From positions 1 to 52,296 of IMG/VR virus record IMGVR_UViG_3300012890_000077: a stretch of 52,296 nt of DNA; one strand, 5' to 3'. Position numbers and translations under genes: made by a program. This document shows positions 1 to 52,296 of this stretch, in pieces; position 1 is the stretch's first letter; each line of letters opens with the position of its first letter. Under the pieces are notes generated by a model that was given only the letters and a program-made list of their open reading frames with translations, made no database searches and was not told the DNA's origin. This stretch comes from a virus. Taxonomy: Duplodnaviria > Caudoviricetes.

Positions 1-186
1 CGCGTCGAAGCCGTAGCCGCGACGGTCCTGGACGGGAACGCCCAGGTCGGACAGGGTACAGGCGACCAGGCCCGCGCAATCGACGCCCAGGCCCTTCAGG
101 CGGGCATCGTGCTTGTACGGGGTCCCGATGTATTCGCGCGCCTTCGCGACGATGGCTTCAGGCGCAAGGGGCGGCCACTCGATCAT
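1..186 (-). CDS. NlpC/P60 tail-tip peptidase (runs off the left edge of the window)
   Basis: Translated by hand: MIEWPPLAPEAIVAKAREYIGTPYKHDARLKGLGVDCAGLV, with the GTPY and GVDC motifs; follows the DUF2163 gene as in GTA-like tail modules. Confidence 0.9.
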   Translation of the reverse strand, partial: MIEWPPLAPEAIVAKAREYIGTPYKHDARLKGLGVDCAGLVACTLSDLGVPVQDRRGYGFDA

Positions 187-200
187 GCCGCCCTTTACGG

Positions 201-1076
201 TCAGCGGCCGATCTGGGAAGTCTTGTCGTTGGTCGGGATTTCCTGTTCACCGTGGAAGTTGTTCGCGTTCCCGAACTTCACGTCGCACGTCGCGAACGTC
301 TTGTCGCAACCCGCCACGAAGACGGCTTGGTCGCCCGCCGCGACCGGGAACGGGAAGGCCGTCCGAAGGGCGATCGCGCCGCCCGCGCCGTGGGTCTTCA
401 CGTCCCGGCGAAGCCCCGCGTTCGCGCCGGTCAGGAACTGGACCGTCCCGCGCGTGTAGTGGCCGCTCGGCGCCGACCCATTGACCACGAAGGACGTGGG
501 GCCTGAAACGCTCGACACGCTGGCCGTGGCGCGGATCGGGACGCCCTGGAGGGTGTTCCCCGTCAGGACGACCTTACACTGAAGATCGCCCAGGCATCGA
601 CAGCGGCACGTCGGGGAAAGGGTGTCCCCGATAACCTGCTTCAATCGGTCGGAAAGGCTCTTTACCGTCACGCTGAAACGGCCGTCCACGACCTCGACGC
701 CGCCCAGGTAGCCGACAAGAAGAAGGGCGTGGGACGCCACGTTCGGATTGGCCTTCGCGTAGGCCCGATTGACCAGCCGCACTTCGATCCGCGCGCCGTC
801 GTAGCGCCCCGCGTCCAGGTCGTCCTCCGTGATCCGGTCGGACGTGATCAGGCCCGAAACGTCCATGTTGTCCACGCCGGTACCCGTCTTCGACTGGATG
901 GCCGTCGTCCCGATGCCTTCCGCCGCGTGGTAGGTCTGACCCAGGTACGACAGGTCCGCGTCCCGATCCGTGAAGCCCATCGTCACGCCGTCCGTCCGCG
1001 TGATCAGGACCAGGGTCGCCAGGGTCAGCGCGCCGCCCTGGATATGGTCGGCCAGGGGCGCGGGAACGGATCGCAT
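201..1076 (-). CDS. DUF2163/BR0599-type baseplate hub protein
   Basis: ITRTDG..GFTD N-terminus, CRC..GD..C and GCDKTFATC..KFGN..NF.G Cys motifs. Confidence 0.92.
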   Translation of the reverse strand: MRSVPAPLADHIQGGALTLATLVLITRTDGVTMGFTDRDADLSYLGQTYHAAEGIGTTAIQSKTGTGVDNMDVSGLITSDRITEDDLDAGRYDGARIEVRLVNRAYAKANPNVASHALLLVGYLGGVEVVDGRFSVTVKSLSDRLKQVIGDTLSPTCRCRCLGDLQCKVVLTGNTLQGVPIRATASVSSVSGPTSFVVNGSAPSGHYTRGTVQFLTGANAGLRRDVKTHGAGGAIALRTAFPFPVAAGDQAVFVAGCDKTFATCDVKFGNANNFHGEQEIPTNDKTSQIGR

Positions 1077-1163
1077 GGGACCCCGTACGACGAACGGGGC
1101 CGCCTCCCGAAAGAGAACGACCCCGCCGCCGGATGGAACACGCGATGGAACGCAGGGTCGCCC

Positions 1164-1559
1164 CTACTCGACCTGGAGTCGCTTCCAAACGCCGCCAGCG
1201 TTCCGAAGGGTGACTTTCCAGGTCCGTGTCAGGTTGCCCTTTTTGCCCTTCAGGGCGACCTGATAAAGATGGGGGTCTTTCTCGTCCTGGACGATCTTCG
1301 CCCCTGAAGACGACTCGGGAAGGCTCCAGGCGGCCAGGTCGTCCGTCTTGGACGCCGCGATCCTCTCCTGGACGTAGCGCCGCGCCATCATGTAGGCCGC
1401 CGACGCCTCCCCGGTGTATTCGGGGCTTGACGATTCCACGGCCTGGGCGCCCGTTTGCGGGGCCTTTGTGGCCTGGGCCGTCTCTTTGTCCAGCGGGGCG
1501 CAACCGAAGGCCAGAAGGGCCAGGAGGGCGAAGGGGGCGCGGTGCATCGTCAGACCCAT
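1164..1559 (-). CDS. Putative lipoprotein inserted in the tail-tip module
   Basis: Signal peptide with lipobox LLAFGC; start at 1559 or 1547. Confidence 0.65.
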   Translation of the reverse strand: MGLTMHRAPFALLALLAFGCAPLDKETAQATKAPQTGAQAVESSSPEYTGEASAAYMMARRYVQERIAASKTDDLAAWSLPESSSGAKIVQDEKDPHLYQVALKGKKGNLTRTWKVTLRNAGGVWKRLQVE

Positions 1560-1594
1560 TATGGCGCCGCCCCATCCCGCCCGTGGGTCGTTCG

Positions 1595-2437
1595 TCACGG
1601 CTTCAGGCCCACGATAGCGATGGACGGCCAGGCGCCGCTCTCGATCATCGCCATGTTCAGGGCCATTTCGTCCACGTCGAAGCGCGCCGGTATGTCGAAC
1701 TCGAAGGCGCATCGGACCACGGTCCCCGAAGGCGGCGCCGTGGCGAACGTCAGAAGGCCGGTGGACGCGTCCAGGGTCCAGCCGCTCGTCTGTTCGGTCG
1801 TCCCGAAGTAGACCTTCACTGTGCCGACGACGGGCTTCGTGATCGGACGAACGTAGGTCCGGGGGCCTGAAACGTAGCTCTTGACGAGTTGGAAGACCTT
1901 CCTGGCGCCGTCGCCCGCGCCGACCGCCGACGCCTTCGCGGGGTTCGGGACCAGGACGCCGCCGGTCGCCCGGTCGTAGCCCACGAAGTAGTCCGTCCAG
2001 TCCTTGAACCGGAACCCGTACCCCCGGCCCATGCGGGCGTAGAAAAAGGCCAGGAGGGCGTCCAGCCGGTCCTGGCTCCAGACCCGAAGGGTGACGGACC
2101 ACTTCGACAGGGATTCGTCCCACTCGATATGCCGCTGTTCGCGCCCGCCGGGGGTCGGAAGGATCGTCGTCTTGAAGCTCGGGCCGCCCGTGACGCCCCT
2201 GGAAATGTCGGTCGGGAAGCGCACGTCGTCAAAGCCCAGGTAGTCCGACGCGCCGCCGGTCGATCCCGCCCCTCCGGTGCCTCCCGTTCCGCCCGTGCCG
2301 TCCGTTGGCGTCGTGGGGCCGGTCGGGGTCGTCACGCCCGTCCCGGTAGTGGTCCCCGTGGTGGTACCGGTGGTCGTCCCGGTGTTCGTTACGGGGGTCC
2401 CGGTCGTGGGTTGCTCCGAAGTCGAAGTGGTGGGCAT
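1595..2437 (-). CDS. DUF2460 distal tail protein with Thr/Gly-rich N-terminal extension
   Basis: FDDVRFP..IS.G..GGP.F.T, FF.AR.G...GFRFKDWTD and FEFD.P.RFD motifs. Confidence 0.92.
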   Translation of the reverse strand: MPTTSTSEQPTTGTPVTNTGTTTGTTTGTTTGTGVTTPTGPTTPTDGTGGTGGTGGAGSTGGASDYLGFDDVRFPTDISRGVTGGPSFKTTILPTPGGREQRHIEWDESLSKWSVTLRVWSQDRLDALLAFFYARMGRGYGFRFKDWTDYFVGYDRATGGVLVPNPAKASAVGAGDGARKVFQLVKSYVSGPRTYVRPITKPVVGTVKVYFGTTEQTSGWTLDASTGLLTFATAPPSGTVVRCAFEFDIPARFDVDEMALNMAMIESGAWPSIAIVGLKP

Positions 2438-2476
2438 CCCATCGCTTACGGTCGCGATGGGACGCCCTTTCCGGGC

Positions 2477-5400
2477 CTACCCGGTCGCCTGGGCCGCCGC
2501 CGACCCGGCCCGCCAGAGCATGGCGTTGATCTGGCTTTCGGACTGGAGGAAGCTCCCGGCGTCCCGGACGCCGGAAACGTGAAGGTTGATCGTGGTTCCG
2601 CCCATCCCCTTCGTCGCCGCGTTCGTCCGAATGCTCCCGCCGCCGTTCGGGACGAACAGTTCCGGCCCGTTCTCCCCGACCACGTACGGCTGGCCGCCGT
2701 TCACCGGGCCGCCGACCGCCCGGCCCAGGAGGCCCTTCGCGCCGCCGGTGCCGCTGAAGATCGCCGTCAGGCCTCGACTGACCAGGCCCGCGACCTGGGA
2801 TTTGATCCATTCCTGGGCGATCTGGGCGACCATGCTTCGGAATCCGCCGACCACGTTCCCGAAGAAGTTGGAAAAGCCGTCCTTCCATAGCCGGTCGAAC
2901 ATATCCATGAAGCCCTCCTGGAGCGAGTCCTTCAGCTTCGCGATCTGCTCGAACTTCACCCTTTGGTCGTCCAGGTTCTTCTGGGCGTCCAGGAAGTCCT
3001 TCGCGCGCTGGGCGCCCGTGTCGCCGCCGCCGTACTTCTTCGTCAGGCGGGCCATCGCGTCGGCCATCCCCTCGGCCTTGGGCTTGAACTCCTCCAGCCG
3101 CTTCGCAAGCTCGGCCATGTCGTCCTTCCAGGCCTTCAGGGGCTTCGACGCCTGATCGTCCAGCCATGCGAAGGTCTTTTCCATCGCCTCCATCGAGTCG
3201 TCCCAGGACTTCTGGGCCTTTTCGTGAAGGTCGGCTTCGTTCTTCAGTTGGTCCAGGTACGTCGCGTGGGCCATGATCGCCTGTTTCAGCCACGCCGGGA
3301 CGTTCTTGTACTCTTCCTTCGACAGTTCCAGGGACGCCTGTTTCACGCGCGTCGTCTGGCCCCAAAGGTCGATTTCCTGCATAAGCTGGGCGTTCAGGGA
3401 CTTCGCGTTCTGGACCGCCGTCTGGGTGGCCTCGGAGGCCAGAAGATCGGCCTTCGCCTTGACGGTCGCCTCGATGGCCGCGCGGTTCTTCGGGTCGGTC
3501 AGTTGCGCGAACGTCTTCCCGAACTCCTGGAACGCCAGGGCGTCCTTCGGGTCGGTCAGGGTCGTCGCCCGGAGTTGCTTCTGAAGGTCGGCCAGGGAGT
3601 CCTTCAGGCGGCGCTGGGACTCCAGGCTCTTGTCCATCGCCTCCTTGTCCCGCGTCAGGCCTAGGGCCTTCTGGGCGTAGGCCGCCGCGCCCTTCAGGAC
3701 CTCGCCGTGGGACAGCTTGTCCTGGAGGGTGGCCGACGCCGTGGCGTCCCCCTTCAGACGAAGGTCCCGGCGAAGGCCCTGGATCATGGTCTGGTACTCC
3801 TTGATCTGGGCGTTAAGGTCCTTCTGTTCCTGGGTTTCCTTCGGCTTGCTCGACTTGCCGCCCTTGTCCCCGCCGCCCATGTTGATCCCCTCCAGGCCCG
3901 CCCTCGGGTTCGGGTCCTTCGGGAAGCCCACGTCGATGGACTTACCGCCCAGTTTGCCCTTGATCGGGTTGAGGTTCGGGAAGCCCTTCACGGACTTGCT
4001 GATCGCGCCCTGGGCGTTCCCGGCGGCATCGCCCACCATGTCCCAGCCCTTCGCGTAGCCCTCCAGGCCCTTCTGGGCTCCGTCAAGCCCCGTAAACTGC
4101 TGGCCGAACACGCCCGCGACGGTATCCGCGAACTTGTCCACGTAGTTCAGGACCGCCGCCAGCGTTCGGACGGTGGTCGCCGCGATCGTGGCGAACACGC
4201 GGACGCACGTCAGCTTCAGCATGGTCCACGCGTCGGCCCATCGGCCGTTGATCGCCAGCATGACGGTGGAAATGATCCCGCCGACCAGCCGGAGGGCCGT
4301 CTGGACGATCCCCGAAATGACCTGCCAGGCGATATTGACCACGGACACGATCACGTCCCAGACCCGCTTCAGGTGCGGCGCCAGGGTCGCCCAGGCGTTC
4401 TTCACCCACGTCAGGACCGTCGCCGTCGTCCGCTGGATAAGCGGAAGGTTGTCCTGCCACCAGCCCACGATCTCCTGGACGACCTTCCCCACGAAGTCGC
4501 GGATTCCCAGGAAGTTCGTCTTCCACGCCGCGTAGATCAGGGCCGCCGCCGCGATCACCCAGCCCACGGGGCCGGAAAGGGCCGTCAGGACGCCGGACAG
4601 GCCGCCGACCGCGCCGGAAACCATCTCGAAGGCCGCCGCGACCTTCCCCCAGGCCATGATCCCGGCCGCCAGCCCCGCGACCGCGCCGACGACGCCGACC
4701 ACACCCGCGACGATGGCCGCCAGGGTCTTCGCCGCGCCCTTGAACTCGGGCTTCTCGAAGACGCCGATCAGGCCTTTGACACCTTCCTTCACCTTGTCGA
4801 ATACGGGGGCGCCGACCTCCCGAAGGGTCGCCGCGAAGTCGTCCTTCAGCGTCGATACCAGGCCCTCCAGCGTCTTGGACTGTTCGTCCATCATGCCGTT
4901 AAACCGCTGGCTGGCCTTCGTGAAGATATCCCAGACGTCGGCCGCCTTCCCGCCCTTCTTCGCCAGGTCTTCCATCTGGTTCCGGGTCTGGCCGCTGATC
5001 AGGCCCAGTTCCTGGAGGCGCTGGGTGGCCTCCCCGAAGGGCTTCCCGGCCTGGAGGTTGGAGTACAGGCGACCGACCCAGGTGGCGACCTCCTGGTATC
5101 CCGCGCCGGAGGCCGACGCCATGTCGCCCACCATCTTCAGGGTCTGGCCGGTCGCCAGCGCGGTCCCGCCCATAACCTGGAGTTGCTTGGAGGCGGAAAC
5201 GACCTCGGGTAGCTCGAAGGGGGTGACGGCCGCGAACTTCGCGAGTTCCGCCATACGCCCCTTGGCTTCGGTCACGGTGCCAAGAAGGACCTTGAACTGG
5301 GTCGTGTAGCCCTCCATTTCGGAGTTCCCCGACACCATCCCCTTCAGGAGCGACTTTACGCCGTCGATGGCCCCCTGGACGCTGAAGTTCCCGATCGCCT

Positions 5401-5545
5401 GGCCGAAGCCGGACGCCAGGGACTGGGCGAGTTCGCGCCCCGCTTCCGATCCGCCCTTCTTCGCGATGCCCTTGGCCTCGGACAGCTTGGCGTTTAGCTC
5501 GTCCAGGCGGGCGGTAACAATGATTTCGAGTTCCGCGACCGTCAC
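2477..5545 (-). CDS. Tape measure protein
   Basis: 1022 aa helical Ala/Gly-rich protein, TPFELPEV tape-measure domain, Trp-periodic repeats, C-terminal GG.V..GQPYVVGENGPELFVP. Confidence 0.95.
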   Translation of the reverse strand: MTVAELEIIVTARLDELNAKLSEAKGIAKKGGSEAGRELAQSLASGFGQAIGNFSVQGAIDGVKSLLKGMVSGNSEMEGYTTQFKVLLGTVTEAKGRMAELAKFAAVTPFELPEVVSASKQLQVMGGTALATGQTLKMVGDMASASGAGYQEVATWVGRLYSNLQAGKPFGEATQRLQELGLISGQTRNQMEDLAKKGGKAADVWDIFTKASQRFNGMMDEQSKTLEGLVSTLKDDFAATLREVGAPVFDKVKEGVKGLIGVFEKPEFKGAAKTLAAIVAGVVGVVGAVAGLAAGIMAWGKVAAAFEMVSGAVGGLSGVLTALSGPVGWVIAAAALIYAAWKTNFLGIRDFVGKVVQEIVGWWQDNLPLIQRTTATVLTWVKNAWATLAPHLKRVWDVIVSVVNIAWQVISGIVQTALRLVGGIISTVMLAINGRWADAWTMLKLTCVRVFATIAATTVRTLAAVLNYVDKFADTVAGVFGQQFTGLDGAQKGLEGYAKGWDMVGDAAGNAQGAISKSVKGFPNLNPIKGKLGGKSIDVGFPKDPNPRAGLEGINMGGGDKGGKSSKPKETQEQKDLNAQIKEYQTMIQGLRRDLRLKGDATASATLQDKLSHGEVLKGAAAYAQKALGLTRDKEAMDKSLESQRRLKDSLADLQKQLRATTLTDPKDALAFQEFGKTFAQLTDPKNRAAIEATVKAKADLLASEATQTAVQNAKSLNAQLMQEIDLWGQTTRVKQASLELSKEEYKNVPAWLKQAIMAHATYLDQLKNEADLHEKAQKSWDDSMEAMEKTFAWLDDQASKPLKAWKDDMAELAKRLEEFKPKAEGMADAMARLTKKYGGGDTGAQRAKDFLDAQKNLDDQRVKFEQIAKLKDSLQEGFMDMFDRLWKDGFSNFFGNVVGGFRSMVAQIAQEWIKSQVAGLVSRGLTAIFSGTGGAKGLLGRAVGGPVNGGQPYVVGENGPELFVPNGGGSIRTNAATKGMGGTTINLHVSGVRDAGSFLQSESQINAMLWRAGSAAAQATG

Positions 5546-5587
5546 CGGCCCCCATACGGGAGGGCCTGAAAGGGCGAAGACCCCGGT

Positions 5588-5863
5588 CTACCAGGGGTCT
5601 TCCTCCTCGTCGGGGTTCAGGTCCTTCAGGCTTTCGGCCTGGGTCCCGTACTCCCTACGCCGGGCCTTCGCGTCGTGCCGGGCGTTCATCGAGTCCAGCC
5701 CGATCCAGAACCACTTTTCGGGGGCGTTCTCCAGTTCCCACGGGGCGACCCCCAGGTACCGCGCGACCTGGACCAGCGTATCGTCGGGGTCGGGTTCGCC
5801 GTCGAACTTGTCCCCGAACGCCAGCCAGGAGACTAGATTGCGGTACCGCTCGGCTCTTTTGGG
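5588..5863 (-). CDS. Tail assembly chaperone -1 frameshift extension (gpGT-like)
   Basis: Open frame PKRAERYRNLVSWLAF...EEEDPW* has no start codon of its own near its 5' end; entered through slippery C CCA AAA at 5863-5857. Confidence 0.8.
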   Translation of the reverse strand, partial: PKRAERYRNLVSWLAFGDKFDGEPDPDDTLVQVARYLGVAPWELENAPEKWFWIGLDSMNARHDAKARRREYGTQAESLKDLNPDEEEDPW

Positions 5864-6234
5864 CGGGCCGCTTCCGTCAGGGCCTGAAGGATCATCGCCA
5901 GGGCCTTCGCGCTCACGTCCTCCAGGGTCGGGGGATAGTCCGGGTCCTGGCCTTCGGGGGTCGCCGCGTCGATGGCCGCCTTCGCGTTCGCCGGGAGGGT
6001 CGGCACGATCAGGACCGTCTTCCCGTTCTTCGTCAGGTTCCAGTCAACGTCCAGCGCCTTCAGCATGAGGTACGACGCGTCCAGGTCGTCCGACTTGCCG
6101 TCCAGGGCCATGATCTGGCGCTGAATCTTCATCGTGACGGCTTCCGGGTTGCACGAAGCGACCAGGCCCGCGCCGCCCTTGGGGTTCGGGATCTCGATTG
6201 CTACGCGATCCGACAAAAGGTCGTCAATTTCCAT
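5833..6234 (-). CDS. Tail assembly chaperone (gpG-like)
   Basis: Lies between tail tube and tape measure; XXXYYYZ slippery site near its 3' end. Confidence 0.8.
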   Translation of the reverse strand: MEIDDLLSDRVAIEIPNPKGGAGLVASCNPEAVTMKIQRQIMALDGKSDDLDASYLMLKALDVDWNLTKNGKTVLIVPTLPANAKAAIDAATPEGQDPDYPPTLEDVSAKALAMILQALTEAARPKEPSGTAI

Positions 6235-6248
6235 CCTGGTCCCATACG

Positions 6249-6281
6249 AAAAGGGCCGGAAACCCCGAAGGGTCCCGGCCC
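6249..6281 (-). terminator. Intrinsic terminator after tail tube gene
   Basis: GGGCCGG stem with CTTCGG loop and TTTT tract, immediately followed by a CGTA motif. Confidence 0.75.
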
Positions 6282-6304
6282 GATGCCTGGACGACGCGCC
6301 CGCC

Positions 6305-8125
6305 TTAGTAGGGCGGGACGTCGTTGATCAGGACGATGCGAAGCGCGCGGCCCCAGGCCGAATCCTGGCGGGCCTTCAGCTCGAACTCCCGCGCCCGGAT
6401 CACGCCGTCCTCGGAGTAGTTGCCCAGGACGCGGACCTTCGCGGCCATGTCGATCTGGCAGGTGTAGCTGTAGCCGGTCGCCCCGATCGGAAGGCCGACG
6501 TTCTCCAGTCGGACGTACTTCGCCGCGCGGTTGCGAAGGTCGGCCGTTAGCTGGCTGGCGTTCTTGTCGGCCTGGACCACGAACTTCGCGCCCACGTTCA
6601 TCACGTCCTCGATCGCCACGCCCCAACCCTTGCCCTGGGCCGGGTCCATAAAGGCCTCTCCCTGGAAGCGGTTCCCGATGGTCAGGTCACAGCCCCGAAG
6701 GCGCGTGAACTTCGTGGCCGTCGTGCCCAGGTCGGCAAGGTTGGACGTGTAGTACATCGCCCAGTTGCCCGGCTCCATCGCGATCCCCGCGTACTGGGCC
6801 AGCCCGCCCACCGTGGTGTGGGTCACGGTCGGGGTCCCGCCGGTCGCCGCCACGACCTCGACCAGCGCCAGCGTCTGGCCCGCCAGGGCGCCCGCTCCCG
6901 TCAGCACGAAGGGGCCGGTCCCGGAAACCGTCATGTTGCCCGCGCCCACCGTGGACAGGCCCTGGAGGGCCGTCTGGAGGGTCCCCGCATTCGGGGTCGC
7001 CACGCTGGCCGTCTGGGCGCCCTTGTACCGAAGCGTCACGGCCGTCGCGCCGTTCAAGGCCAGGGACTGAACGTCGGCCACGTTCGGCTGGCTGATCGGG
7101 CTGGAGTCGTCGATGGCCTGGGCCATGAACTTGCCGGACATTCCGTGTTCCTTCTTCTTCGTGGAAAGCTGGAACTCCGTGGCGATCATGTAGGCGACCC
7201 GCTCCGCGATGCTCGTATCCCCGACCTCGCCGGAAAGGGTCTGGACGTTGGCGCGCGAACGGGCCTCCAGGTTGAACTCCCACCGGTAGACGCCCGCCGC
7301 AAGCTGGGCGACGACGGCCTTCCCGATCAGGGATTCCAGGATCGGAATGGGTTCATCGAAGGTCGGGTACCCGTCGAAGGACACTTCCGACGCCTCGTAG
7401 GTCAGAACCTCGTCGCCCTCCAGGATGGACCCGTAATCGGGAACCTCCTCCGTCTCGATCTGGGGCTGGGGCTCGAACTTCCACGACCGAACGCGGAAGG
7501 TGGCCGGAACGCGGGTTCCGGGAATCGACTCTCGACCCAGGAGATACTGGGTTAGCTTTGCTGGCCGGTCGGCCTGGGTGGTTCCTGGCATGGTCGTGTA
7601 AAAGGCCGTCACGACGACGGATTCCACCGTGCGGTAGCCGCCGGTGTCCTCGTCGCTCAGACCGATGGGCCTCCTTACGCGAACCCGCAGGTTCGTCCCG
7701 TTCACTTCCCCGGCCGCCCAGGACTGGCCCCAAAGGTCGAACTGGCCGCCCACGGTGTAGGTCGTGAACCCTAGCTGGTTCGGCAGGTTCAGGGTCCGCT
7801 GGACGTTCGGCGCCCACGTCGCGCCGTCCTTGGAAACCTCGATGGTCAGGGTCCGGGGCTTCGGGTTCCCGTTCGCGTCCACGACGACGGGCGCCGCCGT
7901 GTTGGAATACTGGCCGACCGCCGTCAGTTCGACCCGGATTCCCGTAATCAGAGCGTTCGCCGGGATCGCGCCCAGCGGGAAGGCGAAGACGAGGTACCCG
8001 CCGTCTCCCGAAACGGCGTTCACCGCGTAGGCGCTGGCGTCGGCGCCCAGGGCGTTGATCGGGTTCTGCCAGTTCGCCCCGCCCGCCTGGGTCACGGCGT
8101 TCGGATTCTTGATTTCGTAAGGCAT
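6305..8125 (-). CDS. Major tail (tube) protein with accessory domains
   Basis: Position between gp10-like gene and chaperone; beta-rich; extra N-terminal and internal domains. Confidence 0.7.
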   Translation of the reverse strand: MPYEIKNPNAVTQAGGANWQNPINALGADASAYAVNAVSGDGGYLVFAFPLGAIPANALITGIRVELTAVGQYSNTAAPVVVDANGNPKPRTLTIEVSKDGATWAPNVQRTLNLPNQLGFTTYTVGGQFDLWGQSWAAGEVNGTNLRVRVRRPIGLSDEDTGGYRTVESVVVTAFYTTMPGTTQADRPAKLTQYLLGRESIPGTRVPATFRVRSWKFEPQPQIETEEVPDYGSILEGDEVLTYEASEVSFDGYPTFDEPIPILESLIGKAVVAQLAAGVYRWEFNLEARSRANVQTLSGEVGDTSIAERVAYMIATEFQLSTKKKEHGMSGKFMAQAIDDSSPISQPNVADVQSLALNGATAVTLRYKGAQTASVATPNAGTLQTALQGLSTVGAGNMTVSGTGPFVLTGAGALAGQTLALVEVVAATGGTPTVTHTTVGGLAQYAGIAMEPGNWAMYYTSNLADLGTTATKFTRLRGCDLTIGNRFQGEAFMDPAQGKGWGVAIEDVMNVGAKFVVQADKNASQLTADLRNRAAKYVRLENVGLPIGATGYSYTCQIDMAAKVRVLGNYSEDGVIRAREFELKARQDSAWGRALRIVLINDVPPY

Positions 8126-8127
8126 GA

Positions 8128-8607
8128 CTAAGGTCCCGCCTTACGGAGTTTTTCGGACACGTACTTCCCGATCAGGTCCTTCGCCTTCGCCTGGACGGTG
8201 TTCGCCGCCGGTTTCAGGAAGGGCCGCGCGGCCATATGGACCGTGCCCATTTCAAGGTAAATCCCGTAGTTCACGCAGACGCCGACCTTCGCCTGGTAGT
8301 CCGCCTCGATGGGCTTTCCGGGGGCCGCCGCCTGGAAAGGACCGTGGGGCCGCTTCGACTTCGCGCCGAGGCCGGACGCCAGCGCCATCGCCGCCGCCAG
8401 GGCCTCCGCCCTCGTGTCCAGACCGTGGGCCTGGACGAACACCGACCGCCGAAGCGCGCCGGTGTCCACCAGGTTTTCGTCCGTGATCTTCTCGATCGCC
8501 TCCTCCTGGATCGCGAACGCGTAGGCCTTCAGTCCCTCCCGGACGCCCTCCGCTATGGCCTCGTTGGCCGCGTTGAAGCGGTCCACGAAGTTGACGTGTT
8601 CGCTCAC
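8128..8607 (-). CDS. HK97 gp10-like tail component
   Basis: VDTGALRRS and YGIYLEMGT..M.ARPFL.PA motifs. Confidence 0.9.
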   Translation of the reverse strand: MSEHVNFVDRFNAANEAIAEGVREGLKAYAFAIQEEAIEKITDENLVDTGALRRSVFVQAHGLDTRAEALAAAMALASGLGAKSKRPHGPFQAAAPGKPIEADYQAKVGVCVNYGIYLEMGTVHMAARPFLKPAANTVQAKAKDLIGKYVSEKLRKAGP

Positions 8608-9020
8608 CCGTCCACCCGCGCGTCCACGTCGTAGGCCCCGCCCGCGAACTGCCAGGCCATGCCGTCCGGTCCCGGCGCCTGGTAGTAGATCGGCCCCGTC
8701 CGTTCGCAGATGTAGACCTTCCCGCCCGCGACGGGGGCCGCGCCGCGAAGGCCCTCCAGCGCGCCGTGGATCGCCCGCAGGTAGGTCGCCGCCTGGAGGG
8801 ACATGGCGTTCCCCGGAAGGGCCAGGACGACGTAGAACGTCAGCCTCGACATGAGGGTTTCCAGGGGTTGAACCTTGTCGTCCGCGCCGGGGCCGACGTG
8901 CCGGACGCTGATCCCGTGGGGGAGGTTCGCGCCGACGACGGGTTCGATGGACAGCCCCTTCAGGTCGGCCTGGCCCCGAAGGGCCGCCAGCATGACCTCC
9001 AGCGCCACGAAGACCTCCAT
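8604..9020 (-). CDS. Putative tail completion/terminator protein
   Basis: MEVFVALEVML start overlaps the upstream stop; synteny. Confidence 0.6.
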   Translation of the reverse strand: MEVFVALEVMLAALRGQADLKGLSIEPVVGANLPHGISVRHVGPGADDKVQPLETLMSRLTFYVVLALPGNAMSLQAATYLRAIHGALEGLRGAAPVAGGKVYICERTGPIYYQAPGPDGMAWQFAGGAYDVDARVDG

Positions 9021-9385
9021 TAAGGGGCCTCCGGGGCGTGGCCCATCGCCACGACCACGCGCCGCGTGGAACGCCCGTCGCTGGGGCTCTCCAGGAGGGC
9101 CACGACCTCGAAGGCCGGGGCGTCCCGCCCGATCCGGTCGCCCGCCTTCAGGTCCGGGCCGACCCAGGCGAAGACGAACGTGCGCCGGTTGCCCACCACC
9201 GCGTCCTGGGGGACCTCGGAGGCGTCCAGGCCGGTCAGGTTGCCCACCAGGGGCGCGTCCTTCGTCCACTCCGTCGTAGACCCCCAGGGGCCGGGGACGG
9301 GGGCCTGGGCGAACCGGAACCAGGCTTCCTTCGTGCGCCGGGACGCCGCCTGGACGGCCGCCACGGTCGCCGCGAGTAGCCGCAC
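9020..9385 (-). CDS. Putative head closure protein
   Basis: GTG start coupled to the upstream stop; DLKAGDRI...FEVV pattern; synteny. Confidence 0.6.
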   Translation of the reverse strand: MRLLAATVAAVQAASRRTKEAWFRFAQAPVPGPWGSTTEWTKDAPLVGNLTGLDASEVPQDAVVGNRRTFVFAWVGPDLKAGDRIGRDAPAFEVVALLESPSDGRSTRRVVVAMGHAPEAP

Positions 9386-9774
9386 TACCGGAACCCCCGC
9401 ATATCCGGGCCACGGGTCACGCCGGAACGGTAGCCGCCGCCGGTGGGCGTGGCCGTCGCGACGGACGTGGGCGCGCGAAGCTGGGCCGCCAGCGCCCGCC
9501 AGGTCGCGATCCGATCCGACCATTTGACCGTGACGCCCTGTTCGTCCTTGTACTCCGTGGGCTCCTGGGCGAACTGGATCGCCAGCGCGTCGGCCGCCTG
9601 GGCCACGCCCTCGGAGTATCCGAAAAGGTCGATCAGGGCCGTCAGTTCCTCGTCCTGGCTAAGCCAGACCTGGGCGCCGCTCTCGTCTTTAAGCTGGCCT
9701 TTGTCGCCTAGCTGGTAGCGCGCCCTGAAGAGGGGGCTCCCCTTCAGGCCGGTCGGGTCGTAGGTGTACGCCAA
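9385..9774 (-). CDS. Putative head-tail adaptor
   Basis: 129 aa; R..LGD...LSQDEEL pattern; synteny. Confidence 0.65.
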   Translation of the reverse strand: MAYTYDPTGLKGSPLFRARYQLGDKGQLKDESGAQVWLSQDEELTALIDLFGYSEGVAQAADALAIQFAQEPTEYKDEQGVTVKWSDRIATWRALAAQLRAPTSVATATPTGGGYRSGVTRGPDMRGFR

Positions 9775-10263
9775 TTAGGCCGCCGCCTCCTGGCGCTTGG
9801 CGCGGATCGCCGCCTTTATGTCGTCTTTCCGCTCGGGAAGCGGGACGATGCCCAGGGAGAGGGCCAGCCCCTTCAGGTCCTGGACGGTCTTCCCCTTCAG
9901 GTCGTCGTCGGGCTCCGCGTCGGCCACGATCGCCGGGACCGTCGCGGGCGAAGGGTCCTCCTTGGCGCCAGGATCGCCCACGGGCGCGGTCTGGGTCGCG
10001 GGGGCGCTGTCGGTAGGGGTCGGGGTCGCCGGGACGTTCTCCTGGACCACGGCGGGCGTCAGGACGACCTGGGGCGTCGGGGCCGGGATCGCCTGGGCCT
10101 CCACGGGCTCGGCGCCGTCCATTTCCGCCGGGTCCATGCCTTCCGCGCGGGCGATGAAGTCCAGTTCGTCCAGCGTCCCGGCCGTGCGCCCGTTGTGGAC
10201 CGCGATCTTCGGGGGGCGACCGGTCAGGGCGGAACGATGGGCCAGGTATTCGGTCGGGGTCAT
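9775..10263 (-). CDS. Hypothetical protein with C-terminal Rho-N/HeH-like motif
   Basis: Pro/Ala/Thr linker followed by LKGKTVQDLKGLA..LGI....RKDDI. Confidence 0.65.
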   Translation of the reverse strand: MTPTEYLAHRSALTGRPPKIAVHNGRTAGTLDELDFIARAEGMDPAEMDGAEPVEAQAIPAPTPQVVLTPAVVQENVPATPTPTDSAPATQTAPVGDPGAKEDPSPATVPAIVADAEPDDDLKGKTVQDLKGLALSLGIVPLPERKDDIKAAIRAKRQEAAA

Positions 10264-10283
10264 GTCGAAGGCCCCTTACGGCC

Positions 10284-10317
10284 AAAGGGCCGCGACCCCC
10301 GAAGGTAGTCGCGGCCC
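10284..10317 (-). terminator. Hairpin terminator after major capsid gene
   Basis: GGGCCGCGAC stem, CTTCGG loop, TTT tract. Confidence 0.7.
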
Positions 10318-10341
10318 GTAGGGTCTTCAGGCCCGAAGGCC

Positions 10342-11355
10342 TTAGAAGGTAGACGAAGTGCCCTTGACGAGAACGCTGGGCTTCGTGCAAAGGTGGATCG
10401 GGTTGGATTCCGTCAGGAGTTCCACGCCACGGTTCCACTTCATCGGCTCGGACTTCGCGTAGCGCGGAAGGCCGATGGTGTTGGCGCTCTCCAGGAAGTT
10501 CCCAGGGCCGAACCACGTCTTGTAGAGGCCGTTCACGCCGGTCGGGAAGAAGTGGCATTCGGCATCGGCCACGAACGGGGTGCCGCCGATGGCCCCGACG
10601 TACTCCTCGAACACGACGCCCCAAATCTCGAAGCCCTTGCGCTGGTCGTCGCGCTTGTACTGGCCGTCAAGCCAGAGGTTGTAGGCGTCCACGACCTCGG
10701 GATGGGTCGTGAAGGCGTCGAACCAGTTCTTGCCGCAGACGGCGCGGATTTGGCTGTAGACGCCGTTCTGAAGCGCGCCTTCGATGGTGCGCTTGATGCC
10801 CAGGACCAGCTTCTTCAGGCGACCGGAACCGGTCGTGGTCCCGAAGAGGAAGTCCACCGTGGTCTGGTTCACGCCGAACTCCGCGAACAGGTCGTAAAGG
10901 ACCGTCACGCCGTCCGCGTCCAGAACGCGGCCCTTGATCGCGCCCAGCTTGCCGTACTCCAGCGTCGCGTCGTGCTTGGCGGCCATCGAAGCCAGCCGCT
11001 TGTCGCGCTCGGCCTCCCAGCCCTGAAGCTCCGTACCGCCCAGGACGCGGACGCCCTGGACCTCGGTCGCCATAAGGGTGTCGGCCAGGGGGAAGTGCGG
11101 GATTCCCAGGTACCGCATCTTGCGCTTGCCGTGCGCGTTCTGGGTCGGGGCCTCGCCGCGCGCCTTGGACGGGATCAGGGAAAGAACGCCGTTCTCCTCC
11201 TCGATCTGGATATGGTTCGTCGCCACGCCAGCCGCCTCGAAGAGTCCCATCTGGCCGATACGACCCGGCACGAAAGGCATGGTGTTGATAGCCTGGGTCA
11301 TGGTCATCATGGACCAGGCTTCGCCGCTGAAAAGGTTGGAAATAAGTTCAGGCAT
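10342..11355 (-). CDS. Major capsid protein (lambda E family)
   Basis: T.AIN..P..PGRIGQMGLF, PHFP..D and ESNP...CT.P motifs. Confidence 0.95.
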   Translation of the reverse strand: MPELISNLFSGEAWSMMTMTQAINTMPFVPGRIGQMGLFEAAGVATNHIQIEEENGVLSLIPSKARGEAPTQNAHGKRKMRYLGIPHFPLADTLMATEVQGVRVLGGTELQGWEAERDKRLASMAAKHDATLEYGKLGAIKGRVLDADGVTVLYDLFAEFGVNQTTVDFLFGTTTGSGRLKKLVLGIKRTIEGALQNGVYSQIRAVCGKNWFDAFTTHPEVVDAYNLWLDGQYKRDDQRKGFEIWGVVFEEYVGAIGGTPFVADAECHFFPTGVNGLYKTWFGPGNFLESANTIGLPRYAKSEPMKWNRGVELLTESNPIHLCTKPSVLVKGTSSTF

Positions 11356-11405
11356 TGTTCTCTCGGGTTCCTTGGGTTCCCCTTACGCTAAGCCCCCGAA
11401 GGGGC

Positions 11406-11780
11406 TTAGACGGCCTCCCGGACGAAGATCGTCGCGGCCTGAAGCTGGGCTTTCGCCGTCGCGATCTGACCCGCGTTCAACGTGCCCCAGTCCAGTTCCG
11501 ACGCGTTGACCTCGACCCAGTTGGCGAAGGCGATGGCCGCCACGTCGCCCGCCGTGGCGTCGGCCGCCGCGCGAAGGATGCGCTTCGCGGTCTGGGAACC
11601 GTCAGCCGCCGCCGGGTTCACCGCGACGTACTTGCCGGTCGCCGTGATCTGGCCCAGGACGCGGTTGGCGCCCAGCTTCTGACCGTTGGCGACGGTGATC
11701 TTCTCGTAGGACATGGCCCCAAGGGGCGCGCTGACAAGGGACTCGCCGGTGTAGAGTCCTTCCGTTAGGTTCTGGGGCAT
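11406..11780 (-). CDS. Head decoration protein (lambda D-like)
   Basis: VLGQITATGKY...P.A.DGSQ.A..IL motif. Confidence 0.92.
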   Translation of the reverse strand: MPQNLTEGLYTGESLVSAPLGAMSYEKITVANGQKLGANRVLGQITATGKYVAVNPAAADGSQTAKRILRAAADATAGDVAAIAFANWVEVNASELDWGTLNAGQIATAKAQLQAATIFVREAV

Positions 11781-13130
11781 TTACTTGTTCTCCTGGCCGT
11801 TGATGCGGGCGTACACGCCAGCGGTGTCGATGGGTCCGGGGGCCGCCTTCGTGGGAGGGACGGCGCCGTTCATGGCGAAAAGGGCCTTACTGCCGCCGGT
11901 CAGAAGCTCGGCGCTGAAGTCGCGGGTGACGCGGGCCTCGACGCTGGCCTTGAAGGTCTTCAGGCCGGGCGTATCCGCAACGTCGCCGCCGTCCGTGAAG
12001 CCGACGACGCCGCCCGCTCCGGTCGCGAACTCGGTGAACGCGGCCTCCAGGGCCTCCTGTTCGGTCGGGAACGCCTTTCCGCGAGTGATCGCGTCCAGAG
12101 CGAACGCCGTGGCCGCGTCCTTCACGCGGGCCTGGGCCGTGGCCGCCTGGTCGTCCGTCTTCGCGTCCACCAGAGCCTGGAGGCGCGCGACTTCGGCCTG
12201 GGCCGCCGCCAGGGCGGGATCGGGGGTCGTCGGGGTCTTCTCCGCGTCCGGCTTCGGGGTTTCGGGCTGGTCTTCGTCCTTCAGGATTTCCTCCAGTTCG
12301 GCCTCCGAAGCGCCGCTGAACTTCGCCAGGACCCGCTGGATAAGCGAAGGCTTTTCGGTCTTCATCGGGGTCCCCTTACGCGGTTTCTCCGGGACGGTCG
12401 GGGCGTCCTCGCTGAACGCCGCGAACACCGCCGCGTCCTCGATTCGCGGATTCAGGCAAAGGGCCATACCGACCAGCCGCTTCGTCGCGCGGTCGAAGGT
12501 CGCGGACACCTTCAGGGGCTCGTCGTCCCCGATCAGGTCCGCGAGGGCGGCCGGGATATGGACCTCCCCGAACAGGGCGTCCCCGTCGCGGTGGGTGATC
12601 GTCGCGTGACCCAGGAGGCGCTTTCCGGGACGGCTGAACACGGTGGGCCGGTGTTCCAGGTCGTTCGGGACGAAGCCGTTCGGGACCAGGCCTTCGTCCG
12701 CGAAGCTGGCCGCGAACGGGGCCGTCTTCAGCCGCGAGATTTCCGCGTCGGCTTCCGCCCAGTCCATGCTGAAGTCCTTGTCCGGGTAGTCGCCCGTGCG
12801 GAACACGATCCCGCGCCGGACCACGAAGGCGCCCTGGAGGGCCGGGGCGTCGTCCAGGCTGAAGGCGGCCGGGCTGACGGGCTCCCAGGTTCGGACCTCC
12901 TGGACGGGCTCGGCATCGCCCAGCGTCACGGCCAGGGTCTTCGCGTCGATAGAGTAGGCGCGCTGGAGGGTCTGGACCTTCCCCGGCCCAGGGCCGGAAG
13001 GCTCCAGGTCGTAGACCACGGAGGCCGGGAAAACGTCCCGCACGTAGGCGAACGCGCCGCCCCCCGTGGTCTGGTTCAGCGCGGTCCCCAATAGGTCACG
13101 GATCGCGCCGTGGGAGAGTTGTCTGGGCAT
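11781..13130 (-). CDS. Putative prohead protease/scaffold fusion
   Basis: Lies directly upstream of the decoration and capsid genes; DLEH and MAL..NPRI..A motifs followed by an Ala/Glu helical region; probable internal start at 12365. Confidence 0.7.
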   Translation of the reverse strand: MPRQLSHGAIRDLLGTALNQTTGGGAFAYVRDVFPASVVYDLEPSGPGPGKVQTLQRAYSIDAKTLAVTLGDAEPVQEVRTWEPVSPAAFSLDDAPALQGAFVVRRGIVFRTGDYPDKDFSMDWAEADAEISRLKTAPFAASFADEGLVPNGFVPNDLEHRPTVFSRPGKRLLGHATITHRDGDALFGEVHIPAALADLIGDDEPLKVSATFDRATKRLVGMALCLNPRIEDAAVFAAFSEDAPTVPEKPRKGTPMKTEKPSLIQRVLAKFSGASEAELEEILKDEDQPETPKPDAEKTPTTPDPALAAAQAEVARLQALVDAKTDDQAATAQARVKDAATAFALDAITRGKAFPTEQEALEAAFTEFATGAGGVVGFTDGGDVADTPGLKTFKASVEARVTRDFSAELLTGGSKALFAMNGAVPPTKAAPGPIDTAGVYARINGQENK

Positions 13131-13148
13131 CGCGCGCCCTCATACGCG

Positions 13149-13182
13149 AAAAGGCCCCGGCCTCCTTTCGGGGGTCGGGGCC
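13149..13182 (-). terminator. Intrinsic terminator
   Basis: GGCCCCG stem, GAAA loop, TTTT tract, then CGCGTA. Confidence 0.75.
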
Positions 13183-13204
13183 GGTGGGCCGCTTCAGGGA
13201 CGGT

Positions 13205-13684
13205 TCAGCGCTTCGGCCGCTCCCAGCCGGGGAAGATATCGCCTACGCGGGGAAGCTCGTCGTAGCGCTCTCCCTCCAGGTAGGCCGACACGTCCGCGTC
13301 CTCGCCGGTTTCGGGGCCGTAGTCCGATTCATCGAAGAGGGCGCTGGTCCGGCGGCCGACGTAGGCGCCATACCAGGAGGCCATGACGGACCAGACGCCC
13401 ATATAGGCGTCGTGCCGATCCCGGTCTTCCTTCTTCTTGATCCCGATAGACCCCTTGAAGTTGGCGTAGTCGATCCGGTCCACCGCGTCGTTCATGGCCT
13501 TTTTGAACTGGGCTCGGGTGACGACGGCGCGGTATCGGTAGTCCGCGTTCAGGTCCTCGAAGACCTGGGCGACGGGGACGGCGCGCTGAATGTCGCCTTC
13601 CACCCGCGACCGGACCAGGAGTCGGTCCTTCTGGGTCCGATGCGCGACGACGGAAACGAAACTCTTGTTCTGGAAGACCCACAT
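13205..13684 (-). CDS. Hypothetical phage protein
   Basis: MWVF...FVSVV...LLVRSR..D, DY.YRA and IDYANFK, a pattern seen in phage hypotheticals. Confidence 0.75.
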   Translation of the reverse strand: MWVFQNKSFVSVVAHRTQKDRLLVRSRVEGDIQRAVPVAQVFEDLNADYRYRAVVTRAQFKKAMNDAVDRIDYANFKGSIGIKKKEDRDRHDAYMGVWSVMASWYGAYVGRRTSALFDESDYGPETGEDADVSAYLEGERYDELPRVGDIFPGWERPKR

Positions 13685-13687
13685 AAT

Positions 13688-13706
13688 TGTATAACAGTGT
13701 ATCACA
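13688..13706. promoter_or_regulatory. TGTATMACA tandem operator-like site
   Basis: TGTATAACA-g-TGTATCACA; the same 9-mers occur at 49553-49571. Confidence 0.55.
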
Positions 13707-13775
13707 TATTTTTACCGACGTTTGCGGATTTCCCGAAGTCCTGGGCCTATCTTCCAGAACTGGTATAAAGGTCCT

Positions 13776-13991
13776 ATGCCGAATCTTATCGAGTTCAACA
13801 ACGCCGAAACGGGCCAGGCCGGGACCATGTTCGACGTGACCACCCGCCAGGCCGTCCTCCTGGCCCAGCACGAATACACCGAAGGCCAGATGGACAGAAC
13901 CGACCTCGAAGGCGCCTACGGCGGCCTGGTGACGCTCGACACGGTGGAAGAGGCCCGCCTAGGCCCCTGGGTCGCTCGGATCGTCCATTAG
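13776..13991 (+). CDS. Small hypothetical protein (probably leaderless)
   Basis: TATAAA-N6-ATG at 13764-13778; phage-like codon usage. Confidence 0.6.
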   Translation: MPNLIEFNNAETGQAGTMFDVTTRQAVLLAQHEYTEGQMDRTDLEGAYGGLVTLDTVEEARLGPWVARIVH

Positions 13992-14255
13992 GACGCCCTC
14001 GGGCCAGTCCGGCCGCCGCTTCGTCCAGACGACGCTCCCCTCCTGGTGAAGATGGGGGAAGGGCGCGTCGTGGACGGTTTCGTTTTTCAGGATCGTTTCG
14101 GGAATGCCGCCGGGGAAGGCCCAGCATCGGGCCGAACCGGGCCACTTGTGTTGGCAGGTGGCGCACTGACTGACCCCCATCCCGGCCGCCGTGTCCTCTT
14201 TGGACCGCATGGCCGGGGTCATGGGGAGGCCGTTTACTTGATTCTTCTCTGCCAT
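13959..14255 (-). CDS. Cys/His-rich small protein, candidate MuF-toxin immunity/partner
   Basis: CxxC..C.AFP.GIP..I....H; overlaps the 3' end of the MuF-ART gene. Confidence 0.65.
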   Translation of the reverse strand: MAEKNQVNGLPMTPAMRSKEDTAAGMGVSQCATCQHKWPGSARCWAFPGGIPETILKNETVHDAPFPHLHQEGSVVWTKRRPDWPEGVLMDDPSDPGA

Positions 14256-17200
14256 TCGGTTTGCCCTTCCTTGGATTCCAGAAGCTCGACTTCCAGGATC
14301 GTCAGGGTTCGCCCACCCGATACGTCCTCTTTCGTGACCTTGACCACGCGGTAATTGGCGTGGTCAAGGATGAACTCGTGTTCGCCGTCGTAGCCCTGGG
14401 GGTCGTTCGACGGGATCGCCACCAGGCCGCGCGGCGCCTTGATCCGAAGAAGGACGGGGTGGTACGGGTCGCCGGAGAGGCCGTAGGACGTCGCGAAGTG
14501 CCGGGAAATGTCCTCGACGTTCGCCGTGGACAGGAACGAATGGTCCGTCAGGATCGTCCCTTCGTCGCCCGGCTGGAGGCTCCACCACGCTTCATAGCCC
14601 ACGCCCCGATATAGCTGAATGTCTTCATCGAATCCGACCGACTTTCGGAACATGGACCGAATTTGCTCGATAAAGCCCTTCCGCTCGGGGGTGATCGACT
14701 TCGTGCCGCCCCGAAGGAACTTGTTCATGGCGCCGTAGTGCGAATTGCCCTTGTAGGCGCTCAGGGCCGCCTTTTCGGTCGTCGTGAAACTCTTGTAGAC
14801 GTCGCCGTACAGTTCGCGCCGCTTCTTGCGTCCGTCCTCGGACGAAAGCTGGCGCGGCTTGACCTTCTTGGGGTCCAGGCCGCCCTTCGGGACCTTCACC
14901 GGCTTCGCGGGCTTCGGGGCCTTCCCGATGGCCGCCGCCTTCTGGGCCAGAAGGTCCGTCCGGGCCTCCATCATGTCGGCTATCCGCTGTTGCTTCAGCG
15001 GGTCCAGCCCCGGCGTGGACGCCTTCACGAACGCCTCCCAGCCGCGCAGCTTCTTGCGTAGGGCCTGGATGGCCGCGACCTGGGCCTTCAGGGTGGGAAC
15101 GTCTTCGGCCTTGTCGTAGCCCGCCTTCGTGAAAACCGACCCGTAGTAGTGATTGATCCCGCCCGGCGCGAAGCCTTCCCACTCCGCGATCTGGTCCAGG
15201 GCGTGGGCGGGCTTGGGCGATCCTTGGGCGCGGTACAGGAACGTTCCGCCGCCGTCGATGCGCGCGACCCCGCCGCCCTTCAGAAGGACGACGTTATCCA
15301 GGCCGGTCCCCACCGCGTCCCAGTTCGCGGTCAGAATGTCGGCCGCGAAGCCGTCCAGGATCGCGCGGGCGACCTCCTGGGACAGCCCCTTCTGGCCGAC
15401 CGTGCCTTCCACGGGAAGAAGCTCCGACGCGTAGGCGATCCGCCCTTCATGCTCGAAGAGGGTCGAAGTCGGGACCTTCAGGCCCAGGAGTCGGTAGACC
15501 TCGTTCGACAGGTGTTCGGAGTAGGCCTGGCCGGGGTCGCCGTAGAACTTGACGTACCGCTGAACCCCGTCCGCGCCCAGAAAGAAGCCGCCGGGGTTGC
15601 TCCCGCCCTTCCCGCCGGTCTGGTTCTCATAGAGGAACCCCTTCGCGTTCGGGGTCGCCAGCTTCGCGCCCAGGATCGTCTCCGCGACGGTCGGCGCGGG
15701 CTTCGTCTGGATCGGCTCCGGCTGGGCGTGGACGGTCGTTTCCACGGGCGTCTTCGCCTTCGGGGCCGCCTTCTTGACGGGCGTGTACTCGAAGCCGTCC
15801 GGGAAGCCGCCGGGAGGCGTCAGGTCCTGGGCCGCATAGTGGTGAAGGACCGACGCCGCGCTGGCCGTAGACTTCGGGAAGAAGTGCTTCACCAGGATCG
15901 CCACTTCCTGGGGCTCGATGGTCCCCGCCTGGGACTTGATCAGGGCCTTCGTGTAGTCGGTCGCCGTGGCCTTCGCGTTCGGGTGGGGCGCGACGGCCAG
16001 GAGGGATTCCAGGTCCAGCACGTCCACGGGCTGGGGGACGGCCGCCTGGGCCGCCTGGAGGGGCGTGGGCGCCTCCGTGGGGACCCCGTGCTTCGCGTAC
16101 TTCGGCGCGATATGCTTGTCCGGGTCCCAGGCCTTCGCCTTCGGGTACAGGACGTTCGCCGCCGCCTCCAGGTCGGCGGGCGTCTGGTGGGGCGCCACTC
16201 CGGCGGCCATCGCCTGGATGCTCGATTCCAGGTACTCGTTTTTGGTCTTCGGGAGGGGCGCGGGCTGGTTCACGCCCCAAATAGAGGGGGTGCCTTTTTC
16301 GGCTTCCGCCTTCGCCGCCTCCCACTCCTGATGCGCCGCCAGGGCCGCCGCGTCGGCCTTCGCCTGGGCCTCCAGCGCCTCCTGGGCCGCCTTCGCCAGC
16401 GCCTGGGCTTCCGCCAGGGCCGCCGCCTCCTTCGCCTCGGCTTCGGCCTTCTGGGCCGCCAGCGCCGCCGCTTCCGCCGCCTTCTGGGCCGCCAGGGCCT
16501 CCCGCTGGGCCGCGATCTTCGCCAGGTACAGCGGGTTCGCCGCGTTCAGGTCAATTTCGGGAAGCGGCCCCGCGACGTGGCCGCCCATGCCCTTGAGCGA
16601 CGGGAGGGCCTTCCCGGTCGCCCCCGCCTCGATCTCCTTCTGAAGCTGGGCCAGGGTCTTCGCCCGGACGCCGCGCCCCCATCGGGGGTGGTCCACGTCC
16701 TGAACCACGTCTTTCAGCGCGATCTTCCCGGACTTCCAAAGCTCGTACCGGGCCGGTCCCAGAACGTCCTTCGCGTAGCCCGGCTGGTTCGCCTCCCGCT
16801 CGGCCAGGACCTCTTCCCCGGTCTTCCTCGCGACGTCCAGGTACTTGACCACGGGCGCCAGGGCGCAACGGCAACCGGGGTGGAAGCCGACCAGTTCCCC
16901 GTGGGGAATGATCGTCCCGTCCTTCGCCCAGCAAAGGGGGCACGTCCGGGAGTCGCGGGCCGATACCCAGCGACTCGCCACCACCACGTCCGAATTGGCC
17001 TCGTAGTTCGCCTTCTGGGCCGTCGTGTAGGCGCGGGCCGACTCCGTTCGGGCGATCAGGACGGACCTTTGCTTCGTGGTCGTCAGTTCGTCCTGGAACC
17101 GCTTCGCGATCACCGTGGGGTGATCCCCGGCCGCGATCCCCACCGCGAAGATTTCGCGCGCCTTCTGGACCGCGTTCGGGGCCATCGCCGCGAACAGGTC

Positions 17201-17701
17201 GTGAAGGGGGCTCTTGTCCGTCAGGGCGCCTACCATCGCGTCGAAGGCCGACGTGGGAAGCATCTTGAAGCCGGTCTGGACCCCCGCCGTGGCGACCAGT
17301 TCCTTCGCGTCCTTCGACCCCTGGAGGAAGCCGTTCTTCTGCATCCCTAGGGCCGCCTGGCCCGCCTTCTTCGCGTAGCCGTCGATCTGGGCCTGGATTT
17401 CGGCCTGGAACTCCGTCCAGCGCTCTTGTTGGTAGAGCCACGCGGGCGACACGGGAAGGCCCGCCGCCTGGGCCGCCGCGATCTTCGCCGTGACGGCCTC
17501 CAGGCGCTTCTGGATTCCCGCATTGGCGACCTTCCAGGCGCCGACCATGCGCTGGATCGCCGCCGCGTCCCCGGCCAGGACCCGCCGCTTCTGGCGGGCC
17601 ATCGCCTCATAGACGTTGTGTTCGCCCTTGGCCTTGAAGACGGCAAGCCGGGGACCGAACTCGACCACGGCCCCGAAGGCGTCGAAGCGGAAGCGATTCA
17701 C
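14234..17701 (-). CDS. MuF/SPP1 gp7-like minor head protein fused to HipA/PI3K-like kinase and VIP2-like ADP-ribosyltransferase domains
   Basis: IARTE, D.RTC..C and HP.CRC (MuF); YVK..E..D....NWD....DN...RIDGG (kinase-like); LYRG, FLST and EHEF (R-S-E ART). Confidence 0.88.
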   Translation of the reverse strand: MNRFRFDAFGAVVEFGPRLAVFKAKGEHNVYEAMARQKRRVLAGDAAAIQRMVGAWKVANAGIQKRLEAVTAKIAAAQAAGLPVSPAWLYQQERWTEFQAEIQAQIDGYAKKAGQAALGMQKNGFLQGSKDAKELVATAGVQTGFKMLPTSAFDAMVGALTDKSPLHDLFAAMAPNAVQKAREIFAVGIAAGDHPTVIAKRFQDELTTTKQRSVLIARTESARAYTTAQKANYEANSDVVVASRWVSARDSRTCPLCWAKDGTIIPHGELVGFHPGCRCALAPVVKYLDVARKTGEEVLAEREANQPGYAKDVLGPARYELWKSGKIALKDVVQDVDHPRWGRGVRAKTLAQLQKEIEAGATGKALPSLKGMGGHVAGPLPEIDLNAANPLYLAKIAAQREALAAQKAAEAAALAAQKAEAEAKEAAALAEAQALAKAAQEALEAQAKADAAALAAHQEWEAAKAEAEKGTPSIWGVNQPAPLPKTKNEYLESSIQAMAAGVAPHQTPADLEAAANVLYPKAKAWDPDKHIAPKYAKHGVPTEAPTPLQAAQAAVPQPVDVLDLESLLAVAPHPNAKATATDYTKALIKSQAGTIEPQEVAILVKHFFPKSTASAASVLHHYAAQDLTPPGGFPDGFEYTPVKKAAPKAKTPVETTVHAQPEPIQTKPAPTVAETILGAKLATPNAKGFLYENQTGGKGGSNPGGFFLGADGVQRYVKFYGDPGQAYSEHLSNEVYRLLGLKVPTSTLFEHEGRIAYASELLPVEGTVGQKGLSQEVARAILDGFAADILTANWDAVGTGLDNVVLLKGGGVARIDGGGTFLYRAQGSPKPAHALDQIAEWEGFAPGGINHYYGSVFTKAGYDKAEDVPTLKAQVAAIQALRKKLRGWEAFVKASTPGLDPLKQQRIADMMEARTDLLAQKAAAIGKAPKPAKPVKVPKGGLDPKKVKPRQLSSEDGRKKRRELYGDVYKSFTTTEKAALSAYKGNSHYGAMNKFLRGGTKSITPERKGFIEQIRSMFRKSVGFDEDIQLYRGVGYEAWWSLQPGDEGTILTDHSFLSTANVEDISRHFATSYGLSGDPYHPVLLRIKAPRGLVAIPSNDPQGYDGEHEFILDHANYRVVKVTKEDVSGGRTLTILEVELLESKEGQTEWQRRIK

Positions 17702-17736
17702 CGCCCCCTATGCGAAAATTGCGAAAAGTGAAAACT

Positions 17737-17768
17737 GAGTTCTGAAAATCAGAACTCCGTGGTACTAT
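17737..17768 (+). promoter_or_regulatory. Operator palindrome plus extended -10 promoter
   Basis: GAGTTCTGA-AAA-TCAGAACTC followed by TGgTACTAT. Confidence 0.8.
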
Positions 17769-17805
17769 GAATCCAGCCGCACCACCGGCTTACGGAACAC
17801 GCAGA

Positions 17806-18102
17806 ATGACCACCGCTTTCGCCTCCCTTATGACCCTCGGGCTTCTCGGCGCACCGACCGCCCCCGTCCAGACCGTCGCCCGTCCCGTGATCGGCTCCCG
17901 CACTCTGAAGTGCCGGAAGGGCGTCTACCGGATCGGGACCGACGCCAGCCTGAAGGGTTCGATCCTCCGGGGCCACGCGCTTCGCCAGGCCCGCATGAAG
18001 GACAACCTGGAGCGCCTTCTTCCCCAGCCCGCTCCCGTCGCCGTGACGAAGCCGAAGCGGATCCGCGCCAAGAAGGCCGCCCCGCTGGCCGCCGCCGCCT
18101 GA
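17806..18102 (+). CDS. Hypothetical basic protein
   Basis: First ORF after the operator-promoter; GGAACACGC leader motif. Confidence 0.65.
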   Translation: MTTAFASLMTLGLLGAPTAPVQTVARPVIGSRTLKCRKGVYRIGTDASLKGSILRGHALRQARMKDNLERLLPQPAPVAVTKPKRIRAKKAAPLAAAA

Positions 18103-18224
18103 TTTCGCGAGGGGTTTTTCCCTCGCTCGGGTTGATTAGCCACTTCCCACCGGCCCCGCCTCTCCAGCTTCAGGACGTGGGGCCTCGCTATATCCGGCAC
18201 CACCCGGACCCAGGTACACGCAAC

Positions 18225-18503
18225 ATGAAGACACCGCTTAACCCGCCCATCGCGGACCCCTTCGACTGGCCGAAGCTCGACACCCGCCAGCTTCGGGACG
18301 TGATCGCGCTGGCGCAACACCGCGCCGTCATTCGCGACTTCCCTTCCGGCCTGGCTATCGTCCACTACAGGCTGGCCCCGTTCCTGGAGTTCTGCCGCCT
18401 GGAGGTTTTCCAGCCCTTGCCGGTCGATGGCTTAGAGGCTCGGGTGATCGCCACCGTCCGACCGTGCGGGCGCCTCGACTACGCCCGCCAGGTGGCGGCA
18501 TGA
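18225..18503 (+). CDS. Hypothetical protein
   Basis: GGTACACGC leader; ATGA overlap with the next gene. Confidence 0.65.
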   Translation: MKTPLNPPIADPFDWPKLDTRQLRDVIALAQHRAVIRDFPSGLAIVHYRLAPFLEFCRLEVFQPLPVDGLEARVIATVRPCGRLDYARQVAA

Positions 18504-18748
18504 AGATCGGCCCCCCTTGGCGACTGACGACCGAAGACGCGCCCGCGCCCGAAACGCCGGTCCTGGCCGCCGTCCACCGCTACGACGAACCCACCGAACC
18601 CTTGGTCTATCACGTCGCATGGATCAGGCCGGACGGCCGATGGACCGCCCTCTTCATCGACCTTGACGACGACCAGGGCAATGACCCCTACCTGGCGACT
18701 CCGGTCTGCTGGCAACCGATCACCGACCCCTTCCAGGTGGCGGCATGA
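18500..18748 (+). CDS. Hypothetical protein (DUF551-like pattern)
   Basis: W.....P....PVL ... W.P pattern; coupled start and stop. Confidence 0.6.
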   Translation: MKIGPPWRLTTEDAPAPETPVLAAVHRYDEPTEPLVYHVAWIRPDGRWTALFIDLDDDQGNDPYLATPVCWQPITDPFQVAA

Positions 18749-18916
18749 CGGGCCTTCCCCAGATGCTCGACGGCCTGTTCATCGTGGTCATGGCCTTCGC
18801 CGTTCGGACGCCGTTCCACGGGAGGCGCCCGTGACCTGGCCCCAGTTCGTCGTCCTGGCCGCCGCCGCCTTCGCTTGCGGCTGGACCTCTTGCCGGTCCT
18901 GGGGGCCGCGCCAGTA

Positions 18917-19144
18917 ATGCCCGCCCTTGCGCCGATCCGGGACGCAAAGGCCGACGACGCGAAGCTGGAGGAACTGGCCGAACTTTACGAGGGCGTGAAG
19001 TTCTGGCTGGACGTGGGCCATGCGTTCTACGACGGGAAGGACACCATCCCGGCCAGCGTCATCGGGGTCGCCGTCCGCGTGGACAAGCTCCGGGGCCACC
19101 ATGTCGCGTTCGTGGACGCCGAAGGGAGGGTCTACCCCGCGTGA
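18917..19144 (+). CDS. Hypothetical protein
   Basis: Member of a translationally coupled chain; phage-like codon usage. Confidence 0.6.
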   Translation: MPALAPIRDAKADDAKLEELAELYEGVKFWLDVGHAFYDGKDTIPASVIGVAVRVDKLRGHHVAFVDAEGRVYPA

Positions 19145-19284
19145 GGCGCCACCTTGAATTTCTCGGAAAGTGCGGCCAGTGCCAGAAGCCCTTTTTGATG
19201 CTCCGCGCGGTGTCCGGTCGCCGCAAGATGGTCTGTGGCCCATGCGCCCAGTCGATCACGGCCGAACGTGGGGCGAAGCGATGA
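19141..19284 (+). CDS. 47-aa zinc-ribbon-like protein
   Basis: Translated by hand: MRRHLEFLGKCGQCQKPF...MVCGPCAQS; GTGA and ATGA overlaps at both ends. Confidence 0.55.
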   Translation: MRRHLEFLGKCGQCQKPFLMLRAVSGRRKMVCGPCAQSITAERGAKR

Positions 19285-19676
19285 AGTCCGGTACCGTGGC
19301 CGTCGTCCTGGAAGATCGGTCCTTCCTATTCCTGACCGACGAAGGCTTTAAGACCCTGGTCTACCGGGCCGGGACGGCCGTCCAGGTCCTGGGCGAACAG
19401 AAGGGGGGAGGGCTCGAAGTCGGGAAGGGTCGGTCGTCGGCCTGGATCGCCCGCCACAAGCTCCGGGAGGCGACGAAGGAAGAGGCGGAAGACTTCGCGA
19501 TCGAAGGCGCGGCCCCGACCCAGAAGAAAAAGCCCCAGAAACCGGCCCAGGCGCCCGCCACCGCGCGCCCAGCCCCCGAAACCCCTTCCGATACCCCGAA
19601 GGCCCCAGAGGCCCCGCAAATCGCCTCCTACACGGAAGGCGACCAGATGGACTTCCTAGACGAGTTCTTCGCCTAA
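19281..19676 (+). CDS. Hypothetical protein (SH3-like N-terminus, Pro/Ala-rich tail)
   Basis: Coupled start; followed by a terminator. Confidence 0.6.
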   Translation: MKSGTVAVVLEDRSFLFLTDEGFKTLVYRAGTAVQVLGEQKGGGLEVGKGRSSAWIARHKLREATKEEAEDFAIEGAAPTQKKKPQKPAQAPATARPAPETPSDTPKAPEAPQIASYTEGDQMDFLDEFFA

Positions 19677-19816
19677 GCCTCGAACCCCGGTTCCGTTTCG
19701 ACGGGCCGGGGTTTTCGCTTTCTGGGCTGGGCCATGTTGAACCCCGCGACGGCGCCCGCCATAAGACAGACGAAGGCTATCCAAAGCTGGCCGACCACGG
19801 ACGCGGGAATCACCAT
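19673..19816 (-). CDS. Small single-TM protein
   Basis: MVIPASVVGQLWIAFVCLMAGAVAGF..., preceded by CGTAAGGG. Confidence 0.45.
   Translation of the reverse strand: MVIPASVVGQLWIAFVCLMAGAVAGFNMAQPRKRKPRPVETEPGFEA
19684..19716 (+). terminator. Terminator between convergent units
   Basis: AACCCCGG...CCGGGGTT stem followed by a T tract. Confidence 0.7.
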
Positions 19817-19828
19817 GACGCGCGCCCC

Positions 19829-21367
19829 TTACGCGTCCTCTTCCGGGTCGCCCGATCCCTTCGGCGCCGGGTCAAGGCCGGGGTTCGTCGCGTTCCGAAG
19901 GTCCCCGGCCGCCAGGCGCTCCATATCCTTCTTCTCGGCCTTCTCCCGCGCGATCGCCGCCATGTCGCGGGGAGGGAGTCCCAGGCGGGCGTCCAGGGCC
20001 TGTAGCTGGCTTTCGTGGATGAACCCGGACGCGTAGGCCTTCGACACCGAATCGAGTTCCTTCGTGAAGTCCTGTTGCTCGACCTTCGCGAGAACCGCGA
20101 CGGGCGCCAGGTCCGTTTCGTCGTCCCCGAAGTTCACCCGGACCAGGAGGCGACCCAGGCCGGTCAGCACGGACGCCATGCGCCCTTTCTGGAACGCGAT
20201 CCGAAGGCCCACCACGTCCTGGCCGGTTTCCTTCGCGCCCTGGGAATCGTGCTTCGCGGCCATCGTCATGCCGTCCGTGCCCAAGATCGCGCGGGTGATC
20301 TGCCGGTCGAAGTAGTCGCAAGCGTTCAGGAACGCCTGGCCGTCGCCCTGGGACTCCAGGAACTGGAACTCCGTGCCGCCCTTGACCGCCATGACGGTCG
20401 CGTTCATCCAGCCCAGCATCGCCTGGTAAAGCGCCTCCTGGGCCGTGATAAGCTCGAAGTTCCCTTCCTCGTCCCGTACGGGCTTCCCGTCCGCGTCCGT
20501 CAGGGGCTCCATACCGCCGCCCTCGACGGGCGTCTTCCCGATAATGCCGGGGCTGGCGAACTGCTTCAGGTACTTGAAGAAGTCGGGAAGGACGTTGGTC
20601 TTCAGGAACCAGGGCAGGTAGGCCGCCCGAAGGACCGACGTGCCGCGCGGGTCGCCGCCCTTCATGCGGTGTTGGAAGATCAGGAACTTCTCCAGCGGGT
20701 ACAGCTTCGACGCGTCGAAGTCGCCGCCCAGGGCCATGATCCCCGCCTGGAGGTTCCCGCCGTCCTTCGGGTCGGCGCCGATCAGGCCCAGGACGTTCCG
20801 GTATTCGTCCACCACGAAGGCTGTGGCCCAGTTCTCCTTCGGCTTCAGCGCGCGGACGACCAGCCGCGCCGCGCCGTCCTGGAGAGTGGGCTTCAGGACG
20901 ATCTCCGCGACCCGGTGGCCCTGGGCGAGTCCGTCCAGAAGGTCGTCAACCACGTCCACCAGGGAAAGGCCCTCCATCGCCCCGTCCTTCGTGCAAGCCT
21001 CGACAAAGGCCCGATACTCTTCCGCCTTCTGGGCGCGGGCCGTCTTGTCCGGGTCGGCCTTCTCCCAGGCGCCGGGCATCGCCACGGCCGCCTCCCACCG
21101 GACGCCATCGGCCACCACGCCCAGCTTGTAAGTCTCGTAGTCGCTGGACACCGTGTCGTCGGTCAGCATCCGATCGTAAAGATCGGCGCCGAAGTCGCGG
21201 GTCAGGTCGTCAATGAAGCGGGGGAGGGCCTGTTTTACGGCCATGAGGGCCGCCCACTGGCCTCCCGCGACGAACTCCTGGAGGTACTGGCGGCCGTCCT
21301 TCGCGGGCTGGGTGGGCGCGACGGATGGGGCCGCGTCCGGCGTGGTCTTCTTGGGGCGCGGGGGCAT
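19829..21367 (-). CDS. Portal protein (DUF935/Mu gp29-like)
   Basis: G....E, P.G.S.LRAAY.PW..K, F..P..IGK and D.QI..AILG motifs. Confidence 0.92.
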   Translation of the reverse strand: MPPRPKKTTPDAAPSVAPTQPAKDGRQYLQEFVAGGQWAALMAVKQALPRFIDDLTRDFGADLYDRMLTDDTVSSDYETYKLGVVADGVRWEAAVAMPGAWEKADPDKTARAQKAEEYRAFVEACTKDGAMEGLSLVDVVDDLLDGLAQGHRVAEIVLKPTLQDGAARLVVRALKPKENWATAFVVDEYRNVLGLIGADPKDGGNLQAGIMALGGDFDASKLYPLEKFLIFQHRMKGGDPRGTSVLRAAYLPWFLKTNVLPDFFKYLKQFASPGIIGKTPVEGGGMEPLTDADGKPVRDEEGNFELITAQEALYQAMLGWMNATVMAVKGGTEFQFLESQGDGQAFLNACDYFDRQITRAILGTDGMTMAAKHDSQGAKETGQDVVGLRIAFQKGRMASVLTGLGRLLVRVNFGDDETDLAPVAVLAKVEQQDFTKELDSVSKAYASGFIHESQLQALDARLGLPPRDMAAIAREKAEKKDMERLAAGDLRNATNPGLDPAPKGSGDPEEDA

Positions 21368-21401
21368 CGTGGCCCCCCTTTACGCCCAGCGCGCGGGACG
21401 C

Positions 21402-21650
21402 CTAGAAGGGGATCACGCGTTCGGCGGGATCGCCCAGCGTGTACTCCACTAGCTCGATGCTGTCCAGGTACTTCTGGCACGTTTCGCCCAGGTCGCCCCG
21501 GTACCACTCGGCGCCCTTTTTCACGGCCGACAGGTGGCATTTGACGTGCCCTATCTGGCTCCACGTCTTCCCCTTCTTCGTGAACTGGTTTCGAATGCCG
21601 CCGACGCTGAACAGACCGGTTTCCTTGTGCCTCAGCTTGAAGAAGGTCAC
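21402..21650 (-). CDS. Hypothetical protein
   Basis: FKLRHKETGLFS.GG...F.K.GK.W; GTGA coupling. Confidence 0.65.
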   Translation of the reverse strand: MTFFKLRHKETGLFSVGGIRNQFTKKGKTWSQIGHVKCHLSAVKKGAEWYRGDLGETCQKYLDSIELVEYTLGDPAERVIPF

Positions 21651-21823
21651 GCGTGGCGCCTCCGTGCCCAAATCACGGGAAGGTCCCGCGTCGTCCACCG
21701 GTAGGCGCGGTACACGATGCCGACCGGGAACAGGAGGAAACCCAGGGCCGTTTCCTTGACGGTCAGGCCGGACCAGGAGGCCAGGTACAGGTAGGCGCCC
21801 AGCGCCCAAAGGAAGGGGATCAT
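21647..21823 (-). CDS. Small membrane protein
   Basis: MIPFLWALGAYLYLASW...; CGTAGAGG upstream. Confidence 0.5.
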   Translation of the reverse strand: MIPFLWALGAYLYLASWSGLTVKETALGFLLFPVGIVYRAYRWTTRDLPVIWARRRHA

Positions 21824-21971
21824 CGGTCCCCCTCTACGGCCTCCAGGTCAGACGGACAGGCCACTTCCCCCAGGTCGCCCTAGAACTGGGTCGGCGCGTG
21901 GACCGCGAACCGCCCGCCGCTCGACAGGTCGCCGTCCAGCCGGGCGTCGTCGCCTTCGATCACCATTCGGA

Positions 21972-22244
21972 TCACCGACGCCAGTCCTCGGCCCATTCCT
22001 CGACCGTGCCGGGCAGGACGCCCCAAAGCTCTTTGAGCATGAACGAAAGGGCCATGTAGGGGAGGCACAGGACGCTAAGGACGACGATAGTCCGGCGCCC
22101 GGCCCGCGTGTCCAGCGCCCAGTAGCAAAGCCGCTCCAGGACGGCACGGAGGCGCCGCTTCGTCCAGGCCCAGGCCGCCTTCGCCCAGTTCGCCGCATAG
22201 TCCAGAGCGAAGACGAGGGACGGGAGATACCAGGGGTCCATCAT
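21972..22244 (-). CDS. Trp-rich membrane protein
   Basis: MMDPWYLP start; hydrophobic segment. Confidence 0.5.
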   Translation of the reverse strand: MMDPWYLPSLVFALDYAANWAKAAWAWTKRRLRAVLERLCYWALDTRAGRRTIVVLSVLCLPYMALSFMLKELWGVLPGTVEEWAEDWRR

Positions 22245-22380
22245 TCGGCGTCCCCCTTGCAAGCGTCGAAAAGGGCCGCGACACCCAGGAGGGCGACGGC
22301 CACCACGCCCAGGGCCACCGGCCAGAAGGAAGAATCCATCCCGACCCCCTACGGGAAGGCGCGAACGCGCCCCTAATAAC

Positions 22381-22455
22381 TTCTCTTTCTCTTTCTCTAT
22401 GGATAACCTTTGGATCATCCACTGGATAACCCTAGGATCATCCAGTGGATGGATC
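22381..22455. repeat. Iteron-like GGAT repeat array with pyrimidine tract (copy of the array in the initiator gene)
   Basis: GGAT at 22401/22412/22424/22435/22447 after TTCTCTAT. Confidence 0.75.
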
Positions 22456-24040
22456 AGCCCCCAGAATGGCCCTTTATCGCGGCCTCCATGCCCTTGACCT
22501 GGCTTCCCGTGATCCGGGCGCCGCCGCCGACCTTCGCCCCGACCGACTCCCCGCCCAGGGCGCGTAGAGCCTCGATCGCGATACCCAGGGCGTCGATCTG
22601 GTCCTTCTTGCGCTTCGGGAAGTGCTTCGCCTCCTCCAGGAACCGGTCCACCCAGCCGGACCCGTCGTCCACCAGGATGATCAGGCCGTCCTTCGCCAGC
22701 CAGGACCAGCCGCGCGCCCTGGCGATCTTGTCCTTATCCGCGTCCACGGGCTGGACGGAGATACCGGCCAGGTCGCGCATTCGCTTCAGGTCCTGGACGA
22801 ACGAAAGCTGGTAGGCCACCGACTCGACGGCCACGATGGACACCCTGGCCGCCTTCGCGCGGGCCGCGACCGCCGTCCTGGCGTCGGGTCCCTCCATGCG
22901 CCCGTGGACGGGTCGGGACACGTAGTACCGGCCGTTCGCGCCGTAGCCCACGGGGAAGGCCGCCGTGAAGTCGGCCGCGTCCTTCGTGGACACCGCAAGG
23001 TCCACGCCCATCGCGGAACGCCACAGGAGCGGGACCTGGGACGGTAGGCACCGCTCGAACCACTCGGGTTGCAGGATCGCGCCCGCGACCTTCCGGGGCC
23101 GTTGCATGAACTGGGCGTCGAAGGCGTCTTCGTTCCCGCTCCGCTGTTCGGCCAGCCGCTTGTGGTCCAGAGCCTCGGGAAGTAGAAGCTCCCCGGCCTT
23201 CCGCCAGTCGGGCCAGACCACGCACGAAGACGGAATGACGCCGACCTCGACGCCCTTTTCATCCTTCTTCTGCCAGGGCTCGGCGCTTCGGATCGCGTCC
23301 AGGGCGATGATCGTCCACTGGTCCGCGTCGGGTTGCTCCAGAAGCCAGCCGCAAAGGTCGTTTTCGGCAATCCTTTGCATGACGACGACGATGCAAGCCC
23401 CTTCCGTAAAGAAGATGTTTTGCCGGTTCAGCCAGGTCCGCTTGTACCAGTTCTGGAACTTCGTGCAAAGGACCTCGGATTCCAGTTCCTCGGGTCCCTT
23501 GTGCGGGTCGTCAATGATGCCCAGGTGGAACCGGCGGCCACGGATCGCGCCCGCGAAGCCCTTCCCCCACATTCCGCCGCCCGCCTGGGTCGCCCAGTCG
23601 CCCTTCGCCTTCGTGGACACGTCCAGCGCGCCGCCACCGGCCACGAAGAACTCCCGCGCGTCCCCGGCCAGGTCTTCCGCCAGGGACGCGCCGTAGGACA
23701 CCAGGCCGACCTCCCGGTTAGGGTAGCGGTACAGGTAGTAGGCCGACAGGAGGCGCGAAATGGTTTCGGACTTGCCGGTTCCGGGTGGAACCCAAATCAT
23801 AACCCGCTTCAGGTGGCCGTCCGCGATAAGCTGGGCGACCTTCGCAAGCTCGACGTTGTGTCGGTACCAGCGGAAGGCCGGGTTCACCCGCGACACGAAG
23901 TCCGCGTACGTCTCGAAGGTCATGGGGACGGGGTTGGCGGCCATGACGGCGCTGGCCGCGTCGTCGGACACCACGTCCCCGAAGTAGCCCACCATCGCCT
24001 GGTCAAGACCGCTGAAAAGCTCGTCCGATAGGCTGGGCAT
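22454..24040 (-). CDS. terL: Terminase large subunit
   Basis: Walker A PPGTGKS, Walker B IIDDP, AQFMQRP, nuclease GVDLA and DQIDA. Confidence 0.96.
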   Translation of the reverse strand: MPSLSDELFSGLDQAMVGYFGDVVSDDAASAVMAANPVPMTFETYADFVSRVNPAFRWYRHNVELAKVAQLIADGHLKRVMIWVPPGTGKSETISRLLSAYYLYRYPNREVGLVSYGASLAEDLAGDAREFFVAGGGALDVSTKAKGDWATQAGGGMWGKGFAGAIRGRRFHLGIIDDPHKGPEELESEVLCTKFQNWYKRTWLNRQNIFFTEGACIVVVMQRIAENDLCGWLLEQPDADQWTIIALDAIRSAEPWQKKDEKGVEVGVIPSSCVVWPDWRKAGELLLPEALDHKRLAEQRSGNEDAFDAQFMQRPRKVAGAILQPEWFERCLPSQVPLLWRSAMGVDLAVSTKDAADFTAAFPVGYGANGRYYVSRPVHGRMEGPDARTAVAARAKAARVSIVAVESVAYQLSFVQDLKRMRDLAGISVQPVDADKDKIARARGWSWLAKDGLIILVDDGSGWVDRFLEEAKHFPKRKKDQIDALGIAIEALRALGGESVGAKVGGGARITGSQVKGMEAAIKGHSGG

Positions 24041-24047
24041 GGGGGCC

Positions 24048-25202
24048 TTATACGGAAGCGAACAGGCCACCCAAGGCGAGTTCTTCGGGAGTCGGCTCGG
24101 CCTTCGCGCGGGTCGCCGGGGCCAGGTCCCAGTCCCTTACGAACTCGACCCAAAGGGCCTCTAGTTCGGCTTCGCCCAGTCGGACGGCCGACCCGTGTTT
24201 GCGGCGCATACCGTCCGCGAAACGGCCACAGGCGGCCGTGAAGGCCTCCCGCTGGCCCTCTCTCGTGCCCTCCGCGATCTTGACCAGTTCCTTATCAAAG
24301 TCGCCGTCGTTGTCCGCGTACAGGCCGAATTCCCAGACGTGCCAGTTCAGGTGTCCGTGGCGCGGCTGGAGACGCCAGCCAGTGTCCGTCTTCTGGATCG
24401 CCACCGCCGACGTGGCGACCATCGTCCCGCTTTCCTTGAAGGCGCCCGCGTCGATGTTCTCCCACTCCCCGAACTCACAGACCAAATCCAGGAACTCCTG
24501 ACTTCGTCGGTCGTCTCGGAACTGCCAGCTAGTCGGCACGATGGCGCCCAGGACGCCGCCCGGCCTCAGAAGGCTCCAGGCGTGGAAGACGTGGGTCGCG
24601 TAGGCCTGTTTGTCGCCCTCCAGGCTGAAAGGCGGGTTCATAATCACCGCGTCGTAGACCGCGCCGGGGTTCCAGGCCAGGAAGTCGTCGCCCACCAGCG
24701 CGTGACCCTTCGCCTCCAGGACCGCGCGATTGACGGAAAGGACCTCGCAACAATCGACCGCCCAGGTGTGGCGCCGACCCCAGCCCCAGCCCTCGTACTC
24801 GGCGTTCCGCTGGGCCTCCAGCGCGCGGACGGCATCGGCCAGGGCTCCCGTACCGGCCGAAGGTTCCAGGACGCGCCCATCGTAGGGCACGGACGACAGA
24901 CCGTCCATCATGTCGAACAGGAGTTCCAGCACCGGCGCCGGGGTCGGGAAGAACGCCGTGGGGTTCTTCGGGGGTTGTTCGCCGGACGCGACGACGGCGG
25001 CCAGGAGAGGCGCCGGGTCGTAGAACGCGAAGACGTGGGCCGGGCGCTTCGACTTCTTCCACTTGCCGCCCAGTCGGGTAAGGACCTCGTTGACGCGCTC
25101 GTAAAGATCGCGCTCCAGGGTGATATCCGGGAGGTACAGGTTCTGGCCTTCACAGTGGGCCATCGACAGGACTTCCAGGGCGTCGTTTTCGATCCGGGGC
25201 AC
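24048..25202 (-). CDS. N6-adenine DNA methyltransferase
   Basis: FFPTP, VLEPSAGTG (motif I) and MNPPF (motif IV). Confidence 0.92.
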   Translation of the reverse strand: MPRIENDALEVLSMAHCEGQNLYLPDITLERDLYERVNEVLTRLGGKWKKSKRPAHVFAFYDPAPLLAAVVASGEQPPKNPTAFFPTPAPVLELLFDMMDGLSSVPYDGRVLEPSAGTGALADAVRALEAQRNAEYEGWGWGRRHTWAVDCCEVLSVNRAVLEAKGHALVGDDFLAWNPGAVYDAVIMNPPFSLEGDKQAYATHVFHAWSLLRPGGVLGAIVPTSWQFRDDRRSQEFLDLVCEFGEWENIDAGAFKESGTMVATSAVAIQKTDTGWRLQPRHGHLNWHVWEFGLYADNDGDFDKELVKIAEGTREGQREAFTAACGRFADGMRRKHGSAVRLGEAELEALWVEFVRDWDLAPATRAKAEPTPEELALGGLFASV

Positions 25203-25230
25203 CCGGCCCTTTACGGGAACGCCATGCACG

Positions 25231-25265
25231 AAAAAGGCCCGATCCCTAGTGCCGGGAAGGGGCCT
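25231..25265 (-). terminator. Intrinsic terminator between terS and the MTase
   Basis: AGGCCC...GGGCCT stem with TTTTT tract. Confidence 0.6.
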
Positions 25266-25323
25266 CTATGTCGTCGTGGCATCTTACGCGGAAGTTGCGT
25301 TTCGGCACAGGTAAGATCGCCCG

Positions 25324-25554
25324 GTGGAACTCAATCCGAACGACCCGGATAGCCTGGCCGTCTACTTCATCGGCCAGGCTTTGGCGGGGATGGTGGCGCG
25401 AGATACGAACGTACACGCCCGCCACCCCAATACCGTTGCCGAAGCGTGCGAACAGGCGATCTACGTCGGGTTAACCATGAAGAAGGCATGGGAGGCAAAG
25501 CTGGGCGAACGACCGACGGCACCCGGCGCGCGGGCCGTCAATCTCGACTACTAG
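25324..25554 (+). CDS. Small hypothetical protein
   Basis: YF.GQALAGM motif common in small phage proteins. Confidence 0.55.
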   Translation: MELNPNDPDSLAVYFIGQALAGMVARDTNVHARHPNTVAEACEQAIYVGLTMKKAWEAKLGERPTAPGARAVNLDY

Positions 25555-26090
25555 GCGAAGGCCGCCCGCACTCCCCGACGCTTCTTGATCCGGTCCATGA
25601 TACGGGTCCGAAGTGTCGGGTCGCATTCGGCCAGAATCGCGATCACGTCCCGCTGGAACGCCTCGATTTCCTCCACGCGGTAAAGCGCCTCCAGGCACTT
25701 CAGCGACGTTTCGGAGTACTTGCGGGTCGATTCCAGGAGTCGGGTTAGCTGGTCCACGCCATCGGCCATGTAGATATGGGGCTCCCCGTCCTCCCCCGGC
25801 TTCCCCTCCTTCGCCACGCCGTTCTCTTCCACGGACTCGATCAGGCGTTCCAGCCGCTCATAGTTGCGCTGGAGGCCGCCCCGAATGTCGAAGACGTTCC
25901 GGGTCGTCGCGTCGATCACGCCCTTCGATATGGCCGCCGCCGTCCGCTCCAGCTTCTTCACCCGCTGGGATACCGCCGACGTGCTGACGCCGAACTTCGC
26001 GGCCACTTGCGTGATAGTGTCGGGTTCGTCCGCGAACTCTTCCAAAGCGTCCCTTAGATCGTCGTCGGAAAAGGTCGGGTGGGCTGGCAT
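25551..26090 (-). CDS. Putative terminase small subunit
   Basis: N-terminal HTH (TITQVAAKFGVSTSAVSQR), helical body, upstream of terL. Confidence 0.7.
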   Translation of the reverse strand: MPAHPTFSDDDLRDALEEFADEPDTITQVAAKFGVSTSAVSQRVKKLERTAAAISKGVIDATTRNVFDIRGGLQRNYERLERLIESVEENGVAKEGKPGEDGEPHIYMADGVDQLTRLLESTRKYSETSLKCLEALYRVEEIEAFQRDVIAILAECDPTLRTRIMDRIKKRRGVRAAFA

Positions 26091-26206
26091 AGCAATCCTT
26101 ACGGGATTCTTCCGCCAGGTTGGAAAACGATCCTTAAACGACGAAAGGTCCGGGCCCGTTTAAGCAACGAAACCGGACCTATACGCGGAACGCCGACGTT
26201 GAGTCC

Positions 26207-26404
26207 CTACCCCTCTCCTCTTAGCTTTCGGATCGCTTCAGACCCCATGATGATGGCGTTCTGGTGTCCGTTGATTTCATCCTGGATGGCCGCCTTCTCC
26301 TGATCAGTAAGGTTCTGGTTCTCCATCCGGTCCTTGCAAGCCTGAAGTAGTTCCTGTCGCTCCAGAATGCCTTCTCTTAAGTCGTGAATTTGGTCATAGT
26401 CCAT
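26207..26404 (-). CDS. Small coiled-coil protein (probably leaderless)
   Basis: CATAAT-N6-ATG; lower GC than the flanks. Confidence 0.55.
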   Translation of the reverse strand: MDYDQIHDLREGILERQELLQACKDRMENQNLTDQEKAAIQDEINGHQNAIIMGSEAIRKLRGEG

Positions 26405-26547
26405 ACCACCATTATGCAAACTCTAGGAATCGGTTTGCGGGACGTGAACTGGGGTCTATGCGCCGAAAAGACGTTCATTGTGAAAAGCTCCGGCATGGCC
26501 GCGTTAGACGCCTTGACCCGCGCGGTCTTAAAGTCTGGGAAACCGAC

Positions 26548-26952
26548 TCAGTGCGAGAGCGATACGTTGACGGGCCAGGTTGCCAGCACATCGTCACACT
26601 TGAGAGTGAACACATAGCTACCCTCGCCTATGAAGGGTAGCGACTGGAACTGTATGATGGCCAGAGACCTCTTGCCGTCCTGAAACTGAATATTCACAGG
26701 GGCTACGGATGATCGTCTTTCCGGGCCATCGACCCAAAATTCGCCAGAAACCGAATCGCCGGGGCTCAGGTTGCTCTCGGTTGCGTCCAAAAGCACCACG
26801 AACGATACATCGACAGCCACTCTCGCGTCAGGCGGCACAGGCGAAGGCAGCCCTTCAAGCTTAACGCTCTCTATAACCTCGACAAGCGTTGCCGCGTTGG
26901 TGCGATGGTCGATTACGGTCTTGGAGACGACGATAGAGTAAAGGGCCTTCAT
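26548..26952 (-). CDS. Hypothetical beta-sandwich protein (DUF6941-like)
   Basis: ..ID..TN..TLV.VI and LPF..EG.Y.F pattern; low-GC island. Confidence 0.6.
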   Translation of the reverse strand: MKALYSIVVSKTVIDHRTNAATLVEVIESVKLEGLPSPVPPDARVAVDVSFVVLLDATESNLSPGDSVSGEFWVDGPERRSSVAPVNIQFQDGKRSLAIIQFQSLPFIGEGSYVFTLKCDDVLATWPVNVSLSH

Positions 26953-27335
26953 ACCTCTACGAGAAGCCTCTGGGAGACTTGGACGCGAATGGCTTCTGCC
27001 GCCGCGCCATGATCGAGGATTCCACTCAGGATAGGCTTTCCGCTGGGAGTGCCGGTGACTTTGGGCCGGGGTGCGAAGGCTAGATCGAACATGACGGGAA
27101 AGTAGTTCACCTGAGGCTCAGGTGCCACCTCCATCCGAAGCCGTTCGATAGCAACTAAGTCCTGTCCCCTGGACTGTAGAACTGGAATGAGCAACCGGAC
27201 TAAACGCCTGTCGCTCATTATGGCGGCGGACTCCTCAGGAGTGAACGACGCAGACAGAACCTCCGACACGAAAACGTCGTGCGCTCGCCTTTCCGCGAGT
27301 GCCACGTCTCCTACATTGAAGGGCCTAAACTCCAT
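26949..27335 (-). CDS. Hypothetical protein
   Basis: Overlaps both neighbours in the low-GC three-gene operon. Confidence 0.6.
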   Translation of the reverse strand: MEFRPFNVGDVALAERRAHDVFVSEVLSASFTPEESAAIMSDRRLVRLLIPVLQSRGQDLVAIERLRMEVAPEPQVNYFPVMFDLAFAPRPKVTGTPSGKPILSGILDHGAAAEAIRVQVSQRLLVEV

Positions 27336-27921
27336 CGATGAATCTCCCTAGGAGTTTCTCGGCGTCCTGAGCCGAAATCTCCATCACTTCATACCATTCT
27401 ACGCCATCATCGCGCATTATCTTATCAACGGTCCTGAACCCTAGGTGAGCATAGAGTGCCGCAGGGTTGTTATCGGAATCGTCGCGGTCGGCTCCGATCC
27501 CTTCATCTATCCAACACCGCCCTTCGCTTCCGATTTCCACGCTTTTACCTGCCGCAAACGCTAAGAGGGCAGTGGATATCCCGCTTATGCCAAGGACATG
27601 AGCCCGAGGCGATTTCGCGATAAAGTCTATGGCTAGACTTGACTGATCCAAACTATTGAAGGCAACAAGGCGGGTCGCCATAAGCCCGGCATAGCCTCCG
27701 TGGCCTTCAATTGAAAGTCCGAACACGGGCTTTAGAGGTTTCGAGAAAGTTGCCCAAGGCCAACGGCAGACCATTCTCATTCTTGAGGTCATTCGATCTT
27801 GAAAAGCGTTGAAGTCTGCTATCCAGACCTTATGCGCCATTTCGACCTCTTCCGGCTCCAATTCGTCCACGCGAGCACGCACCAAACCCCCAGGGGTCTT
27901 CACATAAAACAACAATGGCAC
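27325..27921 (-). CDS. GNAT-fold acetyltransferase-like protein
   Basis: IDFIA.SP...GISTALL (motif A) and N.AALY..LGF (motif B). Confidence 0.7.
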   Translation of the reverse strand: MPLLFYVKTPGGLVRARVDELEPEEVEMAHKVWIADFNAFQDRMTSRMRMVCRWPWATFSKPLKPVFGLSIEGHGGYAGLMATRLVAFNSLDQSSLAIDFIAKSPRAHVLGISGISTALLAFAAGKSVEIGSEGRCWIDEGIGADRDDSDNNPAALYAHLGFRTVDKIMRDDGVEWYEVMEISAQDAEKLLGRFIDGV

Positions 27922-28062
27922 GGCTTCCCTTTATCCTACAGCGCCTGTATGTCTACGCGTTCTTTCACGCGATCCGGAGGGCCTAGATTACGAGGCTTCG
28001 TGTGTCAATTATATTATCGCCCTAATTTGGGGCTCGGATTCGTTCCAAACCCCGTTCGATGC

Positions 28063-28542
28063 CTACCGAGTCGCCGCCAGAAGCGAGTTGTCCCGGTTCA
28101 GCCAGCCCTTCAGGAACTTAACCTGGCTGGGCTTCAGGGCCACGCGGCCGTAGCGGTAGGCCTTCCGCATCGCGACGATTTCCGCCGCCGCGTCGTGGCC
28201 GCCGTCCATACAGGCCGCCGCCTTGTTGGACAGCTTCCGGCGGAACTGGTCCGCTCGACCAACGCCGAAGTTGACGCTGGTGTCGAAGATCGCCAGCGCC
28301 AACGGATAGGGCATGGTTTGACACCCGGCGGGCTTCCAGTAGCCGTTCTGGTAGATGTTCACGACCTCCGGCATCGTGATCGCGCGAACGGACTGGGTAG
28401 GCAGTCCGCAAGCCTTCCGGCGGGCGTTGTAGACGTTCTGGGTAACGCCGTAGTTCGTCGCGCCGCCGGGGTCGTCGGGGTCGTTGACGTATCCGCCTTC
28501 CCACTTCAGGGTGAAGGCCAGAGCCTGTTCGATGGGGGTCAT
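28063..28542 (-). CDS. Endolysin, glycoside hydrolase family 108
   Basis: EGGYVNDPDDPGGATNYGVT, FD..VN.G and F..GWLNR. Confidence 0.95.
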   Translation of the reverse strand: MTPIEQALAFTLKWEGGYVNDPDDPGGATNYGVTQNVYNARRKACGLPTQSVRAITMPEVVNIYQNGYWKPAGCQTMPYPLALAIFDTSVNFGVGRADQFRRKLSNKAAACMDGGHDAAAEIVAMRKAYRYGRVALKPSQVKFLKGWLNRDNSLLAATR

Positions 28543-28606
28543 GGGCTCCCCTTTACGCAAGAGGTACAAATCAGATGTGCCTGATTCGCTTTCACCTGCC
28601 TTTCGG

Positions 28607-29344
28607 ATGCGATTCCTTCTCGAAAAGTATTCGGCGTACCTCGCCGATCTCTTGGAGAAAGAATCGGTCAACAGTGCAATTGGGTACAACCCGACCATCA
28701 GAGAGGCCCAGGCAACCATCCTAAGGCAGTACGAGCAGACAACTAAATATCTTCAATTTAAGGACGGACTAGAAGCTTATGAAGTGGACATGCTGTCCCG
28801 AGCAATCTACACGGTGCCGACTGACATCATGGAGGTGCACGATTTCAGCGCGGTAATGAAAAAAGCCGCAGCACTCGTGGAGGACAAACCCCCTGCGCCC
28901 AAAGCCCCAGACAGGCCCAGCCCAGAGAAACAAGACCCGCCGGAACCACGCAATGCCGCTGATAAAGATGCCAAAGGACCAACCAAGGATGGCACTCCAG
29001 AACCAACCAACCTCGTCAGGCGTGACGTGCCCGACGAGGCCCCTGTAAGGAGGAAGGAACTCCTTACCTCCATCTATCAGTGGACCAGTCCGGTCGGATG
29101 GATCGTACTGTTCCTAAGCACATGGGGTTTTATCGCTAGGGATTGGAAAAAGCCTCAGGGTATTTTCTGGATAGTGTGCAGGTTTTCCGCCTCGATTGCG
29201 TTCGGAGTACTTGCGTACAAGCTGTCTCCAAACTACAAGGCAACAGCCGATGGGGCCATAAGCGCGTTCTGGGCTGGAGGCGGGATAGCGTGGGTGGTAC
29301 TCGATGCCATAGTTAAAGCCAGACAAGAAGAGTCGTCAAAATGA
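28607..29344 (+). CDS. Low-GC moron membrane protein (about 3 C-terminal TM helices); start uncertain
   Basis: Long ORF with atypical codon usage, Pro-rich linker and hydrophobic C-terminus. Confidence 0.55.
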   Translation: MRFLLEKYSAYLADLLEKESVNSAIGYNPTIREAQATILRQYEQTTKYLQFKDGLEAYEVDMLSRAIYTVPTDIMEVHDFSAVMKKAAALVEDKPPAPKAPDRPSPEKQDPPEPRNAADKDAKGPTKDGTPEPTNLVRRDVPDEAPVRRKELLTSIYQWTSPVGWIVLFLSTWGFIARDWKKPQGIFWIVCRFSASIAFGVLAYKLSPNYKATADGAISAFWAGGGIAWVVLDAIVKARQEESSK

Positions 29345-29552
29345 ATGAGGTTGCCTAAGATGACCCCCGTAGCCTGGAAAACGTCAGCCGTCCACCAGCG
29401 CCAGGCGGTAGATCGCGCCGATAGCGGCAAGGGCTACGAGGGCCGTTCCGAAGATCGCGGCCACGGGATCAGTCCCGCCCCTTGAAAATCCGAACGATTT
29501 CCACGATTCCCCAGACGATTACGAGGGTGATACAGAAGTCCATCGGCTCCCC

Positions 29553-30137
29553 TTACGCGCGCCGTCCACGGCGGATCAGGGAGGCCAGACCCAGGCCCAG
29601 GGCCGCGAGGGGCACCGGTTCCGGGACGGGCTGGGCCTGGGCTTCGACCTCGAAGGCGCCCGGCCCGAAGTCGCTCCAGTAGCGCCCGTTCAGGTAGGCC
29701 GGGGAGGGCGCCACGTCGGCCGCCGTCCAGGCCAGCGAACCGGCGGAAGTCGCCAGAAGCCAGTAGGCCGTCCCGGCCGTGATCGCCTCCCCGTGCGCCG
29801 TGACGCTCGAAAGCTCCCCGGCCTGGTTCCAGAAGGGAACGCCCGCGCTCAGTCCCTCGAAGGACGCCAGGGAGGCGCCGACCTGGCCGCCGTCGTCCGC
29901 GCGAAGCTCCAGCGCGTAGGCCGTGGGTCCGACGCTCCCGGCGTTGAACATGGACAGGCGGAAACCGGTCAGCGCGCCGGTCTGGGTGGGCGTGAACCGG
30001 AACGCGGGCACGTTGCCCGGCGAAACCATGTAGGAGTCCCCGGTGGGCGATCCAAGGGACGAAAAGACGACCGTGGGGCTGGCCGCCGCGAGAAAGGGCA
30101 GGACCGCGAGGGCCAGGGCGAAGGCGTGACGCTTCAT
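29553..30137 (-). CDS. PEP-CTERM exosortase-target surface protein
   Basis: Signal peptide plus C-terminal VPEP-TM-RRGRR. Confidence 0.88.
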   Translation of the reverse strand: MKRHAFALALAVLPFLAAASPTVVFSSLGSPTGDSYMVSPGNVPAFRFTPTQTGALTGFRLSMFNAGSVGPTAYALELRADDGGQVGASLASFEGLSAGVPFWNQAGELSSVTAHGEAITAGTAYWLLATSAGSLAWTAADVAPSPAYLNGRYWSDFGPGAFEVEAQAQPVPEPVPLAALGLGLASLIRRGRRA

Positions 30138-30159
30138 CCCGGCCCCCTTACGGGGTTCC

Positions 30160-31452
30160 CTAGCCCAGTTGGATCGTCGCCGCCGCCAGCGGGACGCGGT
30201 GGCCGTTCGCCAGGGTCGCCTCCAGCCGGTAGCCCCGCCCGCCCGGCGCCAGGCCCTGGAACGCGTCCCGCGCCACGTCCACGGCCACGGTCTGGACGCC
30301 CGAACCGGCCGCGACCACCGCGCCGGACACAGGGGCGGCCCCCTCGACCGTCAGGACCACGGCCTGGGCGCCCGTCAGGTCGGCCCAGTTGTCCGAAGAC
30401 CACTTCGGCGCCAGCCCATCGGCCAGGAAGTAGTCGAAGCCGCGCGCCAGCTTAACGTCCCCGTTCGTCAGCACGGGCGAAAGGACCACGACCCGGCCCG
30501 ATCCCAGGACGGACACCGCCGCCAGCGTGGCCGCGATCTGGGCCGCCGCGTCGTCCGACAGGCCGCCGCCGGACGAACCGCCGCCGTATCCCGCCGGGGC
30601 CGGGCTCGGGAGGGTCACGGCCGCGCCGCTCTGCTGGGGCGTCCCGATGGCCGCCAGGATCGCGCTGTGAAGCTGGGGCGTGTAGCCGCCCTGGACCGTC
30701 ACGGGCGCCGGGTTCACCGTGACGGCCGTGGGGTTGATCGTCGGGCTGAAGGCGATGGTGGGCGACACTTCCGCCGGGCTGGCCGCGTTCTTCGCACGGT
30801 CGTACTCCGTGATCAGGCCGACCCGCCCCGCCGTGATCGTCAGGGCCGACGCGATCCGCGTCAGAAGGGTCGCCGTCCCCGGCGTATCGCCGCCCGCGTA
30901 GGTCGAAAGGGTGGACAGGGCGCGGTCGATCAGGTCCAGGTTTCCGGCGCGCGTGATCGTCAGGCGGCCCAGGAGGGTCGTTACGCCCGTGCTGTCACCG
31001 AAGACGGCCAGGGTTCGCCCCGCGTAGCCCCAGACGGCCGCCACCAGGCCGTTCAGAGTGTCCAGGAAGGCCGCGCGGCCCGCCGTGTAGCCCTGGGCCG
31101 TCAGGCCCGCCTGAACGTCGGATTGCGACGTGGCCGCGTCCAGCCGGTCCAGGTTCAGCGCCCGCGCGCCGGTGTAGTCGCCTTCGGGATAGATCGTGTC
31201 GAAGATCGTGACCGCGCCCGATAGGGACGCCTCGAAGGCGACGGGGGCGCCGTTCGTCTCGTCGGCCGTCAGGGTCACGGCCCAGACGCTGGCCGAACCG
31301 AAGCCGGTCTGGGCTACGGGGGCGTTCGTGGCGACGGTCGCCGCCGCGCCGTTCTTCGCGATCCGCACGGTGGGAGTCCCCGTCTTGTCGGCGCCGGTCG
31401 CGTCGGTCATGCGGAAGACGAGGGTAAGGGGGGAGTTTTTGGGAATGGGCAT
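30160..31452 (-). CDS. Putative virion structural/fibre-associated protein
   Basis: 430 aa, Ala/Thr/Gly-rich, internal YT..RA..LD repeats. Confidence 0.6.
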   Translation of the reverse strand: MPIPKNSPLTLVFRMTDATGADKTGTPTVRIAKNGAAATVATNAPVAQTGFGSASVWAVTLTADETNGAPVAFEASLSGAVTIFDTIYPEGDYTGARALNLDRLDAATSQSDVQAGLTAQGYTAGRAAFLDTLNGLVAAVWGYAGRTLAVFGDSTGVTTLLGRLTITRAGNLDLIDRALSTLSTYAGGDTPGTATLLTRIASALTITAGRVGLITEYDRAKNAASPAEVSPTIAFSPTINPTAVTVNPAPVTVQGGYTPQLHSAILAAIGTPQQSGAAVTLPSPAPAGYGGGSSGGGLSDDAAAQIAATLAAVSVLGSGRVVVLSPVLTNGDVKLARGFDYFLADGLAPKWSSDNWADLTGAQAVVLTVEGAAPVSGAVVAAGSGVQTVAVDVARDAFQGLAPGGRGYRLEATLANGHRVPLAAATIQLG

Positions 31453-32202
31453 CTAGGGGATTCCGTATTTCGTCTTCAGATAGGCTTCTTCGGCGTTGCG
31501 CTCGGTGTCGCTATGGGCCGCCGCGCAAATGTCGATCTGTCCGATATCGCCGCGCCACGGGTTGCCGCCGAACTGGCCGCCAATGGCAAAGGTGTTCAGC
31601 GTGATCGCGCCACTGAGGGCGCCGGACGAATAGACCAGACCGCCGTTTTTGTAGAGGTTCAGGACGGCCCCGGTGAACACGGACGACAGGACGTAGGGCA
31701 CGTTCAGGGCGATCACGCCCGCGCCCGAAAGCGTGAACGAACCGGCGCCGCCGTCGTTCTGGCGCCATAGGCTGGCCGCGCCCGTGCTTCCGACCAGGAA
31801 GTGATAGTAGCGGCTCGTTGACGAGTTGACGCAATCCATCCACATCCGGTAATTGACCATGCTTCCGGTCATCCGAACCACCGCGTAGGTCGTCCAGGGC
31901 TTCGCCGTGCCGCTGAAAACCGATGCGAGGGCGTTGCACTGGAGGTAGTCGTTCGTGCCGTCGTAGAGGAAGGTGGGCTGGCCGTTAAGGGTTCCGGTCG
32001 CCATCGGCTGATTGGCCGCCGTGGGCTGGGTCGCCACGTTTCCGTTCCGTCCAGTCCACGCGGACACCGCACCCGAAGACGAGGCGACCCCCAGCGCCGG
32101 GTCGAACCGCTCGACCAGGCTAGGGGGAGTGAAGGACGAGTCGGAAGGCCCGTACGCGCGCCGGGATCGAATGAAGGTCCCCAGGGCCAGGCCGGACCTC
32201 AC
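31453..32202 (-). CDS. LamG/concanavalin-like domain protein
   Basis: VSAW....N.ATQ....QP, .DGTNDYL, LYKNG, IGG....W.GDI and YLKTKYGI. Confidence 0.75.
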   Translation of the reverse strand: MRSGLALGTFIRSRRAYGPSDSSFTPPSLVERFDPALGVASSSGAVSAWTGRNGNVATQPTAANQPMATGTLNGQPTFLYDGTNDYLQCNALASVFSGTAKPWTTYAVVRMTGSMVNYRMWMDCVNSSTSRYYHFLVGSTGAASLWRQNDGGAGSFTLSGAGVIALNVPYVLSSVFTGAVLNLYKNGGLVYSSGALSGAITLNTFAIGGQFGGNPWRGDIGQIDICAAAHSDTERNAEEAYLKTKYGIP

Positions 32203-32513
32203 GCCCGCGCGACCCGCTCCAGTACCGCCTGGATCGTGAGTCCGGGGACGACCTCCGTCTGGGCCATGTAGGCGGCCGTCATGGTGATCGCCTGGGCGTA
32301 CGCGTTCAGGTCCGCGTACGCGATGCTGGTCCCCCGGACGCATCCCGTGGTTTCGTCAACCTGGATAAAGTCGGGCCTCAGGCCATCGGCCGTCAGGACC
32401 CCCTGGTGGGCCAGCTTGCGAAGAAGAAGCTCGGCGGCCAGACAGTTCTCCGTCAGGCCGGTAGCGTTGTGGATCGCGGCGTTTACGCCTTCCTGGGCGC
32501 GGTCGTGCGTCAT
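32199..32513 (-). CDS. Hypothetical protein
   Basis: CGTAAGGG upstream; coupled to the next gene. Confidence 0.65.
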   Translation of the reverse strand: MTHDRAQEGVNAAIHNATGLTENCLAAELLLRKLAHQGVLTADGLRPDFIQVDETTGCVRGTSIAYADLNAYAQAITMTAAYMAQTEVVPGLTIQAVLERVARA

Positions 32514-32531
32514 GCGGCCCCCTTACGCGGA

Positions 32532-32759
32532 TCAGGAAGGGTCCTTCGTCCGCGTCCACCCGAAGAAGTGACTGAACAGGGCGCCGCCCGCGAAGTTCGC
32601 GAGGGCGATAAAGACGGGGGTTCGGTCGCACTGGTCCCAGACGGCCGCGCTGATCGTGTCCCGCTTGTCGCGGTTGTAGTAGGTCCAAAGCTCGAAGGCC
32701 AGAACCGCCGCCGCCGTGGTCGTCACGACGGCCTTCGTCCGATTGGTCGGGTTAGGCAT
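32532..32759 (-). CDS. Small membrane protein
   Basis: Two hydrophobic segments; CGTAGAGG upstream. Confidence 0.6.
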   Translation of the reverse strand: MPNPTNRTKAVVTTTAAAVLAFELWTYYNRDKRDTISAAVWDQCDRTPVFIALANFAGGALFSHFFGWTRTKDPS

Positions 32760-32789
32760 GGCCCACCCTCTACGCCGATCGGCACCGGG

Positions 32790-32957
32790 TCACTTGCGCC
32801 GCCGCTTCGCCCGCTTCCGGGGCTTCAGCCAGGGGAGGACCATCTGGGCGGGCTCCGTCGCCTTCGGGGCGGGCTCGGGTTCGGCCTTCGGGGCGTCGGG
32901 GTCGGGCCAGAACTCTTCCAGCCCAGGAAGGTTTCCGGTCAGGTCGTCCAGGATCAC
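32790..32957 (-). CDS. 55-aa protein with basic C-terminus
   Basis: Translated by hand: MILDDLTGNLPGLEEFWP...KPRKRAKRRRK; CGTACGTG 10 nt upstream. Confidence 0.5.
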   Translation of the reverse strand: MILDDLTGNLPGLEEFWPDPDAPKAEPEPAPKATEPAQMVLPWLKPRKRAKRRRK

Positions 32958-33045
32958 GCGGACCACGTACGAAAAAGCCCCGCTAGGCCGTCCAGCGGAC
33001 GATCTGCGAGGCCTGTTCCCCCGAAGGGGCGGAAGGGGTCGGCCG

Positions 33046-33291
33046 TTAGAGGCCGACCGGAATGAACGCGCCCACGAAGTCCGCGAAGGCGCTGGCGAAC
33101 TTCCGACCGAAGGCCACCACGGCGTCCGGGTCGGCCTTCGCCTTCGACGCCAGCGCGCGAAGGGCCTTCTCCGGGATCGTCGCCAGGCGCTCGACGGCGC
33201 CCCGGCCGCCCTGGTCGTAGGCCGCGCGGCCCGCGTCCAGGAGGAACGTCAGGATGGTCTGGAGGCTGACCAGTTTCAGGAGACTACTCAT
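33046..33291 (-). CDS. Hypothetical protein
   Basis: CGTAAGGG upstream; phage-like codon usage. Confidence 0.6.
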   Translation of the reverse strand: MSSLLKLVSLQTILTFLLDAGRAAYDQGGRGAVERLATIPEKALRALASKAKADPDAVVAFGRKFASAFADFVGAFIPVGL

Positions 33292-33302
33292 AGCCTGGCC
33301 CC

Positions 33303-34238
33303 TTACGCGGTTCGGGTCGGCTCGTCGGGCTCCAGGTCGTCCAGGTGGTTCGGATCGCGCGTGAACGTCTCCCCGTCGATCAGGTCGCGGAATTTCAGGC
33401 GGCTCCCGCCGAAGGCCCGCCCCTCGAAGCGGACGGTCGTCCCGCCCGGCCGCGCGTAGACGCTTCCCACCACGAAGGACCGCTGACCCACCCTAACCTC
33501 CAGGAGTTCGTCGCCCTCGAAGACGCGAAGGACCACGGGCTTGCGGTTCGCCGCCGCCACGGCCGCTTCCTGGATTTCGCGGGCCAGCCGGGCGTCCTGG
33601 GCCTTCGCGTGGACCTCTTCCGCGCCAGAGACAGCGTAGGGCTTGACGCGGGCCGCGCTCGGGAGGAAGACCTCGGGGCCATTATCGGCCACGATGTAGG
33701 GCCGACGCGGAAGGACGCAACCGCCCGCGCGATGGATCACGAAGGCCGAATGGTCCGGCGTGTCGCCCGCCAGGTCCACGCCCACGACGCGGGCCTTCGC
33801 TTCCTCCTGGATTTCCTGGGCCATGCGGCCCATGCTGGCCTTCAGGGCTTCGTGGAACCGGTCTTCGGGGGTCGGCCCCGCTTCCTCCGGCGCCTCGAAC
33901 ATGGCCGGGCTGACGGCCTGGGCTTCGGCCAGGAACATACCGCCCCAGAGGATCGCGCCCAGGTCGTCGTCGCCGTCCCAGGGCTGGCGGCCGTCCAGCT
34001 TCGCGGCCAGCGTGAAGGCGTGGCGAATGACGTGGGACAACCTCGCCTTAACGTACTCGGGATCGCCCAGGCCCTGGCGCCAGTTGTCCCGCCCGTGCTT
34101 CTTCGCGCCCAGTTCCTGGCGCCGGGCAAGCGCGTTCAGAGTGCTAAGTGGAATGGCGGTGTAGTCGTGGCACTCGGAGGCGCGGGCGCCGGACTGGGTG
34201 GTAACGACCTTTTCGCCGTCGTGGTTTCGCGTGGTCAC
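33303..34238 (-). CDS. DUF5664-type dATP/dGTP diphosphohydrolase domain protein with C-terminal extension
   Basis: IP...L..LA....GAKK.G..NW..G...H...H and D.L.A..W motifs. Confidence 0.75.
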   Translation of the reverse strand: MTTRNHDGEKVVTTQSGARASECHDYTAIPLSTLNALARRQELGAKKHGRDNWRQGLGDPEYVKARLSHVIRHAFTLAAKLDGRQPWDGDDDLGAILWGGMFLAEAQAVSPAMFEAPEEAGPTPEDRFHEALKASMGRMAQEIQEEAKARVVGVDLAGDTPDHSAFVIHRAGGCVLPRRPYIVADNGPEVFLPSAARVKPYAVSGAEEVHAKAQDARLAREIQEAAVAAANRKPVVLRVFEGDELLEVRVGQRSFVVGSVYARPGGTTVRFEGRAFGGSRLKFRDLIDGETFTRDPNHLDDLEPDEPTRTA

Positions 34239-34253
34239 GTCCCCCACCTACGG

Positions 34254-34282
34254 AAAAGGCCGGCACTCTCGAAGTGTCGGCC
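34254..34282 (-). terminator. Intrinsic terminator
   Basis: GGCCGACAC-TTCG-..GTGCCGGCC-TTTT, then CCGTA. Confidence 0.7.
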
Positions 34283-34306
34283 CGCCCCGTCCGTTCTGTT
34301 GGTTTT

Positions 34307-34894
34307 TCAGGCCTGTTCGGCCTCGATCGGTAGCGCGATCGCTCCCCGCCGGTAGGCCTCCAGGAGCGCCAGGTGAAGGGCGCCCACTCTCAGCTTCCGG
34401 TAGGCGTTGTTCTGGTGGAAGCTGACGGTCGAAACGCTCACACCCATGCTCGACGCCACGTCCTGGGCCGTTCCAAGGTCGCAAAAGGCCTGAAGGGTGG
34501 CCGCCTCCCGTTCGGTCAGGGCCTGGACCGCCTCGACCTCTTCCCTCTCCAGGGCGCCGTCCCACGCGACCCGACCCCGCTCCCAAACGTCGAAGGCCGC
34601 CCGCTCGACCGCCAGCGCGCCGTCCTGGGTCCGCGCGTCAAGACCCACGGTTCGGCCGTGTCCGCGCTTCAGGCATTCGCGGGCCTGGAAAAGCGACCCG
34701 ATGGACCGTTCCACCATGACCCGGACGAAGGCGGGAAAGGGCGACCGGTCGGGGTCGTAGTCGGGGGAGTTGCAAGCCCTCAGGAGGGCGTCCGAAACAA
34801 GGTCTTCGCGGTCGATTCCGCCAGGGAAGGTCTTGCGCGAAAGGATCGCGCGGGCCTCCTTCATAAACTCCAGGGACTGGGCGTCGGTCAGCAC
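34307..34894 (-). CDS. ECF-like sigma-70 factor with LuxR-type HTH
   Basis: EDLVSDALL....YDP.RS.F..F (region 2); LTERE...DVA..MGVS.STV..H....YRKL (region 4). Confidence 0.8.
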   Translation of the reverse strand: MLTDAQSLEFMKEARAILSRKTFPGGIDREDLVSDALLRACNSPDYDPDRSPFPAFVRVMVERSIGSLFQARECLKRGHGRTVGLDARTQDGALAVERAAFDVWERGRVAWDGALEREEVEAVQALTEREAATLQAFCDLGTAQDVASSMGVSVSTVSFHQNNAYRKLRVGALHLALLEAYRRGAIALPIEAEQA

Positions 34895-34915
34895 CCAGCC
34901 CCATACGGGCCGCCG

Positions 34916-36358
34916 TCAGGCCGCCCGCCGACCCAGGAGGCTTTCCGGGTCGGTGTAGTCGGGCACGTTGTAGACGGCCGTTCCCGCCATGCCGGACGAC
35001 GCGTCCCAGACGTAGCCTTCCGCGCATCGCACGTTCCCGATGTAGCCCTTCGACGTGTGCCAGTCTTCCGCCGCGCACATGGAAGGCAGGGTCCGCACCA
35101 CCACGCCGAAGTTCTCTTCGACCTCGACCGCTCCCTTCGCCTGGTAGCGGACGGACTTGCGCCCGTGAAGGTGGCCGACGTGCCATTCCCTGAAGAGGGT
35201 GTCGCCCCAGTCGCGCCGCCGCTCCGTCGCCATGATGTCGCGAAGCTCGGCGTGTTTCTCTTCGCTTCCGTGGGTGAAGCCCAGGAGGTTCTGGCCGTGC
35301 CGAACGTACTTGCGCTGGGTCGGGGAGTTGTCCACCACCACGTCCGGCGCCGCGTGGAAGTAGGCGTCCAGGACCTCGCCCAGGTAGAAGTTGGCTTCCG
35401 GGTCGTGGTTGCCGCCGACCATCACCACGTCCACGCGGTCGGCCACGCCGCGAAGGCGCTCCTGAATGACCTCCGTGACGAGTTGGCGCGCGATGCGGAA
35501 GGTTCGCGGCTGGCGCCCGTCCGTCGTCTGGGGCGTTCCCCGGCCGGTCTGGTTCTCGATGTTGTTCGCGTTCAGAAAGTCGTTTCCGACCACGAAGGCG
35601 ATCCGGTCGAAGCGGCCGTATCCCGCGACCTTCCCCAGAATGTCCTCCACGGCCTCCCAGTAGAGGCGCCGCGCGATCGCCACGTCATAGGCCTGGCCGC
35701 ACTCGCGATGCCAGGCCAGCTTCCCGATATGGTGGTCCGCGATGCAGAGTTCCAGCATAAGGCCGGACGACGGGCGGGACTGGACCACCCGAAGGGGCGG
35801 GGTCAGGAACGTCGAACCGCTTCGGATTTCGGCCAGGATCGCGTCCAGTTCGCCGCGCGCCGCCAGGACCAGCTTCTTCGCCTTCAGGTGGGCCGTCACG
35901 CTGAACAGTTGGACCTTCACCGCGACCTCCTGGCCCTTCGCGCCCGTCTTGTGGAAGCCGGTGTACGCCTTCTGGGTGTAGCGCGCGACGCTCCATTGCG
36001 CCGTGTCGATCCGACAGACGCGGACAAGATCGTCCAGGGTCTGGACCTCTTCCGCCAGGCCTTTCGTCGTGATCCGCGCGGTGTCGCCGTCGCTCTCGAA
36101 CTCGCGTTCTACGGGGATTTCAGGCCCTAGGGCGGGAGTCGGGACGGTCGCCTTCGGTCCCTCCGCGAACAGGTCGGCGCCGGTCTGGGCCTTCGCCGCC
36201 GCCGCGCGGTTGTAGCGCTCGACGCGCGAACGGACGGCCTTCGGGGTCCGGGTCGGGACCGCTTCCGCGATCACGGCCCAGTCCTGGCCGCCGCACTCGG
36301 AATACGCCAGGTCGAACGCCGCGACCTCTTCCTGGGTCCAGGGGGCTCCCAGGCTCAA
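34916..36358 (-). CDS. Calcineurin-like metallophosphoesterase with N-terminal Myb/SANT-like domain
   Basis: D.H.G, GND, GNHD, HG and GH.H motifs; N-terminal WTQEE...G.DW..IA..VPTRT; TTG start coupled to the upstream stop. Confidence 0.82.
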   Translation of the reverse strand: MSLGAPWTQEEVAAFDLAYSECGGQDWAVIAEAVPTRTPKAVRSRVERYNRAAAAKAQTGADLFAEGPKATVPTPALGPEIPVEREFESDGDTARITTKGLAEEVQTLDDLVRVCRIDTAQWSVARYTQKAYTGFHKTGAKGQEVAVKVQLFSVTAHLKAKKLVLAARGELDAILAEIRSGSTFLTPPLRVVQSRPSSGLMLELCIADHHIGKLAWHRECGQAYDVAIARRLYWEAVEDILGKVAGYGRFDRIAFVVGNDFLNANNIENQTGRGTPQTTDGRQPRTFRIARQLVTEVIQERLRGVADRVDVVMVGGNHDPEANFYLGEVLDAYFHAAPDVVVDNSPTQRKYVRHGQNLLGFTHGSEEKHAELRDIMATERRRDWGDTLFREWHVGHLHGRKSVRYQAKGAVEVEENFGVVVRTLPSMCAAEDWHTSKGYIGNVRCAEGYVWDASSGMAGTAVYNVPDYTDPESLLGRRAA

Positions 36359-36570
36359 CCCTCGACCTCCGTGGTGTCCGCGCCTTCGGCCTTCGCCATG
36401 ATATGGCGCGTGACCAGGGCGCCGCCTAGGGCTCCCACGACGGCGGAAACGACGTTCCCCAGCCAGTCGGGCGGGGTGTGGCCGGTCAGGCCGAAGGCGC
36501 CCGTCAGGATCACGCATCCCAGGGCGATGGCCGCCAGCGCCTTCACGATGCTCGTCGCAAGATGAATCAT
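36355..36570 (-). CDS. Putative holin (2 TM)
   Basis: Two hydrophobic helices and a charged C-terminus. Confidence 0.55.
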   Translation of the reverse strand: MIHLATSIVKALAAIALGCVILTGAFGLTGHTPPDWLGNVVSAVVGALGGALVTRHIMAKAEGADTTEVEG

Positions 36571-36582
36571 TCCGGGTCCCCC

Positions 36583-36969
36583 TTACGGGGTTCCTCCGTC
36601 GCCGTCGATGGGGCCATAGTTGCGCTGGTAGAGGCCCCGAAGAAGGCCGATTTCCCGCGCGGTCTGGGCGTCGGCCGTGGACCTTCGGTCCAGGGACCCC
36701 TGAACGTCGTCCAGGCGCTTTAGGACCTTATCGAATCCCCTGTCGATCCGGTGGGACACCGCGTCGTCGGCCGACTCCCTGGCCTTGGATTCCGCCTTCA
36801 GGTCCGACGCGTTCGCCTCCAGGCGGGCGTCTAGGCGGGCGTAGGTCACGCCCAGGCCGAACGTCCCGGCGAACAGGGTGAAGACGAAGGCCTTCAGGGG
36901 CTCGACGCTGGCGAACCACTCGGAAAGAGCCTGGATCGTGCCGGGTGGCGACGGCTTGGGGACGGACAT
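36583..36969 (-). CDS. TM plus coiled-coil protein (possibly lysis-associated)
   Basis: N-terminal TM followed by a heptad region; adjacent to the holin-like gene. Confidence 0.55.
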   Translation of the reverse strand: MSVPKPSPPGTIQALSEWFASVEPLKAFVFTLFAGTFGLGVTYARLDARLEANASDLKAESKARESADDAVSHRIDRGFDKVLKRLDDVQGSLDRRSTADAQTAREIGLLRGLYQRNYGPIDGDGGTP

Positions 36970-36994
36970 GATCCGCCCCCATACGCGGATCGCC

Positions 36995-38605
36995 CTAAAC
37001 CCCGGCGTTGACCAGGATGGACCCCGCGTCGTTCCCGGACACGTCGAACCCGGCCCAAGCGGCCATCAGGTCGCCGCGCGTCTTGATCGCGGCCCCTCGA
37101 ACCGTACCGAAGGAAGACGCCGCCCCATACCGGTTGTACCGGTTGTAGTCGAAGGCGTGGCCCCCGTTCGCCGCGTCCGGCGCCGTGACCCCGAAAAGGG
37201 CCGCCGTTCCCCGCGCCGTGATCCGGTTCCGAAGGATTCGGTTCCCCTGGGACGTGGTTCCCGTCTCCCCGGCGCCCAGCTTGACGCAGGTACCCACGGC
37301 CGTGTCCACCGTGGAATCCGACACGACGCAACCCTTCGCGCCCTTGAAGTAGAGCGCCGACCCGTCCACCTTCGTCGTGATCGTCAGGCGGGTCCCGACG
37401 TTATCCCGGCCTTCCTTGAAGACCACCCCGAACGCGCCGCCGTTCACGGTCGTCGCGTCCACCGCGCAGTACCGGGTCGTCGCGCCGACCACCAGGCCGT
37501 GGTCCGTGTCGCTCTCCAGCTTGCAGTTCTGGACGACCGCGTTCCAGCACCGCATAAAGGTCCCCAGCGCCGGGTCCGGCCCGTCGATGCCCAGGCAGAG
37601 CGCCCGGCCGCTCGGGGCGTAGGAGTCCAGCCCGTCGAACACCCAGCCGTCGCCGTAGATCGGGCCGGACCCGTTGGCGAAGCGCCAGGAGCCTCCGATG
37701 AAGCGGAAGTCGGCCGCGATCCCGGTGGCGGCCCCGGCGTTCACGTTCTCGCTCACGATGGGCACGGACGGGTACGCGCCGTCGCGCATGACCGTCCGCG
37801 CGACGGTCCAGGAGTAGGTCCCCGAACCCCCGGCCGCCATGTTCGCGCCACCGTTGTCCGTCCGAACCAGGATGCAGGGACGAACGTTCCCCGGCCCAGA
37901 GGCGCCGATCACCTCGCAGTCCAGAAGGACGATATCGTGGCAGGACGCGGGATTGGAGAGGAACACCACCCCGCTACCGGTGGTCTGGACCCCGCTCAGG
38001 CCGCCGCCGTCGAACACGAAGCCAGAAAGCGCGACGTTCTTGGACAGCCACGCGCTACTGGCGTAGAGTACGCGCCCGTCGCCTCCGGTGGACACGACGC
38101 GGACCTTCCCCGACGTCGCGACGAACCACGTACGCGCCGCGAACTCCCGGTGAAGACACAGGGCGTAGAACGTCCCGAACCCGTCGAACACGGACACCGG
38201 GGCGTAGGTGCCCGGCTCGACGCCGACCACGGCGCCGCTGGGGACGGTCGCCATCGCCTTCTCCAGCGTCCTCCACGCGGTCGCCCGCGAAAGGCCGTCG
38301 TTCACGTCGCTCCCGCTGGCCCCGTTGACGAAGTGGGTGAACGCGCCGGGCGCGGACGGGATCGCGAGGGTGGGGGACAGGGTGGCGTCGATCAGTCCGG
38401 CGGAAAGGGCCGGGTTCGCGTCGAACAGGGCCAGCGCCCGGCGGGAATCGGCCAGGTTCGCCTGGTGAACCGCGAGTTGCCGCGCGGTCCAGAACGTCGA
38501 ATCCGCCCGCCCCGCCGAACGGACCTGGGCCTGGGCCGCCTCGTAGGCGGCCTGTTGCGTCTCGGCGGCCTTGATCCGCGCGACAATCGTATCCCTGGTT
38601 TCCAC
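36995..38605 (-). CDS. Right-handed beta-helix (pectate-lyase-like) protein, candidate spike/depolymerase
   Basis: FV....GSD.NDG.S...AW.TL..A...G..V.V.PG.Y entry motif followed by beta-helix repeats. Confidence 0.8.
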   Translation of the reverse strand: METRDTIVARIKAAETQQAAYEAAQAQVRSAGRADSTFWTARQLAVHQANLADSRRALALFDANPALSAGLIDATLSPTLAIPSAPGAFTHFVNGASGSDVNDGLSRATAWRTLEKAMATVPSGAVVGVEPGTYAPVSVFDGFGTFYALCLHREFAARTWFVATSGKVRVVSTGGDGRVLYASSAWLSKNVALSGFVFDGGGLSGVQTTGSGVVFLSNPASCHDIVLLDCEVIGASGPGNVRPCILVRTDNGGANMAAGGSGTYSWTVARTVMRDGAYPSVPIVSENVNAGAATGIAADFRFIGGSWRFANGSGPIYGDGWVFDGLDSYAPSGRALCLGIDGPDPALGTFMRCWNAVVQNCKLESDTDHGLVVGATTRYCAVDATTVNGGAFGVVFKEGRDNVGTRLTITTKVDGSALYFKGAKGCVVSDSTVDTAVGTCVKLGAGETGTTSQGNRILRNRITARGTAALFGVTAPDAANGGHAFDYNRYNRYGAASSFGTVRGAAIKTRGDLMAAWAGFDVSGNDAGSILVNAGV

Positions 38606-38613
38606 CCGCCCCC

Positions 38614-39546
38614 TTACGCGGCTTCCGCGAACAGGCCCAGCGTGTCCTCCTGGGCCTTCGGGGCGCGCGTCCGGCGCACGGCCGGGGCCGCCGCCTGGGG
38701 TCGCTCGGGAGTCGCCTCTTCCTGGATTCCCGCCCGCTCCCGCATATCGCGGACCAGCGCGCCCACAAGGTCGGGCCGGATTCGGAGGCCGGGGAACGAA
38801 CCGTGGAAGCGGATCGTCAGGGCCGCCGCAAGCTCGGTGTAGTCGTAGCCCTGGCCGATGCCCTCCAGGATCAGGCGCTGGGCGTCCGTGTAGGTGTCGA
38901 ACACCTTCCGGGCCATGTCCCAGGCTTCGTCCGACTCACGAACCGACGCGCCGCCCTCCAGGCTCTCCTGGCCCGTCGCCAGGCCCTGAAGGTCCGCGTG
39001 GGTCTGACCTGGCATCGCGGCCCGCGCGAAGGCCAGGAGGGCCTTCAGGCCCGTCAGGTCGCCTTCCCCGAAGATCGCGTCCACCAGGGCGTCCCAGGCC
39101 GATTCCCTGGCCGCCGCCCAGCGGGTCCGAACGTCGTCCCGGTCCATGATCCCGCCCAGTTCGTCGTCGTCCCCGGCCACCATGTCGGCCAGGCTAAGGT
39201 CCCCGTCGTCGTCGCCCAGGGGCGCGTCCAGGCTCCGTAGCGCGCTGGGCGGAACCTCCCCGACCGCGTGGGCCGCGCGGTGAAGGTCGCGAAGGGCGTT
39301 CAGCATAAGCCGCTTGGCGAACGTCTTGAACTTCGTCCCGCGCCCGTCCTCGTAGCGCCGGACGGCCCGCAGGAGTCCGGCCAGGGCTTCGGCCTGGCGG
39401 TCGTCGTGGTCGTATCCCCGGATCGGGAAGGCGTTCGCCAGGATTCCCGAAAGGTCCCAGTACCGCGCGATCAGGGCCGATTCGGCGCCCTTGTCTTTCG
39501 CCTGGGCCGCTCGGGCCAGGTCTTCGTCCGTCTTTAGGTCGTACAT
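38614..39546 (-). CDS. Sigma-70 family (SigH-like) factor
   Basis: TDEDL...A, D...E...GL..AV..Y....G..F.TFA, SLD.P and G..Y.ELA..L. Confidence 0.88.
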   Translation of the reverse strand: MYDLKTDEDLARAAQAKDKGAESALIARYWDLSGILANAFPIRGYDHDDRQAEALAGLLRAVRRYEDGRGTKFKTFAKRLMLNALRDLHRAAHAVGEVPPSALRSLDAPLGDDDGDLSLADMVAGDDDELGGIMDRDDVRTRWAAARESAWDALVDAIFGEGDLTGLKALLAFARAAMPGQTHADLQGLATGQESLEGGASVRESDEAWDMARKVFDTYTDAQRLILEGIGQGYDYTELAAALTIRFHGSFPGLRIRPDLVGALVRDMRERAGIQEEATPERPQAAAPAVRRTRAPKAQEDTLGLFAEAA

Positions 39547-39610
39547 TCTTGCGTGTTCCGTTGCGTCCCTGGACCTGGGGGCGTGTGGTGCCGCCCTCCA
39601 GGTCCTCCCC

Positions 39611-40858
39611 TTACGCGGCGCGCGGCCGGACCAGAATCCGGTCGTTGTCCCAGTCGAACTTCAGGGCCGTCCCCTGGGCGCCGAAGCGTGAATAGTCGAT
39701 AGTCAGGTTCACCGTGGTCTGGTCTTCCCGCTCCAGGGTCATAACCCAGCCCGCCTTCTCTTCCCAGGCGCGGCTGTACTTGGTCTTCGCCTTCTCGCCG
39801 TCCTTCCCCTCCGTGATCTGGGACCCGACGACCAGGGGAAGGCCGGTCCTTCGGGCCAGGTTGTTCACCTTGCGGGCGACGATGTTGGCTTCGCTGATTT
39901 CGTTGAAGGCCTTCGGGTCCCGGCTGGTGATCTCCTGGGCGTAGTCCAGGAAGAACACGTCGAACTTGTGCTTCGCGTGGGCCGCCTTCAGCCAGGCCGC
40001 GAACGTCTCGATATCCGTCCCGTCGTCCAGGTCGGCCGCGTCGTAGACCCACATATCCCAGCCCAGGACGTTCTGGAGCGCTTCATCGAAGTCGGCCGCC
40101 GCGTTCAGGTCGCGAAGGGGGCGCTTTCCCCACTTCGTCAGTTGCCGCATAACGCGCCGCTTGAACTGTTGGCGGTTCAGGTCCGCGAAGACCGCGTAGC
40201 CGACCCGGAGGCCGCGTTCCGCCAGCCGGACGGCGCTGGAGGCCTTAAAGGTCGATTTGCCGCCCTTGTGATAGGCGCGGACCACCGTCATTTGCCCCTC
40301 GGGATAGCCCCCGATATCGTTCATCAGGTCCAGTTCCTGCCAGCCGGTGGACACGCCGCCGTTCTCTTCCCCGATTTCCACGTCCCCGATCAGGACGAAG
40401 GGGTCCGCCGTGGCCGTGGGCATCTGCTCGAAGGCGTGAAGGTAGGCCTTCACGTCGTCCATGCTGGCCTCCGGGTCCTGGGTCAACGCCAGGAGGCGCC
40501 GCGCCCGCGCCTCCAGGTCGCGCCGGGTCCATTCCTTCTTCACGATTTCCGCGTAGTGGCCGCAGTTCGACGCGCTGGGGACGTACAGGTCCAGTTCCTG
40601 GAGGTAGGCCATGCCGCCCACGTCGCCCAGCTTGTCGCCCAGCGTGGCTCGAAGGGTCGTGAAGTCCACGGGGGCGTTCCCTTCGACCAGGGCCAGCATC
40701 GCGGCGTAGATCGTCCGGTGTCCCGGCCGGTAGAAGTGTTCGGGCTTCAGGGTCCCGGCCATCTGTTGGGCCGCGCCGCCGTCCAGGAGCATCGCCCCCA
40801 GGACGGACATTTCCGCCTCGACGGAGTAGTTTCTACGAATGTTTAGGTTATCGTTCAT
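39611..40858 (-). CDS. dnaB: Replicative DNA helicase
   Basis: EAE.SVLG..L, FY...H..IY, TG..ELD, GGKST, LDY.Q and SQI. Confidence 0.92.
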   Translation of the reverse strand: MNDNLNIRRNYSVEAEMSVLGAMLLDGGAAQQMAGTLKPEHFYRPGHRTIYAAMLALVEGNAPVDFTTLRATLGDKLGDVGGMAYLQELDLYVPSASNCGHYAEIVKKEWTRRDLEARARRLLALTQDPEASMDDVKAYLHAFEQMPTATADPFVLIGDVEIGEENGGVSTGWQELDLMNDIGGYPEGQMTVVRAYHKGGKSTFKASSAVRLAERGLRVGYAVFADLNRQQFKRRVMRQLTKWGKRPLRDLNAAADFDEALQNVLGWDMWVYDAADLDDGTDIETFAAWLKAAHAKHKFDVFFLDYAQEITSRDPKAFNEISEANIVARKVNNLARRTGLPLVVGSQITEGKDGEKAKTKYSRAWEEKAGWVMTLEREDQTTVNLTIDYSRFGAQGTALKFDWDNDRILVRPRAA

Positions 40859-40867
40859 GGGTTGCGT

Positions 40868-41716
40868 CTAGCCGAACAGTTGGCGCTTGGCGGCCTCGAC
40901 GGCGGCCTGGGTGTTGGCGTCCACGGTCGCCTGGTCCACGACCTTCAGGGCCGGGCCGCCCTTCGGGGCGAACTTCTCGGGGAACACGCCCTGGTAGCCC
41001 TGGGCCGTGGCGTGGTTCAGGGCGGCCACAAGCTGGACCACGGGGAGGCCCTTGTACTCTTTCGCCCGTGCGGCCAGGGTGGTCGGCGCAAGCTGGCCGA
41101 ACTTCTTTTCCTTCCGCATCGTGAAGTTGTCCACGATGGCGTCCCAGACCTCCTTAACCCGTTGGTCGGTCGTCAGACCGTCATAGAGGGCTTTGGCCGC
41201 GTCACTGGGCGAAGTGCTGGGTTTCTTCTCTTTCTTCTTCTCTCCTTCTCCTTCTCCTTCTCTATGGTTAACCGCAGGATCATCCTGTGGATCGCCCGTG
41301 GATGATCCGGTGGATGCGCGCTTCGCCTCCCGCGCCGCGACGGCCGCCTTCCCTTTGGCGGAAGCGCGGGCGAACTTCGCCATCTGCTCGGCGCGGATCG
41401 CCTCCTGGTTCGGGTTGACCAGCGTCGAAGGGTCGCCGTCCTTCGGTGCGAACTGGGGGCCGATCCGCTTCCACGCCTTTTCCAGCGTGTCCAGGGGGCA
41501 CCCGATCAGGGCCGCCAGGTCCTCCAGGTCGGCCGGGATACCCTGGTCTCTCCAGGCCATGCAAAGAAGCTCCCAGAAGATGCCCCTTTGCTCGAAGGTC
41601 ATAAGCCGGACGGAACGCGAAAGAAGCCACTTCGCGGAGTAGGCCGGGAACCAGGGGAAGTCGTCCACGTTGAAGGCCACGGCCGGGGCCTCGGGCGCCT
41701 CCAGGGTCGCGGTCAC
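40868..41716 (-). CDS. Replication initiator (YdaU/DUF1376-like)
   Basis: PWFP.Y...WL....MT.EQRG....LL...W; internal iterons; upstream of dnaB. Confidence 0.8.
   Translation of the reverse strand: MTATLEAPEAPAVAFNVDDFPWFPAYSAKWLLSRSVRLMTFEQRGIFWELLCMAWRDQGIPADLEDLAALIGCPLDTLEKAWKRIGPQFAPKDGDPSTLVNPNQEAIRAEQMAKFARASAKGKAAVAAREAKRASTGSSTGDPQDDPAVNHREGEGEGEKKKEKKPSTSPSDAAKALYDGLTTDQRVKEVWDAIVDNFTMRKEKKFGQLAPTTLAARAKEYKGLPVVQLVAALNHATAQGYQGVFPEKFAPKGGPALKVVDQATVDANTQAAVEAAKRQLFG
41221..41316. repeat. Putative replication origin: iterons plus TTCTCC tract inside the initiator gene
   Basis: GG(A/T)T at 41266/41277/41289/41300/41312 next to a pyrimidine tract; lambdoid origins lie inside the initiator gene. 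Confidence 0.7.
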
Positions 41717-42411
41717 GACTTCGCCGCCTTCTTCGTCTTCCGAAGGTCCTGGCCCCACTCGCCGGACGCGATCAGGCGTTCCGCCAGCGTCTGGAGGCAG
41801 ACCGCCGCCGCCGCGTTCTCGTCAAGGTCGGCCAGTAACGGGTCCCCGACCAGGCCCACGGCCAGGGGCCGGTAAAGGTCCCTAGGGTGTTCCCCCTTCT
41901 TGGAATCCATCTTCCCCCAGCCGGGAATCATCCGGGCCATCCAGGTCTGGGGAGTCAGCTTCATAAGCCGGACGCGCCGGGGGAAGGCGGCCCTGAAGGC
42001 TCGAATCCAGGCGTTCGCGGCCGCCCGGATCGTTTCCGCGCCGTGGCCCTTCCAGGTCGGGTACTCGATCAGGAGGTAAACGGGCGCCTTGTCGCCGGGC
42101 GAATGCTTCGCGGCCACCTTCAGGGCGTTCCCGCTGGAAAGGTTCTCGATCCCGTCCAGGCGTCCGAAATGGATACCGCCGTCCTTCCCTCGGAAGGCGA
42201 AGCCGCTGGCGGCCATCGCGGGGTCCACGCCGACGACCAGCTTCGGCGCCTGGGCGGCCAGGAAGGCCTTCAGGATATGGATTTCCGCCTCCACTTCCGC
42301 AAGCTGGTCGCGGAAGCCCTGGAAGTCGGGGGTCTGTTCGATCAGGGCCAGCGTCTCCTTTCGGTTGCGCTGGCGGGTGGCGAGTAGCGATCTGGCTTCT
42401 TTGAGTGTCAA
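41713..42411 (-). CDS. RuvC-like Holliday junction resolvase
   Basis: VVGVDP...SGFA, IE.P, P..W and DEN.A.A motifs. Confidence 0.7.
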   Translation of the reverse strand: MTLKEARSLLATRQRNRKETLALIEQTPDFQGFRDQLAEVEAEIHILKAFLAAQAPKLVVGVDPAMAASGFAFRGKDGGIHFGRLDGIENLSSGNALKVAAKHSPGDKAPVYLLIEYPTWKGHGAETIRAAANAWIRAFRAAFPRRVRLMKLTPQTWMARMIPGWGKMDSKKGEHPRDLYRPLAVGLVGDPLLADLDENAAAAVCLQTLAERLIASGEWGQDLRKTKKAAKS

Positions 42412-42665
42412 GCGGTGGGACCCTTCGGGGAGTGCTGGGACGCGTGGGCGACGACCTCCAGGCCGTTCACCACGGCCCACGAAAACGGGATGGCGTCTTC
42501 GTTCGGGGGCGTCGGGTGGGTGTGGACCCAGGCGAAGGACTTCGTGATCCGCTGGACGACCCACTGGGCGCCCGTGCGATCCCGAAGGACCGAACCCAGG
42601 ATCAGGATTCGGTCGCCTCGGGCGCCTTCGGGAAGGGCGGGAACGGCCGCGCCCTTAGGCGGCAT
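42408..42665 (-). CDS. Hypothetical protein
   Basis: Overlaps the RuvC-like start; fits the operon. Confidence 0.5.
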   Translation of the reverse strand: MPPKGAAVPALPEGARGDRILILGSVLRDRTGAQWVVQRITKSFAWVHTHPTPPNEDAIPFSWAVVNGLEVVAHASQHSPKGPTA

Positions 42666-43020
42666 CGGCCGGGGTGTCGGGCTGGAGGTTCACCAGCATC
42701 AGGAGAACGGGGCCGGGGGTGGTGGGTCCCTGGCCGCCGCCCTCGACTAGCGTCAGGGTGGGTCTTTCGTCGTGGTTCATGGCGTCTCGTCCGGTTACGG
42801 AAGACCGCCGCTTGCACTCGGAGCGGAACCGTGGTATAGTTCCGATTGCGTGTACCGTTGTGCAAACGATGGTCATTCGGGGCTTAGCGGGTGGTGCCGC
42901 TGGCCCCTTTCCTATTTGTGACCCCAGGGAAGGGCGTCCTAGGACCTATTGCCGGGTTCCGGCCAAAGGTCCCCAGTGCGCCGTCGCCTTCAGGAATCAC
43001 GCTGTAGAATGTAGCCCACG

Positions 43021-43037
43021 GTTCTGAAAATCAGAAC
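43021..43037. promoter_or_regulatory. Operator upstream of the repressor gene
   Basis: GTTCTGAAAATCAGAAC, identical to 17739-17755; TAGAAT just upstream; extra half-site at 43042. Confidence 0.8.
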
Positions 43038-43110
43038 AAAGGTTCTGGAAATTGCCGCCAACGTCGCAACATCGACGGGCGAACCGTGCGGGACGGGAGG
43101 GTGTAAAACG

Positions 43111-43794
43111 ATGGGGGAAACGACGGTAATGATCGAAGCGAGGGAGAAATTCAGGCGGGCGCGCGTCCTTATGGGCTGGTCGCAGGACCGCTGTGACGAG
43201 GTTTCGCTAGGCGAACGCAAGGGGCGGGCGCAATCTTATGAGCGGGGCCGGGCGGTTCCTACGCGCGAGTATCTGACACCGCTGGCGAAGGTCTGGAGTA
43301 TTCCCCTGGAATGGTTTTTCGACGGCCAGGACGACCTCCCGCCCGTCTCGGGCCAGCCCCTCCCGGCCGGGGCTCCCGTCCCGATCATGGGGAGGCTCCC
43401 GGCAAAGGACTGTCGAAGCGCGAAACAGGGCGAACGCGCCGCTAAGGTCGGGTTCGACTTGCCTCCCGGCGCCCAGTATCGCCAGTATTCCCACGACCTC
43501 GGGGAGTGCTGTCTAAGACGCGGGGACTGGCTCCTGGTCGTCCCGGCCGATTTCCCATTTCCCGACACGCTGGCGATGATCGACACGGGGGAATCGTGCG
43601 ACGTGTACGTGATCAAGGGATTAGGGACGTCCGCGCGGCCCGTTCCCCTTGCGGAAGGCCAGGCGGAACCCAGGGACTCCTGGAGACTGGTCGGGATCGT
43701 GGTCGAACTCCAGCGCAACCGCGACGGCCTCACGCTCCAGATGGACCGCGAACTGGGGCTGACGACGGAAGACCTGGCGAAGATGCCCGGCTGA
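43111..43794 (+). CDS. CI-like repressor (XRE HTH plus degenerate S24-like domain)
   Basis: AR...GWSQ...YERG...P....LA.....P.EW; VPI.G and GD.LLV. Confidence 0.8.
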   Translation: MGETTVMIEAREKFRRARVLMGWSQDRCDEVSLGERKGRAQSYERGRAVPTREYLTPLAKVWSIPLEWFFDGQDDLPPVSGQPLPAGAPVPIMGRLPAKDCRSAKQGERAAKVGFDLPPGAQYRQYSHDLGECCLRRGDWLLVVPADFPFPDTLAMIDTGESCDVYVIKGLGTSARPVPLAEGQAEPRDSWRLVGIVVELQRNRDGLTLQMDRELGLTTEDLAKMPG

Positions 43795-43883
43795 TCCGCG
43801 CCCGACCGCGTTTTTCCCGACGTTCCACAAAATTGTCGTCCTGGTCGCAATTCAGGACTTTCGGCCTCGACGTTCTGGAAAGT

Positions 43884-43913
43884 GTTCTTATTTTCAGAAC
43901 TCCGTGATACAAT
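43884..43913 (+). promoter_or_regulatory. Operator plus extended -10 early promoter
   Basis: GTTCTTATTTTCAGAAC followed by TGaTACAAT. Confidence 0.8.
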
Positions 43914-43958
43914 GTTCGGGTAGCCCCAAGTTTCACCACGGACTGGGGCGAAGGAACA

Positions 43959-44495
43959 ATGGACACGCGAGACATGACCTTCCCGCCGGAAACCCGGCTC
44001 TCTCTCTACCGAACGTACGCCCAGGCTTGCCTGGCGGGCGGCATCCACCCCGAACTGGCCGACGAACGGGCGAAGTCGATGCTGGACCTGGACCTGGCCT
44101 TCTGCCGCGAGAATGAGCGCCAGCGCATCGCGGACGTTTCCGCCACGCTGGTCGGCCAGGCCCTCGACGCCATGATTACCGGCGCGACGATGGACGGAAC
44201 GCTGGACGTTCCCCCGCTGACCCTCTCCTGGGAACGATCCCTCGAAATGAAGGACGGGGAACTGGCGCCCGGCCCGAAGACGGCCGTCCTGATCGTCTTC
44301 CCGGACGATTTCAACGCCCGCGACTATGAAGACGCGATCACCGGCGCGATCCGCGAAAAGATCGGCGCCGACCTCCTGGACGTGGACTGGCCCGATTACG
44401 ACCCGATTCAGGATTACTCGCCGCAAGTGGCGTTCACCATGACGAAGGTCTGGGAATGGCCCACCGTCAACGTCGTGACCCGGAGGGCCGCCTAA
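43959..44495 (+). CDS. Hypothetical protein
   Basis: First gene of the early operon; phage-like codon usage. Confidence 0.7.
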   Translation: MDTRDMTFPPETRLSLYRTYAQACLAGGIHPELADERAKSMLDLDLAFCRENERQRIADVSATLVGQALDAMITGATMDGTLDVPPLTLSWERSLEMKDGELAPGPKTAVLIVFPDDFNARDYEDAITGAIREKIGADLLDVDWPDYDPIQDYSPQVAFTMTKVWEWPTVNVVTRRAA

Positions 44496-44496
44496 C

Positions 44497-45576
44497 ATGG
44501 CCGTGACGTTCCAGAAGGCCTCCAGGAAGCGCGTCTTCCTGAAGTTGGCCCTGACGGGTCCCTCCGGCGCCGGGAAGACCTATTCCGCCCTCGAACTCGC
44601 GAAGGGGCTGGCCGGTGGCGGCCCTATCGCCGTCCTCGACACGGAGAACGGTTCCGCCTCCCTCTACTCCCACCGCGCGGATTTCGACGTGGTGGACGTG
44701 GAACCGCCGTTCGCCCCCGCCAAGTACATCGAAGCGATCCGGGCGGCCGAAGACGCGGGCTATAAGGTCCTGATCATCGACAGCTTCAGCCACGCCTGGA
44801 AGTACCTCCTGGACAAGAAGGAAAAGCTGGACAGCCGGGGCGGGCGCCAGAACCAGTACACGAACTGGGGGCCGGTCAAGGCGGAAGCCGACGAACTGAA
44901 GGACGCGATCCTTCAGAGTCGAATCCACATCATCGCGTGTATGCGCTCGAAGTCGGAGTACGCCCAGGAGAACGGGAAGGTCACGAAGGTCGGCCTGGCC
45001 GCGATCCAGGAGCCTGACGTGGAATACGAGTTCACGACGGTCCTGAATATCGCGATGGACAACACCGCGAAGATGTCGAAGGACCGCACGGGCCTCTTCC
45101 GGGATCGGGTCTTCAAGATCACGCCGAAGGATGGCGAAGTCCTCCTGAAATGGCTGGACAGCGCGCCGGAACAGGCGACCTACATTCCGCCCGCCTCCGC
45201 TCGGGTGGACGACGCGGCGCCCGACCAGCGCCAGCCGGAGGAACGCCAGCGCCCCGCCCAGCCTCCGGTCCAGCCCCCCGTCTCGGAGGCGAAGGCCGAA
45301 CTCCATCCCGGAAGCGCCTTCCTGGTCGGCCTGAAGCTGGCGGCCGACGAACAGGCGGCCTACGTGGCGCGATGCAAGGGCGCCGGGATTTCGCCCCGCG
45401 AGTTCGCCGTCACCGCGAAGGCGGAAGGCGTGGCGAACTACGACGAACTGGACACGTTCCTGACTTCCGCCCTCGCCAAAGCGCGCCAGGCCGATCAGGA
45501 ACTGACGGGCGAACCGCTTATGAAGGCGATCAAGGACGCCTTCCCCGAAGCCGCCGGAGTCGGTGGCGCGGGCTAG
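44497..45576 (+). CDS. AAA_24/Sak4-like recombination ATPase
   Basis: GPSGAGKT, DTENGS, IIDS.SH.W, YEF and KDRT motifs. Confidence 0.88.
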   Translation: MAVTFQKASRKRVFLKLALTGPSGAGKTYSALELAKGLAGGGPIAVLDTENGSASLYSHRADFDVVDVEPPFAPAKYIEAIRAAEDAGYKVLIIDSFSHAWKYLLDKKEKLDSRGGRQNQYTNWGPVKAEADELKDAILQSRIHIIACMRSKSEYAQENGKVTKVGLAAIQEPDVEYEFTTVLNIAMDNTAKMSKDRTGLFRDRVFKITPKDGEVLLKWLDSAPEQATYIPPASARVDDAAPDQRQPEERQRPAQPPVQPPVSEAKAELHPGSAFLVGLKLAADEQAAYVARCKGAGISPREFAVTAKAEGVANYDELDTFLTSALAKARQADQELTGEPLMKAIKDAFPEAAGVGGAG

Positions 45577-45770
45577 GGACCACGGCCAGATAGTCCCCTG
45601 TCAAGCCTTCCGCGACTCGCTTGGACGCGTGATCGTAGTCGTGCGCCGGGACCGAAGCGGGAACGCCCTCTTCCGGTCCCCGGCCACGGGAAGCGAAGAC
45701 TGGATGAAGACCGTCGCCGTGGAAGCGATGGTCCGAAAGGGGACGCTGGCCGCCCTTGGAGAACTGAAGG

Positions 45771-46016
45771 ATGGCGAAGAACCAGACGCCCCTGAAAGAC
45801 CGCCCCTGGCTGACCATTCCCCAGTGCCAGGACCTCCTGGCGCGGGGACGTGAGTTCGTGGAAGCGCGCATAGCCAGCGGGGACTTTTCGACCCGGATTG
45901 ACGGCGCCCGCGTGAAGATCGAAACCGCTTCCGTCCGCGCCTGGGTGGACGGCCAGACGCGCGCCCTGCGGGGCGCCGTGGGCCTTCCTACCCCCGACCT
46001 GAACGTACACGCATGA
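45771..46016 (+). CDS. Excisionase-like HTH protein
   Basis: WLT......L......V...I..G.......G....I...SV..W. Confidence 0.6.
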   Translation: MAKNQTPLKDRPWLTIPQCQDLLARGREFVEARIASGDFSTRIDGARVKIETASVRAWVDGQTRALRGAVGLPTPDLNVHA

Positions 46017-46756
46017 ACACCACCCAACCGAATCCCGAATCTCTTGGATACGAACCTAACTGTTCGGACTGCGAAGGCCCGAAATGCCCTTGCCACGAAG
46101 TCATGAACCGGCGCACGGAAACCACCGAAGAAGGTCTGGTCGTGGACCTCGATACCGGTGAAGTGGTCGGCGCCGCCGTCCCTCTCGAAGTCGCCTGTTC
46201 GGGCGTCATGGACGATGGCCTGGCCGCCTGGGTCCTGAAGAAGTACGGCCGCCTTCACGCCGGGCTGAAGATCGCCGTGGACGCGGCCATAGTGGCCCAG
46301 GAGGCCCTGGACCGCATGGAACGCGAAGCCCTGGCGGCGCTGAAGTCGAACCCGGATTACGTCCAGGCCCTGGCCGTCGTGGCGAACTGCGAACGGATCG
46401 AAACCCGGACTCGCAAGGGACTGGACTGGCTAGACGGCGCCTACCTGAAGGACCTGGCGAACTTCGCCGCCTCGAAGCTGACGGGCGACGGCCGGACTTG
46501 GGCCACCCCCTGGGGCTCCGTGGCCCTGAAGCGCCAGCCCGCGAAGCTCGAAGTCGCGGACGAAGCCCAGGTCCTGAAGTACGCCAGGAGGGTCTTCCCT
46601 TCCGCCCTGAAGGTCACGGAGACGTTCCAGGTATCGAAGCTCCCGAACGCCGTGAAGCGAAACCTCCTGGAGAATCCGAAGGCGGCCGAAGACGTGGGCT
46701 TCCGCGTGGTCGAAGCCTTCGACAAACCCACAATCCAGACGGGGGTTTCCGCGTAG
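46013..46756 (+). CDS. Gam-like host-nuclease inhibitor
   Basis: A.W...K coiled coil followed by RT..TP.G.V..KRQ. Confidence 0.65.
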   Translation: MNTTQPNPESLGYEPNCSDCEGPKCPCHEVMNRRTETTEEGLVVDLDTGEVVGAAVPLEVACSGVMDDGLAAWVLKKYGRLHAGLKIAVDAAIVAQEALDRMEREALAALKSNPDYVQALAVVANCERIETRTRKGLDWLDGAYLKDLANFAASKLTGDGRTWATPWGSVALKRQPAKLEVADEAQVLKYARRVFPSALKVTETFQVSKLPNAVKRNLLENPKAAEDVGFRVVEAFDKPTIQTGVSA

Positions 46757-47044
46757 GTGGTCCCCGTGAACACGCTTCGCCCCGTCCTTCGCCGGACGGC
46801 CTCCGGTCTGGCTTCCGTCGTCGTGACGATCCTGGCCGCCCTCGTTATCGCCGCCCTGGTCGCCGGTGCGCTCGTCTGGTTCGCGTTCCGGTGGGTGGTC
46901 GCCCCCGCGTGTTTCTGGGCGCTCCTGATCGTCGTCGGCGCCCCGCTGGTCGGGTTCCACGTCGCCCTGACGCCCGCCCTGGTCGCCGCTTCCCTCGTCG
47001 TCTTCGCCTTCCGCCTTCTCCAGATGGCCCTTAGCCTGGCCTGA
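46757..47044 (+). CDS. Membrane protein
   Basis: Almost entirely hydrophobic, about 3 TM. Confidence 0.6.
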   Translation: MVPVNTLRPVLRRTASGLASVVVTILAALVIAALVAGALVWFAFRWVVAPACFWALLIVVGAPLVGFHVALTPALVAASLVVFAFRLLQMALSLA

Positions 47045-47057
47045 ACCCAAAAGAACA

Positions 47058-47498
47058 ATGAGCCTGAATCGAGTAGCCCTTATCGGTCGCCTGGTCCGCG
47101 ACCCCGAACTTCGGACCACGAACACCGGCAAGAACGTCGCTGAGTTCACCATCGCCGTGGACAAGCGGATCAAGCCCCAGGACCCCAGCCAGCCGACCGC
47201 CGACTTCTTCCGGTGCAAGGTCTGGAACCAGGGCGCCGACTACCTGAACAACTACGGCGGGAAGGGTCGCCTGGTGTCCGTGGACGGCCGCCTGGAGACG
47301 CGCAAGTACACGGACAAGGACGGGAACAATCGGGAGATTGTCGAAGTGGTCGCGGACAACGTGTCCCTTCTCGACAAGCCCCGCGACGACCAGGGCGAGT
47401 CCTCGACCCGTGGCGACCAGCCGTCCGGCCGACCCTCCGGCGGGCGCCCTGCTAGTCCACCCCAGACGGAAGAGTACGACCCCTTCGCAGACGAGTAA
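47058..47498 (+). CDS. ssb: Single-stranded DNA-binding protein
   Basis: LNRV.LIGRL.RDPELR, KG.LV.V.GRL..R and acidic DPF tail. Confidence 0.97.
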   Translation: MSLNRVALIGRLVRDPELRTTNTGKNVAEFTIAVDKRIKPQDPSQPTADFFRCKVWNQGADYLNNYGGKGRLVSVDGRLETRKYTDKDGNNREIVEVVADNVSLLDKPRDDQGESSTRGDQPSGRPSGGRPASPPQTEEYDPFADE

Positions 47499-47506
47499 GG
47501 GACCAA

Positions 47507-47530
47507 CGGGCGGCCTTCGGGCCGCCCTTC
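47507..47530 (+). terminator. Hairpin after ssb
   Basis: GGGCGGCC-TTCG-GGCCGCCC-TT. Confidence 0.6.
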
Positions 47531-47548
47531 GCATTTCAGGTACACGCG

Positions 47549-47911
47549 ATGAACACCACCACCAAAACCACCCGCTGGGCCGTCCTTCAGGCCCTCGACG
47601 CCACGCCGGTCGGCATGACCTCCCGCGCCCTGGCCGGGCTCCTGGGCGTCCCCGCGTCCACCGTCCGCGCCCGGATCACGGAACTGGTCCGGGAGGGCCT
47701 TGTGATCGACTCGGGCCAGCGCGTGACGCGCCCCAACGGGCTCCGTGCGACCGTCTGGACCACCGCCGCGCGCCGCCAGCGCCAGGAGGCCCTGAATCGC
47801 CTGGCCGCCGCCCTGGAGGCCCAGGCGAAGGCCGCGCGCCCCTGGACGTGCCGCGTGGGCTCCTGGCTCCTTCGGGTCCTGGCCCCGTTCCGGCTTCCCC
47901 ATAGAGGTTAG
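47549..47911 (+). CDS. Winged-helix DNA-binding protein
   Basis: GMT...LA..LG....TVRARITEL...GLV.DSG. Confidence 0.75.
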   Translation: MNTTTKTTRWAVLQALDATPVGMTSRALAGLLGVPASTVRARITELVREGLVIDSGQRVTRPNGLRATVWTTAARRQRQEALNRLAAALEAQAKAARPWTCRVGSWLLRVLAPFRLPHRG

Positions 47912-48018
47912 TACACGAAAATAAGGGCCACCCTTAAAGTGACCTCATTCGTCAAGAGTTCGGAGGCGCCTGAAAAAAGGTAGAACCTTGTTTACCTGTT
48001 TGCGTCTTAGATCGCAAT

Positions 48019-48050
48019 AAGGCCGGGATAATCTCGCCCGGCCCTTTTGT
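48019..48050 (+). terminator. Intrinsic terminator
   Basis: GGCCGGG...CCCGGCC-CTTTTG. Confidence 0.6.
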
Positions 48051-48349
48051 TAGAGTCTAATGAATTGGCATCGTCGCCCTTGCTCACGTTCGGAAAACAC
48101 GAAATGCTCCCCGTACTTGAAAGGGTCGCCTCTGACGACCTCCTGAACGACCCGCTCCCTCTCGACGCCGTGCCGGAAGGCCCCTCTATCCGCTTCCATT
48201 TCCAGGGACTCGAACCTGAAGTCGCGTCCGTGTCCTGCTCGGTGGGTCCTTGCGCCCTCTGCCTGTTGTGCCCCGCCTCCCGCTTGTGCCATCCTTCCGG
48301 TGTCGGGAAAGGCGAACGAAAGTTCACCTTCTGACCTGAAAAAGAGAAC

Positions 48350-49531
48350 ATGGCGAAACCGAAGACGACCCTTCGCGGACGGGGCGAAGGGACCTACTAC
48401 ATGGAAGGCGACCTGTTCGCCTGGCGCCTGAAGGTCGATGGGAAGTCCATCGTCCGAAAGGCGAAGACCCAGAAGGAACTCCGCGCGAAGGTGAAGGCCG
48501 CCCAGGCCGAACTGGACCAGCGCGGGGAAGTTCTCTCGAAGCTCGACCGCGACACGACCCTGGGCGTTTACCTGGACCGCTGGCTGGAGACGGCCGTGAA
48601 GCCGAACCGGGCGACGAAGACCTACCGCCAGTACGAACAGCTTGTCCGGCTCTACATGAAACCCGCCTTCGGGGGCCTGAAGCTCCAGGCCCTGAAGCCC
48701 ACGGACGTTCAGAAGGCCCTGAACGACCTTCGCCAGCCGGTGGTCGCCGCCGGGCCGGACGGAAAGGCGGCCACGACTCGCCGCGCCCTGGCGCCCGCCA
48801 CGATCCAGCTTGTCCGGGTCGTGCTTCGCCGCGCCCTGAACGTGGCCGTACTCCAGAAGCTGATCCTCTCGAACCCGGTGGATGCCACGGAGCGCCCGAA
48901 GGCGGCCACGCGTCGGGAACGGGCGATGGACCCCGACCAGCTTCAGGCCCTTCTGGACGCCCTGAAGGCCGACCGAAGCCGCTACGCGCCGATCCTGCTC
49001 GTTATCCTTTCGACGGGCCTTCGCATATCGGAGGCCCTGGGGCTGGAGTGGGACGACGTGGACCGCGCCGCGAAGCCGCTCCCCACCCTGGCGGTTCGCC
49101 GCCGCGTGGACTGGACGCCGGGAGGCGAATGGACGATGGCGCCCCTGAAGACGGATCGCGCCCGCCGGACGATCCCATTGAACTCGGACGCCCTCCAGGC
49201 CCTCCAGCGCGCCGTCGCCCTGAAGACGGGCGAACTGGTCTTCACGACCGAAACCGGGACGCCCATGATGGAACGCAACGTCCAGCGCGCCCTTTCCGCG
49301 ATTCTCACGAAGGCGAAGCTCCCTCACTTCAGCCTCCACGACCTTCGCCGGACATTCGGGACCACGCTGGCGAACGCGGGCGTCCCTCCCCACGTCCTTC
49401 AGTCCCTTATGGGTCACGAGAACGTCCAGACGACCTTCGGCCATTACACGACCTTCTTCGGGGCCGACGCCGCCAGCGCGGTCGGCATGATGGACGCCGC
49501 GAAACGGTCGCCGGAACCTCCCCGGAAATAG
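48350..49531 (+). CDS. int: Tyrosine integrase
   Basis: RGRGEG arm domain; TGLRISEAL, LKT, HDLRRT and MGH......HY. Confidence 0.96.
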   Translation: MAKPKTTLRGRGEGTYYMEGDLFAWRLKVDGKSIVRKAKTQKELRAKVKAAQAELDQRGEVLSKLDRDTTLGVYLDRWLETAVKPNRATKTYRQYEQLVRLYMKPAFGGLKLQALKPTDVQKALNDLRQPVVAAGPDGKAATTRRALAPATIQLVRVVLRRALNVAVLQKLILSNPVDATERPKAATRRERAMDPDQLQALLDALKADRSRYAPILLVILSTGLRISEALGLEWDDVDRAAKPLPTLAVRRRVDWTPGGEWTMAPLKTDRARRTIPLNSDALQALQRAVALKTGELVFTTETGTPMMERNVQRALSAILTKAKLPHFSLHDLRRTFGTTLANAGVPPHVLQSLMGHENVQTTFGHYTTFFGADAASAVGMMDAAKRSPEPPRK

Positions 49532-49543
49532 CCGCCGCCGGAC

Positions 49544-49573
49544 TTGATTTTTTGTATAACACTGTGATACATT
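49544..49573 (+). promoter_or_regulatory. Sigma70-type promoter overlapped by a TGTATAACA-c-TGTGATACA inverted repeat
   Basis: TTGATT-N18-TACATT-N6-GTG. Confidence 0.6.
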
Positions 49574-49579
49574 AAATGA

Positions 49580-49972
49580 GTGATCGACACCACGAACCTC
49601 TTCGACTTCGCCGCCGTTCGCCACGCATACCGCGACCTTTGCGACGTTCCGGCGGGCGACCGGACGAACGAACAGAAGGCCCTTCACCACGCGCTCGGCG
49701 TCGTGGTGGCCGACTTTAAGGCGCTGGCCGCCGTCATGGACGCGGTTAAGAAGGTCAGCGCCGGGAAGCTGGTCCCGATCGTGACCCACGAAACCTTGGA
49801 GTGGCCGACCCACCCGCGAAACACGCCCTTCGGGATGGTGGACCTATCCGGGACCCAGCTTCCGGCCTTGGTGACGGTCTACCTCGGTTCTACCGGCGTG
49901 GTCGTCCTGCAAACTAACGCGATGCTGGACGCCATGAAGGCGATGCTCCTGGGCCTGGAGGTTGCGCGATGA
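49580..49972 (+). CDS. Hypothetical protein
   Basis: Leaderless-type start; coupled to the next gene. Confidence 0.65.
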   Translation: MIDTTNLFDFAAVRHAYRDLCDVPAGDRTNEQKALHHALGVVVADFKALAAVMDAVKKVSAGKLVPIVTHETLEWPTHPRNTPFGMVDLSGTQLPALVTVYLGSTGVVVLQTNAMLDAMKAMLLGLEVAR

Positions 49973-50214
49973 AGCGCGGCCCGTCCGGCTTCTTCGTCTT
50001 CTCCACGGAGGCGCAAGCGAAGGACCACGGGCGATCCGTCGCCCAGGCGCTGGGCGTCAAGGCCCTCCCCCGATCCCGCCGGGATAGCCTAGCGGATTCG
50101 CCCGTCTTCTACGCTATCCTCGAACTCCAGGGCCGCCCTAGCGACGACCTGGCGACCCAGCTTCGCGCGTCGGGTGTCTCCCACGCGTGGGCCGCGAAGC
50201 TGGGGCTATGGTGA
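49969..50214 (+). CDS. Hypothetical protein
   Basis: ATGA coupling. Confidence 0.55.
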   Translation: MKRGPSGFFVFSTEAQAKDHGRSVAQALGVKALPRSRRDSLADSPVFYAILELQGRPSDDLATQLRASGVSHAWAAKLGLW

Positions 50215-50591
50215 CGGCCGAACCCGGCGCTACACTCTCCCTAGTGGAAGCCGTAGACGCCGCCCTCGACGTGATCCTTCGCCGCTTCCCCGATCTGGCC
50301 GGGGACGCCGCGAAGGCGAAGCGCTCCAGCCGGGAAGACCTGAAGGCGAAGAAGGCGTCTAGGATCGCCGCCCAGGCCGTCGAAACGACCCTTTTCAAAA
50401 CGATCCCCGCCGCCGACCAGCGCAAGCTGGCCCGCGTGATCGAAGCGGTGGAATCCGACTCGCGTGACGCCGTGCTTCCGCCGGTTCGCGTCCGGCCGGA
50501 CCAGCTTCGATCCCTCCAGGCCGAAGCCGACAAGAGTGGCCGTTCCCTCTCGGAACTGATCCGCCTTCGCCTGTTCGGGGAAGACCGGTAG
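50208..50591 (+). CDS. Protein with C-terminal ribbon-helix-helix (CopG/Arc-like) domain
   Basis: VRV......L...A...GRSLSELIR. Confidence 0.7.
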   Translation: MVTAEPGATLSLVEAVDAALDVILRRFPDLAGDAAKAKRSSREDLKAKKASRIAAQAVETTLFKTIPAADQRKLARVIEAVESDSRDAVLPPVRVRPDQLRSLQAEADKSGRSLSELIRLRLFGEDR

Positions 50592-50646
50592 GCCCTGGCC
50601 CCAGGATTGCGGAACCGACCGCAATCTTCTCGCCGGGGCCTTCGTT

Positions 50647-50677
50647 GTTCTGATTTCCAGAACTCCAGTGCTACAAT
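50647..50677 (+). promoter_or_regulatory. Operator plus extended -10 promoter
   Basis: GTTCTGATTTCCAGAAC followed by TGcTACAAT. Confidence 0.8.
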
Positions 50678-50731
50678 TCAGGAGTCCCAGCCGACCACCA
50701 CTAGGCCGGGACGATCCGAACGGTACACGCA

Positions 50732-51013
50732 ATGACCACCGATAGCCCCGTGCGGCCGCCCCTGAAGGCGGGCGCCCTCGAACTCGACGTACAGGCCGGA
50801 ATCGACTTCGCCGCCTACCCCGCGAAGGACGGCCTCCCGCTGGAGGAATACACCCACGTTGAAGTCCGCATCCTTCGGGACGGCCAGACGATCCTCCCTT
50901 CGGAGTGCGGATTTCCCGCCTTCGATATCCACTTCTCGGACGACAAGGTGGCCCGATGCCTTTCCGTCTTCCGCCTGGGCGGCCTGATGGATGCGATGGG
51001 GGTCCACGAATGA
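50732..51013 (+). CDS. Hypothetical protein
   Basis: GGTACACGC leader; coupled to the next gene. Confidence 0.65.
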   Translation: MTTDSPVRPPLKAGALELDVQAGIDFAAYPAKDGLPLEEYTHVEVRILRDGQTILPSECGFPAFDIHFSDDKVARCLSVFRLGGLMDAMGVHE

Positions 51014-51522
51014 TCCCGCTTCGCGAAGTCGAAGCCCTGGCCGCCCAGGTGGCGAACCGCCTTTTCACGAACCGGGCCGAACGGGAGGATTGCCGCCAGG
51101 AGTTGGTCCTGAAAGCCCTGGGGCTCCAGGACGATCCGCGCATGGACCAGGGCGCCTTCGTCAATACCGTCCTGAAGCGCGAAGGGATCGACCTCTTCGA
51201 CAAGACGGCCCGCCGGTGGCACCTTAGCACGGACGACGCGATCCCTGGGGACGAAGACGGCACAACCTACGCCGACGCCCTGAAGGACCCACGCTCCCTC
51301 GACTTCGCGCGCCGACTCGAAACCTACGACGAAGCGCGCCAAGTCCTGGACGCCATCCAGGCGCGCAATCCCCGCTACGCCCTGGCCGTCCGAATGCGCG
51401 CCGAAGGACACCAGACCACGGCCATCGGCCAGGCGCTGGGCGTGACGGCCACGCGGGGGCTGGAGATTGTGAAGACGGCCCAGGGCTGGGCGAACGCGGA
51501 AACCGGAAGGCTGGCCGCGTGA
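51010..51522 (+). CDS. Small sigma-70/ECF-like factor
   Basis: EDCRQEL.L, F...V......D (region 2-like) and EG....AI...LGV (region 4-like). Confidence 0.65.
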   Translation: MIPLREVEALAAQVANRLFTNRAEREDCRQELVLKALGLQDDPRMDQGAFVNTVLKREGIDLFDKTARRWHLSTDDAIPGDEDGTTYADALKDPRSLDFARRLETYDEARQVLDAIQARNPRYALAVRMRAEGHQTTAIGQALGVTATRGLEIVKTAQGWANAETGRLAA

Positions 51523-51725
51523 GGGACCTCCTGGCGAAGATCGCCGCCGGGGAGACGCTTCGTCCGAACGGGAAGGGCGGGTACGCGCTGGACGGCCAGG
51601 ACGTGGATCGCGGCCACGCCTTCGCCCTGGCCGCCCGCCGGTGGATCGTCTTCCGCGCGGGCGCCTTCCACGTCACGGAGGCGGGCCAGGCGATTCTCCA
51701 GGCCACGGAAAGGAAGGCCGCGTAA
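51519..51725 (+). CDS. Hypothetical protein
   Basis: GTGA coupling; VT.AG pattern. Confidence 0.55.
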   Translation: MRDLLAKIAAGETLRPNGKGGYALDGQDVDRGHAFALAARRWIVFRAGAFHVTEAGQAILQATERKAA

Positions 51726-52039
51726 TGGGGCGCCGCTCGACCCAGGAGGGCCTGGGCCTGTTCGGGGAGGCCCAGGGGGCGCTGGACTCCGTGGCGATCC
51801 TAGCCGCCCCGCTCTATCCCGTGGCCCTGATCGAAGACGCCCCTTTCCACCCCGGCCAGCCGGTCGCCGTGGACGGACTGAAGTGCCGGGTGAAGTTCGC
51901 CCGCGCGAAGGACGGGGGCGCCTGGGGTCTGACCCTCGAATACCTGGACCCGACGCCGGTAAGCGGCCCCTGGTGGGTGATAGAGGCCCGCCCCGTCGAA
52001 AGCGGATGGAAGTACGGCCCCTGGGAGGTTCGGGTATGA
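51725..52039 (+). CDS. Hypothetical protein
   Basis: TAATG coupling. Confidence 0.55.
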   Translation: MGRRSTQEGLGLFGEAQGALDSVAILAAPLYPVALIEDAPFHPGQPVAVDGLKCRVKFARAKDGGAWGLTLEYLDPTPVSGPWWVIEARPVESGWKYGPWEVRV

Positions 52040-52296
52040 CTGGGCCGATGGGCGATCCCTTCAACGTCGAAGCCCTCGAAACCTTAACGATCACGAAGGC
52101 GATGGCCCAGGGCCTGGGCCTGGGGCCGTTCTCCCCTGGGGACCTGGAGGAACGCCTGGAGGCCTTCCGCGAAGCGTGTTTCGTTCGCGGCGCCACGATG
52201 GTCGGATTTTCGCAAGACGCTATGCGTGGATGCCTTCGGGTGACGGTCGGAGGCCCCCGCCTTGTGATCGAAGGACTGAAGGCCCTGGAATCCTGA
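52036..52296 (+). CDS. Hypothetical protein
   Basis: ATGA coupling; stop at the window end. Confidence 0.55.
   Translation: MTGPMGDPFNVEALETLTITKAMAQGLGLGPFSPGDLEERLEAFREACFVRGATMVGFSQDAMRGCLRVTVGGPRLVIEGLKALES

What the first reader, a model, noticed from the sequence alone, without database searches (positions are those of the whole stretch)
187..39615. Nearly every late gene has its own CGTAnnnG element: candidate gene-by-gene, near-leaderless late transcription by a phage sigma factor
Seen: on the minus strand, CGTA lies 9-13 nt upstream of the starts at 186, 1076, 2437, 5545, 6234, 10263, 12365, 13130, 19816, 21367, 21823, 22339, 24040, 25202, 26090, 28542, 29543, 30137, 32513, 32759, 32957, 33291, 34238, 34894, 36570, 36969 and 38605, with a CGCA variant at 17701. 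It lies further upstream at 8125, 11355 and 39546. The 8th base is G at all but two sites, while the three middle bases vary (TAAGGG, TATGGG, TAGAGG, TACGTG, TATAAG). The motif often starts right after a terminator T-tract (6249, 13149, 32972, 34254), and several upstream genes end in Ala/Pro-TAA that forms it. It is absent from translationally coupled genes, plus-strand early genes and the low-GC island. Inference: it has the geometry of a TAnnnT -10 box 5-9 nt before a leaderless start, as used at 13764, 26416 and 49568, but with altered specificity; CGTA is also a known ECF-type -10 core (B. subtilis SigW). This would replace the single antiterminated late operon of lambdoid phages with about 30 promoters. 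I found no convincing -35.
Basis: partly seen in the sequence, partly recalled or inferred. Interest (0 to 1): 0.9.

Follow-up and report, generated by a model that had tools for sequence, protein, structure and literature searches.

The report
Phage promoter box before each gene
A temperate phage of an Armatimonadota-type bacterium carries the short box CGTAnnnGG 13-17 bases before the start codon of nearly every gene that is not translationally coupled to its neighbour, most likely as a phage-specific promoter that makes mRNAs beginning at or near the start codon.

Summary
All 27 listed minus-strand starts have CGTA 13-17 nt upstream, in a 9-nt box CGTA[A/T/G][G/A]GGG. CGTAAGGGG occurs 11 times on that strand, 0 on the other, and 34 times in the remaining 5.1 Mb.

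It is not a Shine-Dalgarno site. Host genes show almost no SD signal. They carry (G)TAnnnT with T at -12, the mark of leaderless genes. CGTA has no complement in the 16S tail of same-genus relatives. Three related prophages keep CGTA-N3-GG at 13-14 nt, but one replaces the G-run with CGGC.

In relatives, three divergent gene pairs have only 27-33 nt between start codons, filled by two back-to-back boxes. At the major capsid gene the box lies 32 nt (window) or 23 nt (relative) upstream.

In the window, all 26 box-bearing genes lie at least 7 nt from the upstream gene. The 13 genes that overlap, abut or lie 2 nt from it lack the box.

A sigma-70-family gene (38614-39546) is shared by all four phages.

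Best reading (about 0.65): a -10-only promoter with T-7 changed to G, read by the phage sigma and giving leaderless mRNAs. No transcript data exist.

The parts
191..199 (-). box CGTAAAGGG, 13 nt before ATG 186 (NlpC/P60-like gene that continues across the contig ends)
1081..1089 (-). box CGTACGGGG, 13 nt before ATG 1076 (tail assembly protein)
2442..2450 (-). box CGTAAGCGA, 13 nt before ATG 2437 (glycoside hydrolase)
5550..5558 (-). box CGTATGGGG, 13 nt before GTG 5545 (tape measure)
6240..6248 (-). box CGTATGGGA, 14 nt before ATG 6234; hairpin plus TTTT directly upstream
8137..8145 (-). box-like CGTAAGGCG, 20 nt before ATG 8125 (606-aa protein, 2 nt after the upstream gene)
10272..10280 (-). 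box CGTAAGGGG, 17 nt before ATG 10263; hairpin plus TTT upstream
11379..11387 (-). box CGTAAGGGG, 32 nt before ATG 11355 (major head protein). A short leader is predicted
12372..12380 (-). box CGTAAGGGG inside the protease-like gene, 15 nt before the in-frame ATG 12365 (nested 194-aa product, scaffold-like by position)
13138..13146 (-). box CGTATGAGG, 16 nt before ATG 13130 (head maturation protease-like); hairpin plus TTTT upstream
17706..17714 (-). variant CGCATAGGG, 13 nt before GTG 17701 (minor head protein). First gene after a divergent plus-strand block
19825..19833 (-). box CGTAAGGGG, 17 nt before ATG 19816 (47-aa hydrophobic peptide)
21376..21384 (-). box CGTAAAGGG, 17 nt before ATG 21367 (portal)
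21830..21838 (-). box CGTAGAGGG, 15 nt before ATG 21823 (58-aa membrane-like peptide)
22345..22353 (-). box CGTAGGGGG, 14 nt before ATG 22339 (32-aa hydrophobic peptide)
24046..24054 (-). box CGTATAAGG, 14 nt before ATG 24040 (terminase large subunit)
25207..25215 (-). box CGTAAAGGG, 13 nt before GTG 25202 (DNA methyltransferase-like)
26095..26103 (-). box CGTAAGGAT, 13 nt before ATG 26090 (HTH protein)
28549..28557 (-). box CGTAAAGGG, 15 nt before ATG 28542 (endolysin)
29549..29557 (-). box CGTAAGGGG, 14 nt before ATG 29543 (24-aa hydrophobic peptide)
30144..30152 (-). box CGTAAGGGG, 15 nt before ATG 30137
32519..32527 (-). box CGTAAGGGG, 14 nt before ATG 32513
32766..32774 (-). box CGTAGAGGG, 15 nt before ATG 32759
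32963..32971 (-). box CGTACGTGG, 14 nt before GTG 32957; hairpin plus TTTTT upstream
33299..33307 (-). box CGTAAGGGG, 16 nt before ATG 33291
34244..34252 (-). box CGTAGGTGG, 14 nt before GTG 34238; hairpin plus TTTT upstream
34899..34907 (-). box CGTATGGGG, 13 nt before GTG 34894 (195-aa sigma-like protein, r2 plus r4/GerE)
36579..36587 (-). box CGTAAGGGG, 17 nt before ATG 36570. Its TAA is the stop codon of the upstream gene
36977..36985 (-). box CGTATGGGG, 16 nt before ATG 36969
38610..38618 (-). box CGTAAGGGG, 13 nt before GTG 38605 (beta-helix protein). Its TAA is the stop codon of the sigma gene
39607..39615 (-). box CGTAAGGGG, 69 nt before ATG 39546 (the conserved sigma gene), inside the 3' end of the DnaB-like gene. 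Possible self-activation
46752..46760 (+). the only plus-strand copy that is start-associated: CGTAGGTGG, 14 nt before GTG 46766 (92-aa ORF)
38614..39546 (-). 310-aa sigma-70-family protein, the candidate reader of the box. Conserved in all four box-bearing phages
34307..34894 (-). second sigma-like gene (195 aa). Not found in the three relatives with this query
51010..51522 (+). weak third sigma-like gene (Sigma70_r2, 18.8 bits, below Pfam's cut-off). Not found in relatives with this query

Best explanation
CGTAnnnGG is a promoter -10 element of a small family of temperate phages of Fimbriimonas-like (Armatimonadota) hosts. It keeps the G-13, T-12 and A-11 of the host's own -10 box, (G)TAnnnT. 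The host's T at -7 and the base after it are replaced by GG.

The box sits so that transcription would begin at, or 1-3 nt before, the ATG or GTG. That gives leaderless or nearly leaderless mRNAs, which is how most host genes appear to be expressed.

Because the host makes almost no use of Shine-Dalgarno sites, a phage gene seems to be expressed in one of two ways. Either it is coupled to the stop codon of the gene before it, or it has its own box.

The most likely reader is the conserved phage sigma factor (38614-39546) bound to host core RNA polymerase, without a -35 element. A box 69 nt upstream of the sigma gene would let it feed back on itself.

Shown here: the motif, its position, its phage specificity, its conservation in relatives, the host's start-site signals, and the sigma fold.

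Inferred: that the box acts on DNA as a promoter, where the transcript starts, and which sigma reads it.
For: 1. Same geometry as host leaderless promoters.
- The host TAnnnT has its T at -12 in 45 of 492 genes, and at -15..-11 in 118. The box's T lies at -11 to -15 in the window and at -12 in 13 of 17 sites in the closest relative, G409.
- The phage's own host-type boxes sit at the same place: TACATT before GTG 49580, and one before ATG 13684.
- A published analysis reads TANNNT about 12 bp upstream of the start codon as the -10 box of leaderless genes (PMC3160421, passages read).

2. Not an SD site.
- The host shows no SD enrichment in the 492 genes. In 945 genes GGAG is found 118 times against 74.5 expected, and GGGG 59 against 61.8.
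- The same pipeline finds GGAG or AGGA as the top word in 5 of 5 control prophage loci from other families, where CGTA is seen 1-2 times against 0.3-1.3 expected.
- CGTA has no complement in the 16S tails of relatives.
- The 8th base is G in 26 of 27 sites, where A would pair better with CCUCCUUA.
- G272 has CGTAAnCGGCa with no purine run.

3. Phage-specific. Of 276 copies of the degenerate box elsewhere in the host genome, only 7 precede a coding start. Host genes with CGTA at 13-17 nt (32 of 492) have T (18), A (9), G (3) or C (2) as the 8th base.

4. Conserved in relatives. CGTA or GTAA is the top-enriched word before starts called from coding potential in all four phages. The distance is 13-14 nt in 14 of 17, 13 of 17 and 11 of 12 curated sites in G409, G139 and G272. 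The spacing is tighter than SD-to-start spacing in control prophages: mode share 0.38-0.85 against 0.18-0.33.

5. Divergent gene pairs. Only 27, 28 (G272) and 33 nt (G139: portal and a minor-head homologue) lie between the start codons, filled by two back-to-back boxes.

6. The box can sit far from the start. It is 32 nt (window) and 23 nt (G409) before the major capsid gene, and 69 nt before the sigma gene.

7. Either a box or coupling. All 26 box genes have gaps of at least 7 nt to the upstream gene. All 13 genes with gaps of 2 nt or less lack the box at 13-17 nt.

8. Hairpin plus T-run immediately upstream at 5 of 27 sites.

9. Start codons. No box gene uses TTG (0 of 26, against 3 of 20 for the others). 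GTG is common in host leaderless-type genes (29 of 73).

10. The sigma.
- Pfam Sigma70_r2 scores 35 bits against a cut-off of 24.
- The model has pLDDT 82.6. All listed Foldseek matches (to rank 50) are sigma factors, or holoenzyme or sigma-partner complexes aligned on the sigma chain.
- Homologues are present in all 3 relatives that carry the box.
- Among 401 genomes of the phylum, full-length matches were listed only in G000, G139 and G272.
Against: - No transcript 5' ends exist for this phage, so a DNA-level role is inferred from geometry alone.
- The sigma has a C-terminal HTH resembling region 4 (Sigma70_r4_2 in 4 of 36 family members). Yet no -35 element is detectable in any of the four phages.
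- In the window the distance spreads over 13-17 nt. Many transcripts would therefore carry 1-3 extra bases or start imprecisely.
- In this phage the G-run lies 4-8 nt before the start, and TAAGG can pair with the CCUUA of the 16S tail. Seven of 20 box-less genes have GGAG- or AGGA-type words upstream, so SD-type initiation is not excluded in this host.
- About 30 promoters with few terminators imply heavy read-through.
- The sigma assignment rests on co-occurrence in four related, non-independent phages. The window phage has two further sigma-like genes.
- Several gene starts, especially the small ORFs, were chosen with the box in view.
Confidence: 0.65

Rival explanations
1. The box acts on the mRNA as a phage-specific translation-initiation element: an atypical ribosome-binding site, or the site of a phage- or host-encoded RNA-binding factor. 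This would resemble the Start-Associated Sequences of Cluster K mycobacteriophages. It would allow internal initiation on polycistronic transcripts.
For: - The box always lies on the coding strand just upstream of start codons. Its G-run is 4-8 nt before the start.
- TAAGG can pair with the CCUUA end of the 16S tail in relatives.
- It is absent from coupled genes.
- At 6 of 26 sites it contains the upstream stop codon.
- SAS elements show the same kind of placement and the same near-absence from the host genome (PMC3203893, passages read).
Against: - Host genes do not use it: 7 of 276 copies precede coding starts.
- CG and the conserved 8th-base G have no rRNA partner.
- G272 lacks the purine run.
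- The box lies 23-69 nt upstream of the capsid and sigma genes.
- The divergent pairs with 27-33 nt between starts would need further promoters inside the opposing genes.
- The spacing in G409 is fixed at 14 nt in 13 of 17 sites.
Confidence: 0.15
2. The box is a promoter, but it is read by a host sigma factor (for example an ECF-type sigma with a CGTA -10 core) or by host sigma-A aided by a phage co-factor, not by the phage sigma.
For: - Host -10 boxes often read (C)GTAnnnT: 32 of 492 genes have CGTA at 13-17 nt.
- CGTA as the -10 core of B. subtilis SigW is recalled, not tested here.
- A Fimbriimonas genome paper lists about 30 rpoE-type sigma genes (PMC4072686, passage read).
Against: - No 'AAC'-type -35 element lies 16-17 nt upstream.
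- The degenerate box (CGTA[ATG][AG]GGG) almost never precedes host genes (7 of 276 copies). Only 2 of the 32 host CGTA sites have GG at bases 8-9.
- A phage sigma co-occurs with the box in 4 of 4 phages.
Confidence: 0.1
3. The box marks an RNA processing site. A nuclease cuts polycistronic transcripts a fixed distance downstream and releases mRNAs that begin at the start codon.
For: It would explain the strand bias, the closeness to starts and the need for leaderless 5' ends in this host. No direct evidence.
Against: - No nuclease candidate was identified near the box genes.
- The distance varies over 13-17 nt in the window.
- The box resembles the host -10 box letter for letter at G, T and A.
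- The divergent pairs again need promoters elsewhere.
Confidence: 0.05

Closest known systems
phiEco32 middle and late promoters read by the phage sigma gp36
   Same: A phage-encoded, divergent sigma-70-family protein directs host core polymerase to many phage promoters that share one short consensus around -10 (AATGTA centred at -11.5). Source: PMC12276001, introduction and results passages read.
   Different: The motif differs. The gp36 structure shows its C-terminal domain contacting the -35 region (same passages); here no -35 signal is detectable. phiEco32 transcripts were not described as leaderless in the passages read. The host here is SD-poor, and the box is tied to the start codon.
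T4 late promoters (TATAAATA read by gp55 with gp33 and the clamp)
   Same: Many -10-only promoters spread along the late genes, read by a phage sigma-like protein without a -35 element. This is recalled; gp55 is named as a phage sigma in PMC5312081, passage read.
   Different: T4 late mRNAs have leaders and SD sites (recalled). gp55 is a minimal sigma. No gp33- or clamp-type co-activator was looked for here.
Leaderless middle and late transcripts of Thermus phage phiYS40, and host '-10 adjacent to ORF' expression in Deinococcus-Thermus
   Same: The promoter -10 box is placed so that mRNA starts at the start codon, and most middle and late phage mRNAs lack a leader. Sources: review PMC3594737, passage read; PMC12340547, abstract read; PMC3160421, passages read.
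   Different: As far as recalled, those promoters are read by the host's primary sigma. Here the -7 position is G and a phage sigma is the candidate reader. The host phylum also differs.
Start-Associated Sequences (SAS) of Cluster K mycobacteriophages
   Same: A short, asymmetric, phage-specific repeat lies a few nt before the start codons of many genes. It sometimes contains the upstream stop codon, and it is nearly absent from the host genome (PMC3203893).
   Different: SAS is 13 bp (GGGATAGGAGCCC) with an SD core, lies 3-7 bp from the start, is restricted to non-structural genes, and was proposed to act in translation. The box here has no SD core, resembles the host -10 box, and covers structural genes too.

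Membership tests
Bacterial -10 promoter element of leaderless genes (TANNNT about 12 nt before the start codon) | TA at -12/-11 relative to the start codon, in the same window as host leaderless genes | tested here: met
   The box's T lies at -11..-15 (window) and at -12 in 13 of 17 sites (G409). The host peak is at -12, range -15..-11.
Bacterial -10 promoter element of leaderless genes (TANNNT about 12 nt before the start codon) | T at the last hexamer position (-7) | tested here: not met
   The 8th base of the box is G in 26 of 27 sites. Host sites with CGTA have T 18, A 9, G 3, C 2. It is therefore a variant, not a standard box.
Bacterial -10 promoter element of leaderless genes (TANNNT about 12 nt before the start codon) | Primary transcript 5' end at or next to the start codon | not testable with these tools
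   No RNA run was listed for this sequence.
ECF-sigma promoters (SigW type: -35 'AAC' motif, 16-17 nt spacer, -10 CGTA) | Conserved -35 element with an AAC core at a fixed spacer | tested here: not met
   No column with information of 0.5 bits or more lies between -45 and -5 in the window. No enriched 4- or 5-mers other than stop-codon words occur at -34..-9 in four phages.
ECF-sigma promoters (SigW type: -35 'AAC' motif, 16-17 nt spacer, -10 CGTA) | -10 core CGTA or CGTC | tested here: met
It is also the top unbiased 4-mer. The SigW consensus itself is recalled, not checked.
Shine-Dalgarno ribosome-binding site | Complementarity of the conserved bases to the 16S rRNA 3' tail | tested here: not met
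   The tails of 5 same-genus relatives read ...CACCTCCTTAAAGGAT...CACCTCCTTAAAAGAT or ...CACCTCCTAAAAAGAT. CG and the 8th-base G have no partner. G272 has CGGC in place of the G-run. The 16S of G000 itself was not found (no RF00177 match).
Shine-Dalgarno ribosome-binding site | Used by the host's own genes at the same position | tested here: not met
   GGAG is flat across positions in 492 genes. GGGG is 59 against 61.8 expected in 945 genes. Of 276 host copies of the box, 7 precede starts.
Cluster K Start-Associated Sequences | 13-bp GGGATAGGAGCCC with an AGGAG core, 3-7 bp before the start, on non-structural genes | tested here: not met
   The sequence, spacing (4-8 nt after a 9-nt box without AGGAG) and gene set differ (PMC3203893).
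Sigma-70 family (protein 38614-39546) | Region 2 domain above Pfam's curated threshold | tested here: met
   PF04542 scores 35.0 bits against a cut-off of 24. 35 of 36 family members match.
Sigma-70 family (protein 38614-39546) | Overall fold like solved sigma factors, including a C-terminal region-4-like HTH | tested here: inconclusive
   The AF2 model has pLDDT 82.6. All listed Foldseek PDB matches are sigma factors, but only 1 has E of 0.001 or less, and whole-chain TM is 0.2-0.4. Region-2 fragments give target-normalised TM 0.77-0.86. Sigma70_r4_2 is found in only 4 of 36 members.
Sigma-70 family (protein 38614-39546) | Binds core RNA polymerase and directs initiation at the box | not testable with these tools
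   Needs in vitro transcription.

The most novel reading that the evidence does not exclude
This host lineage translates essentially only leaderless mRNAs and cistrons coupled to an upstream stop codon. Its temperate phages have adapted accordingly. Every uncoupled gene, including nested in-frame starts and 24-47-aa membrane peptides, has its own -35-less promoter. The promoter's -10 box (CGTAnnnGG) differs from the host's (G)TAnnnT mainly at -7/-6 and is read by a dedicated phage sigma. That would be a natural sigma/promoter pair set apart from the host's by a T-to-G switch at -7, and a transcription plan of about 30 single-gene or short units instead of one late operon.
Probability: 0.45. 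Interest if true: 0.75.

Novelty: new variant of a known kind. Interest (0 to 1): 0.62.

Why it matters
If the box is a promoter, three things follow.

1. It defines a new phage sigma/promoter pair. Its specificity differs from the host -10 box mainly at -7/-6, which is a compact natural test case for how sigma region 2 reads that position.

2. It shows how a phage organises expression in a host that hardly uses Shine-Dalgarno sites. Each gene has either its own start-codon-adjacent promoter or strict stop-start coupling.

3. It gives a practical annotation rule for this phage group. The box pinpoints true start codons, a nested scaffold-like start and very small membrane-peptide genes.

It also flags the host lineage as leaderless-dominated. 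I found nothing on this in print: one search, 'Armatimonadetes' plus 'leaderless', returned 2 unrelated papers.

Tried and rejected
- RNA evidence: no RNA holder was listed for window 28000-37900.
- Phage database: megablast of 30000-39000 against the phage collection found no match.
- Own 16S: RF00177 did not match in G000. Tails were taken from relatives instead.
- Viral contigs: the TerL and sigma-alignment scans found no relative.
No metagenome scan was therefore run.
- Maximal-order Markov over-representation of 7-mers was too insensitive to show the box.
- The generic terminator scan found no excess overall: 15 against 15.9 and 12 against 14.9 in shuffles. Only the site-by-site test supports hairpins at a subset of sites.
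- No sub-classes of the box separating structural from non-structural genes were apparent by eye.
- Rejected readings:
  - SD site.
  - Stop-codon by-product: only 6 of 26 sites.
  - A general feature of phages of the phylum: 5 control loci lack it.
- Papers PMC3275717 and PMC1885378 are not held. phiEco32 and phiYS40 are therefore cited from secondary passages.
- Supplementary files were not consulted.

Full report
**Setting.** The window is bases 10-52305 of a 53,655-bp contig (C39) in a 5.15-Mb, 82-contig genome. An ORF that starts at window 186 reads across the joined contig ends into a 201-aa NlpC/P60-like protein. The contig is therefore probably a complete phage genome, circular or circularly permuted.

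PHROGs and Pfam searches identify these genes:
- minus strand, structural and lysis: tail assembly, tape measure, major head, head decoration, protease-like, minor head, portal, large terminase and endolysin;
- minus strand, other: methyltransferase-like, an SbcD-like exonuclease and a DnaB-like helicase;
- plus strand: SSB, a Gam-like protein, an AAA_24 (AAA ATPase) protein and an integrase;
- three sigma-like proteins: 38614-39546 (Sigma70_r2, 35 bits), 34307-34894 (r2 plus r4/GerE) and, weakly, 51010-51522.

All 27 listed starts have CGTA with its C 13-17 nt before the start codon (13:8, 14:7, 15:5, 16:3, 17:4).

Aligned on CGTA, the sites give a 9-nt box, CGTA[A15/T6/G4/C2][G20/A7][G22][G26][G24]. 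No column from -45 to -5 reaches 0.5 bits; the only flanking column at about 0.5 is a T at -4. There is no -35-like element.

CGTA itself is not enriched, but CGTAAGGGG occurs 11 times on the minus strand of C39, 0 times on the plus strand, and 34 times in the other 5.1 Mb.

Of 108 minus-strand CGTA, 31 are followed within 8-19 nt by a start opening a coding ORF. On the plus strand it is 3 of 144.

Of 36 minus-strand CGTANNNGG, 24 lie 12-18 nt before a curated start. Two more lie upstream of the capsid and sigma genes. Nine occur on the plus strand, one of them 14 nt before GTG 46766.

With starts chosen only by coding potential, CGTA is the top 4-mer at -20..-5: 16 of 61 genes against 1.9 expected.

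**What the host does.** I took 492 host genes whose start is unambiguous: the first ATG or GTG within 45 nt of an in-frame stop, with no other candidate for 20 codons.
- No SD word is enriched at any position.
- TAnnnT peaks with its T at -12 (45 genes) and has shoulders at -15..-11 (118 in all).
- G is favoured at -13 (43 GTA).

A second set of 945 genes, called with the pipeline used for the phages, gives -10-like words as the top hits (TAGA 90 against 15.8 expected). GGAG shows only a weak excess (118 against 74.5) and GGGG none (59 against 61.8).

The same pipeline applied to five prophage loci from other families of the phylum returns GGAG or AGGA as the top word, and no CGTA signal. The method therefore sees SD sites where they exist.

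A published survey interprets TANNNT about 12 bp upstream of the start codon as the -10 box of leaderless genes (PMC3160421, passages read). On that standard the host is leaderless-dominated and SD-poor.

**Why the box is not an SD site.**
- The 16S gene did not turn up in G000 (no RF00177 match). In five same-genus relatives the tail reads GGATCACCTCCTTAAAGGAT...CCTTAAAAGAT or ...CCTAAAAAGAT. TAAGG could pair with CCUUA. CG has no partner. The best-conserved G (8th base, 26 of 27) sits where A would pair better.
- The host does not use the box. Of 276 copies of CGTA[ATG][AG]GGG elsewhere in the genome, 7 precede a coding start.
- Host genes that do have CGTA at 13-17 nt (32 of 492) continue as ordinary -10 boxes. 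The 8th base is T 18, A 9, G 3, C 2, and only 2 have GG at bases 8-9.

**Relatives.** A TerL search found a prophage in a MAG titled Fimbriimonas sp. (63% identity; handle G409). Two more distant prophages lie in genomes of the host's own genus: G139 at 49% and G272 at 34% TerL identity. Of 56 window proteins, 25, 17 and 16 have homologues there. Five other loci share only one to three proteins, TerL among them.

In G409, 11 of 34 genome-wide CGTAARGGG copies cluster on one strand of 36 kb.

All three relatives have the element before their gene starts:
- G409: CGTAA[A/G]GGG;
- G139: tCGTAnnGGG;
- G272: CGTAAnCGGCa.

CGTA or GTAA is the top unbiased word in each.

I curated sites with a filter that required GG at bases 8-9 and an ATG or GTG start. 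Among these, the distance is 14 nt in 13 of 17 (G409), 13-14 in 13 of 17 (G139) and 13-14 in 11 of 12 (G272). Under one common extraction rule this is tighter than GGAG-to-start spacing in the control prophages.

Loss of the purine run in G272, in a host of the same genus, argues against rRNA pairing. A fixed T at -12 matches the host -10 position.

**Anatomy that favours a promoter.**

(a) Divergent pairs. G272 has two pairs of diverging genes with 27 and 28 nt between their start codons. G139 has one, portal against a minor-head homologue, with 33 nt. In each pair the interval consists of two back-to-back boxes. Any other promoter would have to lie inside the opposing gene.

(b) Distant boxes. 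Before the major capsid gene the box is 32 nt upstream in the window and 23 nt in G409. Before the sigma gene it is 69 nt upstream. This is too far for a ribosome-binding role and fits a short leader.

(c) Box or coupling. Among 46 curated minus-strand genes, the 26 with the box have gaps of 7-1972 nt to the upstream gene. Thirteen genes with gaps of -4 to +2 nt lack it. The remaining six exceptions with a measured gap are:
- the capsid and sigma genes (box further upstream);
- 17701 (CGCA variant);
- 13684 (a host-type TAnnnT box);
- 40858 (gap 9 nt);
- a doubtful ORF at 1559.

The 20th box-less gene, 42665, is the first of its strand block and has no upstream gene to measure from.

(d) Hairpins. 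Five of 27 boxes directly follow a GC-rich hairpin with a T-run. Seven of 27 have an upstream 40-nt folding energy in the lowest tenth of 400 control windows.

(e) Start codons. No box gene starts with TTG (0 of 26, against 3 of 20). GTG is frequent in host leaderless-type genes (29 of 73, against 81 of 419). This fits initiation of the RNA with a purine.

**The candidate reader.** The 310-aa protein 38614-39546 has a region-2 domain above Pfam's cut-off. Its best PDB sequence matches are FliA, SigK and SigF. It has a C-terminal HTH-like segment conserved among its relatives.

An AlphaFold model built on 36 sequences has pLDDT 82.6. All listed Foldseek matches are sigma factors, though only one reaches E of 0.001 or less, and whole-chain TM is low. 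That is expected for multi-domain sigmas modelled off the polymerase.

Homologues lie in all three box-bearing relatives. A profile search of 1.84 billion representatives finds 31 at E of 1e-30 or less and 37,087 at 1e-3 or less, most of the latter being ordinary sigmas. Among 401 genomes of the phylum, the listed matches covering the whole profile are only in G000, G139 and G272. The others cover the region-2 part only.

The other two sigma-like genes were not found in the relatives with these queries.

These four phages are kin, so the co-occurrence is suggestive and not a statistical proof.

**Mechanism proposed.**
1. Early genes and lysogeny genes use host-type TAnnnT boxes at the same distance from their start codons, for example TACATT before GTG 49580.
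2. The sigma gene is first reached by transcription through the replication genes. It then reinforces itself from the box at 39607-39615.
3. The phage sigma directs core polymerase to about 30 CGTAnnnGG boxes.
4. Each transcript begins at, or 1-3 nt before, its ATG or GTG. It is translated as a leaderless mRNA.
5. Downstream cistrons are translated only where their start overlaps, abuts or lies within 2 nt of the preceding stop.

Steps shown: sequence, position, specificity, conservation, host signals and sigma fold. Steps inferred: DNA-level action, the exact transcript start, and the identity of the sigma.

**Points against.**
- There are no transcript data.
- No -35 element exists despite a region-4-like domain.
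- The spacing spreads over 13-17 nt in the window.
- In this phage the G-run sits at an SD-like distance.
- GGAG- or AGGA-type words precede 7 of 20 box-less genes, so ribosomes here may still use SD sites.
- Some small-ORF starts were chosen with the box in view.

**Comparison with known systems.**
- Closest in mechanism are the phiEco32 gp36 promoters, with a single AATGTA element at -11.5 (PMC12276001), and the T4 late promoters (recalled).
- Closest in output are the leaderless middle and late mRNAs of Thermus phage phiYS40 (review PMC3594737) and the '-10 adjacent to ORF' mode in Deinococcus-Thermus (PMC12340547, abstract).
- Closest in appearance are the Cluster K SAS repeats. These contain an SD core and were assigned to translation (PMC3203893).

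The present element is a new variant. It has a new motif and a new host lineage, it differs from the host -10 box mainly at -7/-6, and it follows a strict box-or-coupling rule. The only paper found on a Fimbriimonas prophage does not treat its promoters in the passages read (PMC4072686). A search for 'Armatimonadetes' plus 'leaderless' gave two unrelated papers.

**Verdict.** Confidence is about 0.65 that the box is a promoter element giving leaderless mRNAs, and about 0.5 that the 310-aa sigma reads it.

Noticed in passing
window 17797 (+), 18216 (+), 46007 (+), 47542 (+), 50725 (+), 39556 (-); G409 capsid gene (G409:C3, just downstream of 2221558): The word ACACGC(A) lies 0-4 nt before the ATG of genes that seem to have leaders, because host-type TAnnnT boxes or a CGTAAGGGG box lie 20-70 nt further upstream. 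The capsid gene of the relative has it too. It may be a non-SD translation signal for leadered mRNAs in this host.
   Followed up: partly
window 13684-13776 and 49555-49580: AT-rich blocks that share the words GTGATAC, ACT and GT(T)ATAC overlap host-type -10 boxes. They lie at the divergent pair 13684(-)/13776(+) and before the 130-aa gene at 49580. The homologous genes of G409 also carry GGTATACAA-type host boxes upstream. They are probably operators of the lysogeny switch.
   Followed up: no
window 22241-22339, 29469-29543, 19673-19816, 21647-21823 (all minus strand): The box precedes very small ORFs of 32, 24, 47 and 58 aa with a hydrophobic core. Length-based gene calling would miss them.
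   Followed up: partly
window 11781-13130, internal start 12365: An in-frame internal ATG with its own box would give a 194-aa C-terminal product nested in the protease-like gene. This resembles the nested scaffold genes of other phages.
   Followed up: partly
window 14234-17701: The 1155-aa minor head protein has a weak PHROG match (E = 9.6e-6, residues 965-1034) to Alt-like RNA polymerase ADP-ribosyltransferases. A virion-borne polymerase modifier would bear on the takeover of transcription.
   Followed up: no
window 26100-28060: This is a low-GC island: 54.5% in the 26001-28000 bin against about 67% elsewhere. It has three minus-strand ORFs (26548-26952, 26949-27335, 27325-27921) that score poorly with host codon usage and lack the box. 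It is probably a recently acquired cargo module.
   Followed up: no
host genome G000 (all contigs except C39): Host genes show almost no Shine-Dalgarno signal. They have C-rich -2/-1 positions (C 54% and 46%) and a recurrent CACAATAG-type word upstream of starts.
   Followed up: partly
G272:C14 about 22163-22190 and 29729-29757; G139:C1, portal / minor-head homologue pair: Back-to-back boxes form near-palindromes (such as GCCGCTTACG|CGTAAGTGGG) between divergently transcribed structural genes. In the window the homologous genes all lie on one strand, so the relatives carry inversions of structural modules.
   Followed up: partly
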